From assembly GCA_964187785.1 (NCBI GenBank), contig OZ076409.1:59398001-59462000 (forward strand): DNA of 64,000 nt. The letters run 5' to 3'. The notes beneath the pieces are model-generated. The model was given only the letters and a program-made list of their open reading frames with translations, did no database searches and was not told the origin of the DNA. The stretch comes from Amphiscolops sp. MND2022. Lineage: Eukaryota. Position numbers and translations under genes: made by a program. Positions 1 to 64,000 of the stretch are shown here, one piece after another. Each line of letters opens with the position of its first letter. The first letter of the stretch is position 1.

Positions 1-529
1 TACCAGAAATGGTGATGGAGAAGTGTCAAACCATCTCGTTATGGCCCGAACCAAAAGTGAGGAAAAAGCGCTAACCGAAAAATCTCCGAAGAAGAAAAAT
101 CCGAAAGAGAAGAGAGCAGCACCGAAAATCGGAGACAACATCACTCCAAAAAACCGCCATTGCCTCAGAGGAGTCGACGGCAAGTATATACAATGGAATG
201 AAATCCTGCGAGACGTACTCAACGGAAAGCTAAAAATCATTCCGAACCCGAAGACCGGATCAGACTCGGAAAGCGAGGAAGGCGAGATAGATGAGGACGA
301 GAGCGATTTCGAAAATCACGATACCTCCGAAAAAGACGGCCGCTACCAACCCATAACAACATCCCCCGAGGATGAATTGAACCTGCATACCGACGGCGAA
401 CTAAACACCGGTGAGACAAAATTTAAAATTAATACAACCGAGAATGAAGGAATAAGACGGTCAAACCGTGAAAGTAAACAACCGAATAGATACGGGGGAG
501 TCACATATACAAAACACTTTTGGACATAA
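1..529 (+). mobile_element. 3' tail of an LTR-retrotransposon pol ORF (5'-truncated by the window edge)
   Basis: Open, low-complexity acidic/basic ORF ending in RRSNRESKQPNRYG, the RRSxRxxKxPxRY-type tail common after Ty3/Gypsy integrases; followed by a purine tract and a candidate LTR. Confidence 0.55.
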
Positions 530-680
530 ATTTAATATATAAATCTTTTACAGGCGAACAGTGGAACACCAGAAAAGAGCCCCCGAAACCATTGACGAAA
601 CCAGCAGATTTCATCCGGGAGAAAACACCGACCCCGGGACCATCGAAACAGTAAGCAGAAGAAGCATAGAGGAGAGGGAA

Positions 681-894
681 TGTTATACGGTGCAATACCG
701 AACCGATTCCTTCGGTTGACAATGTCAATCAAACTTTGATCTTACATAGCCCTAAATGAGATTTATGTTTATATATATTTGTAAACATTGTGCTAGATCT
801 TTCGTGCTAGAAATACATCATTTAGTTACCATTGAAACTAGAGAAAAGATCGTTTTGACATTGCTTTCTGTTCAAAGACATATTTTACAAAACA
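681..894 (+). repeat. Candidate 3' LTR of the element at the left edge
   Basis: Purine tract AGAGGAGAGGGAA (668-680) directly before TGTT..., and ...AACA at 891-894; the partner LTR is outside the window. Confidence 0.45.
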
Positions 895-1277
895 TCGTTT
901 TTTACTACCTAACCAAGCGATAGAACAATAACTCCCCATATACACCTTGTTTCTTATCCCCCCAACAAGTTGTTTCGACACTTAAAGCAAACATTTCCAT
1001 TACCAAAGGAGTTTTTGATAATTTTCTGACAAAAAAGCAAAAATTTCCACTGGAGCAAGCTTGAATTGTATTGTGAAGCCCCTGTAAGTAGTTCCACCGG
1101 TAGGACTGAAAATATACCATTGCTTAAAAAGCGTCTTGATGAGTTGATTGAATGCAATTAACTTTTTGACTCAATTTTGGTGTCAAAAGGAAACTTGTTT
1201 TTAAGATCTCATTTTTATAATTAAGTAATTGTATAATTCAAATGATATCTTTTGGTGAACGCTGTTATTTTAATCAA

Positions 1278-1364
1278 TACGACGAAATTTCCGACGACGA
1301 ATTTTCTGACGACGAAATTTCTGGATTTGCTAATACGACGAAATTTCTTACGACGAAATTTCCG
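1278..1364. repeat. Short tandem array of ~15-bp ACGACGAAATTTC(Y) units
   Basis: Five copies visible, with one interruption. Confidence 0.85.
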
Positions 1365-1883
1365 CCTCCCATCAAAAAGTATTTCCAAGGCGTCCGTCAA
1401 GGTACTTGGATGTTTTTAGTTTTCTTGTGTATTAATAAAACGGTTCTTCTAAAACTCAAGCGTAGCTAAACACGTTTCGCATTAAAGCGTTCAAATTTTG
1501 CGTTAAAATTTCATGAATAAAAATTGGCATTTTTGGCTTATGAGCACATTTTAAAAAATAAATTCAGGTTTCTTCCCTTCAAAAGTAACTTATTCAAAGG
1601 ATCGATGGATTTGTTGTTAAACGCTGTGGACATTCTAGCCGACAAAAACAATCAAAAGCTGTGCAGTTATGTCATTTTCATCATTTTTGAATTTTTCAAA
1701 TCAACTATCTAAAAAAATCATCACTAGTTTTGAAATTTACTGGTTTATATCTGTTAATTTATTGTTTTTCCGTAGAGTTTCACGGTTTACGGATATCTAA
1801 TGGAAACAGATGATGAAAAACAACAAATTCCTTCAATTATTGATCATTAGGAGGTTTGATTCTAGTACATTTGAGAAAGAAAG

Positions 1884-2598
1884 TGTAACGATAAGCGCTG
1901 GCGCTTGAACCGCAACGTAGAGTGGAGGAACTAGAACAGCGAATATAATCCGGGACTTAGATCTCCGCGGCCCTAGCTCATTTTCCCTCCGAAGGAGCCA
2001 GTCCCAAGGTGGGGGAACCGTCTTGTTGGAAACTCTCTGGCCTGGTCCTAGTCTGTAACTGCTAAAAGTAACGGGCATCTTGCATGTCTCAAGACCACTG
2101 CTCAATTAGCCTTTAAAAAAGGGACTGAAAACAGGAGGATGTTGAGCCATAATATTGGAGAATCTGATAAAATCGACATCAAAAAGGGGTAACCATAGAT
2201 GTAAATGGGCAGCTCTCGAGCATATCAATCTACTACAACAAGGAAAGCACAATAGACATAACAATATCACAAGTTCGAGTTATTTAACAGGAGCGAATCG
2301 ACCATGGCTTCCCAGCGCTAGCGCTCGTCACTGCACCGGACACCGCAGGATCTTCAGGCGAACATCTGGAACACCGGTTTCTGTTACCTACGTAGTGTAA
2401 ACGCCAAAGATGGGCACATCACCGTGTTCTAGGGACTGCTTTCTACGTCTTCTCTTCTCGTCGTCTCTCGCGGGGGGCGATTTCTGATTTCTGATCTGCT
2501 TTTCTGACAGGTCTTTCGTCTGGAGCATGTTTGAGTGCCACGTCAGATTTGAACGAATTTTTGCTTCGAAAATTTTGACATGGGCAGTTGCCGTTACA
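1884..2598 (-). repeat. 3' LTR (715 bp)
   Basis: TGTAACG...CGTTACA; matches 30874-31588 except for 3 substitutions seen by eye. Confidence 0.97.
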
Positions 2599-2610
2599 TC
2601 ACTCCCCGGG
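2599..2610 (-). promoter_or_regulatory. Polypurine tract
   Basis: Minus strand reads CCCGGGGAGTGA immediately before the 3' LTR TG. Confidence 0.7.
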
Positions 2611-3371
2611 CTTCTGGCTTGTCGTCCCTGGCAAGCGGCATCTGGCCTCGTCTGGAAACGGCATCGCAGTGACTGCTGGGAACCATCATCCACACCACAG
2701 GGGACAAGGACGAGTCCTTGTTTTTCAGCAACTATTTTTGGCAAATTTCGCGGTTTTTTTCAAGGAAAATTTTACTGCCTAGTATTTTTTACAAAAATGC
2801 AAACGAGGTTTTAGCACCAGCTCGAGAGCTAAGGTTTTCAGTCGGTTAAAACTCGTTTGGGCAAGCAGTTTTCGCTAAAAATATCTTTTGCGACCAAGGT
2901 CAGCTAAAATCTCCTTTTTTATGCAACTTGACATTTACAGTTTTCGGTCAATTTCGGACAACGTAAAACTTGTTTTGGGAGGGCGCCGTTTCGGTTACTC
3001 CTTAGACAGTCGATAGAAGATGCTTGAACACCAAAACACAAGGAAAAACGGCAAAAATCGTAACTAAAAGGCTAAGACTTTTTCTTGACTACGGCAACTC
3101 AAAAACACCGCGAACGGTGCGCAACAGAAATAACAGTTTTTCTTTGGTAATAGATTCTTTTTTACTTTCGTAGGCGAAGCAGCTGGGGCAGGCGCACTCT
3201 ATTGGCCATACACCCAGCGCATTACTAACAGTACAGTAACTAAGTAATAACTATGAACAAAAAATTGCACCATGTACGGGTAGCACCGGTTAAAGCGATA
3301 AGTTTGAAGGCACAGTTTCGGCAGAGTTTAGAGTCTATAGGGAGCGCGAACGCTCCCATTGGCGGCAGGGT

Positions 3372-6300
3372 TTATTGGGCTGAGCTGCGTCGAGCTCGAT
3401 TCTTTATGGCATCATCGGGAGTTCCTGGATTGCTGGCATCTTTCGACGCAACTGACGCTCTACGTTGAGCAGGAACCACAGTAACTACTGTTTCCGAGTC
3501 TGATAGGTCTTCTGGGAGCGTTAAATCGGCGATCGGCTGCACCAGGATAGTGTTAGGGGTCAGTTCAGCGGCGTGTTTTCCGGTTTGGGGTTGCGATGAC
3601 TGAGGACTGGCCTGTGTCGATGGTGGACTCACAGGCTCTGGCTGCAGAATATGAGTGGGCAAATCCAGAGTCACGGGCCGGTCGATGGGCTGACTTAGTG
3701 ACATGGCCATTGTGGGTGCCAGCATGGCAGGCGCGAACGCCTGTTGTCTCTCGAGTTCAGCTCTACTCTCCACGGCCAAGGATATTCGTTTGGAGACCCA
3801 GCCAGGCTGACTCCAGAGCTCGCAAGCTCGCTTCCATTTTGGGAAGCTGGCAATCTCCAGCTCCAAGCAATGTCCTTCCCACTCTGCGCGGGCTTCGGGG
3901 CCTAGCACGGAATTGATCTCGTCGTGTTGGACGGTGGACATATCCCCTGACATTGTCATCTTGGCCTGCGGTCGCCAGGCAGCTTTTCTAGGGAACGGAG
4001 TTACGCGACTTTGCAGATTCCTCTGACGAGTCTGAGCTGCTCCTTCTATCCAGTTTGGGATCTGAGCCAATTCCATATACTGGATTTGTCGATTGAAAGC
4101 TTCAGGGGCGCGACCAACGGGTTTTGCTCTGGGCCATCCCAGTGGCTCCTTCCAATAGTGATTTGGGAAGGTGATGCATTTGAAGGCGTACAGGGGATCT
4201 ATTGGTGGACCAGCACTAGTGCTGGCACGGATCACCTTGCGTATGAACTCCTGCGACCAAGGGAATCTAAAGGGGACTCCATTCAGGCTGAGAGGCGCGG
4301 AGTACCAGTTGACTGGGCCGTATTCTCGTGGCAAAGGGCACGCCTTTCGTGTGCGGGCACGCAATAGACCCATCAAATTCTCTTCCAGCTGTTTCTCCGA
4401 CTTCAAGGTGGTGTACCCATGCGGCATCTCGCCACTCAATACAGCCTGCACGATTCGCTGATAGGTCAGTGGGGGGCGTCCTTGGAGATAGGTGCAGAAG
4501 GAGACCATATGCACCTGTACTGCTCTCGCCAATGGTTTGGTGGGATACCGGCACACACCGACCGCACCGAAGATTGGAGCCAGGACGGAAGCCATAACGG
4601 CCACGAAGTCCTCCACTTCGGCCAGAGTCAAATCGGCGATTTGCTGAGGCATGGGGAATCCCGCCGTTTCCGCAGGGAGTTGACGCTCGGAATGGTGGAG
4701 GGGTTGCGATTGATCCACGCCTACGAACAAGCCAGAGGCGAACACTAGGGTGGAATACAACCAATGTTGGAGGGACGCACGCATGCGTTCCAGCTGGGTG
4801 ACATAATCTTGCTGGTCCTTGGAATTTAGGAGGTGGCCCCATCGAGTTAGGCTGCGTAGCTGTCCCTGCGCGAGGATCATGTAGCTGTAAAAGGTGACTA
4901 GATCACTGGATACTACCAACTCGACTAACATAGCCAGGGGACCTGCCACAAACTTCGTCGGGCCCATGGTTAGCGCGAGCGCTAACATCTCTCCTACAGT
5001 AGTTTCGCCGATGGTTTCCAACAATTTGTCAGTCTGCACATTGGTGAGCAAGTACTCAGAGGCTATTACGTCAATGTTCCAGCCTAGTCCGAGACTGGTA
5101 CAAAAGGCTTCCAAGGGACAGTTAAGCTCTTGAGCTACCTCGGCCAAGGTCCTGTCCACGAATCTGGACTGATACCATTCGGCATACGTTATTCCGGCGG
5201 CATCTACTTCAGTCTTCAAGTTAGTCGCCTCCATAGCCACGACGTACCTCATGCCCACGGGCAACTTGACAGGCTCTATTCCCGCGGCAAACCGAATTTG
5301 GGGAATGGTCCTTTCGACCGTGCGTGTGGCAGGCCAGGTTTCAATTTCCTTCACGAGCTCTGCCAGCTCTGCTCGTACGGGAATTTCTTTGTCCTTCCGC
5401 ACCAACCAGTTGTAGCGTCGAACGGCCTCTCGCTCACTCATGTTAGATGCTCGCATGACGCGATTCCCGTCCAAGTCGAAGGCCATTCGCCCCATACACA
5501 TTCCATGGTCGAACAGTACGGCGTCGTCGATAGTCAGTTGTGCATTTCCCGAGCGTTCCACAGTGATTAGCACTCTTGATACGGCAGCAAAGAAGGCGGG
5601 GTATGACAATGCATCGGGGCGTAGGTCTCCGCGATCAACCCGGAGGTTTGGCGCACAAATAGCAAACTCGATTCGGCGCGCCTTACATACCTCAGACAAG
5701 ATGTACACAAATTGCTGCAAGCTTCGTTGCCAATACATGAATCCCGGCGGGGATGTGAAGAGCGCGAGCGCTCCCAGACGACCCCGAAAGATCCCTGCTG
5801 CACGCTCCATTGCGTCTGCAACCACGTTTACTAAGGTCGCCACATTCCCAGGTCTACGGGTATCTGCCATGAGGGCATCCAGGTTGTGTAGCAGTCCTTC
5901 ACAAGCCATGTGGTCGATCAAGTTGGTGAAGACTACACGTCGCGGGGGCGGCTCTCTTAGGGACCCTCTCAGGTTTGGGTCGTACATAACCGCGACCATC
6001 TCTGCGACCTCGGCGAAGCGGGAGAGTGGCATTGTTAACACCAGCACATCGGGCAGAAGGTTATCGATGGGCAGATCACTCTTGAGTGTCGAATCTACTG
6101 CCACACAATAGCGCGCACGCTGCAGAGCTGCTTTCAAGAGGGGCTTCATTGACCTGATATTGCGAGCGTAGCGGGCGTTTGCTTCCCAGGTTTCTCCTTC
6201 GTGCAATATGTACCTAGCGGGAAATTGCTCGGTGAGGTCATGCTGCAGGCGAGCCATGTAGTTGTTGGGTGTGGCGGGCAGTTGCTCTCGAGCACGCTGT

Positions 6301-7652
6301 TCCCAGGCTTGCTCACTTAGGTCCGCATCACGGGCACGTAGCGATCGAGTTATTTGAGCCGCAATGGTGATTCTGCTCACCTCTCTTTGCTCGGCGTCCG
6401 ACGGCGGTGCTCTCCTTCTGATCGCACATGTGTTCGGGTGCAAACACTCTGCCGCCATCCAGATGCGTTTGCTATCGCTAGTTACCACGGAGCCGGATAC
6501 ATCATCGGACGGGGGAAGAAAGGCGGGAGGACTGGTCTCTTCGACTGTCTCGGGCACCTCCAGGGACATGTTGGCAGAGCCTGTGCCCAAGGGCACAGGA
6601 TTCGTTTCAGGATTCGCATCCACACTGCCGTAGCGGTTGATGGCCTCTTCCAGGGACATTTGAGGCGCGCCTACGCCTAGGTGGCCGACGCGATATGGAG
6701 GCCTCACTACCACTACACTTTTCATTTGCGACTGGTGGGGTACATCTGCTCGCTTGTCCGGAGGGGGACGACTGGTCGGACTGTCGGTCACGGAATCATG
6801 GCGTGTAGCGACGATGTTTTCCTCAGTAAGTCGCTTCCGTCCAGTTTCCTCACGGGGATAGGTTATGGCGCCGGTGCTTGGTCCAGCCGTGGTTTCTGCT
6901 TCCATAGACACAGCTTCGGCTAGGGTGGTGGGTGGGGTGACACAGCCCGAGGGCTGAGCTGCGGCTTGCAAGTAATGTGCCAATCCGGGAATCCTTTGCT
7001 CAACTGCACGAACGAAGTCAGAGGAGTTGGGGTAGTTGGCGACAGCCTGCAGGGCCACAATCACCGCTTGCTCGCTGGCACTCCGTCCGATCAGATTTAG
7101 ATTAGGCACTGATGGCAGTTGGGACCCCGAGGGCTCCCGACTTGAGGCTGGTTGATTGGTAATGTTTTGCGTCGTCGTTGCCCGGGTTCCATATGGTGCC
7201 CCATAAGCAATCGAGCTAGAATGCGGCGTCGTCTGCACTGGATTTGGTGCCGAAATGGAAGGCAGCGATGGGACGTTGACGGGCATCATACGCAGTGATG
7301 CTTCTTGTTCGAATCTGGTGCCCTGGCTGGGGCCATGCACTGCGATTGATCTTTCGTCCAAGAACTGGTGAGTCAGGTCGTGCCCATCCCAGGCATTGTT
7401 GGTGCACGTCAAGGTGCGACGATAGCCTGCCACCTCCGTAGTGATTGACAAAGATGCATTTGGCAGCATTTGCATCGATTCAAGCTGGGTCAGTAGGGCA
7501 GCCATCCCAGCTACGGCTACTGGCGAAAGACCGTCCCGCAGCCTTTCTTCGACATATTGGGCCTGATTGACCCTCTGCGCTCGCGCAGATTCCTGGGGCC
7601 TTGCACTATTAGACCCTGTTGCAGGCGCTGAATTGTTTGGGCAATGGGCCAT
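3372..7652 (-). CDS. Extra ORF (ORF3, env position), 1426 aa, unknown function; central SGNH/GDSL-fold-like domain
   Basis: Intact ATG-to-TAA ORF between pol and the 3' LTR; low-complexity N- and C-termini; block pattern VAVDST / VLTMPLSR / RVVFTNLID / GDLRPDALSY at ~5560-6110. Confidence 0.85.
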   Translation of the reverse strand: MAHCPNNSAPATGSNSARPQESARAQRVNQAQYVEERLRDGLSPVAVAGMAALLTQLESMQMLPNASLSITTEVAGYRRTLTCTNNAWDGHDLTHQFLDERSIAVHGPSQGTRFEQEASLRMMPVNVPSLPSISAPNPVQTTPHSSSIAYGAPYGTRATTTQNITNQPASSREPSGSQLPSVPNLNLIGRSASEQAVIVALQAVANYPNSSDFVRAVEQRIPGLAHYLQAAAQPSGCVTPPTTLAEAVSMEAETTAGPSTGAITYPREETGRKRLTEENIVATRHDSVTDSPTSRPPPDKRADVPHQSQMKSVVVVRPPYRVGHLGVGAPQMSLEEAINRYGSVDANPETNPVPLGTGSANMSLEVPETVEETSPPAFLPPSDDVSGSVVTSDSKRIWMAAECLHPNTCAIRRRAPPSDAEQREVSRITIAAQITRSLRARDADLSEQAWEQRAREQLPATPNNYMARLQHDLTEQFPARYILHEGETWEANARYARNIRSMKPLLKAALQRARYCVAVDSTLKSDLPIDNLLPDVLVLTMPLSRFAEVAEMVAVMYDPNLRGSLREPPPRRVVFTNLIDHMACEGLLHNLDALMADTRRPGNVATLVNVVADAMERAAGIFRGRLGALALFTSPPGFMYWQRSLQQFVYILSEVCKARRIEFAICAPNLRVDRGDLRPDALSYPAFFAAVSRVLITVERSGNAQLTIDDAVLFDHGMCMGRMAFDLDGNRVMRASNMSEREAVRRYNWLVRKDKEIPVRAELAELVKEIETWPATRTVERTIPQIRFAAGIEPVKLPVGMRYVVAMEATNLKTEVDAAGITYAEWYQSRFVDRTLAEVAQELNCPLEAFCTSLGLGWNIDVIASEYLLTNVQTDKLLETIGETTVGEMLALALTMGPTKFVAGPLAMLVELVVSSDLVTFYSYMILAQGQLRSLTRWGHLLNSKDQQDYVTQLERMRASLQHWLYSTLVFASGLFVGVDQSQPLHHSERQLPAETAGFPMPQQIADLTLAEVEDFVAVMASVLAPIFGAVGVCRYPTKPLARAVQVHMVSFCTYLQGRPPLTYQRIVQAVLSGEMPHGYTTLKSEKQLEENLMGLLRARTRKACPLPREYGPVNWYSAPLSLNGVPFRFPWSQEFIRKVIRASTSAGPPIDPLYAFKCITFPNHYWKEPLGWPRAKPVGRAPEAFNRQIQYMELAQIPNWIEGAAQTRQRNLQSRVTPFPRKAAWRPQAKMTMSGDMSTVQHDEINSVLGPEARAEWEGHCLELEIASFPKWKRACELWSQPGWVSKRISLAVESRAELERQQAFAPAMLAPTMAMSLSQPIDRPVTLDLPTHILQPEPVSPPSTQASPQSSQPQTGKHAAELTPNTILVQPIADLTLPEDLSDSETVVTVVPAQRRASVASKDASNPGTPDDAIKNRARRSSAQ

Positions 7653-7947
7653 TAATGCATAGGTCTAAAAAGGACCACTGTTAGACTTACAGGGACAAGT
7701 TCTCTCTGGAACGAGCCGTGGGTCGGTTCGTCCTTCAATTGCAGCCAGGCAACATCGGCTCCGTAAGGGGGCCACTACAAACTTAAAGTTTAACTCTAAC
7801 TAACTAACGAACTAGAACAAAACCTTTGAGTGAACAACATGACAAATTAACATCTCGAGAGCATTTCAAGACTCTTCCAAGGTTGTTACAAGAATTGTTA
7901 CAAGAACTGAGGGCAAAGGAAAAATGGGGACAACTAAAATGATAAGG

Positions 7948-10900
7948 CTACTTCAGCCCTATAGTTAATATTGATACATATACGCGGCTATGCAAAACCA
8001 CGTGAATACCAGTACCCTCGAACATGTTCGTTAGAGTATGGTACAGATTGACCAACGAGAAAGCCGGTCTCTCAGGGTCCAGAATGGGTAAGTGGACCCG
8101 TGTGGATCCTTTATCTATCAGGCGCTGTATCAAGTACGTCATGCAACGCAAGTAGTCATCTGTCAGCAGCGGTGCGCGCTGGTTAGCACGGACTATTAAC
8201 AGGTGAATACTTTGGTTAGGGTTGGGGTTCACATCAGGCGGGATAGTGAGAATCTCGCCCACTTTAGGTCGTAAGGCAAATACATCTTCTATGCCGCACT
8301 CCCGCAGCACATATCGCAGGGCGGCAGAGTTGGTCTTTAGGTCAGCAGGGCATGCTAACACTATGTCGCCCTCGGCCTGCAAGAAATCGGATTCATCGTA
8401 AGAGACGTGTTCGGCTGAATTCGGATACAGGGCTCCCGGGTAAACAATCTCTCGTCCGGGACCATTATCGGAGGGCAGACACACGTGAGGGGTACGCCCT
8501 TGGACTGCAGCCAGGTCTTGCCATACTGAGCGGGGCATCGCCCGATTGTCGCTGCCGGCCTTTACCCACACATCTAAAGTTCCCAGGGCGGCTTTGGGGA
8601 ACAAGGGGATCTCGAAGGTGTGAGTCCACTCGTCTAATAGTCGAATTCTGGGATAGGTGGCGAAACATGTGATTATTAATTCCAGCCACCACGCGAACTT
8701 CATCTTGCCTCGGTACCAGTCTATGATATGGAAGCAAAGTATTAAGTCCACAGTGGTGAGGGTCCTCAGACTCTCTAGACAGGATAACAGATTCAACGGT
8801 TCCACCATCGCCTCCACTCGTGGAGCTGTTACCAGCAGCCACCAGTGAGGAGCCGGGCTGTATACCCCTCCTGGTTCCACCTGGACTCCATACTTGTCGC
8901 ATAACAAGTCGGCATTGATGCATCGGACCATCTGCACAGGTTCCCTTTCAAAATTGAATGGCCCAAACGCAATATTGCTGGGCACAGGGGGCAACACCGT
9001 GGACAGGGTAAACTCCAGGACCTTTCCATCGCTAGTCCACTCCTTAAACCTCGGACAAGGGGCCTTCGCTACCCCGGGCAGTGACAACTTCTCCAGGATA
9101 GTGTCCACAGGGTGGTCTCCAGACCGCTCTACAGCTGAGTAGGTTTTCTCGGCCCGCACCGTGAGGCGGTACACCAAGTTTTCTCTCTCTTCCGGAGGAA
9201 CTCCCCGGGCTCCAATGGGAACCCTCCGGTTCTCATTCACAGCTAATAGGCAGACACAATCTCGCAGCCCGCAGGTTCCACACTTGTAGCGCGGCTGCCG
9301 TTTACTCCTTAGTTGATACCTAAGAGCAGTTGCAGATGCCTCTGTTAGCGTCTCTGCAGTTCTGGGAGCTTCCGTTTCGGCCTGGATCGCAGTTTCGGTT
9401 TCGGCGTTTCTCGGTGTTTCTTTCTTCCTCGTCCTTGCCTTCGCTCGGATCAGCCGTTTCTTCTGTGCCTTGGGTGGTCTCCCCCTCCCCCTTTTAAAAG
9501 AAGGAGCGGTCCCCGCTCCTGGCGAAATCTCGGGAGCTTCAGGCAGATCGGGCTGAACGTTGCTGTCGCTGCTGGCAGATTTGAGAGGAATCGGAGGGGC
9601 GGTCGGCCATATGGGATAGTTGCTAAGAAAATTGGTTAGCGAGGGATTCGTCAACAAGGATGCTGAGGTTCCTGGTAACGATGTTTCTTTTTCGGAGGAG
9701 GATATCTGTGGAGACGGTGAGCGCACGCGCTCATGGTCAGAGAACAGTTGAGGTAGTACACGGGCAGGGGATATCGACTGATCCAACGCAGTCGGAGGAG
9801 CCGCAGGCTCCACTAGATCCTCGTCAACTGGAGGTATCGGCAACATGGCATCGGATAGTTCGTCGTCTGTACCTGAGGTGGAATAGTCAAATTGCTGATA
9901 ATGCGGGCGGGAGACGCCTGCGCGAAGTTTCGTGCGTAGTCGAGTGTCCATCCAGTGACGTCGACGTGAGGGCAAAGATGCATCGGACGCTTCTGAAAGT
10001 AGTTGTTCGGGTTTATACGACGATAGAGACTTGTCGTCATCAACTACGTCGACGGAACGTTCAGGTTCGGGGTCCATAAGGACCACCACCTCACCACTGT
10101 CCGTGTGTGCAGTAGCAAGTTCAAGTGGGCCACTGTGGTGCGGTTTAAGACGCTCAAAATGAACCTTTTGACCTGTGTCTAGCACATAGACACGACCGTC
10201 CTGAAAGACTTGTACAACCTTGTGCGGGCCTCGCCAAGCACGCATCAATTTCGGGGAACCCTTTTGCGGTACGTAGCGGCAAAATACCCAGACGAGCTCG
10301 CCTACTTGGTAAGCTCGCGCTTGTATAGCACGGTCGTACTTCAACTTTTGACGCAATTGGGCTTGGTGCGTGTTACGCCGTACCAAGTCATGTATTTCCT
10401 GCTGGCGAGCCAATACATGATCGACATACGCCTCATGCGACTCGAATGATTTGGCTGCAAATTCGGGATACAAGAACGTGAGAGGGATGGCCTTCTCTAC
10501 ACCACGGGTCAGCATGTAGGGTGAGAAGCCAGTGGTGGCGTGCCTCGTAGAGTTGTAGGCGCCTATGACCTCATCAAGACATTGGTCCCAGTCGCGCATA
10601 CGGCGGGAGCAAAAAACTCGCAGTAGGGTTAACAGCGTCCGATTTTGACGCTCCACCAAGCCTTGGGTTCTCGGATGGCTAGCCGTAGAGGTTACTTTGG
10701 TAACGTGGGCTGCTTTTAGGAATTCGTTGGACACCTCAGCAGTCAAATTTGGGGCATTGTCAGACTGCATTCTAGTGGGTGTGCCATGACGGGCGAACCA
10801 CTTTTGTAACAGCAACCGAGAGGTAGTCACAGCGTCGTAGTCGTGATGACTACAGGGCACTGCTTCCGCGAACTTGGAGAAATGGTCAATTATGACCAAG

Positions 10901-13900
10901 ATGCCAGTGTTATTACTGTCTGAGGGGCAGATCTTCAGATGATCATATTGGACCAATTCGTTGAAGTATCCGCTCTGGATGTTCTTTAGGTGGAATCGGA
11001 CGTCACCAGGCTTATCTCGAACTTGTTGACAGGTGAGGCATTGGCCAACGTAACGGCCCACGCTGCGTCGAATACCAGGCCATGTGCGACGTTCTTGAAT
11101 CCGAGCCACCACTTTGGAGATACCTTGATGTCCCATGGCGTCATGCGCGCGGAATAAAATCTCATGCTGGTACAGTTGAGGCATGACGATCATGCACGGA
11201 CGCTCGGGCAGAGGACGTTGGTTGGGAGGGTATCGTACGCAAAGCACACCATTCTTGTTAATAAACAGGAGAGTTTTCTTTTGACGGTAGTAGTTGCGTG
11301 CGAACTCACGCACGTTCTCGGGAAACACGTCATGATCGATGGGTTCGTTTAGCACCAACTTTTTGAGTGCTAGCACATGAACATCACGATTTTGGGCTAG
11401 AATCAAATCTTTGATACCATGCACGGTGTGAGCATGTTCGTGAAGTTCAGTGTTGATGTCTTTAAGAGCCAAAATTGAGTCGCGTACACCCGAGGGAGTA
11501 CCCTGCAGCGCAACAGGATTCGCCCCAGCAATGGCATAGACGGTACGTGAGGGTACATTTACGGCATGCGTCGGTAATAGATAATCTTCGCGTGCTTCAT
11601 CAGTCACATCAATCCAGTCCTCAGGGTAGTCTGGATAGGCATCCTCGTGCGGTTGCAGAGCAAGGGAAGGCGGAGGCGGCAAGGGGGCTGCGAATGCTTT
11701 TGCTAGTCTGTCCCTCCTGCTCGCTCGTTTGGTGCGGCGAAGCACGCGTAGCAATTGGTTGGGAGCCTTAGGCTCCAAGTTCTGCAGGTGCGCAGGTAGC
11801 TCGGGATGATTCGGGATGACTCGACCCTGAAGGTCGAACCATGGGGCAACAGGTAGTTTATCAAATTCGTCAGCTGAAAGAAAATTCCAGCGTTCGCCCG
11901 CAGCTGGCTGCTGTGCAAGCTGTTTCTCGCGGCATCGGTACTCGTTGGTTCGTTTGCTCAAGCCATCGGCGTTTCGATGTTGAGTTCTCGGGCGGTGTTC
12001 CACGCGAAAGTGATACTTCTCCAGGGTCATAATCCATCGGCCGATTAGCGCTTGATCCGTGGAGTAGGTTTTCAACCAGGACAAAGCTTGGTTGTCCACC
12101 CGCAGGGTGAATTTCCGGGGACATAGATAGCTGTGGTTTTTCACTATGAAATAGTAGGCGGCGAACATTTCAAGTTTGGGAGCTCCGTATTTGGCTTGTG
12201 TGGTGGTGAGCTTCTTGCTACCGTAAACTATCGGTCTCAGGCGTCGTTCACCCGGAGGACCTTGCCACTGGTGCAGGATACCAGAAATGGCGACAGCACT
12301 AGCGTCAGTGTCCAACACAAACTCTCCTTCGGAATCAGGCTGCGCGAGCGCAGTTGCCTCGATTAGGGCTTTTTTGATCTCATTGAATGCGGTTTCTTGC
12401 TTAGGACCCCAGGCGAAGGTGGCATTCAGTCCAGTGACGGCGTGCAGGGGTGCAACCAGCTTAGCGTGCCAAGGGATGAATTCGCGATAATAGTTGGCGA
12501 ATCCAAGGAAACTCTGCATCTCCGTCTTGTTACGGGGAATTTCCCAATCGCGCAACTTGACGACGGCTTTCGGGTCGGGCTTCACTCCTTCTGCGGAAAC
12601 CACTCGTCCCAAATACTTGATCTCCGATTTCATGAAATCGCATTTGGCCACGCGCATTTTGAAACCGGCTTCACGGAGGCATTCAAAGACTTCACGTAGG
12701 CGTACCATATGGTCTTCCACAGTCTCTGTGGCAATCACGATATCATCAATGTAGGCCATGACCATGCTGCCCTCACGATTGACAATATTCCTTAGCGCAC
12801 GCGCTATTGACCGCTGAAACGTGGCAGATGCATTGCACATACCAAATGGCATTCGCCGCCACTCAAAAAGTCCTAGTTCACAAGCAAAAGCGGTTTTGTG
12901 GCGATCCGCCTTTCGCACAGGAATTTGCCAAAAGGCTCAAGCAAGGTCTATGCTGGTATAGATCTTCGCCTTGCCTAGCCGTGCCAGGCTTTCATCAATG
13001 CGGGGCAAGGGATAAGCATCCTTAATGGTTACCTCATTTAACGGGCGGAAGTCGCAGCAAAAGCGCAACTCCCCGTTTTTCTTTTTCACCATTACAATGC
13101 CGCTCGCCCAAGGGGACAGCGAGGGCTGTATCATTCCCAGAGCTAAGAGGTTCCGTACCTCCTGATTGGCACGTTCGGCCTTCTCAGGGGACATCCGGCG
13201 AGCACCTTCACGCTGCGGTACAGCCCCTGGTTCCACCTCCACGGTGTGCTTAGCGATAGTGCACCGACCGATGTCCGCTTTGTGTTTCATGAATAGCTCA
13301 TCGAATTCATCGAGGAGGTTACGGAGAGACTCGCAGGCGCTAGCGCCCCATAAATCCTTGACCGCCTTGAGCTGAGATTCCGGCCCAGGAATCGGAGCCA
13401 TTAGCTCTGGGTCCGTTCGCTTGCGAATCTCGCGCTCCGATAGTCCTGCCTCGCTAGGGTCAGTAGAGGACAAAAACTCAAATTCTGAAGAAGAGGTTAA
13501 CTCAGAAGCAGTGGATAGATTCACTTCACTATAAATTTTATGAACAAAATTTGCACGACTGTCGTCGGCGTCAGTTTTCGTGCGGGTTGTAGTGGGAGAG
13601 TCCAAACATTGAGGTACTGCTTGGTATACTACCGTTATGGGTACTACGGTGCCCAGTTGTACACCACACCGCATGCGTTGAGGGTTGCTGGTGAGATTTA
13701 TCAGGCTCACAAAGAGTGTTCCTGTCTCACTGACAGTGGCCACGCTGTCCTCTAAAAAGACGACATTGTGCAACGTAGTGTCAGACAAAGAGGCATTGAG
13801 CGCTACGCTTTGAAAAATCAGCGGCTCTAGTGTGTTGGTGACGAGCTTGGCTCTAGCCACCGCTCGTTCGAAAGGTTGCAGGACCAAGTCACTGTCCAAA

Positions 13901-16900
13901 ACGACTGGAGTAGCTATTGAAGTGTCACCTACCTGTGCGTGAGCATGATGCCACACAGGCTTCACTGGTGCTCGCACCACAATCTTCATAGATGTTAGAT
14001 CCACTAACACCTGGTAGGAGCGAAGAAAGTTCCGGCCAAGTAGGAAGTCTTCCACACCCATTGCGTCATCTACCACCACAAAGTTCGTTTCAAGTTCGTA
14101 TCCTCCCAGCTGGAAATGGATGTGTTCTGCGAGGCCGTAGGTCTTTATTGTCTTCCCGTTGGCTGCGTACAGGTCAACTTGGTAGGGTTTAAGTACCGTT
14201 CCAGTTCGAGCTGCCACTCTGTTGAAGGCGGAAAACGTCAGTATGGAGACGCCCGAGCCAGTGTCCACCAGTCCTCGCAGCGGAATAGGTGCTGCATGAG
14301 GCACCACGAAAGAGACCACGAGCGACGCACGCTCATCTATACGCGCTTCGCCGGTGGGCTCCTGATGATTGATGTTATAGCATTTGAGCTCCTGGGGACC
14401 CAGACAAATGCCAGGGGGAAATACATCCACCACCACACAGGCTTCGAATTTCATAACCACTCCATCCATTGAAGCGCAGACTGGCACTGGGGAATATGTT
14501 GTCAGAGTCGCAGACTCTCCCGGAGCGTACCATTCTTTCGGTCGTGGCAACTCGTTTCGTTTGTAGAGGATAGACAATTCGACCCATAGCTTCGCCAGAG
14601 TTAGCGTCGGCCTACGTATTTGCTCAGCTGCCAGCAACAGGTGAATTGAAATCAGCGTCCGTCCTTGCGGATCGAACGTCGTGGGTTCCAAGCAGGTCTG
14701 AACTTGCTTAGCACCACAAGTGAATGTCATCGGAGTGTGGAACGCAGGCGGTTCCGCTGGATGTAGCATCAACACACGGTCATCTTCCAAAGGTACGGTG
14801 TGCGCGGCGATGCCAGCTGATTCGACCTCAGCCCATCGATTGTAGGCCAACTCGTCATTGGGTTTCGGCGCATGGGAGTGCTCACCACATTGCACTTCCG
14901 CCTGATCGAAAAGTCCACAGCTCGTGCATTGATAGATCCCCGGATGACCTTCAAGGATACCATCGGTCGTGTCTTCCGTGGTCACCTTTACGCCCTCTGG
15001 TTCGGAGGCAGTCATTGGTTTTCGGGCTTGGTCACGATTGGGGCACTCGCGAGCAAAATGTCCGTTTTGCCCACAGTGGAAACAAGCACCTACCGGCGCT
15101 CGGGCGGGCGCTGGGACAGCGGGAGCTGGGACATTTTGGGGTGGCGCCGGAGTTGGCAGGACGCCCTGCGGCATAACCATCTTGTTCGGCGGCAGTGGTG
15201 CGAAAGGATGAGGTCTAGACCTCATGGCTAATCTGGGATCATAGGGTTGTTGAGGTTGGGTGGGTCTAGGACGATTTCGTTGCAATTGACGTGTGGTAAA
15301 TCGCAAGGACTCCACGGTAGGGGGTTCGGTAAGAAAAGTCTCCGAGGCGTATACTATGGCAAGTTCACGCCTCAACACTGGATCTCGCACACCTTCCATG
15401 AAGCGTTGCAAGATTTCATAACGTTTGGTAATGATACTTTCTTGCGGGAATCCTTGGCTCCTGAGACCCTCTAAAGCGTCTAAGTACTGCATCCAGTCCT
15501 CTTTTTCTTGTTGGACGCGGCTTTGGAAGGTCTGCCGCACCTGCATACGATTTCCTCCCGCGCCAAATCGGCTAGATAGCAACTCAAACACCTTCTCGGG
15601 GGTGTCACGTTCAGACTCAGCCTTGTTGATGATGTAGTTGCGAGCCTCACCCTCGAGGTGACCGATAATGCTCCAGGCCCGATCTTCGGCCGAGATCTTG
15701 GCTTGGACTCTTTTCAAGTATCGCTGCATCACTAAGATCCAGCCATCAATAGACCCGTCCTTAGAGCCTCGATACACGCTGGGTTTGGTTTGAGCCAGGT
15801 CACGTCCCGCAAGCAACGGTGCTAGCTCTTTGGACATTGCTTTGGAGATGGCGGCAGTGAACCTCAATTGCTCGGGAGAGATGACTTCAGCCTCTCCTTC
15901 CTTGGGTGCCACTTCATCAGTACCGTCGTCACTGCCATGCGTAGCTCGCACTGAGAGGTTCGTCACGTCTTCTTTCCTGCGAGTGCTACTCGCGCAAGGA
16001 GCGCCCGAGGGCATTCCGTCCTCGGCTGTCCAGTCGGCGGTCAGATACAGGGAGTCCGTTCCAGAAACCATGGTAGGGGCCGTCGCATACGCAGCTCCAT
16101 CAGTCTGGGACCCTAGTGTGGCCTTAGTACAGGATAAATCAACTTCGGTAGAAGTATCTAGATAGATAGGTGACATCGGGTCCACACCTTGGTCTCGGGT
16201 GGCACTTCGAACTACGGAGGATGTTATTTGACTCATCGACGAGGAGTCGTGGGGCCCTCTTACCTGCACCCGTGCAGGTTTACGCTCCACAGCAGCCATG
16301 ATGGGTACAGGATCCTTGGTTCGGGTTTCAGGCGTCGTCGACTTGGAGGTGCTAGGCTTCAATGCGCTCGCCACTTCGGGTTTTGTTGCCTGACCCTGGT
16401 GCGATGATTCCGGAATCTTAATTGAATCCGCGATCGGCACACCTTCAGTGGCACCAGATTGTCGTGGGAGGGACCTTTCGCGCCTCATGATGTTGATAGC
16501 ATTGAGCACAGTGTGCATTTGGTTACTCAAATCATTGATCTGGGTCTCCACACGAAGTTCACGGGCCATCAAGAGGTCATTCATCTCACCCATTCTGTAG
16601 CCTAGTGCATCTACGCGAGCACTCTGCGTGTTCTGCGCGGTTCGCAGTTGATCACTGACCTGCAATCCTTCTCGCATCGTTGTCTGCAACGTTCTCATAT
16701 TTTCTGCGATGGCACGATGTTGGTCATTGCACCCAGCACGAGTGCTAGCCAGCTCAGCTAAGGCACGTTGGGTCTCGGCTTGGGCTTCCAATATTGCGGC
16801 TTTGTACACCGAAGATCGTTGGGACGATGCCACTGAACCTGCCACGCTCCTCTTACGAGGCACCTCAACTTGACGTTCACCTACATTTATCATGGGTGGT

Positions 16901-17214
16901 CGCACTTTCTTGTGTTTGCCATAAGCACAAACTCTAGTGTTACTTCGAGTGACTCCAGACCCTTGCGGTCTCGCACCACTCGTGTTCTCCGAGTAGGTAA
17001 GATCCTCATCCACCGTGATCTGTAGGCGGGAGCTCATCTTTTCCCCTAGGGGTGCGCGAGAGCACCCTTCCTCAGCTGCAAGTTCGTTGGTCACGTTTGA
17101 GTTGGGCCACTCCTCTTCTGCTTCATTGGCTCTTTCACGACAGGTTTCTTCGACCCATTGTTCGGTTCGACGAGAGCTTCCAGATGCAACGGAACCCTCA
17201 GAGGGAGGGACCAT
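7948..17214 (-). pseudogene. Gag-Pol polyprotein (~3088 aa when repaired), interrupted by one nonsense codon in RT
   Basis: ATG at 17214 in a GCCGCCATGG context; CCHC knuckle CFHCGQNGHFAREC (15043-15084); protease LVDTGSG; RT YIDD; RNase H DTDAS; integrase HHCC + D-D-E (YDH, SDN, VER) + GPH. ORFs 12937..17223 and 7948..12918 are in frame, split by TGA at 12937-12939, where the duplicate copy has TGG. Confidence 0.93.
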
Positions 17215-17443
17215 GGCGGCCAATTCCTCCTTGCGTTGTTACTCGATAGTGACTTCGTCAGACATTTCGTCTGAAAAATGCGAACCGTCCATTGTGGATC
17301 CTATGGTCACCCATGACTGCGAACTCATGTCAAGCTTTTCCAGGCCTGGTAGGACCATTACACACGATGCCAATGGCAGAGTAGGTGTCAACGATTCGGA
17401 TGTAGCCTTTATAGAAGTCTCGAAGACGTATAGAAGGTTCTCT

Positions 17444-20400
17444 GTGGCAGCTCGAACTGGAACGGTACTTAAACCCTACCAAGTTGACCTGTACGCAGCC
17501 AACGGGAAGACAATAAAGACCTACGGCCTCGCAGAACACATCCATTTCCAGCTGGGAGGATACGAACTTGAAACGAACTTTGTGGTGGTAGATGACGCAA
17601 TGGGTGTGGAAGACTTCCTACTTGGCCGGAACTTTCTTCGCTCCTACCAGGTGTTAGTGGATCTAACATCTATGAAGATTGTGGTGCGAGCACCAGTGAA
17701 GCCTGTGTGGCATCATGCTCACGCACAGGTAGGTGACACTTCAATAGCTACTCCAGTCGTTTTGGACAGTGACTTGGTCCTGCAACCTTTCGAACGAGCG
17801 GTGGCTAGAGCCAAGCTCGTCACCAACACACTAGAGCCGCTGATTTTTCAAAGCGTAGCGCTCAATGCCTCTTTGTCTGACACTACGTTGCACAATGTCG
17901 TCTTTTTAGAGGACAGCGTGGCCACTGTCAGTGAGACAGGAACACTCTTTGTGAGCCTGATAAATCTCACCAGCAACCCTCAACGCATGCGGTGTGGTGT
18001 ACGACTGGGCACCGTAGTACCCATAACGGTAGTATACCAAGCAGTACCTCAATGTTTGGACTCTCCCACTACAACCCGCACAAAAACTGACGCCGACGAC
18101 AGTCGTGCAAATTTTGTTCATAAAATTTATAGTGAAGTGAATCTATCCACTGCTTCTGAGTTAACCTCTTCTTCAGAATTTGAGTTTTTGTCCTCTACTG
18201 ACCCTAGCGAGGCAGGACTATCGGAGCGCGAGATTCGCAAGCGAACGGACCCAGAGCTAATGGCTCCGATTCCTGGGCCGGAATCTCAGCTCAAGGCGGT
18301 CAAGGATTTAAGGGGCGCTAGCGCCTGCGAGTTTCTCCGTAACCTCCTCGATGAATTCGATGAGCTATTCATGAAACACAAAGCGGACATCGGTCGGTGC
18401 ACTATCGCTAAGCACACCGTGGAGGTGGAACCAGGGGCTGTACCGCATCGTGAAGGTGCTCGCCGGATGTCCCCTGAGAAGGCCGAACGTGCCAATCAGG
18501 AGGTACGGAACCTCTTAGCTCTGGGAATGATACAGCCCTCGCTGTCCCCTTGGGCGAGCGGCATTGTAATGGTGAAAAAGAAAAACGGGGAGTTGCGCTT
18601 TTGCTGCGACTTCCGCCCGTTAAATGAGGTAACCATTAAGGATGCTTATCCCTTGCCCCGCATTGATGAAAGCCTGGCACGGCTAGGCAAGGCGAAGATC
18701 TATACCAGCATAGACCTTGCTTGGGCCTTTTGGCAAATTCCTGTGCGAAAGGCGGATCGCCACAAAACCGCTTTTGCTTGTGAACTAGGACTTTTTGAGT
18801 GGCGGCGAATGCCATTTGGTATGTGCAATGCATCTGCCACGTTTCAGCGGTCAATAGCGCGTGCGCTAAGGAATATTGTCAATCGTGAGGGCAGCATGGT
18901 CATGGCCTACATTGATGATATCGTGATTGCCACAGAGACTGTGGAAGACCATATGGTACGCCTACGTGAAGTCTTTGAATGCCTCCGTGAAGCCGGTTTC
19001 AAAATGCGCGTGGCCAAATGCGATTTCATGAAATCGGAGATCAAGTATTTGGGACGAGTGGTTTCCGCAGAAGGAGTGAAGCCCGACCCGAAAGCCGTCG
19101 TCAAGTTGCGCGATTGGGAAATTCCCCGTAACAAGACGGAGATGCAGAGTTTCCTTGGATTCGCCAACTATTATCGCGAATTCATCCCTTGGCACGCTAA
19201 GCTGGTTGCACCCCTGCACGCCGTCACTGGACTGAATGCCACCTTCGCCTGGGGTCCTAAGCAAGAAACCGCATTCAATGAGATCAAAAAAGCCCTAATC
19301 GAGGCAACTGCGCTCGCGCAGCCTGATTCCGAAGGAGAGTTTGTGTTGGACACTGACGCTAGTGCTGTCGCCATTTCTGGTATCCTGCACCAGTGGCAAG
19401 GTCCTCCGGGTGAACGACGCCTGAGACCGATAGTTTACGGTAGCAAGAAGCTCACCACCACACAAGCCAAATACGGAGCTCCCAAACTTGAAATGTTCGC
19501 CGCCTACTATTTCATAGTGAAAAACCACAGCTATCTATGTCCCCGGAAATTCACCCTGCGGGTGGACAACCAAGCTTTGTCCTGGTTGAAAACCTACTCC
19601 ACGGATCAAGCGCTAATCGGCCGATGGATTATGACCCTGGAGAAGTATCACTTTCGCGTGGAACACCGCCCGAGAACTCAACATCGAAACGCCGATGGCT
19701 TGAGCAAACGAACCAACGAGTACCGATGCCGCGAGAAACAGCTTGCACAGCAGCCAGCTGCGGGCGAACGCTGGAATTTTCTTTCAGCTGACGAATTTGA
19801 TAAACTACCTGTTGCCCCATGGTTCGACCTTCAGGTCGAATCATCCCGAGCTACCTGCGCACCTGCAGAACTTGGAGCCTAAGGCTCCCAACCAATTGCT
19901 ACGCGTGCTTCGCCGCACCAAACGAGCGAGCAGGAGGGACAGACTAGCAAAAGCATTCGCAGCCCCCTTGCCGCCTCCGCCTTCCCTTGCTCTGCAACCG
20001 CACGAGGATGCCTATCCAGACTACCCTGAGGACTGGATTGATGTGACTGATGAAGCACGCGAAGATTATCTATTACCGACGCATGCCGTAAATGTACCCT
20101 CACGTACCGTCTATGCCATTGCTGGAGCGAATCCTGTTGCGCTGCAGGGTACTCCCTCGGGTGTACGCGACTCAATTTTGGCTCTTAAAGACATCAACAC
20201 TGAACTTCACGAACATGCTCACACCGTGCATGGTATCAAAGATTTGATTCTAGCCCAAAATCGTGATGTTCATGTGCTAGCACTCAAAAAGTTGGTGCTA
20301 AACGAACCCATCGATCATGACGTGTTTCCCGAGAACGTGCGTGAGTTCGCACGCAACTACTACCGTCAAAAGAAAACTCTCCTGTTTATTAACAAGAATG

Positions 20401-23400
20401 GTGTGCTTTGCGTACGATACCCTCCCAACCAACGTCCTCTGCACGAGCGTCCGTGCATGATCGTCATGCCTCAACTGTACCAGCATGAGATTTTATTCCG
20501 CGCGCATGACGCCATGGGACATCAAGGTATCTCCAAAGTGGTGGCTCGGATTCAAGAACGTCACACATGGCCTGGTATTCGGCGCAGCGTGGGCCGTTAC
20601 GTTGGCCAATGCCTCACCTGTCAACAAGTTCGAGATAAGCCTGGTGACGTCCGATTCCACCTAAAGAACATCCAGAGCGGATACTTCAACGAATTGGTCC
20701 AATATGATCATCTGAAGATCTGCCCCTCAGACAGTAATAACACTGGCATCTTGGTCATAATTGACCATTTCTCCAAGTTCGCGGAAGCAGTGCCCTGTAG
20801 TCATCACGACTACGACGCTGTGACTACCTCTCGGTTGCTGTTACAAAAGTGGTTCGCCCGTCATGGCACACCCACTAGAATGCAGTCTGACAATGCCCCA
20901 AATTTGACTGCTGAGGTGTCCAACGAATTCCTAAAAGCAGCCCACGTTACCAAAGTAACCTCTACGGCTAGCCATCCGAGAACCCAAGGCTTGGTGGAGC
21001 GTCAAAATCGGACGCTGTTAACCCTACTGCGAGTTTTTTGCTCCCGCCGTATGCGCGACTGGGACCAATGTCTTGATGAGGTCATAGGCGCCTACAACTC
21101 TACGAGGCACGCCACCACTGGCTTCTCACCCTACATGCTGACCCGTGGTGTAGAGAAGGCCATCCCTCTCACGTTCTTGTATCCCGAATTTGCAGCCAAA
21201 TCATTCGAGTCGCATGAGGCGTATGTCGATCATGTATTGGCTCGCCAGCAGGAAATACATGACTTGGTACGGCGTAACACGCACCAAGCCCAATTGCGTC
21301 AAAAGTTGAAGTACGACCGTGCTATACAAGCGCGAGCTTACCAAGTAGGCGAGCTCGTCTGGGTATTTTGCCGCTACGTACCGCAAAAGGGTTCCCCGAA
21401 ATTGATGCGTGCTTGGCGAGGCCCGCACAAGGTTGTACAAGTCTTTCAGGACGGTCGTGTCTATGTGCTAGACACAGGTCAAAAGGTTCATTTTGAGCGT
21501 CTTAAACCGCACCACAGTGGCCCACTTGAACTTGCTACTGCACACACGGACAGTGGTGAGGTGGTGGTCCTTATGGACCCCGAACCTGAACGTTCCGTCG
21601 ACGTAGTTGATGACGACAAGTCTCTATCGTCGTATAAACCCGAACAACTACTTTCAGAAGCGTCCGATGCATCTTTGCCCTCACGTCGACGTCACTGGAT
21701 GGACACTCGACTACGCACGAAACTTCGCGCAGGCGGCTCCCGCCCGCATTATCAGCAATTTGACTATTCCACCTCAGGTACAGACGACGAACTATCCGAT
21801 GCCATGTTGCCGATACCTCCAGTTGACGAGGATCTAGTGGAGCCTGCGGCTCCTCCGACTGCGTTGGATCAGTCGATATCCCCTGCCCGTGTACTACCTC
21901 AACTGTTCTCTGACCATGAGCGCGTGCGCTCACCGTCTCCACAGATATCCTCCTCCGAAAAAGAAACATCGTTACCAGGAACCTCAGCATCCTTGTTGAC
22001 GAATCCCTCGCTAACCAATTTTCTTAGCAACTATCCCATATGGCCGACCGCCCCTCCGATTCCTCTCAAATCTGCCAGCAGCGACAGCAACGTTCAGCCC
22101 GATCTGCCTGAAGCTCCCGAGATTTCGCCAGGAGCGGGGACCGCTCCTTCTTTTAAAAGGGGGAGGGGGAGACCACCCAAGGCACAGAAGAAACGGCTGA
22201 TCCGAGCGAAGGCAAGGACGAGGAAGAAAGAAACACCGAGAAACGCCGAAACCGAAACTGCGATCCAGGCCGAAACGGAAGCTCCCAGAACTGCAGAGAC
22301 GCTAACAGAGGCATCTGCAACTGCTCTTAGGTATCAACTAAGGAGTAAACGGCAGCCGCGCTACAAGTGTGGAACCTGCGGGCTGCGAGATTGTGTCTGC
22401 CTATTAGCTGTGAATGAGAACCGGAGGGTTCCCATTGGAGCCCGGGGAGTTCCTCCGGAAGAGAGAGAAAACTTGGTGTACCGCCTCACGGTGCGGGCCG
22501 AGAAAACCTACTCAGCTGTAGAGCGGTCTGGAGACCACCCTGTGGACACTATCCTGGAGAAGTTGTCACTGCCCGGGGTAGCGAAGGCCCCTTGTCCGAG
22601 GTTTAAGGAGTGGACTAGCGATGGAAAGGGCCTGGAGTTTACCCTGTCCACGGTGTTGCCCCCTGTGCCCAGCAATATTGCGTTTGGGCCATTCAATTTT
22701 GAAAGGGAACCTGTGCAGATGGTCCGATGCATCAATGCCGACTTGTTATGCGACAAGTATGGAGTCCAGGTGGAACCAGGAGGGGTATACAGCCCGGCTC
22801 CTCACTGGTGGCTGCTGGTAACAGCTCCACGAGTGGAGGCGATGGTGGAACCGTTGAATCTGTTATCCTGTCTAGAGAGTCTGAGGACCCTCACCACTGT
22901 GGACTTAATACTTTGCTTCCATATCATAGACTGGTACCGAGGCAAGATGAAGTTCGCGTGGTGGCTGGAATTAATAATCACATGTTTCGCCACCTATCCC
23001 AGAATTCGACTATTAGACGAGTGGACTCACACCTTCGAGATCCCCTTGTTCCCCAAAGCCGCCCTGGGAACTTTAGATGTGTGGGTAAAGGCCGGCAGCG
23101 ACAATCGGGCGATGCCCCGCTCAGTATGGCAAGACCTGGCTGCAGTCCAAGGGCGTACCCCTCACGTGTGTCTGCCCTCCGATAATGGTCCCGGACGAGA
23201 GATTGTTTACCCGGGAGCCCTGTATCCGAATTCAGCCGAACACGTCTCTTACGATGAATCCGATTTCTTGCAGGCTGAGGGCGACATAGTGTTAGCATGC
23301 CCTGCTGACCTAAAGACCAACTCTGCCGCCCTGCGATATGTGCTGCGGGAGTGCGGCATAGAAGATGTATTTGCCTTACGACCTAAAGTGGGCGAGATTC

Positions 23401-23702
23401 TCACGATCCCGCCTGATGTGAACCCCAACCCTAACCAAAGTATTCACCTGTTAATAGTCCGTGCTAACCAGCGCGCACCGCTGCTGACAGATGACTACTT
23501 GCGTTGCATGACGTACTTGATACAGCGCCTGATAGATAAAGGATCCACACGGGTCCACTTACCCATTCTGGACCCCGAGAGACCGGCTTTCTCGTTGGTC
23601 AATCTGTACCATACTCTAACGAACATGTTCGAGGGTACTGGTATTCACGTGGTTTTGCATAGCCGCGTATATGTATCAATATTAACTATAGGGCTGAAGT
23701 AG
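17444..23702 (+). pseudogene. Second pol copy (C-terminal part of protease, RT, RH, IN, C-terminal tail), 5'-truncated and frameshifted
   Basis: ORFs 17015..19882 and 19743..23702 are joined by a frameshift (1-nt plus 10-nt deletion in a TCATCCCGA tandem repeat); gag and the DTG motif are absent. Confidence 0.93.
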
Positions 23703-25029
23703 CCTTATCATTTTAGTTGTCCCCATTTTTCCTTTGCCCTCAGTTCTTGTAACAATTCTTGTAACAACCTTGGAAGAGTCTTGAAATGCTCTCGAGATGT
23801 TAATTTGTCATGTTGTTCACTCAAAGGTTTTGTTCTAGTTCGTTAGTTAGTTAGAGTTAAACTTTAAGTTTGTAGTGGCCCCCTTACGGAGCCGATGTTG
23901 CCTGGCTGCAATTGAAGGACGAACCGACCCACGGCTCGTTCCAGAGAGAACTTGTCCCTGTAAGTCTAACAGTGGTCCTTTTTAGACCTATGCATTAATG
24001 GCCCATTGCCCAAACAATTCAGCGCCTGCAACAGGGTCTAATAGTGCAAGGCCCCAGGAATCTGCGCGAGCGCAGAGGGTCAATCAGGCCCAATATGTCG
24101 AAGAAAGGCTGCGGGACGGTCTTTCGCCAGTAGCCGTAGCTGGGATGGCTGCCCTACTGACCCAGCTTGAATCGATGCAAATGCTGCCAAATGCATCTTT
24201 GTCAATCACTACGGAGGTGGCAGGCTATCGTCGCACCTTGACGTGCACCAACAATGCCTGGGATGGGCACGACCTGACTCACCAGTTCTTGGACGAAAAA
24301 TCAATCGCAGTGCATGGCCCCAGCCAGGGAACCAGATTCGAACAAGAAGCATCACTGCGTATGATGCCCGTCAACGTCCCATCGCTGCCTTCCATTTCGG
24401 CACCAAATCCAGTGCAGACGACGCCGCATTCTAGCTCGATTGCTTATGGGGCACCATATGGAACCCGGGCAACGACGACGCAAAACATTACCAATCAACC
24501 AGCCTCAAGTCGGGAGCCCTCGGGGTCCCAACTGCCATCAGTGCCTAATCTAAATCTGATCGGACGGAATGCCAGCGAGCAAGCGGTGATTGTGGCCCTG
24601 CAGGCTGTCGCCAACTACCCCAACTCCTCTGACTTCGTTCGTGCAGTTGAGCAAAGGATTCCCGGATTGGCACATTACTTGCAAGCCGCAGCTCAGCCCT
24701 CGGGCTGTGTCACCCCACCCACCACCCTAGCCGAAGCTGTGTCTATGGAAGCAGAAACTACGGCTGGACCAAGCACCGGCGCCATAACCTATCCCCGTGA
24801 GGAAACTGGACGGAAGCGACTTACTGAGGAAAACATCGTCGCTACACGCCATGATTCCGTGACCGACAGTCCGACCAGTCGTCCCCCTCCGGACAAGCGA
24901 GCAGATGTACCCCACCAGTCGCAAATGAAAAGTGTAGTGGTCGTGAGGCCTCCATATCGCGTTGGCCACCTAGGCGTAGGCGCGCCTCAAATGTCCCTGG
25001 AAGAGGCCATCAACCGCTACGGCAGTGTG
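17444..25029 (+). repeat. Inverted duplicate of 6621-14217 (pol plus start of ORF3)
   Basis: Near-identical reverse complement; coordinate sums are 31661 left of an 11-nt deletion at ~19835-19840 and 31650 right of it. Confidence 0.97.
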
Positions 25030-25035
25030 TGTTGA
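23998..25035 (+). pseudogene. Truncated second copy of ORF3 (first ~344 aa)
   Basis: Near-identical to the N-terminus of 3372..7652; ends at the junction at 25029/25030. Confidence 0.93.
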
Positions 25036-28024
25036 AGGCGGAAAACGTCAGTATGGAGACGCCCGAGCCAGTGTCCACCAGTCCTCGCAGCGGAATAGGT
25101 GCTGCATGAGGCACCACGAAAGAGACCACGAGCGACGCACGCTCATCTATACGCGCTTCGCCGGTGGGCTCCTGATGATTGATGTTATAGCATTTGAGCT
25201 CCTGGGGACCCAGACAAATGCCAGGGGGAAATACATCCACCACCACACAGGCTTCGAATTTCATATCCACTCCATCCATTGAAGCGCAGACTGGCACTGG
25301 GGAATATGTTGTCAGAGTCGCAGACTCTCCCGGAGCGTACCATTCTTTCGGTCGAGGCAACTCGTTTCGTTTGTAGAGGATAGACAATTCGACCCATAGC
25401 TTCGCCAGAGTTAGCGTCGGCCTACGTATTTGCTCAGCTGCCAGCAACAGGTGAATTGAAATCAGCGTCCGTCCTTGCGGATCGAACGTCGTGGGTTCCA
25501 AGCAGGTCTGAACTTGCTTAGCACCACAAGTGAATGTCATCGGAGTGTGGAACGCAGGCGGTTCCGCTGGATGTAGCATCAACACACGGTCATCTTCCAA
25601 AGGTACGGTGTGCGCGGCGATGCCAGCTGATTCGACCTCGGCCCATCGATTGTAGGCCAACTCGTCATTGGGTTTCGGCGCATGGGAGTGCTCACCACAT
25701 TGCACTTCCGCCTGATCGAAAAGTCCACAGCTCGTGCATTGATAGATCCCCGGATGACCTTCAAGGATACCATCGGTCGTGTCTTCCGTGGTCACCTTTA
25801 CGCCCTCTGGTTCGGAGGCAGTCATTGGTTTTCGGGCTTGGTCACGATTGGGGCACTCGCGAGCAAAATGTCCGTTTTGCCCACAGTGGAAACAAGCACC
25901 TACCGGCGCTCGGGCGGGCGCTGGGACAGCGGGAGTTGGGACATTTTGGGGTGGCGCCGGAGGTGGCAGGACGCCCTGCGGCATAACCATCTTGTTCGGC
26001 GGCAGTGGTGCGAAAGGATGAGGTCTAGACCTCATGGCTAATCTGGGATCATAGGGTTGTTGAGGTTGGGTGGGTCTAGGACGTTTTCGTTGCAATTGAC
26101 GTGTGGTAAATCGCAAGGACTCCACGGTAGGGGGTTCGGTAAGAAAAGTCTCCGAGGCGTATACTATGGCAAGTTCACGCCTCAACACTGGATCTCGCAC
26201 ACCTTCCATGAAGCGTTGCAAGATTTCATAACGTTTGGTAATGATACTTTCTTGCGGGAATCCTTGGCTCCTGAGACCCTCTAAAGCGTCTAAGTACTGC
26301 ATCCAGTCCTCTTTTTCTTGTTGGACGCGGCTTTGAAAGGTCTGCCGCACCTGCATACGATTTCCTCCCGCGCCAAATCGGCTAGATAGCAACTCAAACA
26401 CCTTCTCGGGGGTGTCACGTTCAGACTCAGCCTTGTTGATGATGTAGTTGCGAGCCTCACCCTCGAGGTGACCGATAATGCTCCAGGCCCGATCTTCGGC
26501 CGAGATCTTGGCTTGGACTCTTTTCAAGTATCGCTGCATCACTAAGATCCAGCCATCAATAGACCCGTCCTTAGAGCCTCGATACACGCTGGGTTTGGTT
26601 TGAGCCAGGTCACGTCCCGCAAGCAACGGTGCTAGCTCTTTGGACATTGCTTTGGAGATGGCGGCAGTGAACCTCAATTGCTCGGGAGAGATGACTTCAG
26701 CCTCTCCTTCCTTGGGTGCCACTTCATCAGTACCGTCGTCACTGCCATGCGTAGCTCGCACTGAGAGGTTCGTCACGTCTTCTTTCCTGCGAGTGCTACT
26801 CGCGCAAGGAGCGCCCGAGGGCATTCCGTCCTCGGCTGTCCAGTCGGCGGTCAGATACAGGGAGTCCGTTCCAGAAACCATGGTAGGGGCCGTCGCATAC
26901 GCAGCTCCATCAGTCTGGGACCCTAGTGTGGCCTTAGTACAGGATAAATCAACTTCGGTAGAAGTATCTAGATAGATAGGTGACATCGGGTCCACACCTT
27001 GGTCTCGGGTGGCACTTCGAACTACGGAGGATGTTATTTGACTCATCGACGAGGAGTCGTGGGGCCCTCTTACCTGCACCCGTGCAGGTTTACGCTCCAC
27101 AGCAGCCATGATGGGTACAGGATCCTTGGTTCGGGTTTCAGGCGTCGTCGACTTGGAGGTGCTAGGCTTCAATGCGCTCGCCACTTCGGGTTTTGTTGCC
27201 TGACCCTGGTGCGATGATTCCGGAATCTTAATTGAATCCGCGATCGGCACACCTTCAGTGGCACCAGATTGTCGTGGGAGGGACCTTTCGCGCCTCATGA
27301 TGTTGATAGCCTTGAGCACAGTGTGCATTTGGTTACTCAAATCATTGATCTGGGTTTCCACACGAAGTTCACGGGCCATCAAGAGGTCATTCATCTCACC
27401 CATTCTGTAGCCTAGTGCATCTACGCGAGCACTCTGCGTGTTCTGCGCGGTTCGCAGTTGATCACTGACCTGCAATCCTTCTCGCATCGTTGTCTGCAAC
27501 GTTCTCATATTTTCTGCGATGGCACGATGTTGGTCATTGCACCCAGCACGAGTGCTAGCCAGTTCAGCTAAGGCACGTTGGGTCTCGGCTTGGGCTTCCA
27601 ATATTGCGGCTTTGTACACCGAAGATCGCTGGGACGATGCCACTGAACCTGCCACGCTCCTCTTACGAGGCACCTCAACTTGACGTTCACCTACATTTAT
27701 CATGGGTGGTCGCACTTTCTTGTGTTTGCCATAGGCACAAACTCTAGTGTTACTTCGAGTGACTCCAGACCCATGCGGTCTCGCACCACTCGTGTTCTCC
27801 GAGTAGGTAAGATCCTCATCCACCGTGATCTGTAGGCGGGAGCTCATCTTTTCCCCTAGGGGTGCGCGAGAGCACCCTTCCTCAGCTGCAAGTTCGTTGG
27901 TCACGTTTGAGTTGGGCCACTCCTCTTCTGCTTCATTGGCTCTTTCACGACAGGTTTCTTCGACCCATTGTTCGGTTCGACGAGAGCTTCCAGATGCAAC
28001 GGAACCCTCAGAGGGAGGGACCAT
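25030..28024 (-). pseudogene. First gag copy, truncated just after the protease DTG motif
   Basis: Direct duplicate (offset 10810) of 14220-17214; the duplication extends to 28236 (=17426); the ORF ends ...LVDTGSGVSILTFSAFN plus junction residues. Confidence 0.93.
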
Positions 28025-29396
28025 GGCGGCCAATTCCTCCTTGCGTTGTTGCTCGATAGTGACTTCGTCAGACATTTCGTCTGAAAAATGCGAACCGTCC
28101 ATTGTGGATCCTATGGTCACACATGACTGCGAACTCATGTCAAGCTTTTCCAGGCCTGGTAGGACCATTACACACGATGCCAATGGCAGAGTAGGTGTCA
28201 ACGATTCGGATGTAGCCTTTATAGAAGTCTCGAAGAACGTGGGATTTGTCGAGTCGCGGTTAGCTCTAGGCTCGTCTCGGTGTGGACTTAAGAAATTTGA
28301 CTGTTTCGCAACGTCCCAAATTTCTCGAAATACGTTTTAAGGCTCGTAGGCTGCTCAAATTCGCACAGCACTTTCCCACAAGCACACTGGGTCAGAAAAT
28401 CGATCTAGTTTGGGGCCAAAAGCCTCCGGTCACTCACAGGAAGAATTTCAAAGAATTTCTGGATTTTCCAAAAATCGCACAACAACACTCAAGAGGCTCG
28501 TGTGTGCGCTGGAAGCGCTGTATCAAGCCCAAAATTGACCAGCAGATCTTAGGTACGCGTAGGTTTACGAAAATAAACACAGAATTGAGCTGCACCCCTT
28601 CTACACAGTTTCACCTAGGTACAGACGTGCGGTACCACTATGTACCGAGATACACTGTTTTTCACGTCTTTTTCCAGATTGCGGTCCACTGGAAAAAGCT
28701 ACCCAGCTCAAATTCTCTGCAACAACGTAGGAACTAGTACAAGTTACGATGGTGAGCTGCAATAGGGCCCCACCCGTCGGCTAAGGTACCCGGGTTACTT
28801 GGAAAAATTTTAAAAAAACTACCTTTTTGCACACCTTTTTGGGCGCCGCGTTTTTCCTATTTTCTCGACAAGTATCACACAGATTGGCACCAAACGTAGT
28901 AGTCTATGCCAGTGGGCACCTACAATGCCACTGATATGGTCGAATTGAAGCGCAAGCGCTTATTTGAGGTTTCGACCCACTATGTACGTTGTACACGAAA
29001 AAACACTGTTTTTGACGACTTCTTTCACAAATTGACGAAGAGGATCACCTCAGAAAGTGATACGGCGGGTACAATGGGACCAACGTGTTGCCCCACTATC
29101 CGTAGCACTGGGATAAGCCCCCAATTGGTTGTGCCCGTTAGGTATAAGGCACTGACAGTCCTGCAGTTTTGGATTTTTTCGGTCCTTTTACGCTTCTCTG
29201 AGGTCGAAACGTCAGAGAGCTTTTCTCGACTTTGGTGACCGATACGCCCACCAAATTTTCGGCACTAACGTCAATTTTTGTGGTGGTTACGAAAATGCAA
29301 CCACTTTTTGGCTAGGGTTCAGGAATCGATGACCCGACCCTAGCTCAGAGACGGTCCGGTTTTGTGGAAAATTGATCAAATTCTGTGCGTTTTTCC

Positions 29397-29662
29397 ACTT
29401 TTCTCAGCACTGGAAAGGAATTTTTGCATGCGGTTTTCACTACAATGCGTGGTTTTTACTATAAAAACAGAAAACGAGAGCACAAAAGCTCCTGATTAAC
29501 AAAAAGACAGAGTGCCCAGGGGGTTTTTATTGTGTGCTAGGACACTCCTGAAACTAACTGAAATTCTAGGTTTATCGACTTTTCTCGACACTGAAAAGGA
29601 GTTTTTGCACGCGGTTTTCACCACAATGCGTTATTTTTATTGCGACAACAGAAAATAAGAGC
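29397..29662. repeat. Two diverged ~85-bp direct repeats in the long 5' leader
   Basis: ACTTTTCTC..CACTG.AAAGGA.TTTTTGCA.GCGGTTTTCAC.ACAATGCGT...AACAGAAAA..AGAGC at ~29397 and ~29578. Confidence 0.8.
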
Positions 29663-30840
29663 GTTCAGACTCGCTCTGGTCCACTAAGTTTCACTCTCAA
29701 GACTTTCAGACAATGCACTTTTTATGCCTAAAAGCACCTTAAATTACCGGTTTTTTGCACCGTGTCAGCCCCAGCCTGCCTGAATCCGCTGTAAAAGTTA
29801 CAGTTAGTGTCCTGTTGGTTTACTACGCTTGACAAAACACCGTACACTGCTTTTTCACACTTCTACACAAGTGTACGCCTGTGTTTCTGGGTGCCTTTTT
29901 GGTCAAAATTCCATTTTTTTGCAATTTTCTGGTGCTAGATCGGCACTTTTATCACAACCAAAGGCAAAATTACGGCCTTCTGTGCCTCGTACTAGCTTTC
30001 TCGAACCTTGCAGCTGCTTTTTACAACACTTTTCACGAAGTTTTTCTGGTTCCGCTGAGCACAAGTGCTCAAAACCACGAAAAACACGAAAAAACGCAAA
30101 ATCAGGGTTTTTTCACGCAAGTGCTATCTTTTTTGCAGAAAAGCACTTCGTAGGGTGTCGTTACATCTACAATAAAACATTACTGACCTGCACCAACGAT
30201 TCCCCGTCGAAAAAGGTGCATTTTCAAAAATTTCACCGACCATGAGCCATTTGAGCGACGCGTCCGGTCACAGGGGGTGCACCTTCACCACGCTTTTTCT
30301 CCACATCCAGACCAGATAGAGACACGCGGTTTGGACCATTAGCATCGTCTGCAATTGCACTTGCTGTCCACCAAAAACCATACCTCTAGGACGTCTCCAC
30401 GAGAAATGGGAGTAGAAAGTAGGCAACACACAATTTGACTTCCCCTTCGCCTCGCTGGTTCATGGTCAGCCATCCACCAGTTACCTTCTTGCATGGCATA
30501 AAATGGCTGAAAATAGCTTGCAAAACCTGTTAAACACCCGTAGCCACGTGCTACGGTCCTCAGCACCTGCAAAAAGATACCCTCTGATGGGCACACAACA
30601 CATCACACAAAAATATCGATTTCCTTCCAGAATACCTAAAAATACCATTTTCGCACCTGAAAACGTGATTTTTTCGGGTTTTCTCTGGTTCAACGCCTCT
30701 CCCAGTTCCAGTAGAATGTCACACGACTAAAAAGGGTAAAACTCTGCTTCTCTCTCCTTTTACAGAGTCGAAACGGGCTTGGCGCTGATTACCAGGGGGC
30801 CAGATCTTTTAAAAACCGCTAGGGAAAGCTTCCCAAGACG

Positions 30841-30858
30841 ATCCCTCTGTGGTCGCCA
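30841..30858 (-). promoter_or_regulatory. Primer-binding site, probably tRNA-Arg
   Basis: Minus strand TGGCGACCACAGAGGGAT is complementary to a ...TCCCTYYGTGGTCG-CCA tRNA 3' end, resembling metazoan tRNA-Arg(TCG) from memory; it lies 15 nt from the LTR. Confidence 0.7.
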
Positions 30859-30873
30859 AAAAATGAGGTTCTA

Positions 30874-31588
30874 TGTAACGATAAGCGCTGGCGTTTGAAC
30901 CGCAACGTAGAGTGGAGGAACTAGAACAGCGAATATAATCCGGGACTTAGATCTCCGCGGCCCTAGCTCATTTTCCCTCCGAAGGAGCCAGTCCCAAGGT
31001 GGGGGAACCGTCTTGTTGGAAACTCTCTGGCCTGGTCCTAGTCTGTAACTGCTAAAAGTAACGGGCATCTTGCATGTCTCAAGACCACTGCTCAATTAGC
31101 CTTTAAAAAAAGGACTGAAAACAGGAGGATGTTGAGCCATAATATTGGAGAATCTGATAAAATCGACATCAAAAAGGGGTAACCATAGATGTAAATGGGC
31201 AGCTCTCGAGCATATCAATCTACTACAACAAGGAAAGCACAATAGACATAACAATATCACAAGTTCGAGTTATTTAACAGGAGCGAATCGACCATGGCTT
31301 CCCAGCGCTAGCGCTCGTCACCGCACCGGACACCGCAGGATCTTCAGGCGAACATCTGGAACACCGGTTTCTGTTACCTACGTAGTGTAAACGCCAAAGA
31401 TGGGCACATCACCGTGTTCTAGGGACTGCTTTCTACGTCTTCTCTTCTCGTCGTCTCTCGCGGGGGGCGATTTCTGATTTCTGATCTGCTTTTCTGACAG
31501 GTCTTTCGTCTGGAGCATGTTTGAGTGCCACGTCAGATTTGAACGAATTTTTGCTTCGAAAATTTTGACATGGGCAGTTGCCGTTACA
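30874..31588 (-). repeat. 5' LTR (715 bp)
   Basis: Partner of 1884-2598; adjacent to the PBS. Confidence 0.97.
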
Positions 31589-33829
31589 AAGGGCATGCAA
31601 TGCGTTCCAATTTGAACTTTGGTTGTTCGAAAACAAAAATATCATTTAAAAATTTTGCTGACTTGGCTCGACGTAACGCAAGCCTAATGACATAGACCCA
31701 CAGGTGGGAAAACAATGGAGCCTAGGAAAAAAAAGATAACTGTTTTGTTCTGACTTTGGAATTGATAGCGAGACAAAGAAGCCAATTTAGAAAATGAGTT
31801 TCAAAAGCTCAAATGGGGAGACGATTCAACCTATTTTCGAAAAGAGAGGAAACTGAGATACGCTTTGTTATACAATTGATCAATTGTTTCGTCGCCTAGT
31901 TAGATGTTAGATTCTATACACTCCAATCATGATAAAGTGAATAATTAATTCAACAAAACAAAACATTGAATAGGCTTGAGCACTAGAAAAATTCTGAAGA
32001 AGCCGGAAAAAAACACACCATATACGCTAGCTCATCAATTAAAATATCAAAAATTTCTTCTAAACAGTATACCAAAACTTCAGGACTCAGTTAAGCATAC
32101 AAGTTGTATTTTACAACTGATTTATCTTTTGTTTTAACTGCTGACTCCAGTTTTAGACATTTTCTATTACACTTTAGTTACTTTCAACCAGACTTCCGGA
32201 AGTCGTATTTTTGAACATTTTACGCGTTTTTGAGAAACGAGAAATCTTAGTTTGAGCACGGTATTTTAAAAATCTCTTTTCCTCCATTGTTTTTGCCATT
32301 AGATAACTGGAATTGCAGCAAGTACTTTCCACTTAGCCTAGCGGTTAACGCGGATTTATGAGGAAAAAGTTCTAAATTGATTCGGTGCTAGAGTCAATTG
32401 TTGTTCAACGAACCTATTTCGACTGGAATTCCCTGCTCGTTTTTATTTCTTTTTTGTTTTTTTTTTTAAACCATAATCTTTAAATCTTTGAAGATTTTCA
32501 TTGTTCAGAGACAGCGTTTTCAAGCTATTCACCATAAAAATAGATGATGGTGAAAAAAAATAAAATGAGAGGAAGGAAAGAGAGGCAAGTGCTTCTGACT
32601 CCAATGTTTTTGTTGAAAATCGGAAACGTCTTCGAAAAGGAAATCCACTTTTCATCAGTTTTCCCTTTCTTTGAATGAAATAACTAATGAGCGACAAAAG
32701 CGTTCATGAAATTAAAACAATGGCTTCCTGAAATTCTGCTACTACGGAGTTTTGTCTTTAAAGAGGTCATTTAGACAATAATTGATTTTGATGGCAATTT
32801 GCAAAAAAAAAGATATTGACAATCAAACATTATTTCATTGATAACTAAATCAACTTATCAAACAAGACTGTACGGTAGGAAATAGTTTTTTTTTGCATAG
32901 TAATTCAGTAATCAGGAAAATTCCATTCGAGAAGCAGATTCCACTTTTCCTAGGAAACACAGTAAGAAATAGAAATTTGCCAATTGATTGAGGTTGTCAA
33001 AAATTAAAATCGGTTTTCTTTGTCCGGTAGTAATAGGCTCCGCCGGGTTTTTCAAACGCTGATCAAACTCATAACTTAATCTTCATTGAAAAACTTTCTA
33101 TATGCGTCTTCAATGGTGTGTTATTGCTGCTTTTATGGCCTGCTGTGTTATTAGAATGGGACAGTAACGTAGCAAACAGTTGCTCAGTTACTGCCCTGGT
33201 TGAAACTGCTTGAACATTTTACAAGTTTTTGTAGGTTACCAAGCTAATTTTAAGTGACTTTAAAAACTTCTCAAAGAAAATTCCATGCATTTAAACTTCT
33301 CTGATTCAATTCAATTTTATCAAGCTGCCTTAAAGATGCATACTAAAACTGGCAGCAATTCCCATACACGAATTTTTGCAGCTTTAATTGAGAAGCAATT
33401 CTAACTTTAAAAGAAGCTGAGACCTAATCAATTTTACCGCGATTTCAATGCTAATAAACTTCGTTCACATTATAAGTTTCAGAGTAGCGTCATATTCAAC
33501 GTGCCGTTTGACTAATGGTGATAACATATGGTATTCAGTTGAGAAATTTTCGGGTGAAAAATGTGATAGCGACGGTGAAGAAGTGAAAAGTTTTCGATTG
33601 TTAATTGAAATAGTGGAAGCTGCATGTAATCATACAAAATTTCTCCATTCGTGCTCTAAGTATTTTCTATGTTTGTTAAAAAAATAGAATGCATGCACTG
33701 ATGCAACAAGGAAGACTTTCCGGCAACTCACGACTAGGGTGAGAAATATGAAGTGAAACGTGACTCTTAGAGTGACTCTTTTTTTTCAATTCACACGAAC
33801 TGAACAAAATATATCTTGAAAGTTCTACG

Positions 33830-34208
33830 AAATTCGATGGTCCAAAACTGAATCATTTGGCCTAGCGAACTGAACCAAAAAGGATTTCTCTTTTTCCGCG
33901 TTACATACAATAACGGGAGAGACTAAAGGTTCCCTCCTTTCATTTTTTTCAACATTGTGATACTTTTTTCGGAAAAAATTCACCAAAAGGTCCCCCTTCA
34001 ATTTTTTGATATTTCGCAACAAAGGATGTTAAAAAATGCGAAAGGGTCCCCCTCTTAGCGCACCGCGCTAGCGGTCCCCCGGCGGGCCATTTCGTAAATT
34101 TTTTGAGTTTTTCAGGAACTGTAGAAGAGAATTTTTCGAACCTTTCAAGTCCATTTGCTCTTTTTGAGCCTTACATATGGCGCCGACTTAGGTCGGTCCC
34201 GGCTTGTT
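33830..34208 (+). repeat. Dispersed repeat copy sharing its 3' end with the SINE-like copy at 36747-37190
   Basis: TTTGAGC.TTA...TA.GGCGCCGACTT.G...G.TC...CT.GTT at ~34163-34208 and ~37144-37189; left boundary approximate. Confidence 0.45.
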
Positions 34209-36746
34209 AAATGTAATATTTTGCAAATGTTTCTCTTTTTCCAGTTACTTTTTTGCCAATGGATAGGAAAAAAGCTATATTGATACAAATAACAACTTAC
34301 CCCAAATACTCCAGTAGATTGTCGATAAAAAAGACAAATTTTCGTTTCCCTATATTCTTTTTGCACTTCGCGTAATTTTCTATTGATAGCGAAAAAAAGC
34401 GCTGTCTCATTTGAGGACAAAATCACAGTCGAGGTTATGTTTATCCATACACTAAAGTGCTCAAGATTCCTAAAACATACCTCAGTTTTTGAATGTCTTT
34501 GTTAATTCAATCTCTAGTCGAGGTTGCTAGAACTTTTACATGCTGCATGGAAACATGCAGGCTATTTTTTCACAAAACATGGAAAATTCCGGATGACTGC
34601 ATCGAAAAATTTTGCAGGATTAGAATGCAGCCTCCACTATTTGAATTAAAACTGAAAACTTTTCCAGTGGTTCACCACCGCGATCATTTTGTTTTCACGC
34701 GTCAGTTTCTCAATTAGGTACCTTATTTAACCACCGTTATTCAAATAGCACGCTGTTGTTGACGCTACTATGAAATTTATAATGTGATTGAAGTTTATAT
34801 GCATTGAAAGCGCGGTAAAAGTAAAAATGATGAAGGTATCGGCTGCTTTCAAAATTAGAACGTCATAATGAAACCTGCAAAACGTTGCGGCGCAGAATTG
34901 CCGCCAAATTTAGCATACATCTTATAGGCAGCTTGATAGAATTAAATCGAATCAGTGAAGTTTTAATGCATGGGCGTTTCTTTGAGAAGTTCATAAAATC
35001 ATGGAAAATTATTTTTGTAACATACAAAATCATGTTAAAAGTTGAAGCAGTTCCAGTCGGGGATGTTAGACTTTTTACCTTGAGACATGAGTCCACTGGA
35101 AATTATGGGGAATTGAAATATGTCAAATCCGGGGGAAAGTCGGTTGACAAAGTTCAAAAATAATTTCATTTAACATAAATGCTTCTCATAAATGCAGAAA
35201 AATGGAACGGACAATTCGTCAGAATATCAAATACAACACAAAAGCGTGCACCACTTAATGGTCTGAGAAAAAAACCATATTTGCAATAAATAGGAAGCTT
35301 CCTATCTTTTGCAAATATTGTTTTTTCTCTCAGGCCAATATATTTGGTCAAGGTTGTCCTAGGGTAATACAGAAATTGATATTTTGAAAATTACTTCCAT
35401 CAAATGAGATAGCGGGAACTTTCAAACAGCTTCTTGACTGTTGTCAGTTTTCCGTACCATACAGACTCTTGATGCGCGTCATTCTCATTTCATCAAAAGA
35501 CCGAGTGAATACATTTTCATTTTTCATTGAATTTTTTCAAAGTGTTTCAGTGAGGATCAAACATTTCCTTGAGAACGAAAAATTGGAGCCCAAAAAATTG
35601 AACCTTCTTTGGAACTTTCGCTTATACACCAACCATAGAAGAAGTCGTTAGTAAAAACAATGGACTCCCAATGAAGATAGAAACAATTTTTGAGAAAAAA
35701 TTCCCATTGTTTTCGTTCAAATCGTTAGTTTTGCTCATTTCATTCGGTGACAAAAATGTGAAACTTAACTGACAAACGGAGATGCTTGGCAATCAAAAAC
35801 CATCTATTTTTTTCTGTCTTTCATATGAAACATCAGCAGATTTCGTTCCCATAGCAACTCGAAGACTTGTTTAGTTGAATAAATAGATAATAGTCAAAAA
35901 ACTTGTTTCTGACAACTGAATGACTCGTCAAAATTTTTACTAGGTCATTCGGAAAACGAACTCACCAAAAAACTTCTACCAAAAGTTCTACAAAATTTTA
36001 AGGCGCCAACTTGTACCATTTGTGTTTTGGAACTGAACTATAAGTGTTGAAGTTTCTGATATGATCAACATACTATTGTAACGTCCAGCAAAAGACGTCA
36101 CAAAAATTCGATGAAATGTGCGATAGCAAAATTTCTAAATCAAGATGGCCGACCTGACAGGTACTGGAAATTAAAAAGGATGATGGAAAATGGTGCAAAA
36201 TGACTTCTATGATGTACTCTGCTAGGTGGCTGACGTTACATATATCTGATTATTTGATTGTCAAAAAATATATTCCCGAGTTTTCTACGTTGTATCTGAA
36301 GTTATATACTAAAAGTATATTTTACTGGGGAGGAGCCGGAGGTACTCAATTTTGCGTTATATCCGAACTTTGACGTTATACCCGAATTGAATTGCCCTTT
36401 ATCAAGGAGGAGGCGGAGATTCGAAATGAGGTGAATTGCGTATGCCTAAAGAAGTGGCGTTACAAAAACCTAGGTAACCTCGTTTGATTAGATAAATTAG
36501 AGGTACCATTGAGTCAAAAACATTGTTTGAAGTTGGATTGAAGTTATATTTCCTCAGGCTTCATTAATACTAAACGACCAATTTTTTTCAATAAAAAGGA
36601 TCAACAATCATTTTGGTTTCAACAATTCCTAAATGTTAGTTTGCGATGTCATTGCGCTTGAAAAAATACGCCTTTTTTCAGACCACAGACATCACACTGG
36701 TCCACAGACAATCACCACAGACAATGGTCCTCTTTTATGCGGATTG

Positions 36747-37190
36747 GTATCATTTGGTCTAGTGGTCAGAATGTCTGTTTGACAACCAGGAGTTGGTTGG
36801 GTTCTAATCCTACTCAGGACTGATTTTTTTTGTAAACCTTGACTGCATGAAAAATGCGACTCTTTTTGGCGCTGTGCCACTATTTTTCATTTTTTCATTT
36901 CATCAATTTTTCCATCTCCGATTTTTGTCTGTTTTCGGAAAACAAATGTTTTGAGCCTAAGCGATCACCTTTTGGGTTTTTTAGCCATGTGCACTTTTTA
37001 CTGAGGGAGATTTTTTGATCATTTTGAGTCTTTTGATGTTTTCAATAGAAAAAGGTTTTTTTTCGAGCAAAATAGGCGCCTTTCCAATTTTTGGCATTTT
37101 CAATCTGAGAATTTCATAAAAGCCATTCTGCGCATATTATTGTTTTGAGCTTTAAGCTAGGCGCCGACTTGAGACGTTCTTGTCTCGTTC
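36747..37190 (+). mobile_element. tRNA-derived SINE-like element (or tRNA pseudogene head)
   Basis: Pol III A box TGGTCTAGTGG (~36755) and B box GGTTCTAATCC (~36800) at tRNA spacing; no clean cloverleaf; shares its 3' tail with another repeat. Confidence 0.55.
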
Positions 37191-37364
37191 AATACCATCA
37201 TGTAAACTTCATGCCTAATGTCACTTACAACACAAAAATCAAATTTATAGAAGAAAAATGTACAATTAAAAAATTGCATCTGGTTACAAACATTTAGAGG
37301 ATTGTCTCTGAAGCTGTTCTGACACTTCAGCAAGAAATGATTCTGAACTGTTTTTCAAATATTA

Positions 37365-38137
37365 TGTAACGGCAAGCTGTTATCGGTCGCTTAACGCGTT
37401 AACAGAGGTGGAGGAACCTGCAGGAATGGGTGAATCGCTCGGGACAGGCGCCCATCGCCACAGATCCATTTTGCTTCCAGGGGTGAAATTCGTCCCGGGG
37501 CCGCGGGTGCTTCGACGAATACTGTCCAACCGGTCCTAGTCTTTGATTGCTAATAGTAACGGGCATCTTTCTGACTCTCTAAAGACCACCGCTTAACTAG
37601 CATATAAAAACAATGCCAAGAATAAGGTAAATTTCCAGTTCCGGGGTGACATGTGAATAAGATCTAAAATTGGGGAATAAGATCTAAACTAGCGCTAGCG
37701 CTACTGAATACAGCCAAAATCACTGAAAATACATGAAAACAGGCACGAATATGGCAAACCACACAGCTAAAAAGCTGGGGCGCAGGGACTCCAAGCACCA
37801 AACAAGGATCTTTAGGCGAAAAGACTCATTTTTACGGTTTCCGCTACATAGGGTAGCACAATGCTGAAAATTGATAAAACCGGTGTTAGCACCTCAAAAA
37901 GAGTCTATTTTTGGATGTTTTTGCCGTCTCTGGCTTCTGTCATGGCGGCGCGCCCGTGTTTTTGCTCGTTCTTGCTCTTTGTTGTCGAAGTACCTGCCAA
38001 TTTCGTGGAAACAGCGAAAAGAGCAATCACATGCTCAGTGCCACTTCACACATCGGATTAGAATTTTCGACAAAATTTCTGAGCATGTCAAAGTTGCAAA
38101 ATCGGTTGATATTGCTGTACCAGAGCTTGTCGTTACA
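37365..38137 (-). mobile_element. Diverged solo LTR related to the giant element (773 bp)
   Basis: TGTAACGGCAAGC...GCTTGTCGTTACA termini; shared blocks GTGGAGGAAC, GGTCCTAGTCT..TGCTAA.AGTAACGGGCATCTT, AAGACCAC.GCT, AGCGCTAGCGCT, AGGATCTT.AGGCGAA. Confidence 0.85.
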
Positions 38138-41020
38138 TCAATTTTCACGGACATCAATTTGGGCAATTTTGTAACATTTGGCACCTAATTTGGAACTTTT
38201 GTATATTTGGCAGGTACTTCTTTGTTTACTGACAAAATTCAACTAATTTACATCAAGATAATTGGTATTATAAAGTGTTTCAAAGGGGTTTTCAATTATT
38301 TCATTTCATTTACTATCTTAATACGTTAGACACAGATATTGTTCGCAAAAATTGGGGTTTATGTTTTTGGTTTTACATTTTCAATGATAAAATTAATATC
38401 AGGAGAATCTGCTAACTAAGGCGATTGTACCCATTATCTCAAACATTCGATTTGTCTTTCCAGACCCTTAAATTCACGAGTAATATAGAGAATGAAAGAA
38501 ATCACTATGTAAAATGCTAGCTTTGTTTACATGCAGTCCAAATCATATCTTACAAATAAGAGTTCATTTCTTTTCTTACATCATTGTATGTCGACATGAT
38601 AGTTTTCATTCATAATTCGTATGTACCACCCGTGAGTGCGTGGAGGGGAAATACAAAACATGAATTATGTGTAATTTTGATTTCCGAAAAAGGTGGCGCC
38701 TAAAGTCGCTGATAACTCGATTGTCGAATTCACCGATTTAACAAAAATAATCACGAGTTGGAAATAATGTGAAGCATTAAAAATGGACCCTCGTTATTCA
38801 ATAAATGTTAATGGACACCATGCCCCTTTTATTAAATGCAATTATTGCATTGAATGAAAAGATTAATTTTTCGAAAACCATTTAATGAAAACTTTATAAC
38901 AATGAATGGCCTTTCGATTCCTCCATTTTTGAACCAATTTTTTTTACTCAACCGATTTGGCTGAAATTTTGCACACAACTTTCTAATACTAGTCAACGTT
39001 ACCGGACCTGGCTGTTCTTCCTTAAATGCTTGTCTAAAACTGATCACTGAGCTCGCCCAAGATGTTTTGAATCGTCTCCGGTCCCCAGAGTTGACGATTG
39101 AAGTGAACAAATTTTACGGATTCTAAATTTTGTGGAAATATGGCCGACCGGCAATCGGTTAGAAAAAATATTGCTTGAATGAAAAAGACACTGGGGGGGG
39201 GGTTGGATGAAACACGTGGTCCCAAAAAAGTACGGAAAGTGCAAAACATTGTTGAAGTTTGAAAAAGTTAGTTGATATTTCGTAGAACCTACGAAAATTG
39301 TCACTAATTCGCAAAAATCGGAACATTCTTTTTTTTTGCTTTTTTAGGGTCATCAATCAAGAGGCTTTTTTAAATTACGAACCTCGGGTTTATCTTTGAA
39401 ATATCTTGCTAAATAGATGCTAGGTTTCATATCTGGAATCTGTGTTTAGCAATACCCACTAAATTATCCAGAAGTCGGTCAAAAAACGCATCAAAGTGTG
39501 AAATTGAATGAAATGTATTCATCAAAAGACAGAAATGTTTAAAGGCTTTTTAAATATGTACACTTTTCTCTAATGAACGGTCTCCTAAATCAATGAATGT
39601 GTTGCTGTTGAACTTTGCAGATGTTCATGCCCAGACAAAACTTGTACTGCTATTGCTTGAAACGGTTGGAATTTGAAAGTATTGTTGATTTTTAGTCGGC
39701 GCTTTATGAAGTGAAACGCGACTTCAACGGTGACCAAAATAGTTCTACGGAAATTCTACAAAGTTTAAAGGGGCCAAATTGTGCCATGATGAGGAACTTT
39801 TAAATGGCAGTCAATGTACAAGATAGGATTATGTCGACACCAATTATTTTATTGGACAAAACTTTCAACTCAAACGATATGGACATAATGGTATTTTAAC
39901 CTTGTGTCTCAAGATAATTATGTGTCTTTTAGATAATTATGCCCCCACGCGGCCGATTGGGTGGATTAGACACATGGTCCCTTAATAGAGATAAGAAAAT
40001 GTTTAGTCGACTTTTTTCCTATTTTTTTCTACTTTTCTAATAAATTTTAAAATTTATAGACGAAAAGTTCGTAGCACAAAATAGTTCATGGCGAAATATA
40101 TAAGCGTTCGACTATTTCTAAACTGTTCTCAGTCAAGATTTACAAGTTCATAAATCCCGCAATACGTAAAAATTATTTTTACCATCTTTTGCAAAACTGT
40201 CAAAAATTAAATAGAGCTGTTGATGTTGTGCATTAATACAATCATTGAAACTTGTTCACATCAAAAAATGTCCAAAGTTGACTATTGAAATATTTTGATT
40301 CAACGTTCAAGTAGAATGAAATCAACTTGACCCGTCGCAAAATCAAATTTTTCGTTTTGAAGTTCAAAGGAAAGCTTAGTGCACAAATGTTTAGACACTA
40401 CGGCAGCTATGCTTTTAAAATTCAAATTCTATGGTGAAGACCATACACATTGAACCTTATACATTAAAAACAAATACATTACCACTTAAGTATAGCTAAC
40501 GTTCGAAACATGGGGCGAATTGGAACTTATTCGCGGAGCATTGATCCAACAAAAATTTTCTCAGCATTTGCTTTTTCGGTACAAAATTCATAAATCTCAG
40601 GACCCCGAATTTGTTTTTTGAAAATATATTTTAGCTATAGCTAAAATCAGCAACAAAAAACAGACAATTAGCCGCAGAACGCGTTTGCACAAATGAAAAA
40701 GATTAACCGTGAAAACCTTTCTTTTGTAAAATGTTTGTTAAATGGCGCATGAAGAAAGGGTTTTGTTTTTCAACACACATATTACAACCAGAGCCGCATA
40801 TGCGGTAAAGTAGTCGGCTTAGGTCTTTTTCCTTCTGACTCGCTCCAATCCCAGTTATACGAATTTATTGAAATTGCACACATAGAGCATACTATGGTGT
40901 AGAAAATGACTGTAAAAATTTTTGTTCGAATCGTATGGACAGTTTTTGAAAAAATCGAAAAAAATTGAAAAATGACTGTTTTTTGGCCATTTTTGGGCTA
41001 ATTTTGGCTATGTTTCTCAC

Positions 41021-41707
41021 GTTTGAGTATCATTTCACCCCACGTTCATTTCACCCCATATCATTTCACCCCACATTCATTTCACCCCAGGTTCATTTCA
41101 CCCCAGGTTCATTTCACCCCAGGTTCATTTCACCCCACGTTCATTTAACCCCAAATTCATTTCATCCCACACTTAAATCATCAAATGCGTCTCAGATAAA
41201 TGACTATTGCCACCCAATTTCAATCTTAGCGCTAATAGAAAAGCGTCTTGGTTCTAATTACCAATTAGATAAGCAAACGATGCTTGCTATGTGAACCACA
41301 AAATCGGAACCGAAAAGTTTCACTTATCGGAATTGAAATACTTCAGATCAAGGAGCTCAGAAAAATCATTTTTTCTGTCAATCAAAATCTACAACTATGG
41401 ATGCTGCGAATTTTCAGCAAAAAATTCCTATTCCGTTTTCCTACGGCAAAAAATTTCCTACAGGCCAGAAACCTCAAAGCTAACTCAAAAACATCAAAGT
41501 TTAATTGTTGATTAACGTGAGACGCTTTTGTATAATTACAATATGGTGTGAAATGAAAGTGGGGTGAAATGAACGTGGGGTGAAATGAATGTGGGGTGAA
41601 ATGAATGTGGGGTGAAATGAATGTGGGGTGAAATGAACGTGGGGTGAAATGATATGGGGTGAAATGATATGGGGTGAAATGATTTTGGGGTGAAATGAAC
41701 GCACACC
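41021..41707. mobile_element. Non-autonomous foldback/MULE-like DNA transposon with tandem-repeat TIRs
   Basis: Arrays of 18-bp CATTTCACCCC units at 41030-41170 face inverted arrays at 41546-41700; exact 9-bp TSD GTTTCTCAC at 41012-41020 and 41708-41716. Confidence 0.85.
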
Positions 41708-44700
41708 GTTTCTCACATCCCAGCCATACAATTTTGATGCCTTTGAGCACACAGGGGTCCCTTTGGGTGTAGAATGACTGTGCAAAATTTCATGAAAATC
41801 GTATGGACAGTTTTTGAGAAATTTGAAATTTTCATGAAAAGGTCGGGAGAAAAAAAACAAAAAAAACGACACGATTGGATAAGTAGTCGAAAATTTTTTC
41901 CGACTCCTAAAAACTCGGAAAGGCTGAAAGACACTTATCAAAGACTCAGAGAAGGTTCAAATTTTATCTTTCTTAGGTTGAAGTTGCGAACAAAAAATGT
42001 TTGAAACTAAACTCTTTACAAATAATTTAATGCGTTTTAGTTTTTCAAAAATTGTCTGTTTTGACTCGCTTTTTTGTTTTTTTTGTGTGTGTTTTTAATC
42101 TGATAATGACATAAGCTTAACATTTGTAGAAAAATCTCAACTTTTTCTCTCTCATTTTCGAAAGTCTAATCTATCAGTCAAGTCAACAAGACACCCACTG
42201 AGCAGCGGAAAACTCTCCGACCAATTGATTCCAGCTCCGACATACTTCTAAGGCTCGAATGTAGCTAGCAAAAAATAAAAAAATGGAAAATTTGACACTC
42301 CGGTTCATCTCATCCCTTTTCTGAAGAACTTCTCTGCACAAAAATTTGCAAAAAATAATTGTTTTGCTGATGAACCTCATACACACAGAAAAGCCTAGAA
42401 CGGTACACAACAAACATCAAACACTGACAGTTTTGGTGAATTTTGGTTAATTTTATACCTTTTTAGAAATAAAAACTCCATATTTTGCTTTACACGAGTA
42501 TGCTAAGCAGTAAATAACTGTTATTGAAACCTCAATACTTATACTTCAATAACGTTCAATTATGTAACCCAATTGCATTAAACAAAACACATATCTGCTT
42601 CGATTTCAAAATATATACCATAATAAGCTACGGTGCCAAAAATAGAGCCAAGCATGAGTATCCAGAGAGCCCAATGGCAAAATGCTTGGATCCCTATCAT
42701 ACTTGTTCTAAATCAATAGAGTTTTATGGAAACGCTCAAAAATAGCTGAGACACGTGACTTCTTAAATTCGTGAGCGTTTCTGGCAGCATAACTTTATCA
42801 ATTTCGAAACTCGAGAATCTTGTTTAGATCGTTGGCATACTTTTTAACAGAAAACAAAGTTTTTCAAAGAAGAAAGTACTTAGAGCAAACAGAAAACCAC
42901 CAAACAAAATTAATTGTTCAAAAAGTGTTTTTTATTTGGATGATATTTTGTTACAATGGTATTTTTTGTCCTCGAAATGGAGAAAGGATGTTATTTTTGT
43001 TCTTTTTTGGCATTTTCGAATTTTCTTGTACTATACCTCGGACACCAGTGATAATAGAAAAAAGCGACAGAAGCAAATAATGTAGCCTCTAATCTTTTCT
43101 CGAGATTTCATTTCAGAGACTTATCCTGAAAATCCTGTCTCGAGGAGCTAATAAAAATGGTTGTAAAAAATTTCCAACAATTTTGAATTATTTATACGTA
43201 AATTTTACAAACTTTGGCTGTTGATGTTTCACACAAAAGTTTTCAAAAAAGTTGAAACTTTAAAAAGTGGAAAAACAGCCAATTATGCGAACTTTGCATA
43301 AAGCGTTTTTTGTAACAACCAGAGGATTTCGAGATATTTGTGATAAAATTGAAACACTGCAAAATATCAAAAAAAAACAGCCAAGTGATTCAACTCTTGC
43401 AACTTTCTTTCTAATTTGAAGCACAATGGCATTGTAATAATGAAAACCTAAGTTTTACGTTTGAGACTTTTTGCTGAATGCATATCCAAATAAAGGATCC
43501 AATGCGTTTCCACGATACTTGTTTGTTGTTTTTGGAAACAGTGTAAAACTCTGAGACTTGTTTTTATATTCAACCCGAAAACCTCTCACACTTTGTTTTA
43601 CCTGTCGCCAAAAATGATAATCATACGCCGTTGGAGATAAATTTTTAATATATAAATCGATGCGTTAAAATTTGTCTAAATTATAAATGCGTATATTTCC
43701 TTTTCATCTTTGATGTATTCGAACACATGATAGATTTTTAGAATATCATTAGCGACAGTTCCGATGATAAAAGTGAGTTCAATGACTTCTATTTAAAATT
43801 TAACTTTCCGCTTTGCTTCTACTTTCGATTTTTATAACCTCTCATTTCTAATTCCAGCGCAGAAAACTAAATCGTCATTTTCATCGATAAACGCTGTGGA
43901 CTTTTTATATTTTTGGCAATTACAAATAACTCCCTATAATTTTATGCGTATAAGCGAAAACAATTCGGCCGCTAAAAAATCGTGTTCTCATGTTAGAGAT
44001 ATTGAAGTCTGATGAATGAGCTGATTCTGGTATGGAGCGCTATTGCTTATTTGGCAAAATATGATATTACTAAGCCGACAAAACTTTCGATCACTTTGAG
44101 TATGAGACAGTGAAGGACGTCACCGATGAAAATGTTCACATCTCTCCACTCAGAATCAATTTCGAAAGGGAATTTCACTAAGGCCAAGATACCATACTGA
44201 AAATTGTCAAATTGTAACCCTAACCACCTAACTAAAACGGAAAATTCTCCCCAAACGGTTTTTCTCAAAGACTGTTAAACGTAGAGATCTGAAATTTGGC
44301 ACATGTATACCTGAGCTGTTATGCTACTCGTTTATGAAAACGAAACCGAGCCGAGACCCCCAGTCCTGGGCTATTAGCACCGGAAGTGACCTAGGTCGAC
44401 ACCGGTTGGACTCGTCGTCCCCGGATGGACTGGGACTCGTCAAAAGAACTCGTCGGCCAAGTAGAGGACAAGTCAGAAAATTGATATGTCAGAGGATGTT
44501 AAGCCGTTTGCGTGTATTTTGTTCGGAGCCCTATGACGCGTGTAGGAGGAGCACGTGACGCTATGTAAATCAACGCCGAATGTTATGTAAATCGTCACCA
44601 GTCGACCCAGGATCATGAAACTTGCCCAGGATGTTCACCTATCAACCCTAAGTAACATACATGAACGATACACTAATCAGTCCACCACGCGCGTAGTATT

Positions 44701-46964
44701 ATTTGTTTAAGACACGCGGGATCCCGACCAATAAAAAACATTTGATGTTGGCTTGCAATATCTCAAAAGAACCGGAATGACGAATGTATTCGATTGCTAT
44801 TGTGAATGAAACCGTATTTATAACCCTGCGAGGGTAACCGCCTTAAGTAAACAAACCATACGCATATCATGTAACTCTGGAACCATTGACCCTAGGACGA
44901 TATAACTTGGCCTTTAGCAACTTTGAACAAGTACAAATTACTTCAAGGTCACGGAAGAACCTCAAGGTTTTTTTATATGCAACCCCTGAATACAATGGAG
45001 AACTTACGATGAAACATGTAAATCTGTGTCTTTTAGTGATTATTTATGCATTTCAATCAGACGAGAAGATTCACGATGTATCACACTTCGAACGATAAGA
45101 AAAGTGCTTCTGACGTGTTGAGAACATGTAAACCATGTATTTGAAAGTCATTGGGCGACTCTCGCGACATTAGAATAATCTTGCCGTTGGCGGCAAAGAT
45201 TTTTTAGTCGAATTATAGTTAGAAGTGCTCGCTATACCATAAAAGGAAAAGTTAAACATGAAGTCAAAAGCATGCAAAATTAAGGCACTGACGCCCAATA
45301 AAGTAAACGTGAAGTATGATAGAAACGTGAAGATGAAACTACCCAACCACGAGCGATGAATAAGTATAATGGAGGCGTGATTAGATGAAACAGAAAAGCC
45401 ACAACCGAGTTAGAGAGCTAGAAGTCAGTTTTGCCTCGACACAGGGGCACGAGATTCGAACTAGCTTGAGTAACTGGTCGTCGTTAACTCCGGGAGTCAT
45501 TGACAGAAATTGTACAAGTCCGGGACTTTTACGATTGCTTGATTCAGTTGGCTGGATCATTAAATATATTCCCTGGGTAATCAATTAGAAGATTGTCTTT
45601 CTTTATCGTGTTCTGTGATTTTATATTGATTTTTCAACTCGATTATCCATACACACCGTCTCAATGCGAATATAGAGCCGATAGAGCAATTTGGAGAGCA
45701 ACTAGTGTCAAGCTAGTCTTATTGCAGAAGCAAGAACTCACTATATAAAAAAACTTTTTCTGATAGAGTTAGATCCTGGGGAAATCTCTCCAGCCCTCGC
45801 TATCTAAAACTTCTTCAAAGGCAAAAAATTTTTCGATAACACTTCTGGAAACAAAATTTTTTTTTCTGTAACTCTTTTCTCAATATCCCCTGTGTTTTTT
45901 AACTGTGTCCTGATAATAATAATGTAAAGGGTAATTGTTAGGGTTGGAGTTAAATTGAGAATATTTGGCTATTTCCAGTTATATTTGAAAACATTTAAGA
46001 CGCCCGCTGAGTATCGCAATATTCCCCTCTGAATCAATATGGTATGAAACATTTGAAAATTATTCAAAAATTACACAAAAATTCAAGCGAAAGACCATGA
46101 TTTGATAACAATTTTATTGTACTTTTCATCGTAATTTTGTTATCACCAATTTTGAATTGTCAAAGTTTTCATTACCAGAATGTTGAATTGTATATCTTCG
46201 TATTTGCTTCGGGTAAATTTTTAGCAAGCATTTACTTTTATGAACAATCTTTCATGTATTTCCTATTGTATACTCAGTCTTAAAGGTTATTTCATGTTAC
46301 TTCCTTGTAATTCGAGCAATTTTTAAAGCCCTGTCGATTATTTGGCGAGTGAATCTCCACTTTGAGTAAAATGAATGGCATCTCAAAGCATCTTGCCAAT
46401 TTTTCTTCCTATTGAAGGCTGCCACAATTTTTCAACGAGACTCTTTGTTCGAAATATAGGTCTGTTTATTAGGAGCCTTTACAGTAGAACAAAAGCACAG
46501 AGGCAAAAACGCCACTTGTATTGAGAATCTTTTATTCAAGGTTTCATTGTTATTTTAGTTCCGTTCACCGGGAAAAAAACAATATCATATTTCCAAAAGT
46601 AAAAGTTAAAAAATGATAGGCAGAAGCTTCAGATTTGAAAGACATTAAAACAGTGGGATGGCTATAAAATTGAAAAGAAAACATCTGCCAATCTCTAAGA
46701 TATTTTCTGCTACTCTTGTGAAGATATTGGTTCGTACTTTGTTCTGAAAGCGGTCGCCCTAGAAAAAAAAAACAGAATTTTGGATGCTGCATCCACTCAT
46801 CAGACAAAGTGTTTTTGAGACGATAGCAACAGACCCCGCTTGAAGACAAATTTTTAACATGGCCTGCAACATACATGTATTCCACATGCTATGGCAGAAA
46901 ATTACAATAATTAGCAAACAACATATGAATAATTAATACCGGCTCAAATTTATGATTGACAACT

Positions 46965-47677
46965 TGTAACGGCACCCAATGATCAACGAAATTTAGGCTG
47001 ATGTTGAAAAATTCGTTCAAAACTGAAGTGGCACTCGAACATGGTTTAGCAAAGTACCTGTCAGCAGAAAGCGTAAAGAAATAGACAGAGAAGCGCCCCG
47101 CGAGAGAGAGCAAGAACAAAAAAGAGCGTGACAAGCACGAAAAGAGTCAAAAAGACAGCGAACTGGCTGTATCCACGGTGTTTGCCTGCTGAAATCATGG
47201 TTTCGCAGGATTTGCCCGGAAATCAGCATGAGAGCTTGAAGATTGCAGTATCCGTGCCCGAGGGTTGTGCCCAGCTCGAGCGCTGGTGTCATGCCGCCCG
47301 AACGCCCATTAACTTCGCTGAACTGGACTTCATTGTCGTAATTGATGTATTTGTTTGATTAATTATTAGCTCGATGGCTACCCCTACATTGTGAATTTAC
47401 CCAGATTCCCGTTGGTAAAATTCAGTTCTACACCTTGTTGTTTTTATGAGCTATCTACACGGTGGTTGTGAGAAGCACAATTCCTGTAATTCTTAGCAGT
47501 TACAGACTGGTACCAGGCCAGAGAGCATCTCTAGAGACGGTTCCCCCTCCTCGGGACCGGCTATCCTTAGGAGGACAAAGTGAGCTGATATCATGGTGGT
47601 TTGTTCCGGACCATATCCATGGTACCAGTTCCTCCTCTCCAATGTCACGATACAACCGCTTAGCGCTTGCCGTTACA
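46965..47677 (+). mobile_element. Diverged solo LTR related to the giant element, opposite orientation (713 bp)
   Basis: TGTAACGGCA...TGCCGTTACA; blocks AAAAATTCGTTCAAA.CTGA.GTGGCACTC.AACATG and TTAGCAGTTACAGACT...ACCAGGCCAGAGAG match the reverse complement of the main LTR; ACT on both sides. Confidence 0.88.
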
Positions 47678-48216
47678 ACTATAGGCCAGTATTGGATCTT
47701 TTTGTTAATTCTCCTCCCAAAGTAAGCGCGGAAATTTTAATTCCCCACCACTATCAGCGATGAGTTTCAGTTGCAGCAGTTAGAGTTATGAAATACTGCA
47801 ATTTGATTGGTTGTTACTATTAATTCAATGATAATTTCACTTGACCGTATAACTGGGGGGATTAAATTGGTGGGGGTGAAATTAATAGAAAAGATCCCCA
47901 GCTTTCATCCCTATACGTACATGCAAGTTCAAGCAAAGAGGCTTCATAAAGCAAATACCAGTAAAGCAAAACTAGAATTAAGAAATTGAAACCGTGTAAA
48001 TATCTCGATACCAGAATTTTCATTCATAATCAAGAGATTTTCGACAATTTTGAGGGAGTGTAAATGTTTGTAATGTAATTTAATAAAATTTAGTTTTTAA
48101 AATGTGTGTGAGCGGGTGAGAGCCCTTTTTGGTCAGTTTTCTTCATCAGTATTACCGTTTTTCTCAATTTTGTAGACAAAAACTAGAAATATTTGAAAAA
48201 ACATCAAATTTCTAAC

Positions 48217-48457
48217 CTTTTGTTTAGTCTTTCTCATTTTTCTGATGATGTTGAAGTAGCAGACGGCCATGAAGAGGGCCACAGATGTCGCAATCAGCAG
48301 TCTTTGCAACACCCAGGCGAGTTTGGCTGAAGAGTTGTTGGGGGCACTCACGCAGTTCCACACTCCGAATACGCATGACGTCATTGCCACGAAGACCAGG
48401 CTGAAGTAGGCTTTGACTTGCTTACGCCAAGCAAACAGCAGGTGGTATGAATGAGGT
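48217..48457 (-). CDS. Class A GPCR, exon encoding ICL2-TM4-TM5
   Basis: TTTGCAG...GTTAGA boundaries; translates (R)PHSYHLLF...YFSLVFVAMTSCVFGVW...LLIATSVALFMAVCYFNIIRKMRKTKQK. Confidence 0.85.
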
Positions 48458-48720
48458 CTGCAAACAAAAATTCAATATTGCACATTTCTTTAAAGAAAAT
48501 TTATTCCCTTTTATGATGAGTTTTTTCTCAGTGGAAGAAAGTTAATCAAAATTGTCAGCTTACTAGTCAATATTTTCAGCTTGCAAAATTTTCGACCTGA
48601 CAAACAAAATCTGCTTTGAATATTGAATTTCGGAACTAAATCAATTTTACTACTTTGGTTTCAATACTTTCCGAATTTTTTGATCATGAATGAAGATGAC
48701 TGAAGCATGAATGTGCATAC

Positions 48721-48871
48721 CTGCAGACGGCAAGAAACCGGTTGACGGACATGATACATATCATGCCGCTTGAATAAGTGTAGCTGATATCGAATGCAAT
48801 GTTTCCCACGATACACAGGTTGAGAAAACATCCCACATCTCTGGTGTTTGGTCGAAAGACCGCTGCTACTC
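48721..48871 (-). CDS. Class A GPCR, exon encoding ECL1-TM3
   Basis: TTTTCTAG...GTATGC boundaries; phase-compatible with both neighbours; translates ...DVGCFLNLC...SSGMICIMSVNRFLAVC (DRY motif as NRF). Confidence 0.85.
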
Positions 48872-49339
48872 CTAGAAAACATGGAAAACATTCATGGCTG
48901 CATCCAAGTGTGTTTGTTTATTGTTGTCATAAAACAGAAAAAAATACACGCGCTTAGTATTAGCATTTAATTTACTAGAAGTTAGTTTACTAGAACGGAT
49001 AAAACTAGTTTCAATTCATTTGAGCACCAATTCTAGGAAGTCTTGGAAAAAACGCTCGCTGATACAAGGATTTAGTATAAATTGATAGGAGATCTAATTT
49101 TGATCAGTTTTGGTCACTCAATTTTCAGAAAATCACACAGAAGTTCCATGCATTTGGAAAATGACTCACTATTTCCGTCAAAAGCAAGCAAATAGCTATC
49201 GGGCAAATAATCACAAAGTACAGCTCACCAGTCTTTTCAATTTGTTCAGGACATTTTTTTCGTATTAAAAAAGTTTCAGCGTTTCCGGTGGTGTGAGAAA
49301 GTTTTCGAAAAGAGTCGCACTAAAAATAGTATTACTTAC

Positions 49340-49474
49340 CTGTGAATATGAGTGAGAACAAACACATTAAAAGATCAACGAAAGCCAAGATGATGATGGG
49401 AAAATCGCCGGAACTTTTGTCCCGTTTTGACATGTAAACTCGGAGCACCAAGGAGTTGCCTAACACCCCAAAAA
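49340..49474 (-). CDS. Class A (rhodopsin-like) GPCR, exon encoding TM1-TM2
   Basis: AG...GTAAGT boundaries; translates FGVLGNSLVLRVY...PIIILAFVDLLMCLFSLIFT (GN and LAxxD motifs). An alternative in-frame acceptor would extend it to 49487. Confidence 0.85.
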
Positions 49475-51058
49475 CTGAAATCACCCACTGTGAATCATCA
49501 GAAACGCTCAAAAATTATTGTAATTCAGTCACATTTGAGACCCAGTTTGAGAAAGTTGAATTGGACAGCATGTGTAAAATTGAGTATATTATTTTTTATA
49601 TGTCAAGATGAAAAACAGCATAGGAAAAATGTTCATAAAAACATGCAAAATTCTTGTTGAACAGTGAAAGCTAACTGTGACTCCAACATGATAAGCTAAC
49701 TTACATATTGGATTCCATATAGGCTCAAGAAAAATTCGTTTTAAAAAAAGTTGACTTATAAGCATCAGTCTCATTATTTTTTGCAATGAGGTAGTATCAA
49801 ATTCAGACGGTATATACCGTGAATACTAGAATGATTAACTCGACGTTTAATGTTTTGCATTTTTTCTCCAAAATCTTTGATATTTTCTCTTAATCTTTGA
49901 TATTACTTTAGCATTTTTTTGGTTTCATTTTGAGTAGTTTGAGCTTTCCTGAGCTAAATAACGGGTGATTTGGTCCTTGCTCAGGCTGAGGTTGAAACAT
50001 TCGGAAATTTTTATCCCCGGTTGGGGTCCCAGCTCTGGGGGAAATATTTCACCCCCCATGCTTGAATCGGGTGGAAAAGTTGCAACAGATAGCGCCGCAA
50101 CCGCAAGGTCGTTGCTACTCAAGGAGTCAAACTGGTCGATCATTTTCATTCCGAAAGAAGCCGAAGAGAATCGTTTTAAATGCTGCAACTCAACAGGGAG
50201 AAAGCTGAAGAAAAGTGGAGAAATGTATGTATATGAATTTGGTATATAAATGTTTTCACGTGAGAGGTTTTAAATTAGAGAAATGAAAGCGAATAAATTT
50301 GTGTAAATAGGATGTGATTCAAATTTTTGGGTAGCTTCTAAAAATGTTAACAATTCACCAGGCTAAGTAAAGAAAAAATTAAATTAGGTGAACTGTTGAA
50401 TGCAGTTAAGCTCATGACAGGCATTGTTGATTTTTACAACTTAGGAGAAAATACAAAACATTATAGTTATTAGTTGTTTAGAGAAAACAGGCTCGTAGTT
50501 TTAACTAGCTTAATCTACTAGCTGATAACAAAGTCAAATGGAGAAATAATATTCTACCTTCAAAAATGAGGGAAAGCTCCATTAAAAAAGCGAAGCGACA
50601 ACAACTTTGAGCCAATCAAGTTTGAAAAACAAATGAAATTTATTTTTTCTCTAAAAGAGTCTGTCGAGCTAAATTAATCGAAAATTCTCGCTTTTCTGAT
50701 AATTGTCGGTAAAACGTAGAAACGCCGGTTATAATCTTGGCATTTATTGTCCAATGAAAAGAAGCGTAGCTCTAGAGAAAAGCTATCGACCAAAATTTGC
50801 GGAGAAAAACCCGAGTAGCTCTATTCGTTCAACTAACAACACTGCTTCTCCAATATGGAAATTATACTTTTTATTACCACTTCCTTTTGTAAGAAGGAGC
50901 TTCGAATTGCAAAGAATTATAGGAGTATATTTGAAGAAAGAGATGTCAGTTAATCTTCTCTCTTTTAGAAACAAATTCCTTTTTTAAAGCATATTTCCGG
51001 CACACTCTATAATAGTATTTTCTCAATGAATTTGAGTATTCTCAAGGTATTTTACGGC

Positions 51059-51187
51059 AATTGGCTTGGAATGAAATATCTTTGGCACCTTTTTTCCAAT
51101 CATAGAGCTTATAATGCTGTTCAGCATTTTAAACACTTATAATTAAAACAATATAGGGTGCCAGAAATATTTCATTCCAAGCTAATT
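51059..51187. repeat. Small hairpin/MITE-like inverted repeat
   Basis: ~33-bp arms AATTGGCTTGGAATGAAATATCTTTGGCACCT and AGGGTGCCAGAAATATTTCATTCCAAGCTAATT. Confidence 0.7.
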
Positions 51188-51531
51188 CAAATTTGTTTAC
51201 AGGTTTCCCTCCTTTCTATGAAGTTCGAACTAAAATTCACAAAAACTTTAAACTAAGCACCAGTTCAAAAAATTCTTAACCGAATAAGCCGTTTTAGAAC
51301 CTCGATACAGTGTCTGTGAAATAAAACATCCAATGAAAATGTTGAGGAGAGAATGTCAAACTCGAGACATGTTGATAAACTACCTGCCCGATAGACAGTT
51401 CCTTATTTCTGTTTGATCTAGTTTGATACGATGTATACATATATGCATTGATACACACTGAAACTACCTACATTAACGTTAGCATTGTTTTAATTCAACT
51501 TCTTAGTAACCCTCTCCATTAACCTACTATA

Positions 51532-54500
51532 TGGCGCAGTCAGCAGCTTAAAGAACTATTAATAATGAACACCGGAGAGAAAGAGAGAAACAAATACAAA
51601 CTTCCAATTTTGAGAGATAGAGAACAGACCTGACAAAAATCAATCCCGGAATGTGATGGGAGCAAATATCGGAATATATTGACCTCACATATCAAAAAAA
51701 CTTGAAAGACCAAATGGACCAGGGTACTGGAACCATAGATGTTCATACAGCTTACCATATCAAGGGCGATGTCATTTGGGCATTGTGCCCAAAATCAAAA
51801 CATGAGATAATGAGGGGCCAATGGGCAGCGAGCTGAAAGACGTTAATCTTTCAGAACTACTGAACTTGTTAAAAAAATGTTCATGCTCGCCCGAAATGTT
51901 TTCCATAGCAGAGCCCAATTTTTCAATGTCGAGCAAGAAGAGGAGGAAACACTCGACGAATATTGGAATAGGCTGGTGGACATCGAGAGGAAAAGTGAGT
52001 TCAACCGAATAACACCCGAAGAAATCATATAAAAATTTGCTGCCACAATCTGCGACAAAAAAGCCCGAAATAAATTTATTAGAGCGCCACTAGCGCTACG
52101 AACCGTTCTCGAGACCATAAGGTTGGATAACTACAACCGTAAATACGAGACAAAAACAAAAGAACAAAAAAACAGAGAAGAGTCTCATCGAGCAGCTCCT
52201 CTAACGGGAGAACAAGTTGCTTCTACGAGGCCAGCATGGAGGCGAAAACCGTTTGACACCGACAAAAAAAGCTTCCAAACCGAAATTGCCACTTTTGCGG
52301 CAAACATAAATGGACACCCGAACTTTCATGTCCGGCACGGAAGCCACAATGCAATAACTGCAAAAGGACGGGATATTTCACCAGGGTCTGTAAAACCGAA
52401 ACCGTAAACCGGGTTAGGGAAGAAGACGAGACAGGCAGCAACACGGAATCGTGGCCTGAAGTGGATCACCCTCAATCCGTCAACTGCGTTAAACGAGCCA
52501 AAAGCTTTCATCATCGAAACTGGATCCCCAATTACAATAATTCGACCGAAAAAAATCCCGAAGGAACTGAGGAAAGACAAAATGTGCTTTGTGGACGTGA
52601 ATGAAAATCAGATAAAGTTCAAAGGCGAAGCAATGGTGGAGGTCAGAACCAAGAAAAACAGAGAAAAGCTACCGATACTCATAACGGAAAACCAAAACAC
52701 CCAACCATTACTCGGATTGGACTGGTTAAACAAGCTGGACATTGGACTGCAAGGTAAGGCAACAAAAATACCAACATAATCCGGAACATAAATACAGACG
52801 AGAAGATCGAAAAAAATCTTAATGAATATGAAGACTTGTTCAAAAACAACAACACAATAAAAGAACTAACAATCGACATCCAGCTGAAAACGAACACTAA
52901 GCCGATCCAACAGAAGGGAAGACCGGTACCCATACATTTCCAAAACAGCGTTTGATGTGATTTAAGAAAATTGATTGAATAGGGGCACTTAAAAACGCTG
53001 ATCAAACAACGGATACTTGGTTCGTCTCACCAGCCGTCATAACCATAAAGAAGGACAAGTCGGTCAAAACAACCCTAGTTCAAGGAAACTAAACGAGTCC
53101 TGTGTGAAAAGACAAGCGACAATGCCCAATATAATGTAACTGGTCAGTGAAATCTCCGCCGAGAATTCCAAGAGCAACGGAAAGATATGGATGTCAAAAA
53201 GTGACCTGGATTATGCCTATGGGAAAGCCAAATTGTCCGAGGAAACTTCAAGGCACTGCGTCGTCTCCATAATTGGAGGTGACTTCACCGGACGCTACCG
53301 TTTCAAGAAGGGCCTTTACGGACTTTCAGACATCCCCACGGTCTTCCAAGAACATATCGATAAGGTTCTGGAATTTGAAACGCCAGTATGGCTAGACAAC
53401 ATAAATTTTGTGACAAACAGTACTTCGGAAGAACATGAACGGGAACCACGCGAAGTTCTACCTAAACTGGAGAAAGCAGGGTACCCTGCAAGCGAGAAGA
53501 AGAAGGAACTATTCAAAAAAGAACTGACGTGGCTTGGCTACCAGATAAACCAGAGTGGCGTAAAACCGATAAAGGACAAAACCGAAGCGATAACAAAATT
53601 GGAAGCCACAAAGAACGTGATTGAGCTGAAATCATTTTTGGGCTCAATGCAACGTCTATCCAAATTCATAAACCACCTATCACAGAAGACAGATAAAATG
53701 AGAAGAATATTGACACAAATTGGGAATGGACAACTGAAATAAACAAAGACTTTGAGAATTAAAAAAATCACTGAGGCGCCGTGTCTGGCACACGTTGACC
53801 CAAAGAAAGACCACTACGTAACTACGATGCATGTAATACGAGGTTGGGAGCAACAATATGGCAAAAGAGGGTGCAGTGTTTAATTAGGCCGGTGGCCTTT
53901 GCAAGTAGCTTTCTTACCAACTGTGAAAAAAATACGCAGTTAATGATTTGGAATTGCTAGGCGCGCTGTGGGGGTTAGTACAATTCAGATATCACGTCAT
54001 TGGAAAAAGGGTAAAACTATTAACCGACCATCAACGGCTGTTAAAACACACGCGAACGAAATCACAACGGCCACTCACTTGAAACTTTACCGATTAGCAT
54101 GAGTTCAATAAACTCAGCCATGCATACGCAGAAAGTTAAGATGGACAAAATGAATGGCATTGACATGGCGTTCATCTTCAAAAAACGGGGCCATTTCCCC
54201 GGAACGCATAGGCTACGCAGGGAGCCTAACAAAATTCTAAAGCCAGAAAAAAATGCGAATCGTCGAAAAAGGACGGTGAAATGAAAGAATTCAGGAGTAC
54301 ACACCGTCACAGAAAGACCGCAAGCAAGTCTAAATGCTTAAAACGGAGATTTACAATAAATTGTTTCACTATTACGGAAACATTGCCACGACTCTGCTCC
54401 AGGAATATCAACAGAACATCCTCGAGTCATGGCTGAACAACGCGGTAGGCGAAAGCCAAGTTAGCCAAGTCAGCGAAGTCCAGATTGAAAATTGCCGGAC

Positions 54501-55260
54501 AATTGCCCTGAAAAATTTTAAGAAGCACGAGGCCGTCAACTTGGTACGCCTCAAACATTCAGCTGAACTGAACACGATGGAGGCGGAACGGAATGAAGAA
54601 TCTACGGAAGCTATACAAAATGCCGAGAACAGTTTTACACTCGACGTACCATTACTCGTGGAAGAAACGGCCAGGGACGTTAAAATCCTCGGCGCCATTT
54701 CTGCAATTAAAGCGGACTATACAGACAATATGTTCTACCATTACCGACCACACGACTTGGCCTGCTATTCTATATCAACAAGATCGTGATCCCCGAAGCG
54801 CTGAGGACATCAGTCGTCGCCATGCTGCACCATGGAAACGCAGCCACGGACAAAATGGAGAAGGCATCACAGGCCTTCTGCTTGGCAGGAATGTATCGAG
54901 AGATACAAGAAAAATTGGAAAGCTGCCCCAATTGTAGAGCCGAAGGTAAGAATTTCAAAACACAAATACCCAGTACGGAAGTAAATAGGTTAGAAATTCA
55001 GGACTTCGCTGGTCCAATGAAATCCAAAACACCCGGAGATGTATATATTTTAGTACCCATTGACCGTTTTAGCAAATGGCAGACCGAACAAACTAGTAAC
55101 AAGCCTGGAACGGCCCAAGTTCTAACGAAATTTTCTTCAGATAACGGAACTCCACTGACCATCCGCACCGATAACAGCAGTTGTTTGAAAAGTAAAGAGT
55201 TCAAAGAATTTTGTTCTTGTCAAAATGTATAAGGCATCCGATGCACGCCAAATGTGCATA
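51532..55260 (+). pseudogene. Decayed Ty3/Gypsy retrotransposon (gag, PR, RT, RH, IN fragments)
   Basis: PBS-like TGGCGCAGTC at 51532; Cys knuckles CHFCG..CPARKPQCNNC near 52270-52390; IIETGSP; RT ORF 53191..53742 (DLDYAY, WLDNI, ELKSFLG); integrase IDRFSKW and IRTDNS; many stops and frameshifts. Confidence 0.85.
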
Positions 55261-56858
55261 CCGGATTGATTTTGATCGAAAAGACCAAACTAAAAGTCAG
55301 TGACAGTAAACGGAAAATTACACGGAATTAAGAACTAGAGAAGTTTTGAAAATATGCAAAAAATACAAAACGGTTAGAACAGAACTAACGAGAGGAATCG
55401 ACATGACAAAATGGTTGGACTGAAAAGGAATTGGACATTTAAAAAGATTTCATTTCAGATAAGCTCCGAAAACTCTACTACAATTTACATGGGCAGGGAA
55501 GCAAACAAAAACGGCAGGCTTTGCAATCAAAGATTTGATCTGGTTACTCAAGGTAGAACTCGAAACGAAACACAGAGACTAAACAGACAGAAACCGAATC
55601 ACCTGAAAACTTCTTCGTGGAAACTGATCGAAATGGAAAAGGAATGCCAAGAATTATGAATTTCGAAGCTGTTGCTCCCATTCATGAACCACACACTCAC
55701 GCACAACTAAATTTTAAAAAGGAGAAACTAAAAGAAAAGACAATGAAGCTGCTAATACACAACACATACGAGAACAAAAACAAAGATAACACCCTACTAG
55801 AAGCACTGATACTGAACAAAGGAAAACAGATGGAAATTGAACTCGTCCAAAAAGAGAAAAGTTTTGAGTGGAAAGTTGAAAAGCAAGTTTATAACTTCTG
55901 GGCTATGTTATTTTTACAACGCAGCAAACATATGACCTAATGCATACAAGACTTACGCTCAATCAGAGATCAAACAATTACGGAAAAAATAAACGTCCCA
56001 AGGGATTTAAAACGAAGAATAATAATTTAACGAGAGAGCCAAGATGTGACCAGCAAAAGTGAGAAGCCACTGGAATAAAAACCACTGGAATCAAAAAAAG
56101 TCTTCATAATAGATAATGGATCGGCCATAACATTGATGCCGATAGACGAAACTTATACAAAACAAGCTGATACGCAAATAACAGAGGCCTCAGACCAAGA
56201 CATCAATAAAAACGAAGTGAAGTTTCTGGACAAACTTTGATAGACATCGCCTACGAATACGACATAAAAATAATGAGAAACAAAAGGTCTGCTACGCACC
56301 GTGATACTTTCCTCCTTCAAGTATTCAGGTTTAGCTTCCGAAAACAAGCCGGGATTGGCCCATGTTGATGCTCGTTCAACTTAAAAAACAAGTTTAATAA
56401 ATATACAAAAGACACTATCGTTAAATTTTTATGCCAGCGCCGAAAACTACTTTTTGCCCAACTGGAAACAACAAAAAACCATTTCTTGGAACGTTGTTTT
56501 CGAACAGTTTTGTCTTCAGAAACAATTTCATAGTGCCGACCCAACAAAAGTTATTTACGGAAAAAGCCCACAATCCTGAAAAATGCATATTTTCCGGAAA
56601 TTTCGAGAGAAGAATCATCAATTCCACAAGACTTAAAAAGATTCGACGAGGGGATCTTCGGGACTCCGAAATAGGTTTTCCTCGACAAAACCAAACGATG
56701 GAAAACAAAGTTCGAATTTTTTTCACAAATAAATTTTACAAGAATCTATGATCTAAAAGATGGCGACCAAAAAAAAACCAAACGTGGCCCCTTATGCTCG
56801 CAAAACGTTTCGTTCCGCTAAAATTTTGCATAGTGCTGAAATTAGATAAAACCCGAAC

Positions 56859-57200
56859 ATCCGCCTCCTCCTTGTAAAACGCAAGGTACTTCGGATATAA
56901 CGTCAAACCTTGGATATGGTGCAAAAATATCGATCTTCCACTTCCTCCTTAGTGAAACGCATGTTACTTCGGATAGAACGGCAAAAGTTCAGATTTAGCG
57001 TGCTGGAACACATAAGAACCCCTTCTTTCTAACCTCCGCCTCCTCCTTTGTGAATCACAATTGACATCGGATCTGACGTCAAGCTTCGTCAGATTTTCGG
57101 ATATAGCGTCGTGGGACAAATGATAGCGCATTGTTTGAACCTCCGCCTCCTCCCCACCAGAACGCAATTTACTTCGGACATAACTCGGACATTACTTCGG
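56859..57200. repeat. Four diverged ~80-105-bp units (CCGCCTCCTCC...TACTTCGGAYA); a related inverted copy lies at ~36325-36420
   Basis: Motif recurs at ~56859, 56936, 57031 and 57138. Confidence 0.65.
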
Positions 57201-57799
57201 ACATTGCGAGTATGAAAAGAGGATATTGGAACATATAGAAACTTATGGAAATTTTATTTTATAGAAATCTGTCAGATCGTTGATCTTAAAAAGCCAGCCA
57301 CTGCCCAAAAAACCAGCCAATCGAGGGTTTTCTTGACGACTAATAAACAAAAAAACTTTTTCTCAAACCTGAGTTCGAATCAATAATTTACTGTCTGGTT
57401 GTCCGTTGCCTCAGTTTTTCAGTAGTCAGAAAAACCCCGGATTTGTACGGAAAACACTTGTCTATACACTGCGTTAGGAGCTCTAATTTAAGAAATAGGG
57501 CAATTGTTAATGAAATTGGGTAATGAAACGGTTAAGGGAAACAGAAAATGCTTGTTTGTTAGCACTTTTCGAATTTCCTATGAAGCACCTTGCTGCTGGT
57601 ACTCTAAATTTTCCTAAATAATTTTGGAAAAATCCGTTGGCGGGAGCAACTGCTGATGAAAATAGGAAAATAGCTATTGTAAAACTAATAGAAAAGTGAA
57701 CTCATGCACTTCAAAACTTTAAAAACCTCTTTTGAAAGGTTAAAAACCATCTTATTTCCAAGAATGAAATAAACGCAATGGGAACAGGAGAAAAAAAGT

Positions 57800-58050
57800 A
57801 AACACTATCGAAGAATTCAGATTGATGTTTGAAAGACGTTTTAGGAGACGGCGCCCTTTGTTCAATAACGACAATATAATAGTCACGACTGAGCTCATGA
57901 AAAGTTACTGGAATGATCCACTTCGCTCATCAAGGAATCACCAAAAAGTCAGCCGAGAATAAATTTTTTGATAGCTGATCATTACACTGAACATCCAAGA
58001 AAAAGTTAGCAGTTACATAGCCTGCCTTGCTGCTAGTGAGAATTTGAAAA
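57800..58050 (+). pseudogene. Eroded retrotransposon integrase Zn-finger fragment
   Basis: Broken translation IIVTTEL..LLEMIHFAHQGITK...IQEKVSS.IACLAASENLK. Confidence 0.45.
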
Positions 58051-58712
58051 CCGTTTACAAAAACAAGAAAGCAGAAAATTAGATACACTCACCTAACTGC
58101 GACATAAAAAACCAGAACGTTTTCCACCGGAAAACTACAAAAAAAACTAAAACTAAACAAATGAAGCCAAATATTAGTAGCCATAAAAAGTTTAGTAGGA
58201 GGCAGACTGCAAACATATGCTTAATTTGTATGTTTAGAGAATATAGAATATATCTTTCTAGAAGCAACCCATCTATTAGTGTTTGATCAAAATATGACAC
58301 ATGGTCCAGCCCATGTTTTTCGTCACACAATGGGTCATCTCTAACAATTCCATAAATAATTTCCCAATGTTTCAGTTTTCAGTTTTTCCTACTTTTTCCG
58401 AGGTGACAAATTGCCTAAAAATTTAAATACGTTTAGACATTGAGACTGTAAAATTCTATATTTCGGCTTTATAGAATTCGTAAGAATTTCTACTGTTAGA
58501 ATTTGAAAACAGTGAGAGTTCAAGATTCTTTTATACGAGAACAGTAACAACATTAAAGTGGGTTTTTCAATCCCGCCGTTTCAATTTCGACTCAATCGTA
58601 AATCGGAAACAAATTCACTAACTGACGTGAACAGATGATTTTAATACACTGAATAGCAAGACCTTTTTCAAGTTTATTCAGAACGTGTGTGAACAAAAAG
58701 TAGATGTTTTGG

Positions 58713-59458
58713 ACATGCAAACATTTTTCTCAAACGATTTCTATTTCCTATTTAAACTAAGTGTTATTTGCACGGCAACAGAGACATTAAAAGGTAAATA
58801 TTTGAACAGATATTAGTTTTCTGTTTCCTTCAAAGTTTCATTTTCAAAAATCTGTTTCCTCATAGCTAATCGATAGCCATAAACAAAACTGCTTGCTTTT
58901 CTATTGGAGCATATATTTCTTTTGATCTTCAAAGATATATCAATTAAATGACGCAAACTCACTCACTGAAACTTGACACTTTAAGAAATTTTTTGGAAAT
59001 ATAAAAATGATTGTCAAAACCTTCCATCATCAGTCGCTTGAACTAGATCAAAAATTTGATTCGCCAACGGAATGAATGGAAAAATTGTTCAATTCTTCTG
59101 CCATCGGCGAACTTTTTGACAACCATCATCATATACGCACTGCAAACTGCCTAAAGATTCGAAATTAGGGTAAATTATTGGAAGGTCTGTTGAAAATATG
59201 CCCATCAGGTCTAGTTTGTTCACTCAGACGATAAGATAAAATAATGACAAACGACAAAATCAAAGGCTGTTTTTGATTAAAAAATTAAATATTCTTTTTG
59301 TACAGACTTTAACTACTTGAAACCACCCGTAGCCCTGTTTGTCAAAACTTTAGTAAAACAGAGCTTTTGTTGCAAATTGTATATAAGCAAACATGCAAAC
59401 ATTTTTCTCAAACGATTTCTATTTCCTATTTAAACTAAGTGTTATTTGCACGGCAACA
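58713..59458. repeat. Exact 68-bp direct repeat (58713-58780 = 59391-59458)
   Basis: Identical sequence ACATGCAAACATTTTTCTC...GCACGGCAACA. Confidence 0.9.
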
Positions 59459-59532
59459 TTCTCCGGGCCCAAGAAGATGAGAAATATTTGATGAATAAAA
59501 CAAAAATACTTTCTCAATCCTTTTTTGATTTT

Positions 59533-59732
59533 NNNNNNNNNNNNNNNNNNNNNNNNNNNNNNNNNNNNNNNNNNNNNNNNNNNNNNNNNNNNNNNNNNNN
59601 NNNNNNNNNNNNNNNNNNNNNNNNNNNNNNNNNNNNNNNNNNNNNNNNNNNNNNNNNNNNNNNNNNNNNNNNNNNNNNNNNNNNNNNNNNNNNNNNNNNN
59701 NNNNNNNNNNNNNNNNNNNNNNNNNNNNNNNN
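59533..59732. other. Assembly gap (200 N)
   Basis: Run of N. Confidence 1.
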
Positions 59733-59756
59733 AACAGCTCAATAGAAACAAACGGA

Positions 59757-62700
59757 TTACAATAAATCAGGTAAATCGGGGGAAGGAAGGACTGGGGCTA
59801 GTTTCACGACTGGGCGAACGAGGTTTCCAGACGTGGTTCTAACTTCGGCAGAGCGGGCGACGGCATCGCTGCCAAAGTTGAATTTAACGACACGCGCGAG
59901 AGGGTAGTAGCCTCTCGGGCTAGAGGGTTCCACGATCCAAACGAGATGTCCTGTTTTCAATTGCCTGTCGGCCTGTGAGGACCACTTTGAGCGACGATTC
60001 AAAGTTGGCACGTATTCTTTCAGCCACCTGTTCCAGATAGCGTCAGAATAAGCTTGGGCTCGTGCATATCGCTTGCGGTGATCGAAATCACAGTTAGAAT
60101 GGGACGGTAGCGATGACCCAGCTGTTCCAAGCAAGAAGTGGTTGGGCGTTAACGCATCCAAGTCAGTTGCATCTGCGCTTGCTGGAACCAGCGGACGAGC
60201 GTTGAGGCTCTGCTCCACAAGGCAAAACACAGTTGTTAGTATCTCGTCGGTCAAACGTCTATTGCCGAGTATCGCATAGAAAGTATGCTTGAAACTTCTC
60301 ACTAGTCTTTCCCAGACACCGCCATGGTGTGGAGCACTAGGAGGATTAAACTTCCAGTTGACACCTTTCTTTACCATGGATTCGGCAATTGATTGATGGT
60401 TCCACTTGAGAACGTTCTGGAGTAATTCTTTCTCTGTTGCAACAAAATTCGTCCCATTGTCTGACCAGATAACAGAAGGGATGCCCCGACGGGCAACAAA
60501 TCTCTCAATTCCCATGACACAGCTGCTGGTATCCATTGATGGCACAACTTCGAAATGGACAGCGCGTTGTCAGGCATGTGAAGAGAAATCCCCACCGCTT
60601 CTCTGTGGAGCGTTTAACAGAGACGTAGAAAGGGCCAAAGTAGTCTAAGCCAGTGTTTGTGAAAGGTCGCGATGCAAACGCCAGGCGTTCTTTTGGCAGA
60701 TCGGCCATTATCGGGGTCATCGTCTCTGCTCTGCGTTTGCGACATGTTACGCATCTGGTTTGGATAGTCCTCAGTGTTGTTCTCAATTTTACAATGGCAA
60801 ACTTCTGCTGTATCAAGGCTCTCAAGTATTCGACGCCCTGATGGTAATGTTTCTCATGAAGATGTTCCAGAAACAGTCGAACTGCAGGGTGTCGACTATC
60901 AAGCAAGATAGGGTGTTTGACATCGAAGTTGGCAACTTCCAGATGTTTTGTTCGACCTTGAGCACGGAGAAGGCCGTTTGGACCGATGAAGGGGGAGAAA
61001 TCTTTTATAATTGAAGGTTTGCTCAATGGACAAGACTTGAGCAAATTTTTTGTTTCATTCGGGAACGATTCGGATTGTACCAAGAAGAACAATTTCTGCT
61101 CAGCACTTTCGAGCTCAACGGGGTCAGTAATTGTTCTTGTTTTAGTTCTGTTACAAGAGAATGTCGGTGAAATACGCAAAATGTAGGCAACAATGCGCAA
61201 AAGTTTCTCGTACGAGCTGTACTTTTGCCACTCGAGAGTTAAGACATTAGAAGCTACACTTGCGGTATTTGCTGTGGTCTCTTGGTAGACTGGCTCGGTG
61301 TTGACTTCAATGAAATCGAAGTTCTTCAATTTAGTTTTCAAGATTTCTTCTGACGGCTGAAAAGGCCAATCAGGAGTCATCAAGAACTTTGGACCTTTGA
61401 GCCAAGGACTGTCTAGCAGAGCGTTCGCCGACAGGCCGCGCGTGCCCGCGTCTGCCGGGTTGTCGGCTGTTGGGACGTGGTTCCATTCATCAACCGTCGT
61501 CAACTCAAGAATTTCGGCGACTCTGTTGGCGACGAATACGGGTTTCTTTTCGATGGAATGGAGCCACTGAAGAACAGTCGTACTATCGGTCCACATGAAT
61601 GTTTTGTCAACCGGTACTGTTAGTGCTAGTTGGATTTCGTCTTTAAGTCGGGCTGCTAAGAGGGCAGCTTGGAGTTCCAGTTTCGGTATTGTTAGCGCTT
61701 TCATCGGAGCGACACGAGCTTTCCCAAAGACAAAGGCTAACTGGGTTTCAGTCCCTTCGTTGCTGTCCACTCTCGCACGGAGGAAAGCAACAGCTGAAAA
61801 GACATCTTGGGAACTGTCTCCAAATACGTGTAACTCGACGCTTTCCATAGTTCCGCGAAAGTAGGATCTCGGAATTGTTATCTAACTCAACTTGGGAAGT
61901 TCTGCGGCCCATTCAAGAAACTTTTCCATAATGTCGCCAGGCAGGTTGTTGTCCCATTGTTGCCCGCTCAGGCGCCAAATGTCTTTCAACAAGAGGCGGG
62001 CAGTTACAGTGTATGGCGCGACAAGACCAATGGGATCATACACTGCGGACACTAAGCTAAGAACAATGCGCTGTGTAATTGGTCGGTTCAGGTCAGGCGT
62101 GGTGCCTCGGCTGACAACCAAAGTGTCACGACTGTGGTTCCATTTTAAGCCCAACACGTGACAAGTCTCTTCGTCTGTTGCTAAGACTTTCTCGGTCGAG
62201 TCGGTAGGCAGTTGAGATTTCGGGTCGACGCGGTTGACTAAACTTGGTACATTGCTGACGAACTTGGTTAGTTTGAAACCACCTTTCGCTAACATTTCAA
62301 CAAGGTCTTGGGCTTTCTGGGTTGCTTCGTTGACGGTTGGGCTTGACTCAAGATAATCATCCATGTAAAAATGGTTTTCGACACTATTGGCGGCTTCAAG
62401 GAACTGTATTCGGTTGTCACGAGCAGTCTGTTGCAAAGCGTAGTTGGCACACGTTGGTGAATCCTTGGAACCGAAAATGTGACGCACGTATTGGTACACA
62501 GCGACGTCTGTTGCTGGGTCCTCCCGCCACAGAAAACGAAGAGACGGTCGGTCTTCAGGAATTACACCAACTTGTAAAAACATTCCCTCGATGTCAGCGG
62601 ATACGGCGTAGGGATGTTGTCGGAATCGCATGAGTTTAACATGGATTAACGTTTGCAACAAGTCAGGACCAGTTAAAAGTTGGGTGTTCAGTGAAACACC

Positions 62701-64000
62701 ATGAAATTTCGCTGCACCATTGAGCACGCGGCGTACTTTTCCTGGCTTGTGAGGGTGAAACACTGGGTGGTGCGGTAGGTACCACTCACGCGGGTTGTCG
62801 ATTCTAAAACAGTCTGACTTGTCGATTTGAACGATGTATCCCTTTTCGAAGTCGTCTTTAATGGTCTGAGCGTAACTCGCTTTCCGTTCAGGAGATTTTT
62901 CGAGTCGACGTTCAAGGGATTTCAATTGCACTAAGGCTGAAAAGTAGTTGTTGGGGAGACTACTCCCGTCATCAGCCCACAACATACCGACCTGATATCG
63001 GCATCCGTCATGATATGTTGTTTCTTGCAAAAGTTTCGACGCTCTAGCATCGGCAGCAGAGCGCGGGTCTACTTGTTTCATTGCAGCGAAAGACTCCATT
63101 TCATACCAACTCCGAAGTTGATCGGCCAACTTGGAGTCACTCTCACTTTGCGTGACAGCTTTGAAGCAAGTCGAGACGAGTCCCGAAGTCGAAGGCAGAG
63201 GTCCACTCAAAACCCAACCCAACGGTAATCGGACGGCAATTGGAGTATTTTTTCGGTCGGCTTCAAAATACTCCAACGGGCGGATTGAGTGGAACACGTC
63301 TTGACCCAGTATCATTTCGACGTCTCCGTAGCTGTACTTGCTCAGAGCAACGGGCTCCAAGTGAGGGTATTGTTGTTTCAATTGGTCAACATCAGTGACA
63401 TCGTTTCCAACATGCAAGTTTTTTCTGACGTGAGGTTTGACATCAAAAGTAGAGCAAGAGCCACCCGAATGAACAGGTGTCAACTTAAGCTCAACTATTT
63501 GAGTGTCAACAACTTGTTGAGAATTGATACCATGAACGGTTAGTTTGGTCGGTAAGCCCTTTACGTTCAACTTGGTTGCGAGATCTTCGGAGATCCAAGA
63601 GTGACTGCAGGAGGAGTTGCACAGGGCCAAAACTTTGACGGAGGTGGTTGGTGTATGAACTTCAACTTCAGTTATTTGAAGAAGTCCTTTCACATCGCTC
63701 ACGGAACAAACTCCGGAGCTTTCTCCTGCTTTATTCACAGTTGTTCTGGGGCTACGCGATCCAGTTGCTTGGTTAGTGGACTGTTTCGGTGTCGTTCTTG
63801 GTTGAAAGACTCTCTCTGCGCCATGTAGCAGGGTGTTGTAAGAGCTGCTACATCCATCTTTGTTGCACTTGCGTGGTTGCGGACATTGTCGGAAAGAATG
63901 GTTTCCTTTCAGACAAGAGAAACAAAGTTTGTTTTCGGCAACAATCTTTGCTCTGTCGGTCGGCGTTTTATCAAGAAACACGCGACAGCGCCATAGTGGA
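59757..64000 (-). mobile_element. BEL/Pao LTR retrotransposon gag-pol, disrupted, extending beyond the window
   Basis: Knuckles CFSCLKGNHSFRQC and CNKDGCSSS(H>Y)NTLLH; YLPHHPV; ADIEGMFLQV; YMDD; YDPIG; LHVFGDSS; TIPKLEL; GLDYFGP; SDNGTNF; GGVWERLV; LTPNHFL. In-frame stop at 61882-61884, frameshift near 60560, protease Asp replaced by Asn (LCNSS). Confidence 0.95.

Follow-up and report, generated by a model that had tools for sequence, protein, structure and literature searches.

The window analysed here, a 64,000-nucleotide stretch of the Amphiscolops sp. MND2022 genome, carries a Gypsy LTR retrotransposon of ~18.9 kb in which the env slot is taken by another open reading frame, ORF3 (3372..7652, minus strand, 1426 amino acids). 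We tentatively propose, with confidence a little short of even, that ORF3 is a conserved and selected accessory gene of a Gypsy lineage, whose central domain is a pseudo-esterase with a predicted SGNH fold, likely to bind rather than hydrolyse an anionic lipid-like ligand. ORF3 is not an env.

The element lies on the minus strand between a 3' LTR at 1884..2598 (715 bp, TGTAAC..GTTACA) and a 5' LTR at 30874..31588 with 99.6% identity to it, and the window copy is flanked by a 3-bp target-site duplication (TSD; 1881..1883, partner 31589-31591). A PBS-like motif starting with TGG lies 14 nt downstream of the 5' LTR, and a purine run precedes the 3' LTR. The gag-pol frame (7948..17429, minus strand) encodes a CCHC knuckle of the form CX2CX4HX4C, protease, reverse transcriptase (RT) with a YIDD motif, RNase H, integrase followed by a GP-type motif, and a long tail; a Pfam scan gave the domain order gag-PR-RT-RH-IN. 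With TG..CA LTR ends, the PBS-like motif, a polypurine tract and this order, the element shows the traits of Ty3/Gypsy (Metaviridae). The window copy has an in-frame stop in gag-pol near 12937, besides the pol stop at 7948, and is rearranged internally at 17444..28240, where an inverted duplicate (17444-25029, a copy of 6621-14217) is followed by a direct one (25030-28240, a copy of 14220-17429). The repeat family is large and very abundant in this genome. Its members measure 18,879-18,903 bp in 10 of 13 LTR pairs, with an internal part of about 17.5 kb; this is under the 20-kb internal-length rule as worded in the published account (PMC6431247), so the element is not "giant", as the initial annotation had called it. 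The conserved C-terminal tail of Pol (7948..8420, minus strand) is kept in all nine families sampled. It resembles a macrodomain by eye, which we treat as a lead only; the corresponding Atlas lead is weak (0.78, under that tool's reliable range), and searches of Pfam and of PDB sequences with the tail returned no match.

ORF3 runs from ATG to TAA without an internal stop, between the pol stop and the 3' LTR, as first annotated. Of the 30 genome regions that best match ORF3, 17 fall within an open frame of at least 1420 codons, and dN/dS between families is about 0.07, the mark of purifying selection; thus ORF3 is not a chance frame. It is in place in all nine families sampled, with a core identity of 30-99%. 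Across the lineage, identity falls to 70% in RT and to 30% in ORF3 with selection still strong, and a relative of ORF3 was found that the Amphiscolops sp. MND2022 genome does not contain. Homologue searches returned only unnamed proteins among the best 150 of 643 and the best 120 of 299 matches. Pfam holds no family for ORF3, its 99 relatives giving just scattered matches with E of at least 0.012, and a PDB sequence search found no match for the protein or for profile A4. Designed PPR repeats, hit in the PDB with profile A7, were dropped, as their score was the sum of 4-6-bit repeats only. The literature searched, which lay outside Repbase, most subscription journals and supplements, contained no account of this ORF3; it could already sit in a Repbase family. 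Just before the ORF3 ATG is a candidate splice acceptor (7653..7690, minus strand), with a branch-point-like CTAAC and a pyrimidine-rich AG. A comparable signal stands 5-13 nt ahead of the ATG in families A-E, and in families F-I it does not adjoin the ATG. A subgenomic RNA made by splicing may serve as the message for ORF3.

The central domain (5544..6140, minus strand; aa ~505-703) is predicted to adopt the SGNH fold. Since strand 1 was poorly placed in a large model of 916 residues, the domain was refolded alone, and this isolated model (pLDDT 86, pTM 0.81) has the beta/alpha order of SGNH hydrolases. A fold search of 48,161 chains ranked a GDSL lipase first (Z 11.2, rmsd 3.8, 172 residues aligned), with PAF-AH at Z 11.1 and the OSK domain of Oskar at Z 8.9, rank 34 of 50; the fold tools gave these comparisons without residue-level superposition on known structures. 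Against intact SGNH domains of the same genome, the profile-profile score was 26.75, with an alignment that ended near aa 657; among the controls, no score exceeded 18.95 over 50 column shuffles or 12.2 over six further regions of ORF3. The predicted model and the profile match together present the five-stranded alpha/beta/alpha arrangement with blocks I, II, III and V in order. The suspicion of an SGNH-like domain is thus borne out by structure prediction, fold search and profile match, at the level of a predicted model. With Foldseek by itself, neither the isolated domain (best 2.6e-3) nor the 916-residue model had a match at E <= 0.001, and the ESM Atlas gave no usable match for aa 480-760. 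Within the domain, dN/dS is 0.05-0.07.

The motifs quoted in the initial annotation are all there: AVDST (D520-S521), TMPLSR (P542), FTNLIDH (N577, D580), TSPPG (635-637) and GDLRP (R678). Ser521, at the nucleophile position (6090..6092, minus strand), is kept in 11 of 11 rows of alignment A6 and in 32 of 33 rows of A8 that have a residue there. Arg678 (5619..5621, minus strand) stands just ahead of the last helix of the predicted fold and would correspond to the catalytic His in a register drawn from motif spacing and the order of secondary structure before that helix. Arg, proposed to replace the His, occupies this position in all 12 of the divergent A6 rows, and in 38 of the 41 A8 rows that have a residue there. 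By profile alignment and motif spacing, the oxyanion Asn occurs in 0 of 12 rows (aligned position 579) and the block II Gly in 1 of 12 (position 543), and the triad-Asp position (675) varies among the 12 rows of A6. Of the features of an active hydrolase, the domain therefore has the block I Ser and lacks the block II Gly, the block III Asn and the D-x-x-H of block V. Because the nucleophile Ser is invariant, the pocket appears conserved rather than decayed. The domain is likely a pseudo-esterase. As the catalytic His is missing, it would grip a lipid-like ligand and not cut it; lipid binding is our best guess. In the ZfL2-1 esterase, the substitution H282S is reported to abolish hydrolysis (PMC3905857).

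We propose the following scheme. The conserved pocket (Ser521, Asn577, Asp580, Arg678) would hold an acyl or phosphate group. The SGNH domain, together with a well-predicted all-helical domain (4737..5285, minus strand; aa ~790-972, pLDDT 79-97 by blocks) and a hydrophobic helix (4551..4607, minus strand; aa 1016-1034, low model confidence), may tie particles or an RNA-protein complex to cell membranes, and such a tether would do part of the job of an envelope protein. The helix is possibly a membrane-inserting or a buried segment; its hydropathy is 1.7-2.3 in families A-E, with about 1.7 in D and E, and it may simply be buried. Published precedents for a lipid role include the LINE esterase (PMC3905857) and the GDSL ORF3 of Vesta (PMC5408684).

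A distinctly less probable reading, which we nevertheless take seriously, is that the domain is an RNA-binding pseudo-esterase of the Oskar OSK kind, which would act together with the long disordered N- and C-terminal regions in the assembly, export or protection of the 19-kb element RNA. OSK is described as an RNA-binding SGNH domain without catalytic activity (PMC12005264), it does match our domain model, and ORF3 has long P/S/T/Q-rich linkers; furthermore, the spliced accessory protein CERV is reported to be required for export of the genomic RNA of the LTR element Cer1 (PMC10309623). However, OSK ranks below active esterases among the matches, and by the available signs it is no closer to the ORF3 domain than other SGNH proteins. 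The domain is also charge-neutral (22 K/R, 23 D/E), so an Oskar-like RNA surface is not favoured, and its Ser pocket is kept. The neutral charge and the clustering of invariant residues at pocket positions thus argue for a small-ligand pocket over an RNA surface.

The invariant Ser is as compatible with an unusual enzyme as with a binding pocket. An acyltransferase or slow hydrolase, in which Ser521 works with another base such as His581 or with substrate assistance, would agree with the persistence of Ser521 and with the retention of His581 in 10 of 12 rows of A6 and 37 of 40 of A8; but the two most distant A6 rows have another residue in place of His581, and the domain lacks the triad Asp as well as the oxyanion Asn and the block II Gly, which makes this reading improbable. 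Equally improbable, in our judgement, is that the SGNH domain is a scaffold, with the activity (e.g. counter-silencing, or interaction with Gag or a host protein) residing in the N-terminal and helical C-terminal domains. The SGNH domain comprises about 200 of the 1426 residues, and the C-terminal half, which could carry the main function, is equally conserved: aa 901-1100 are constrained like the SGNH domain (dN/dS 0.04-0.06). Besides the confidently predicted helical domain, a small N-terminal region (7248..7595, minus strand; aa ~20-135) keeps 36-42% identity even against the most distant families. Against the scaffold reading, the pocket motifs of the SGNH domain hold the highest density of invariant residues. 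The slot, the candidate splice acceptor and one hydrophobic segment (2.28) would suggest an env glycoprotein or fusogen that has diverged, but this can be set aside as hardly credible, since ORF3 lacks a signal peptide (the 11-residue hydropathy reaches -0.4 at best within the first 40 residues), a C-terminal anchor (the 19-residue value reaches 1.0 at best within the last 250) and an internal furin site (the single R-X-K/R-R, RARR at 1419, stands only eight residues before the end), alignment A6 has no conserved Cys pattern, and Pfam gave no env match among 99 members. Absent from the initial annotation are two internal hydrophobic stretches, aa 901-919 (1.78) and aa 1016-1034 (2.28).

For the pseudo-esterase that we favour, the nearest described system is found in the Vesta LTR retrotransposons of bdelloid rotifers, which have a GDSL/SGNH ORF3 (PMC5408684). 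Like the element here, Vesta is described with an SGNH domain in an ORF3 of its own downstream of pol, where env would lie, and without env features; the Vesta GDSL ORFs, however, are about 1.3 kb with S-G-N-H intact, whereas ORF3 here is 4.3 kb long and multi-domain, has Arg where the His would be and lacks the oxyanion Asn. Vesta went uncited in the initial annotation: SGNH ORF3s in LTR elements are as such already known, and the putative dead-esterase ORF3, with its Arg, is a new variant. Retroelement-borne SGNH domains with a proposed lipid and membrane role also include the ZfL2-1-type ORF1p of CR1/L2/RTEX LINEs, reported as an active (slow) enzyme in ORF1 of non-LTR elements (PMC3905857), and catalytically dead GDSL derivatives are reported in the Athena-L Penelope-like elements, another retroelement class (PMC5408684). 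Oskar OSK (PDB 5a4a; PMC12005264) shares the non-catalytic fold, but is described as a host germ-plasm RNA-binding protein, whereas ORF3 keeps Ser and is charge-neutral. A likely dead-enzyme version, under strong selection despite divergence, would set binding by retroelement esterases apart from their catalysis. For asking what the many non-env ORF3s of LTR retrotransposons do, the SGNH domain offers a compact, well-predicted 200-residue target for assays.

The elements plausibly form a distinct Gypsy lineage, given their shared architecture and 3-bp TSD. Among full-length copies with TG..CA ends, 10 of 13 family-A pairs have a 3-bp TSD (control 4/156) and 0 of 13 one of 4-7 bp; TSDs were unreadable in families E, F and H and in one I copy, where LTRs are tandem or rearranged, and our tree covers the nine families only. 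Gypsy TSDs are given as typically 4-6 bp (PMC12440569), a typical trait rather than a formal criterion and one from which this element departs. A 2025 paper takes the 3-bp TSD as distinctive of Troyka. Troyka/Kuafuorterviruses share this TSD, but are described with CG..CG ends, a CX2CX8-10HX4C knuckle, I/V/L-ADD, no GPY/F motif, LTRs of 100-400 bp and an internal part <7.7 kb (PMC12440569, PMC11673190), against TG..CA, CX2CX4HX4C, YIDD, a GP-type motif, 715-bp LTRs and 17.5 kb here; membership is ruled out by termini, knuckle and RT motif. Burro, a planarian giant Gypsy, is likewise a very long, high-copy animal Gypsy with extra domains, but it is reported to exceed 30 kb and to carry apoptosis/ubiquitin domains as well as an env-like region in its polyprotein, and the account consulted describes no SGNH ORF3 (PMC6431247). 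It is conceivable, though unlikely, that this is an undescribed old Gypsy lineage, with TG..CA ends, 3-bp TSD, macro-like Pol tail and an obligate ORF3 of 1,400-1,500 amino acids, in which env has given way to a pseudo-esterase that binds lipid and brings particles to membranes, or through them, in the absence of an envelope glycoprotein. Within the bounds given above, the literature searched described no TG..CA elements with a 3-bp TSD. Since these elements combine a 3-bp TSD with ordinary TG..CA ends, Troyka is not alone in having TSDs of this length; the short TSD also points to an altered integrase geometry. Annotation tools that expect a TSD of 4-6 bp would likely miss or mis-trim this very abundant repeat family.

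ORF3, the accessory frame between pol and the 3' LTR of the Gypsy element, occupies 3372-7652 on the minus strand and encodes 1426 aa without an internal stop, as the initial annotation claimed. It is a real, selected gene, whose product is a predicted SGNH-fold pseudo-esterase. ORF3 has no Pfam match, and its fold is predicted from models and a profile comparison. A 916-aa model from 99 sequences has a mean pLDDT of 63 with confident parts at aa ~535-700 and ~790-972; Foldseek returns nothing for it at E <= 0.001, and VIA-align places SGNH hydrolases on top (Z up to 7.7). Modelled alone from 48 sequences, aa 500-740 yields a best model with pLDDT 86 and pTM 0.81, the other four having pLDDT 73-75. 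A search of 48,161 chains with this model puts mostly GDSL/SGNH hydrolases in its first 50 rows (Z 11.2 to 8.0), including, we presume, rows whose titles give no family name; the leading match is 3p94 (Z 11.2, rmsd 3.8, 172 aligned), and PAF-AH 1bwp (Z 11.1) and EstA 3hp4 (Z 10.9) are among the others. The best Foldseek E for this model is 2.6e-3; SGNH rows have probabilities close to 1, and a few unrelated alpha/beta folds are interspersed with them. A profile of intact SGNH domains, with one representative for each of six families from 30 PF13472 loci of the same genome, scores 26.75 against aa 505-705 (E 0.0024, probability 12%) and sets D520-S521 against G-D-S; 50 column shuffles reach at most 18.95, the reversed control 13.8 and six other ORF3 regions at most 12.2. 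The SGNH-like domain that had been recognized by eye is thus borne out as a predicted fold. The same genome carries at least six SGNH-domain families with Ser and His intact, several as multiple near-identical copies (L082-L111).

The pocket is conserved at the sequence level. In a divergent 12-row alignment of ORF3 relatives, D520 and S521 are kept in 11/11, and N577, D580, the PPG and R678 in 12/12; position 579, the oxyanion-Asn site, is hydrophobic, Gly at position 543 occurs in one row, and position 675 varies. A 48-row alignment that includes decayed fragments retains S521 in 32/33 and R678 in 38/41 (one His). R678 lies directly before the last helix of the model, the site of D-x-x-H in SGNH enzymes; the proposed replacement of His by Arg therefore stands, in a register that is inferred and not superposed. 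Because Arg takes the His site, the oxyanion Asn is missing, and the ZfL2-1 LINE esterase loses hydrolysis with its His (available text of PMC3905857), the domain is probably not a classical esterase.

We tentatively propose that this pseudo-esterase may bind a lipid-like ligand and help tie the element to membranes. ORF3 would be made from spliced RNA: a pyrimidine-rich AG lies 5-13 nt before its ATG in families A-E of the nine related families (A-I, the window copy being in A), with branch-point-like CTAAC/CTAAT in A-C; no splice-acceptor-like signal adjoins the ATG in F-I. The pocket Ser and Arg would hold an anionic ligand, and a hydrophobic helix (hydropathy 1.7-2.3 in families A-E) would give membrane contact. 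Oskar-like RNA binding is rather unlikely; the OSK domain (5a4a) appears among the fold matches at Z 8.9, rank 34 of the top 50 rows, but the ORF3 domain is neutral in charge. It is doubtful that the domain with this conserved pocket and altered His site is an atypical enzyme, and just as doubtful that it is a scaffold for a function elsewhere in the protein. An env is highly improbable, in line with the earlier view that ORF3 is not a typical one: it has no signal peptide or C-terminal anchor, its sole furin-like site is at residue 1419, and its two hydrophobic stretches are internal (aa 901-919 and 1016-1034).

Over the whole ORF3, Nei-Gojobori dN/dS is 0.07 between families A and B, where dS is about 2.2 and near saturation (more distant pairs are saturated), and 0.07 between two B copies (dN 0.023, dS 0.33); aa 501-720 give 0.05-0.07. 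In very recent pairs the ratio is 0.71 (A-A) and 0.38 (C-C), which is what neutral change following insertion should produce. Searching the genome with aa 500-750 yields 3134 candidates, all 150 scored being 96-100% identical, and 17 of the best 30 matches fall in frames that stay open for 1420 codons or more. The informal families A-I were reached by searches with more distant relatives, one or two copies being fetched per family; ORF3 is in place in all nine, so the conservation on which the initial annotation depended is found. Inheritance of ORF3 together with pol fits these sequences: ORF3 follows pol and its conserved tail in 9/9 families, identities to the window copy are 70-98% (RT/RNase H segment), 41-99% (Pol tail) and 30-99% (ORF3 core), and both trees (FastTree, unrooted) group D+E and F+G+H+I; the two disagree on the branching inside A-C and inside F-I. 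P0328, the one short-contig relative compared with this genome, has a best match of 29% in it, and therefore the ORF3 family likely extends to one further organism or more. P0275, from the cluster of P0328, sits on an 816-bp contig and bears a bacterial MAG label; it is probably carried-over animal DNA.

The window copy has ordinary TG..CA LTR ends and a 3-bp target-site duplication (TSD; 1881-1883 and 31589-31591; further loci L112-L141). A 3-bp direct repeat flanks 10/13 full-length family-A pairs, 4-7 bp none of the 13, and mismatched control pairs show a 3-bp repeat in 4/156. All six readable copies beyond family A (B twice, C, D, G, I) have 3 bp, one a T run; four (E, F, H, one I) are unreadable. 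According to the available text of PMC12440569, other LTR retrotransposons have TSDs of 4-6 bp and 3 bp marks Troyka, whose ends are CG..CG and whose knuckle is CX2CX8-10HX4C; PMC11673190, likewise in part, adds I/V/L-ADD. Our element shares the 3-bp TSD, but on these descriptions its TG..CA ends, CX2CX4HX4C knuckle and YIDD rule out Troyka. The env slot is already known to house SGNH ORF3s: in the accessible portion of PMC5408684, bdelloid Vesta elements carry one with intact catalytic residues and Athena-L elements carry dead GDSL derivatives. Macrodomain ORFs are reported from fish retroviruses (PMC4977317, in part). The combination seen here is absent from the literature searched, Repbase and paper supplements lying outside that search; the element that carries it probably belongs to an undescribed Gypsy lineage. 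The element had been called giant; by the 20-kb rule, as excerpted from PMC6431247, it is large but not giant.

In other copies, which keep the normal layout, a leader of ~2.8 kb follows the first LTR; gag-pol (CCHC, protease, RT, RNase H, integrase, long tail) and ORF3 come next, 295 nt apart, and 773 nt lie between ORF3 and the second LTR. Of the LTR pairs, 10/13 span 18,879-18,903 bp. Self-comparison of the window gives LTRs of 715 bp each at 1884-2598 and 30874-31588 (99.6% mutual identity), with a duplication and inversion peculiar to this copy. Within one TSD-flanked insertion, 14220-28240 holds a direct duplication of the gag part and an inverted duplication of pol together with the first 345 codons of ORF3 (23998-25035, plus strand); a template switch or assembly artefact may be the source. 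A stop interrupts the gag-pol frame of the window copy near 12937. A PBS-like TGG motif begins 13-16 nt past the 5' LTR end, not adjoining it, in all families looked at (30835-30873, minus strand; likewise at L048, L055, L060, L075, L079 and L081). Upstream of the macro-like end of the Pol tail, a second conserved domain (8420-9050, minus strand), preceded by CxxCxxxxCxC, has no Pfam or PDB match and by eye is possibly another macro-like fold. A beta-rich segment between protease and RT (~13300-13700, minus strand), without a Pfam match, presumably resembles the dUTPase-like insert known at that place.

Pieces of other Gypsy-like elements lie at 1-529, 53191-54789 (plus strand) and L061, and the family-A element apparently lies directly beyond the 3' end of one such element. 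Fragments of a BEL/Pao-type element (RT, RNase H-like and integrase ORFs; 59757-64000, minus strand) lie beside a run of 200 Ns at 59533-59732. A 16-bp tandem repeat forms inverted arrays at 41014-41714; with a further repeat pair on their flanks, these may be the termini of a foldback or MITE-like element. Tandem or nested copies occur at L077 (second gag-pol upstream), L051 (leader sequence past the 3' LTR) and L057, where a family-B-like LTR adjoins a family-C copy.

Follow-up and report, generated by a model that had tools for sequence, protein, structure and literature searches.

A 29.7-kb Ty3/gypsy composite bearing a 7.6-kb inverted repeat, tentatively traced to two co-packaged templates

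The locus described here is a non-autonomous Ty3/gypsy composite of 29.7 kb, compared with 18.9 kb for the native unit of its family, and it bears a 7.6-kb inverted repeat. We tentatively read it as a dead composite of two co-packaged templates, formed in reverse transcription or just before integration. The composite was likely integrated once, and its selected function is most likely none.

Architecture and coding capacity of the element

The original prediction for the window (the whole 64,000-nucleotide stretch of DNA that was analysed) proposed that segments of the element follow the order A-B-C(inverted)-B-C-D from the 5' LTR. Self-BLAST and pairwise alignment reproduced this order and the predicted coordinates exactly. 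The features, listed from the 5' LTR with the flanking repeats last, are:

30874..31588, minus strand: 5' LTR, 715 bp, TGT...ACA, with a short terminal inverted repeat
28237..30873, minus strand: A, single-copy 5' leader of 2.6 kb, containing, as judged by eye, a PBS-like TGG motif some 15 nt in
25030..28236, minus strand: B1, end of the leader and gag, with an open frame from the ATG at 28102
25029..25030, no strand: junction 1, end of B1 joined bluntly to the ORF3-internal end of C, without microhomology
17444..25029, plus strand: C(inv), inverted protease end, RT, RNase H, integrase and the first 344 ORF3 codons
17427..17443, no strand: junction 2, a 17-nt filler containing an 8-nt copy of the adjacent B2-end sequence
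14220..17426, minus strand: B2, second gag copy, constituting the loop; the family start codon is at 17292 and is followed by an early stop, at 17239-17241
14218..14219, no strand: native B/C join of 2 bp, kept here and missing from the B1 and C(inv) pair
6621..14217, minus strand: C, sense arm, containing the 5' part of ORF3 and pol, whose RT is interrupted by a stop at 12937-12939
3372..7652, minus strand: ORF3, unbroken, 1426 aa
2599..6620, minus strand: D, single-copy, remainder of ORF3 and the 3' region, with a purine-rich PPT-like tract adjoining the 3' LTR (by eye)
1884..2598, minus strand: 3' LTR, 715 bp
1881..1883, no strand: 3-bp direct repeat, left flank
31589..31591, no strand: 3-bp direct repeat, right flank

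The two LTRs are direct, have TG...CA ends and differ at 3 of 715 positions. C and its inverted copy are 99.57% identical over 7597 alignment columns (22 mismatches and one 11-nt gap), and the direct copies of B differ at 15 of 3207 positions. The sole N gap of the window (59533-59732) lies outside the element. The domain order after gag, PR-RT-RH-IN, is that of Ty3/gypsy elements, and the best PDB match of Gag-Pol is the Ty3 Gag-Pol (E = 8e-102).

On the native unit, B1 and C(inv) end 2 bp apart, and these 2 bp of native sequence were lost, not duplicated, at the internal breakpoint. The filler at junction 2 is templated locally (chance of the 8-nt match, 0.018); however, host polymerase-theta joining typically leaves templated filler as well, and the filler thus does not single out RT. 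No special fold was detected at junction 2 (z = -0.40), and the Rfam search gave 0 matches. BLAST of the LTR against the element revealed no internal third LTR. A nested antisense self-insertion was rejected because the internal junctions carry neither LTR ends nor a target-site duplication (TSD), and a three-LTR fusion was rejected on junction anatomy. In an exact look-up, none of 7 junction-spanning proteins was matched, but neither were any of the 3 non-junction controls, which makes the look-up uninformative. When homologues of the truncated ORF3 were searched for, none of the best 120 of 144 matches was identical to it.

As predicted, neither copy can yield a full Gag-Pol, since no frame encodes one. 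B2 and C together cover the entire 3115-codon family frame (17292-7951), which is broken by the two stops at 17239-17241 and 12937-12939 rather than by the rearrangement. C(inv) carries a frameshift near 19836, and the B1 frame, matching family residues 1-1025 (zinc knuckle and the start of protease), ends just beyond junction 1. The predicted content of the stem held for RT and integrase, which it covers together with the protease end and RNase H, but not for ORF3, of which it includes only the first 344 of 1426 codons.

ORF3 had no match in Pfam and a single, non-significant match in PDB (E = 0.096), and its residues 400-800 had no usable match in the Atlas. Errantivirus-like env ORFs have a signal peptide, an internal furin site and a C-terminal membrane anchor. 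By hydropathy, ORF3 is not env-like, having neither a hydrophobic N-terminus nor a C-terminal anchor. In 3 of 4 ORF3 proteins a basic site occurs solely at the extreme end, and the fourth lacks one.

Divergence between the copies and the flanking repeat

Substitutions between the copies are synonymous in 17 of 36 cases, compared with 10 expected when transition and CpG classes are modelled (p = 0.0097; p = 0.002-0.017 under simpler models), the set of 36 omitting one substitution that adjoins the 11-nt gap. Third codon positions hold 23 of the 36 (p = 1.7e-4, in a test picked after the data had been seen), and pN/pS between the copies is 0.36. Given this excess of synonymous differences, the two halves of the element likely come from two sibling lineages. 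Thus, internal duplication of a single element, as originally proposed, was probably not the origin, and two sibling templates are favoured. Viral, metagenome and prokaryote genome contigs yielded no DNA from further copies of the family that would allow the synonymous differences to be placed on one lineage or the other.

At all 17 amino-acid differences between the copies, relatives match only one copy. Ten private amino-acid changes fall in the 5' half; the other 7 fall in the 3' half, together with the 2 stops. Since formation, private changes have accumulated to a comparable extent in the two halves. The halves are about 0.5% apart, whereas the sampled relatives are at least 1.9% (Gag-Pol) and at least 1.2% (ORF3) distant. 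Neither the synonymous (Greenwood p = 0.10) nor the non-synonymous differences are significantly clustered. Divergence does not differ significantly among the LTRs (0.42%), B (0.47%) and C (0.28%), in keeping with one age for the whole element. The private rate from codon positions 1 and 2 (0.18%) predicts 1.3 LTR differences versus the 3 found (p = 0.14), and the LTR differences are compatible with decay since one insertion.

The whole element is flanked by an exact 3-bp direct repeat (chance, 0.022), the flanks matching at 3/3, 3/4, 2/5 and 1/6 positions as the compared length increases. TSDs of Ty3/gypsy elements are canonically 4-6 bp long; here, 4 bp is reached only if the LTR terminal base is counted. 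The missing 4-6 bp duplication weakens the description of the repeat as a canonical TSD, not the domain-based assignment to Ty3/gypsy. Repeats of 3 bp also flank related elements in the window at 46965-47677 and 36077-36240, and the flanks of a further one, at 37365-38137, match at 2 of 3 positions; the support for a 3-bp TSD comprises two BLAST-related solo LTRs (one exact, one 2/3) and a 164-bp element sharing only the termini. An imperfect 4-bp TSD left by two insertions was also considered and dropped, given the exact 3-bp repeats here and at related elements. The single flanking repeat, as at the nearby related elements, likely points to one integration. Among the papers listed by a literature search on 3-bp TSDs in gypsy elements, no title was on the subject.

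Origin of the inverted duplication

In the path that we propose, two closely similar source copies would each have contributed an RNA (RNA1 and RNA2) to one particle. A break in RNA1 at the B/C boundary would have made its minus-strand cDNA stall there. The minus strand on RNA2 would have copied D, C and B2, stalled, added the filler and jumped to the free 3' end of the stalled RNA1 cDNA, the copying of which would have produced C in the inverted sense. A blunt jump to the remaining 5' piece of RNA1, ending at the same break, would then have allowed B1, A and the LTR to be completed. The B1 and C(inv) ends would lie 2 bp apart because both trace to the one break in RNA1. End-joining of the cDNAs of the two templates could substitute for the RT jumps. 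It counts against this path that it demands two non-homologous jumps and the copying of 7.6 kb on a DNA template. The anatomy of the element also suggests that replication from two co-packaged templates can itself make long inverted duplications.

Inversion during retrotransposition by the joining of two cDNA strands is known as twin-priming in L1. That process is target-primed, occurs in a non-LTR element and does not duplicate the inverted part, whereas here the inverted part is present twice in an LTR element. Literature searches for an RT-made inversion of the present kind listed no paper; in a related search, the 12 of 41 matches listed dealt mostly with HIV proviruses and L1. Composites of two parental templates with one TSD and highly similar outer LTRs do have precedent in the complex elements of Sabot and Schulman 2007 (PMC1950507) and of Zeng and Sun (bioRxiv 10.1101/452573); in the parts of these reports drawn upon here, they are direct three-LTR fusions formed via LTR homology. 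In contrast, the present element has two highly similar outer LTRs, no internal LTR between two complete cores, non-homologous junctions, filler and an inversion, and its single flanking repeat is exact but of a non-canonical 3-bp length shared with nearby related elements.

Several other origins were weighed against formation from two co-packaged templates. Repair after insertion is possible, if on the unlikely side: a double-strand break at B/C in the young element, with 2 bp lost, would have taken up a B-C fragment of 10.8 kb in inverted orientation, from a sibling copy or a cDNA, and the spacer would have been flipped later by crossover between the inverted arms or by the choice of assembly isomer. 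With the spacer flipped, the order becomes A-B-[(B-C) inverted]-C-D, that is, one break and one insert, and the single flanking repeat, the synonymous excess and the filler are all accommodated. However, the captured fragment must belong to the same family and span the break site, a separate flip is also required, and the balance of private changes between the halves places the capture soon after insertion. The synonymous and third-position excess weighs against a three-break rearrangement between sister chromatids within one inserted element, which we regard as unlikely and in which the excess would be due to chance or to gene conversion with other copies. Conversion-like clustering of differences was not seen, and, since divergence in B and C is not lower than in the LTRs, the rearrangement would need to have followed insertion at once. 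It would nevertheless fit the one flanking repeat, the privacy of all 17 amino-acid differences and the halves being closer to each other than to any sampled relative, and one of the 17 family proteins checked (P0072) does contain a tandem in-frame gag duplication.

An assembly artefact, arising from chimeric reads or from a path through several near-identical family copies, appears quite improbable. The family is a large one, with 581 and 448 proteins in its clusters, and the joining of paralogues would likewise yield a synonymous excess. However, both junctions are without homology and must therefore be represented in the reads; the filler has a local template, and only 2 bp separate two of the breakpoints; the 22 differences and the gap between the arms are unlike a fold-back read; and the element has no N gap and has a 3-bp repeat common to both ends. 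The exactness of that repeat, of a type seen at related elements, also stands against two separate neighbouring insertions fused by deletion and inversion. Such a fusion would account for the synonymous excess, the equal divergence and the 3/4 rather than full match of the flanks over the canonical 4 bp, but we consider it very improbable.

Hairpin geometry and silencing potential

The predicted hairpin geometry was borne out: a read-through RNA starting in the 5' LTR would be able to pair with itself along 7.6 kb, the arms being about 99.6% identical with a 3.2-kb loop between them. In the predicted transcript, antisense pol begins at 5.8 kb, pairing starts at 16.7 kb and the hairpin is complete at 24.3 kb. 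Silencing double-stranded RNA would arise only if the locus is transcribed.

Whatever the origin of the element, it might act as a Mu killer-like silencer, in which a 24-kb RNA from the 5' LTR would be diced to siRNA, or its antisense part would feed piRNA, with the family repressed in trans. This possibility is doubtful. The stem is near-perfect (about 7100 of its 7577 21-mers contain no interruption), the 5' LTR and leader have hardly changed, and pairing would begin within the length of the native transcript (about 18 kb). However, the pairing arms show no significant sign of extra conservation over the non-pairing B copies (0.28% versus 0.47%, Fisher p = 0.14). C(inv) has two AATAAA motifs on its transcribed strand, at 20497 and 20390, a weak objection given that native A and C have some too, and full-length Gag-Pol frames are present in relatives P0073, P0123, P0129 and P0133, which may be older or younger than the locus. 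We consider it improbable that a single aberrant cycle of reverse transcription, using two co-packaged RNAs, made a self-antisense copy under its own LTR that is now a source of family-repressing small RNAs. If that were true, a retrotransposon would, by transposing once, write its own killer allele. How silencing begins for a new LTR family is an open question, which the arm-specific SNPs and two unique junctions of this locus allow to be addressed directly with small RNAs. If untranscribed, the locus would be no more than an isolated defunct copy, of modest interest.

The inverted duplication consists of the element's own sequence, as in Mu killer (Muk) of maize. Muk transcription uses a flanking promoter, whereas the candidate promoter here is the element's own LTR. 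As described in the portion of the report considered here (bioRxiv 10.1101/2020.01.09.900282), Muk is a rearranged transposon with an inverted coding duplication and a potential long hairpin; transcription of this hairpin, small RNAs of 21-22 nt restricted to its stem and heritable silencing in trans have been demonstrated. In contrast to this plant DNA transposon, the present locus is an LTR retrotransposon of a probable animal with a 7.6-kb stem and a 3.2-kb loop, and the analogy with Muk is one of shape only. The Arabidopsis EVD locus carrying an antisense nested self-insertion (PMC11624286) is likewise an LTR locus with its own antisense copy, proposed as a hairpin trigger. According to the part of that report used here, the EVD nesting arose by integrase insertion with LTRs at the junctions, whereas the present junctions have no LTR and 2 bp were lost. 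Thus, as far as these two accounts extend, hairpin derivatives are established in the case of a maize DNA transposon, whereas for an LTR element they have the status of a proposal (bioRxiv 10.1101/2020.01.09.900282; PMC11624286).

Ty3 of yeast, the nearest solved relative, shares the LTRs and the gag-PR-RT-RH-IN order. Compared with Ty3, the family described here has an 18.9-kb unit, a single 3115-aa Gag-Pol frame, an extra 1426-aa ORF without a family match and apparent 3-bp flanking repeats. This orphan ORF and the apparent 3-bp target repeats of the family may matter as much as the inverted repeat.

Structure of the composite element

Self-BLAST and pairwise alignment resolved a rearranged Ty3/gypsy LTR retrotransposon of 29,705 bp on the minus strand, in which the order from the 5' LTR is A-B1-C(inv)-B2-C-D. 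B1 and B2 are direct gag copies, C is the sense arm with pol and the 5' part of ORF3, and C(inv) is its inverted copy. The coordinate map of the original prediction proved exact.

Main features of the composite element
1884-2598 and 30874-31588, minus strand: LTRs, differing at 3 of 715 positions
25030-28236 (B1) and 14220-17426 (B2), minus strand: B copies, differing at 15 of 3207 positions
6621-14217, minus strand: C; inverted copy C(inv) at 17444-25029, with 22 mismatches and one 11-nt gap
3372-7652, minus strand: ORF3, 1426 aa, unbroken in the 3' half (B2-C-D)

Without the extra 10.8 kb the element measures 18,895 bp, and the sole N gap of the window (59533-59732) lies outside it. At 18.9 kb, with a 2.6-kb leader and a single 3115-aa Gag-Pol frame, the native unit ranks as very large among LTR elements. 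The 5' leader contains a 93-bp direct repeat (window 29389-29662; 82% identity); AATAAA hexamers occur there on the transcribed strand, at 29641 and 29531.

Junction 1 (B1/C(inv), 25029/25030) is blunt, and junction 2 (C(inv)/B2) carries a 17-nt filler in which 8 nt repeat the adjacent B2 end; 1.8% of random 17-mers reach such a match. In native coordinates B1 ends at 14220 and C(inv) has its inner end at 14217; thus, both ends derive from one break with loss of 2 bp. With no LTR end at either junction, nested self-insertion is ruled out.

A probable single insertion with two probable templates

The element flanks showed no 4-, 5- or 6-bp match and an exact 3-bp repeat (1881-1883/31589-31591), shorter than the 4-6 bp usual for LTR elements; a 3-base match is expected by chance in 2.2% of cases. 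Three comparison elements were chosen from a motif list for TGTAAC...GTTACA ends. Flanking 3-bp repeats were exact at 46965-47677 and 36077-36240 and matched at 2 of 3 bases at 37365-38137, so that three of the four such elements, including the composite, have exact repeats. Those at 46965 and 37365 are LTR relatives by BLAST, and the 164-bp element matches in its termini only. Divergences of the LTRs, B and C do not differ, and the 3 LTR differences are compatible with the 1.3 predicted from private decay (p = 0.14).

Among the 36 classed substitutions between the copies, which leave out one adjoining the 11-nt gap, 17 are synonymous, against an expected share of 24-29% (p = 0.002-0.017). Modelling transitions and CpG gave 10 expected synonymous sites (p = 0.0097). 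Third codon positions hold 23 of the 36 (p = 1.7e-4, in a test picked after seeing the data), and pN/pS is 0.36. Copies that separated within a dead element should not show this excess. At all 17 amino-acid differences, relatives (family proteins from ENA contigs) agree with one copy only, so that the 5' half (B1 and C(inv)) holds 10 private changes and the 3' half 7. The comparison used 17 Gag-Pol proteins for 15 sites and, for the other 2, the 9 of 15 ORF3 proteins covering them; a third residue occurred in two of its cells. The halves are nearer each other than either is to any sampled relative. Judging from the sequence, they probably represent two close sibling templates followed by roughly equal neutral decay. 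Synonymous differences were not clustered, and DNA of other family copies for polarising them was not found in the viral, metagenome and prokaryote contigs searched; both points count against the two-template reading.

Origin of the rearrangement

A composite formed during, or close to, a single round of reverse transcription would account most simply for two templates, a single integration, equal age and a shared break, and we tentatively favour this, or cDNA end-joining before integration, at somewhat under even odds. If RNA1 were broken, the minus strand stalling there would present a free 3' end at the point where C begins. The strand templated by RNA2, having passed B2, could jump to this end and, by copying the stalled strand, add C backwards; a further jump would reach the remaining 5' part of RNA1, bounded by that same break. 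Pre-integration end-joining of fragments from two cDNAs would give the same product.

The main rival, with perhaps half that plausibility, has a captured sibling fragment filling a single break: if the spacer is flipped by way of the arms, the order becomes A-B-[(B-C) inverted]-C-D. Origin from a single element, against which the synonymous excess speaks, appears improbable. Assembly by overlap has no way of producing homology-free junctions, and identical arms would be expected from a fold-back read; as the junctions are homology-free and the arms non-identical, misassembly is unlikelier still. Fusion of two neighbouring insertions is the least likely of these readings. The locus looks like a real, unusual rearranged copy, with moderate support for its origin.

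LTR composites described in plants involve two templates, one TSD and direct three-LTR forms (PMC1950507; bioRxiv 10.1101/452573; review PMC6894440), whereas the present composite is inverted. No paper title on an inverted two-template LTR composite was found in a search whose coverage excludes most subscription literature.

Coding state, possible transcript and neighbourhood

Pfam domains follow the Ty3/gypsy order (gag zinc knuckle, protease, RT, RNase H, integrase), and the closest solved relative is Ty3 Gag-Pol (PDB). Relatives encode a single Gag-Pol frame of 3113-3184 aa and a third ORF of 1426 aa; their two protein clusters have 448 and 581 members, 15 of each among the matches listed. 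P0072, one of the 17 family proteins compared, carries 691 gag residues twice, in tandem and in frame (4 differences, 99.4% identical), showing that internal rearrangements recur in the family.

That neither copy makes a full Gag-Pol, as originally predicted, is borne out by the broken frames. B1 is open from 28102, spans family residues 1-1025 and stops just beyond junction 1 within the protease; C(inv) has a frameshift near 19836. B2-C spans the complete family frame with stops at 17239-17241 and 12937-12939, so the loss in the 3' half holds, with point changes as its cause. ORF3, conserved at 42-97% across many relatives, had no match in Pfam, PDB and Atlas searches; its hydropathy is not that of an env protein, and residues ~520-720 look, by eye, like a putative alpha/beta (SGNH-like) domain. 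The last ~150 Pol residues (window 7951-8500, minus strand) resemble by eye a macro (OARD1/TARG1-like) domain, a lead only; a Pfam search of a relative gave no macro match even at E 1.

A transcript from the 5' LTR is predicted to contain antisense pol from 5.8 kb, to pair from 16.7 kb and to complete the stem at 24.3 kb, with ~7100 of 7577 21-mers uninterrupted. C(inv) carries two AATAAA hexamers on the transcribed strand, and native parts also carry some. Conservation of the arms does not significantly exceed that of the B copies. Silencing is a testable possibility only, and an active silencer of the family seems improbable here; in an animal, antisense RNA feeding piRNAs or pairing in trans would be as plausible as a diced hairpin. 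B1 may in addition yield a truncated Gag. The defining features of Mu killer are a hairpin transcript, 21-22 nt RNAs restricted to the stem and silencing in trans that is heritable (bioRxiv 10.1101/2020.01.09.900282); what the present element can be seen to share is the inverted duplication. For an EVD copy nested in antisense within itself, a role as hairpin trigger has been put forward as a proposal (PMC11624286).

No host gene domain was detected in 53 flanking frames, a selection from the 87 that reach 75 aa or more. The BEL/Pao element at 59757-63999 points to an animal host, since Pao elements are not known outside animals.

Other features of the window
33201-35055: old inverted repeat, ~540 bp, 74% identity
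41030-41701: foldback-like element, two inverted arrays of a 16-bp unit
52408-55232, plus strand: second retroelement, decayed, retaining fragments of protease, RT and integrase
59757-63999, minus strand: BEL/Pao element with RT, Peptidase_A17, integrase zinc finger and DUF5641, adjoining the 200-N gap

A 68-bp exact direct repeat lies near the BEL/Pao element, at 58713 and 59391.
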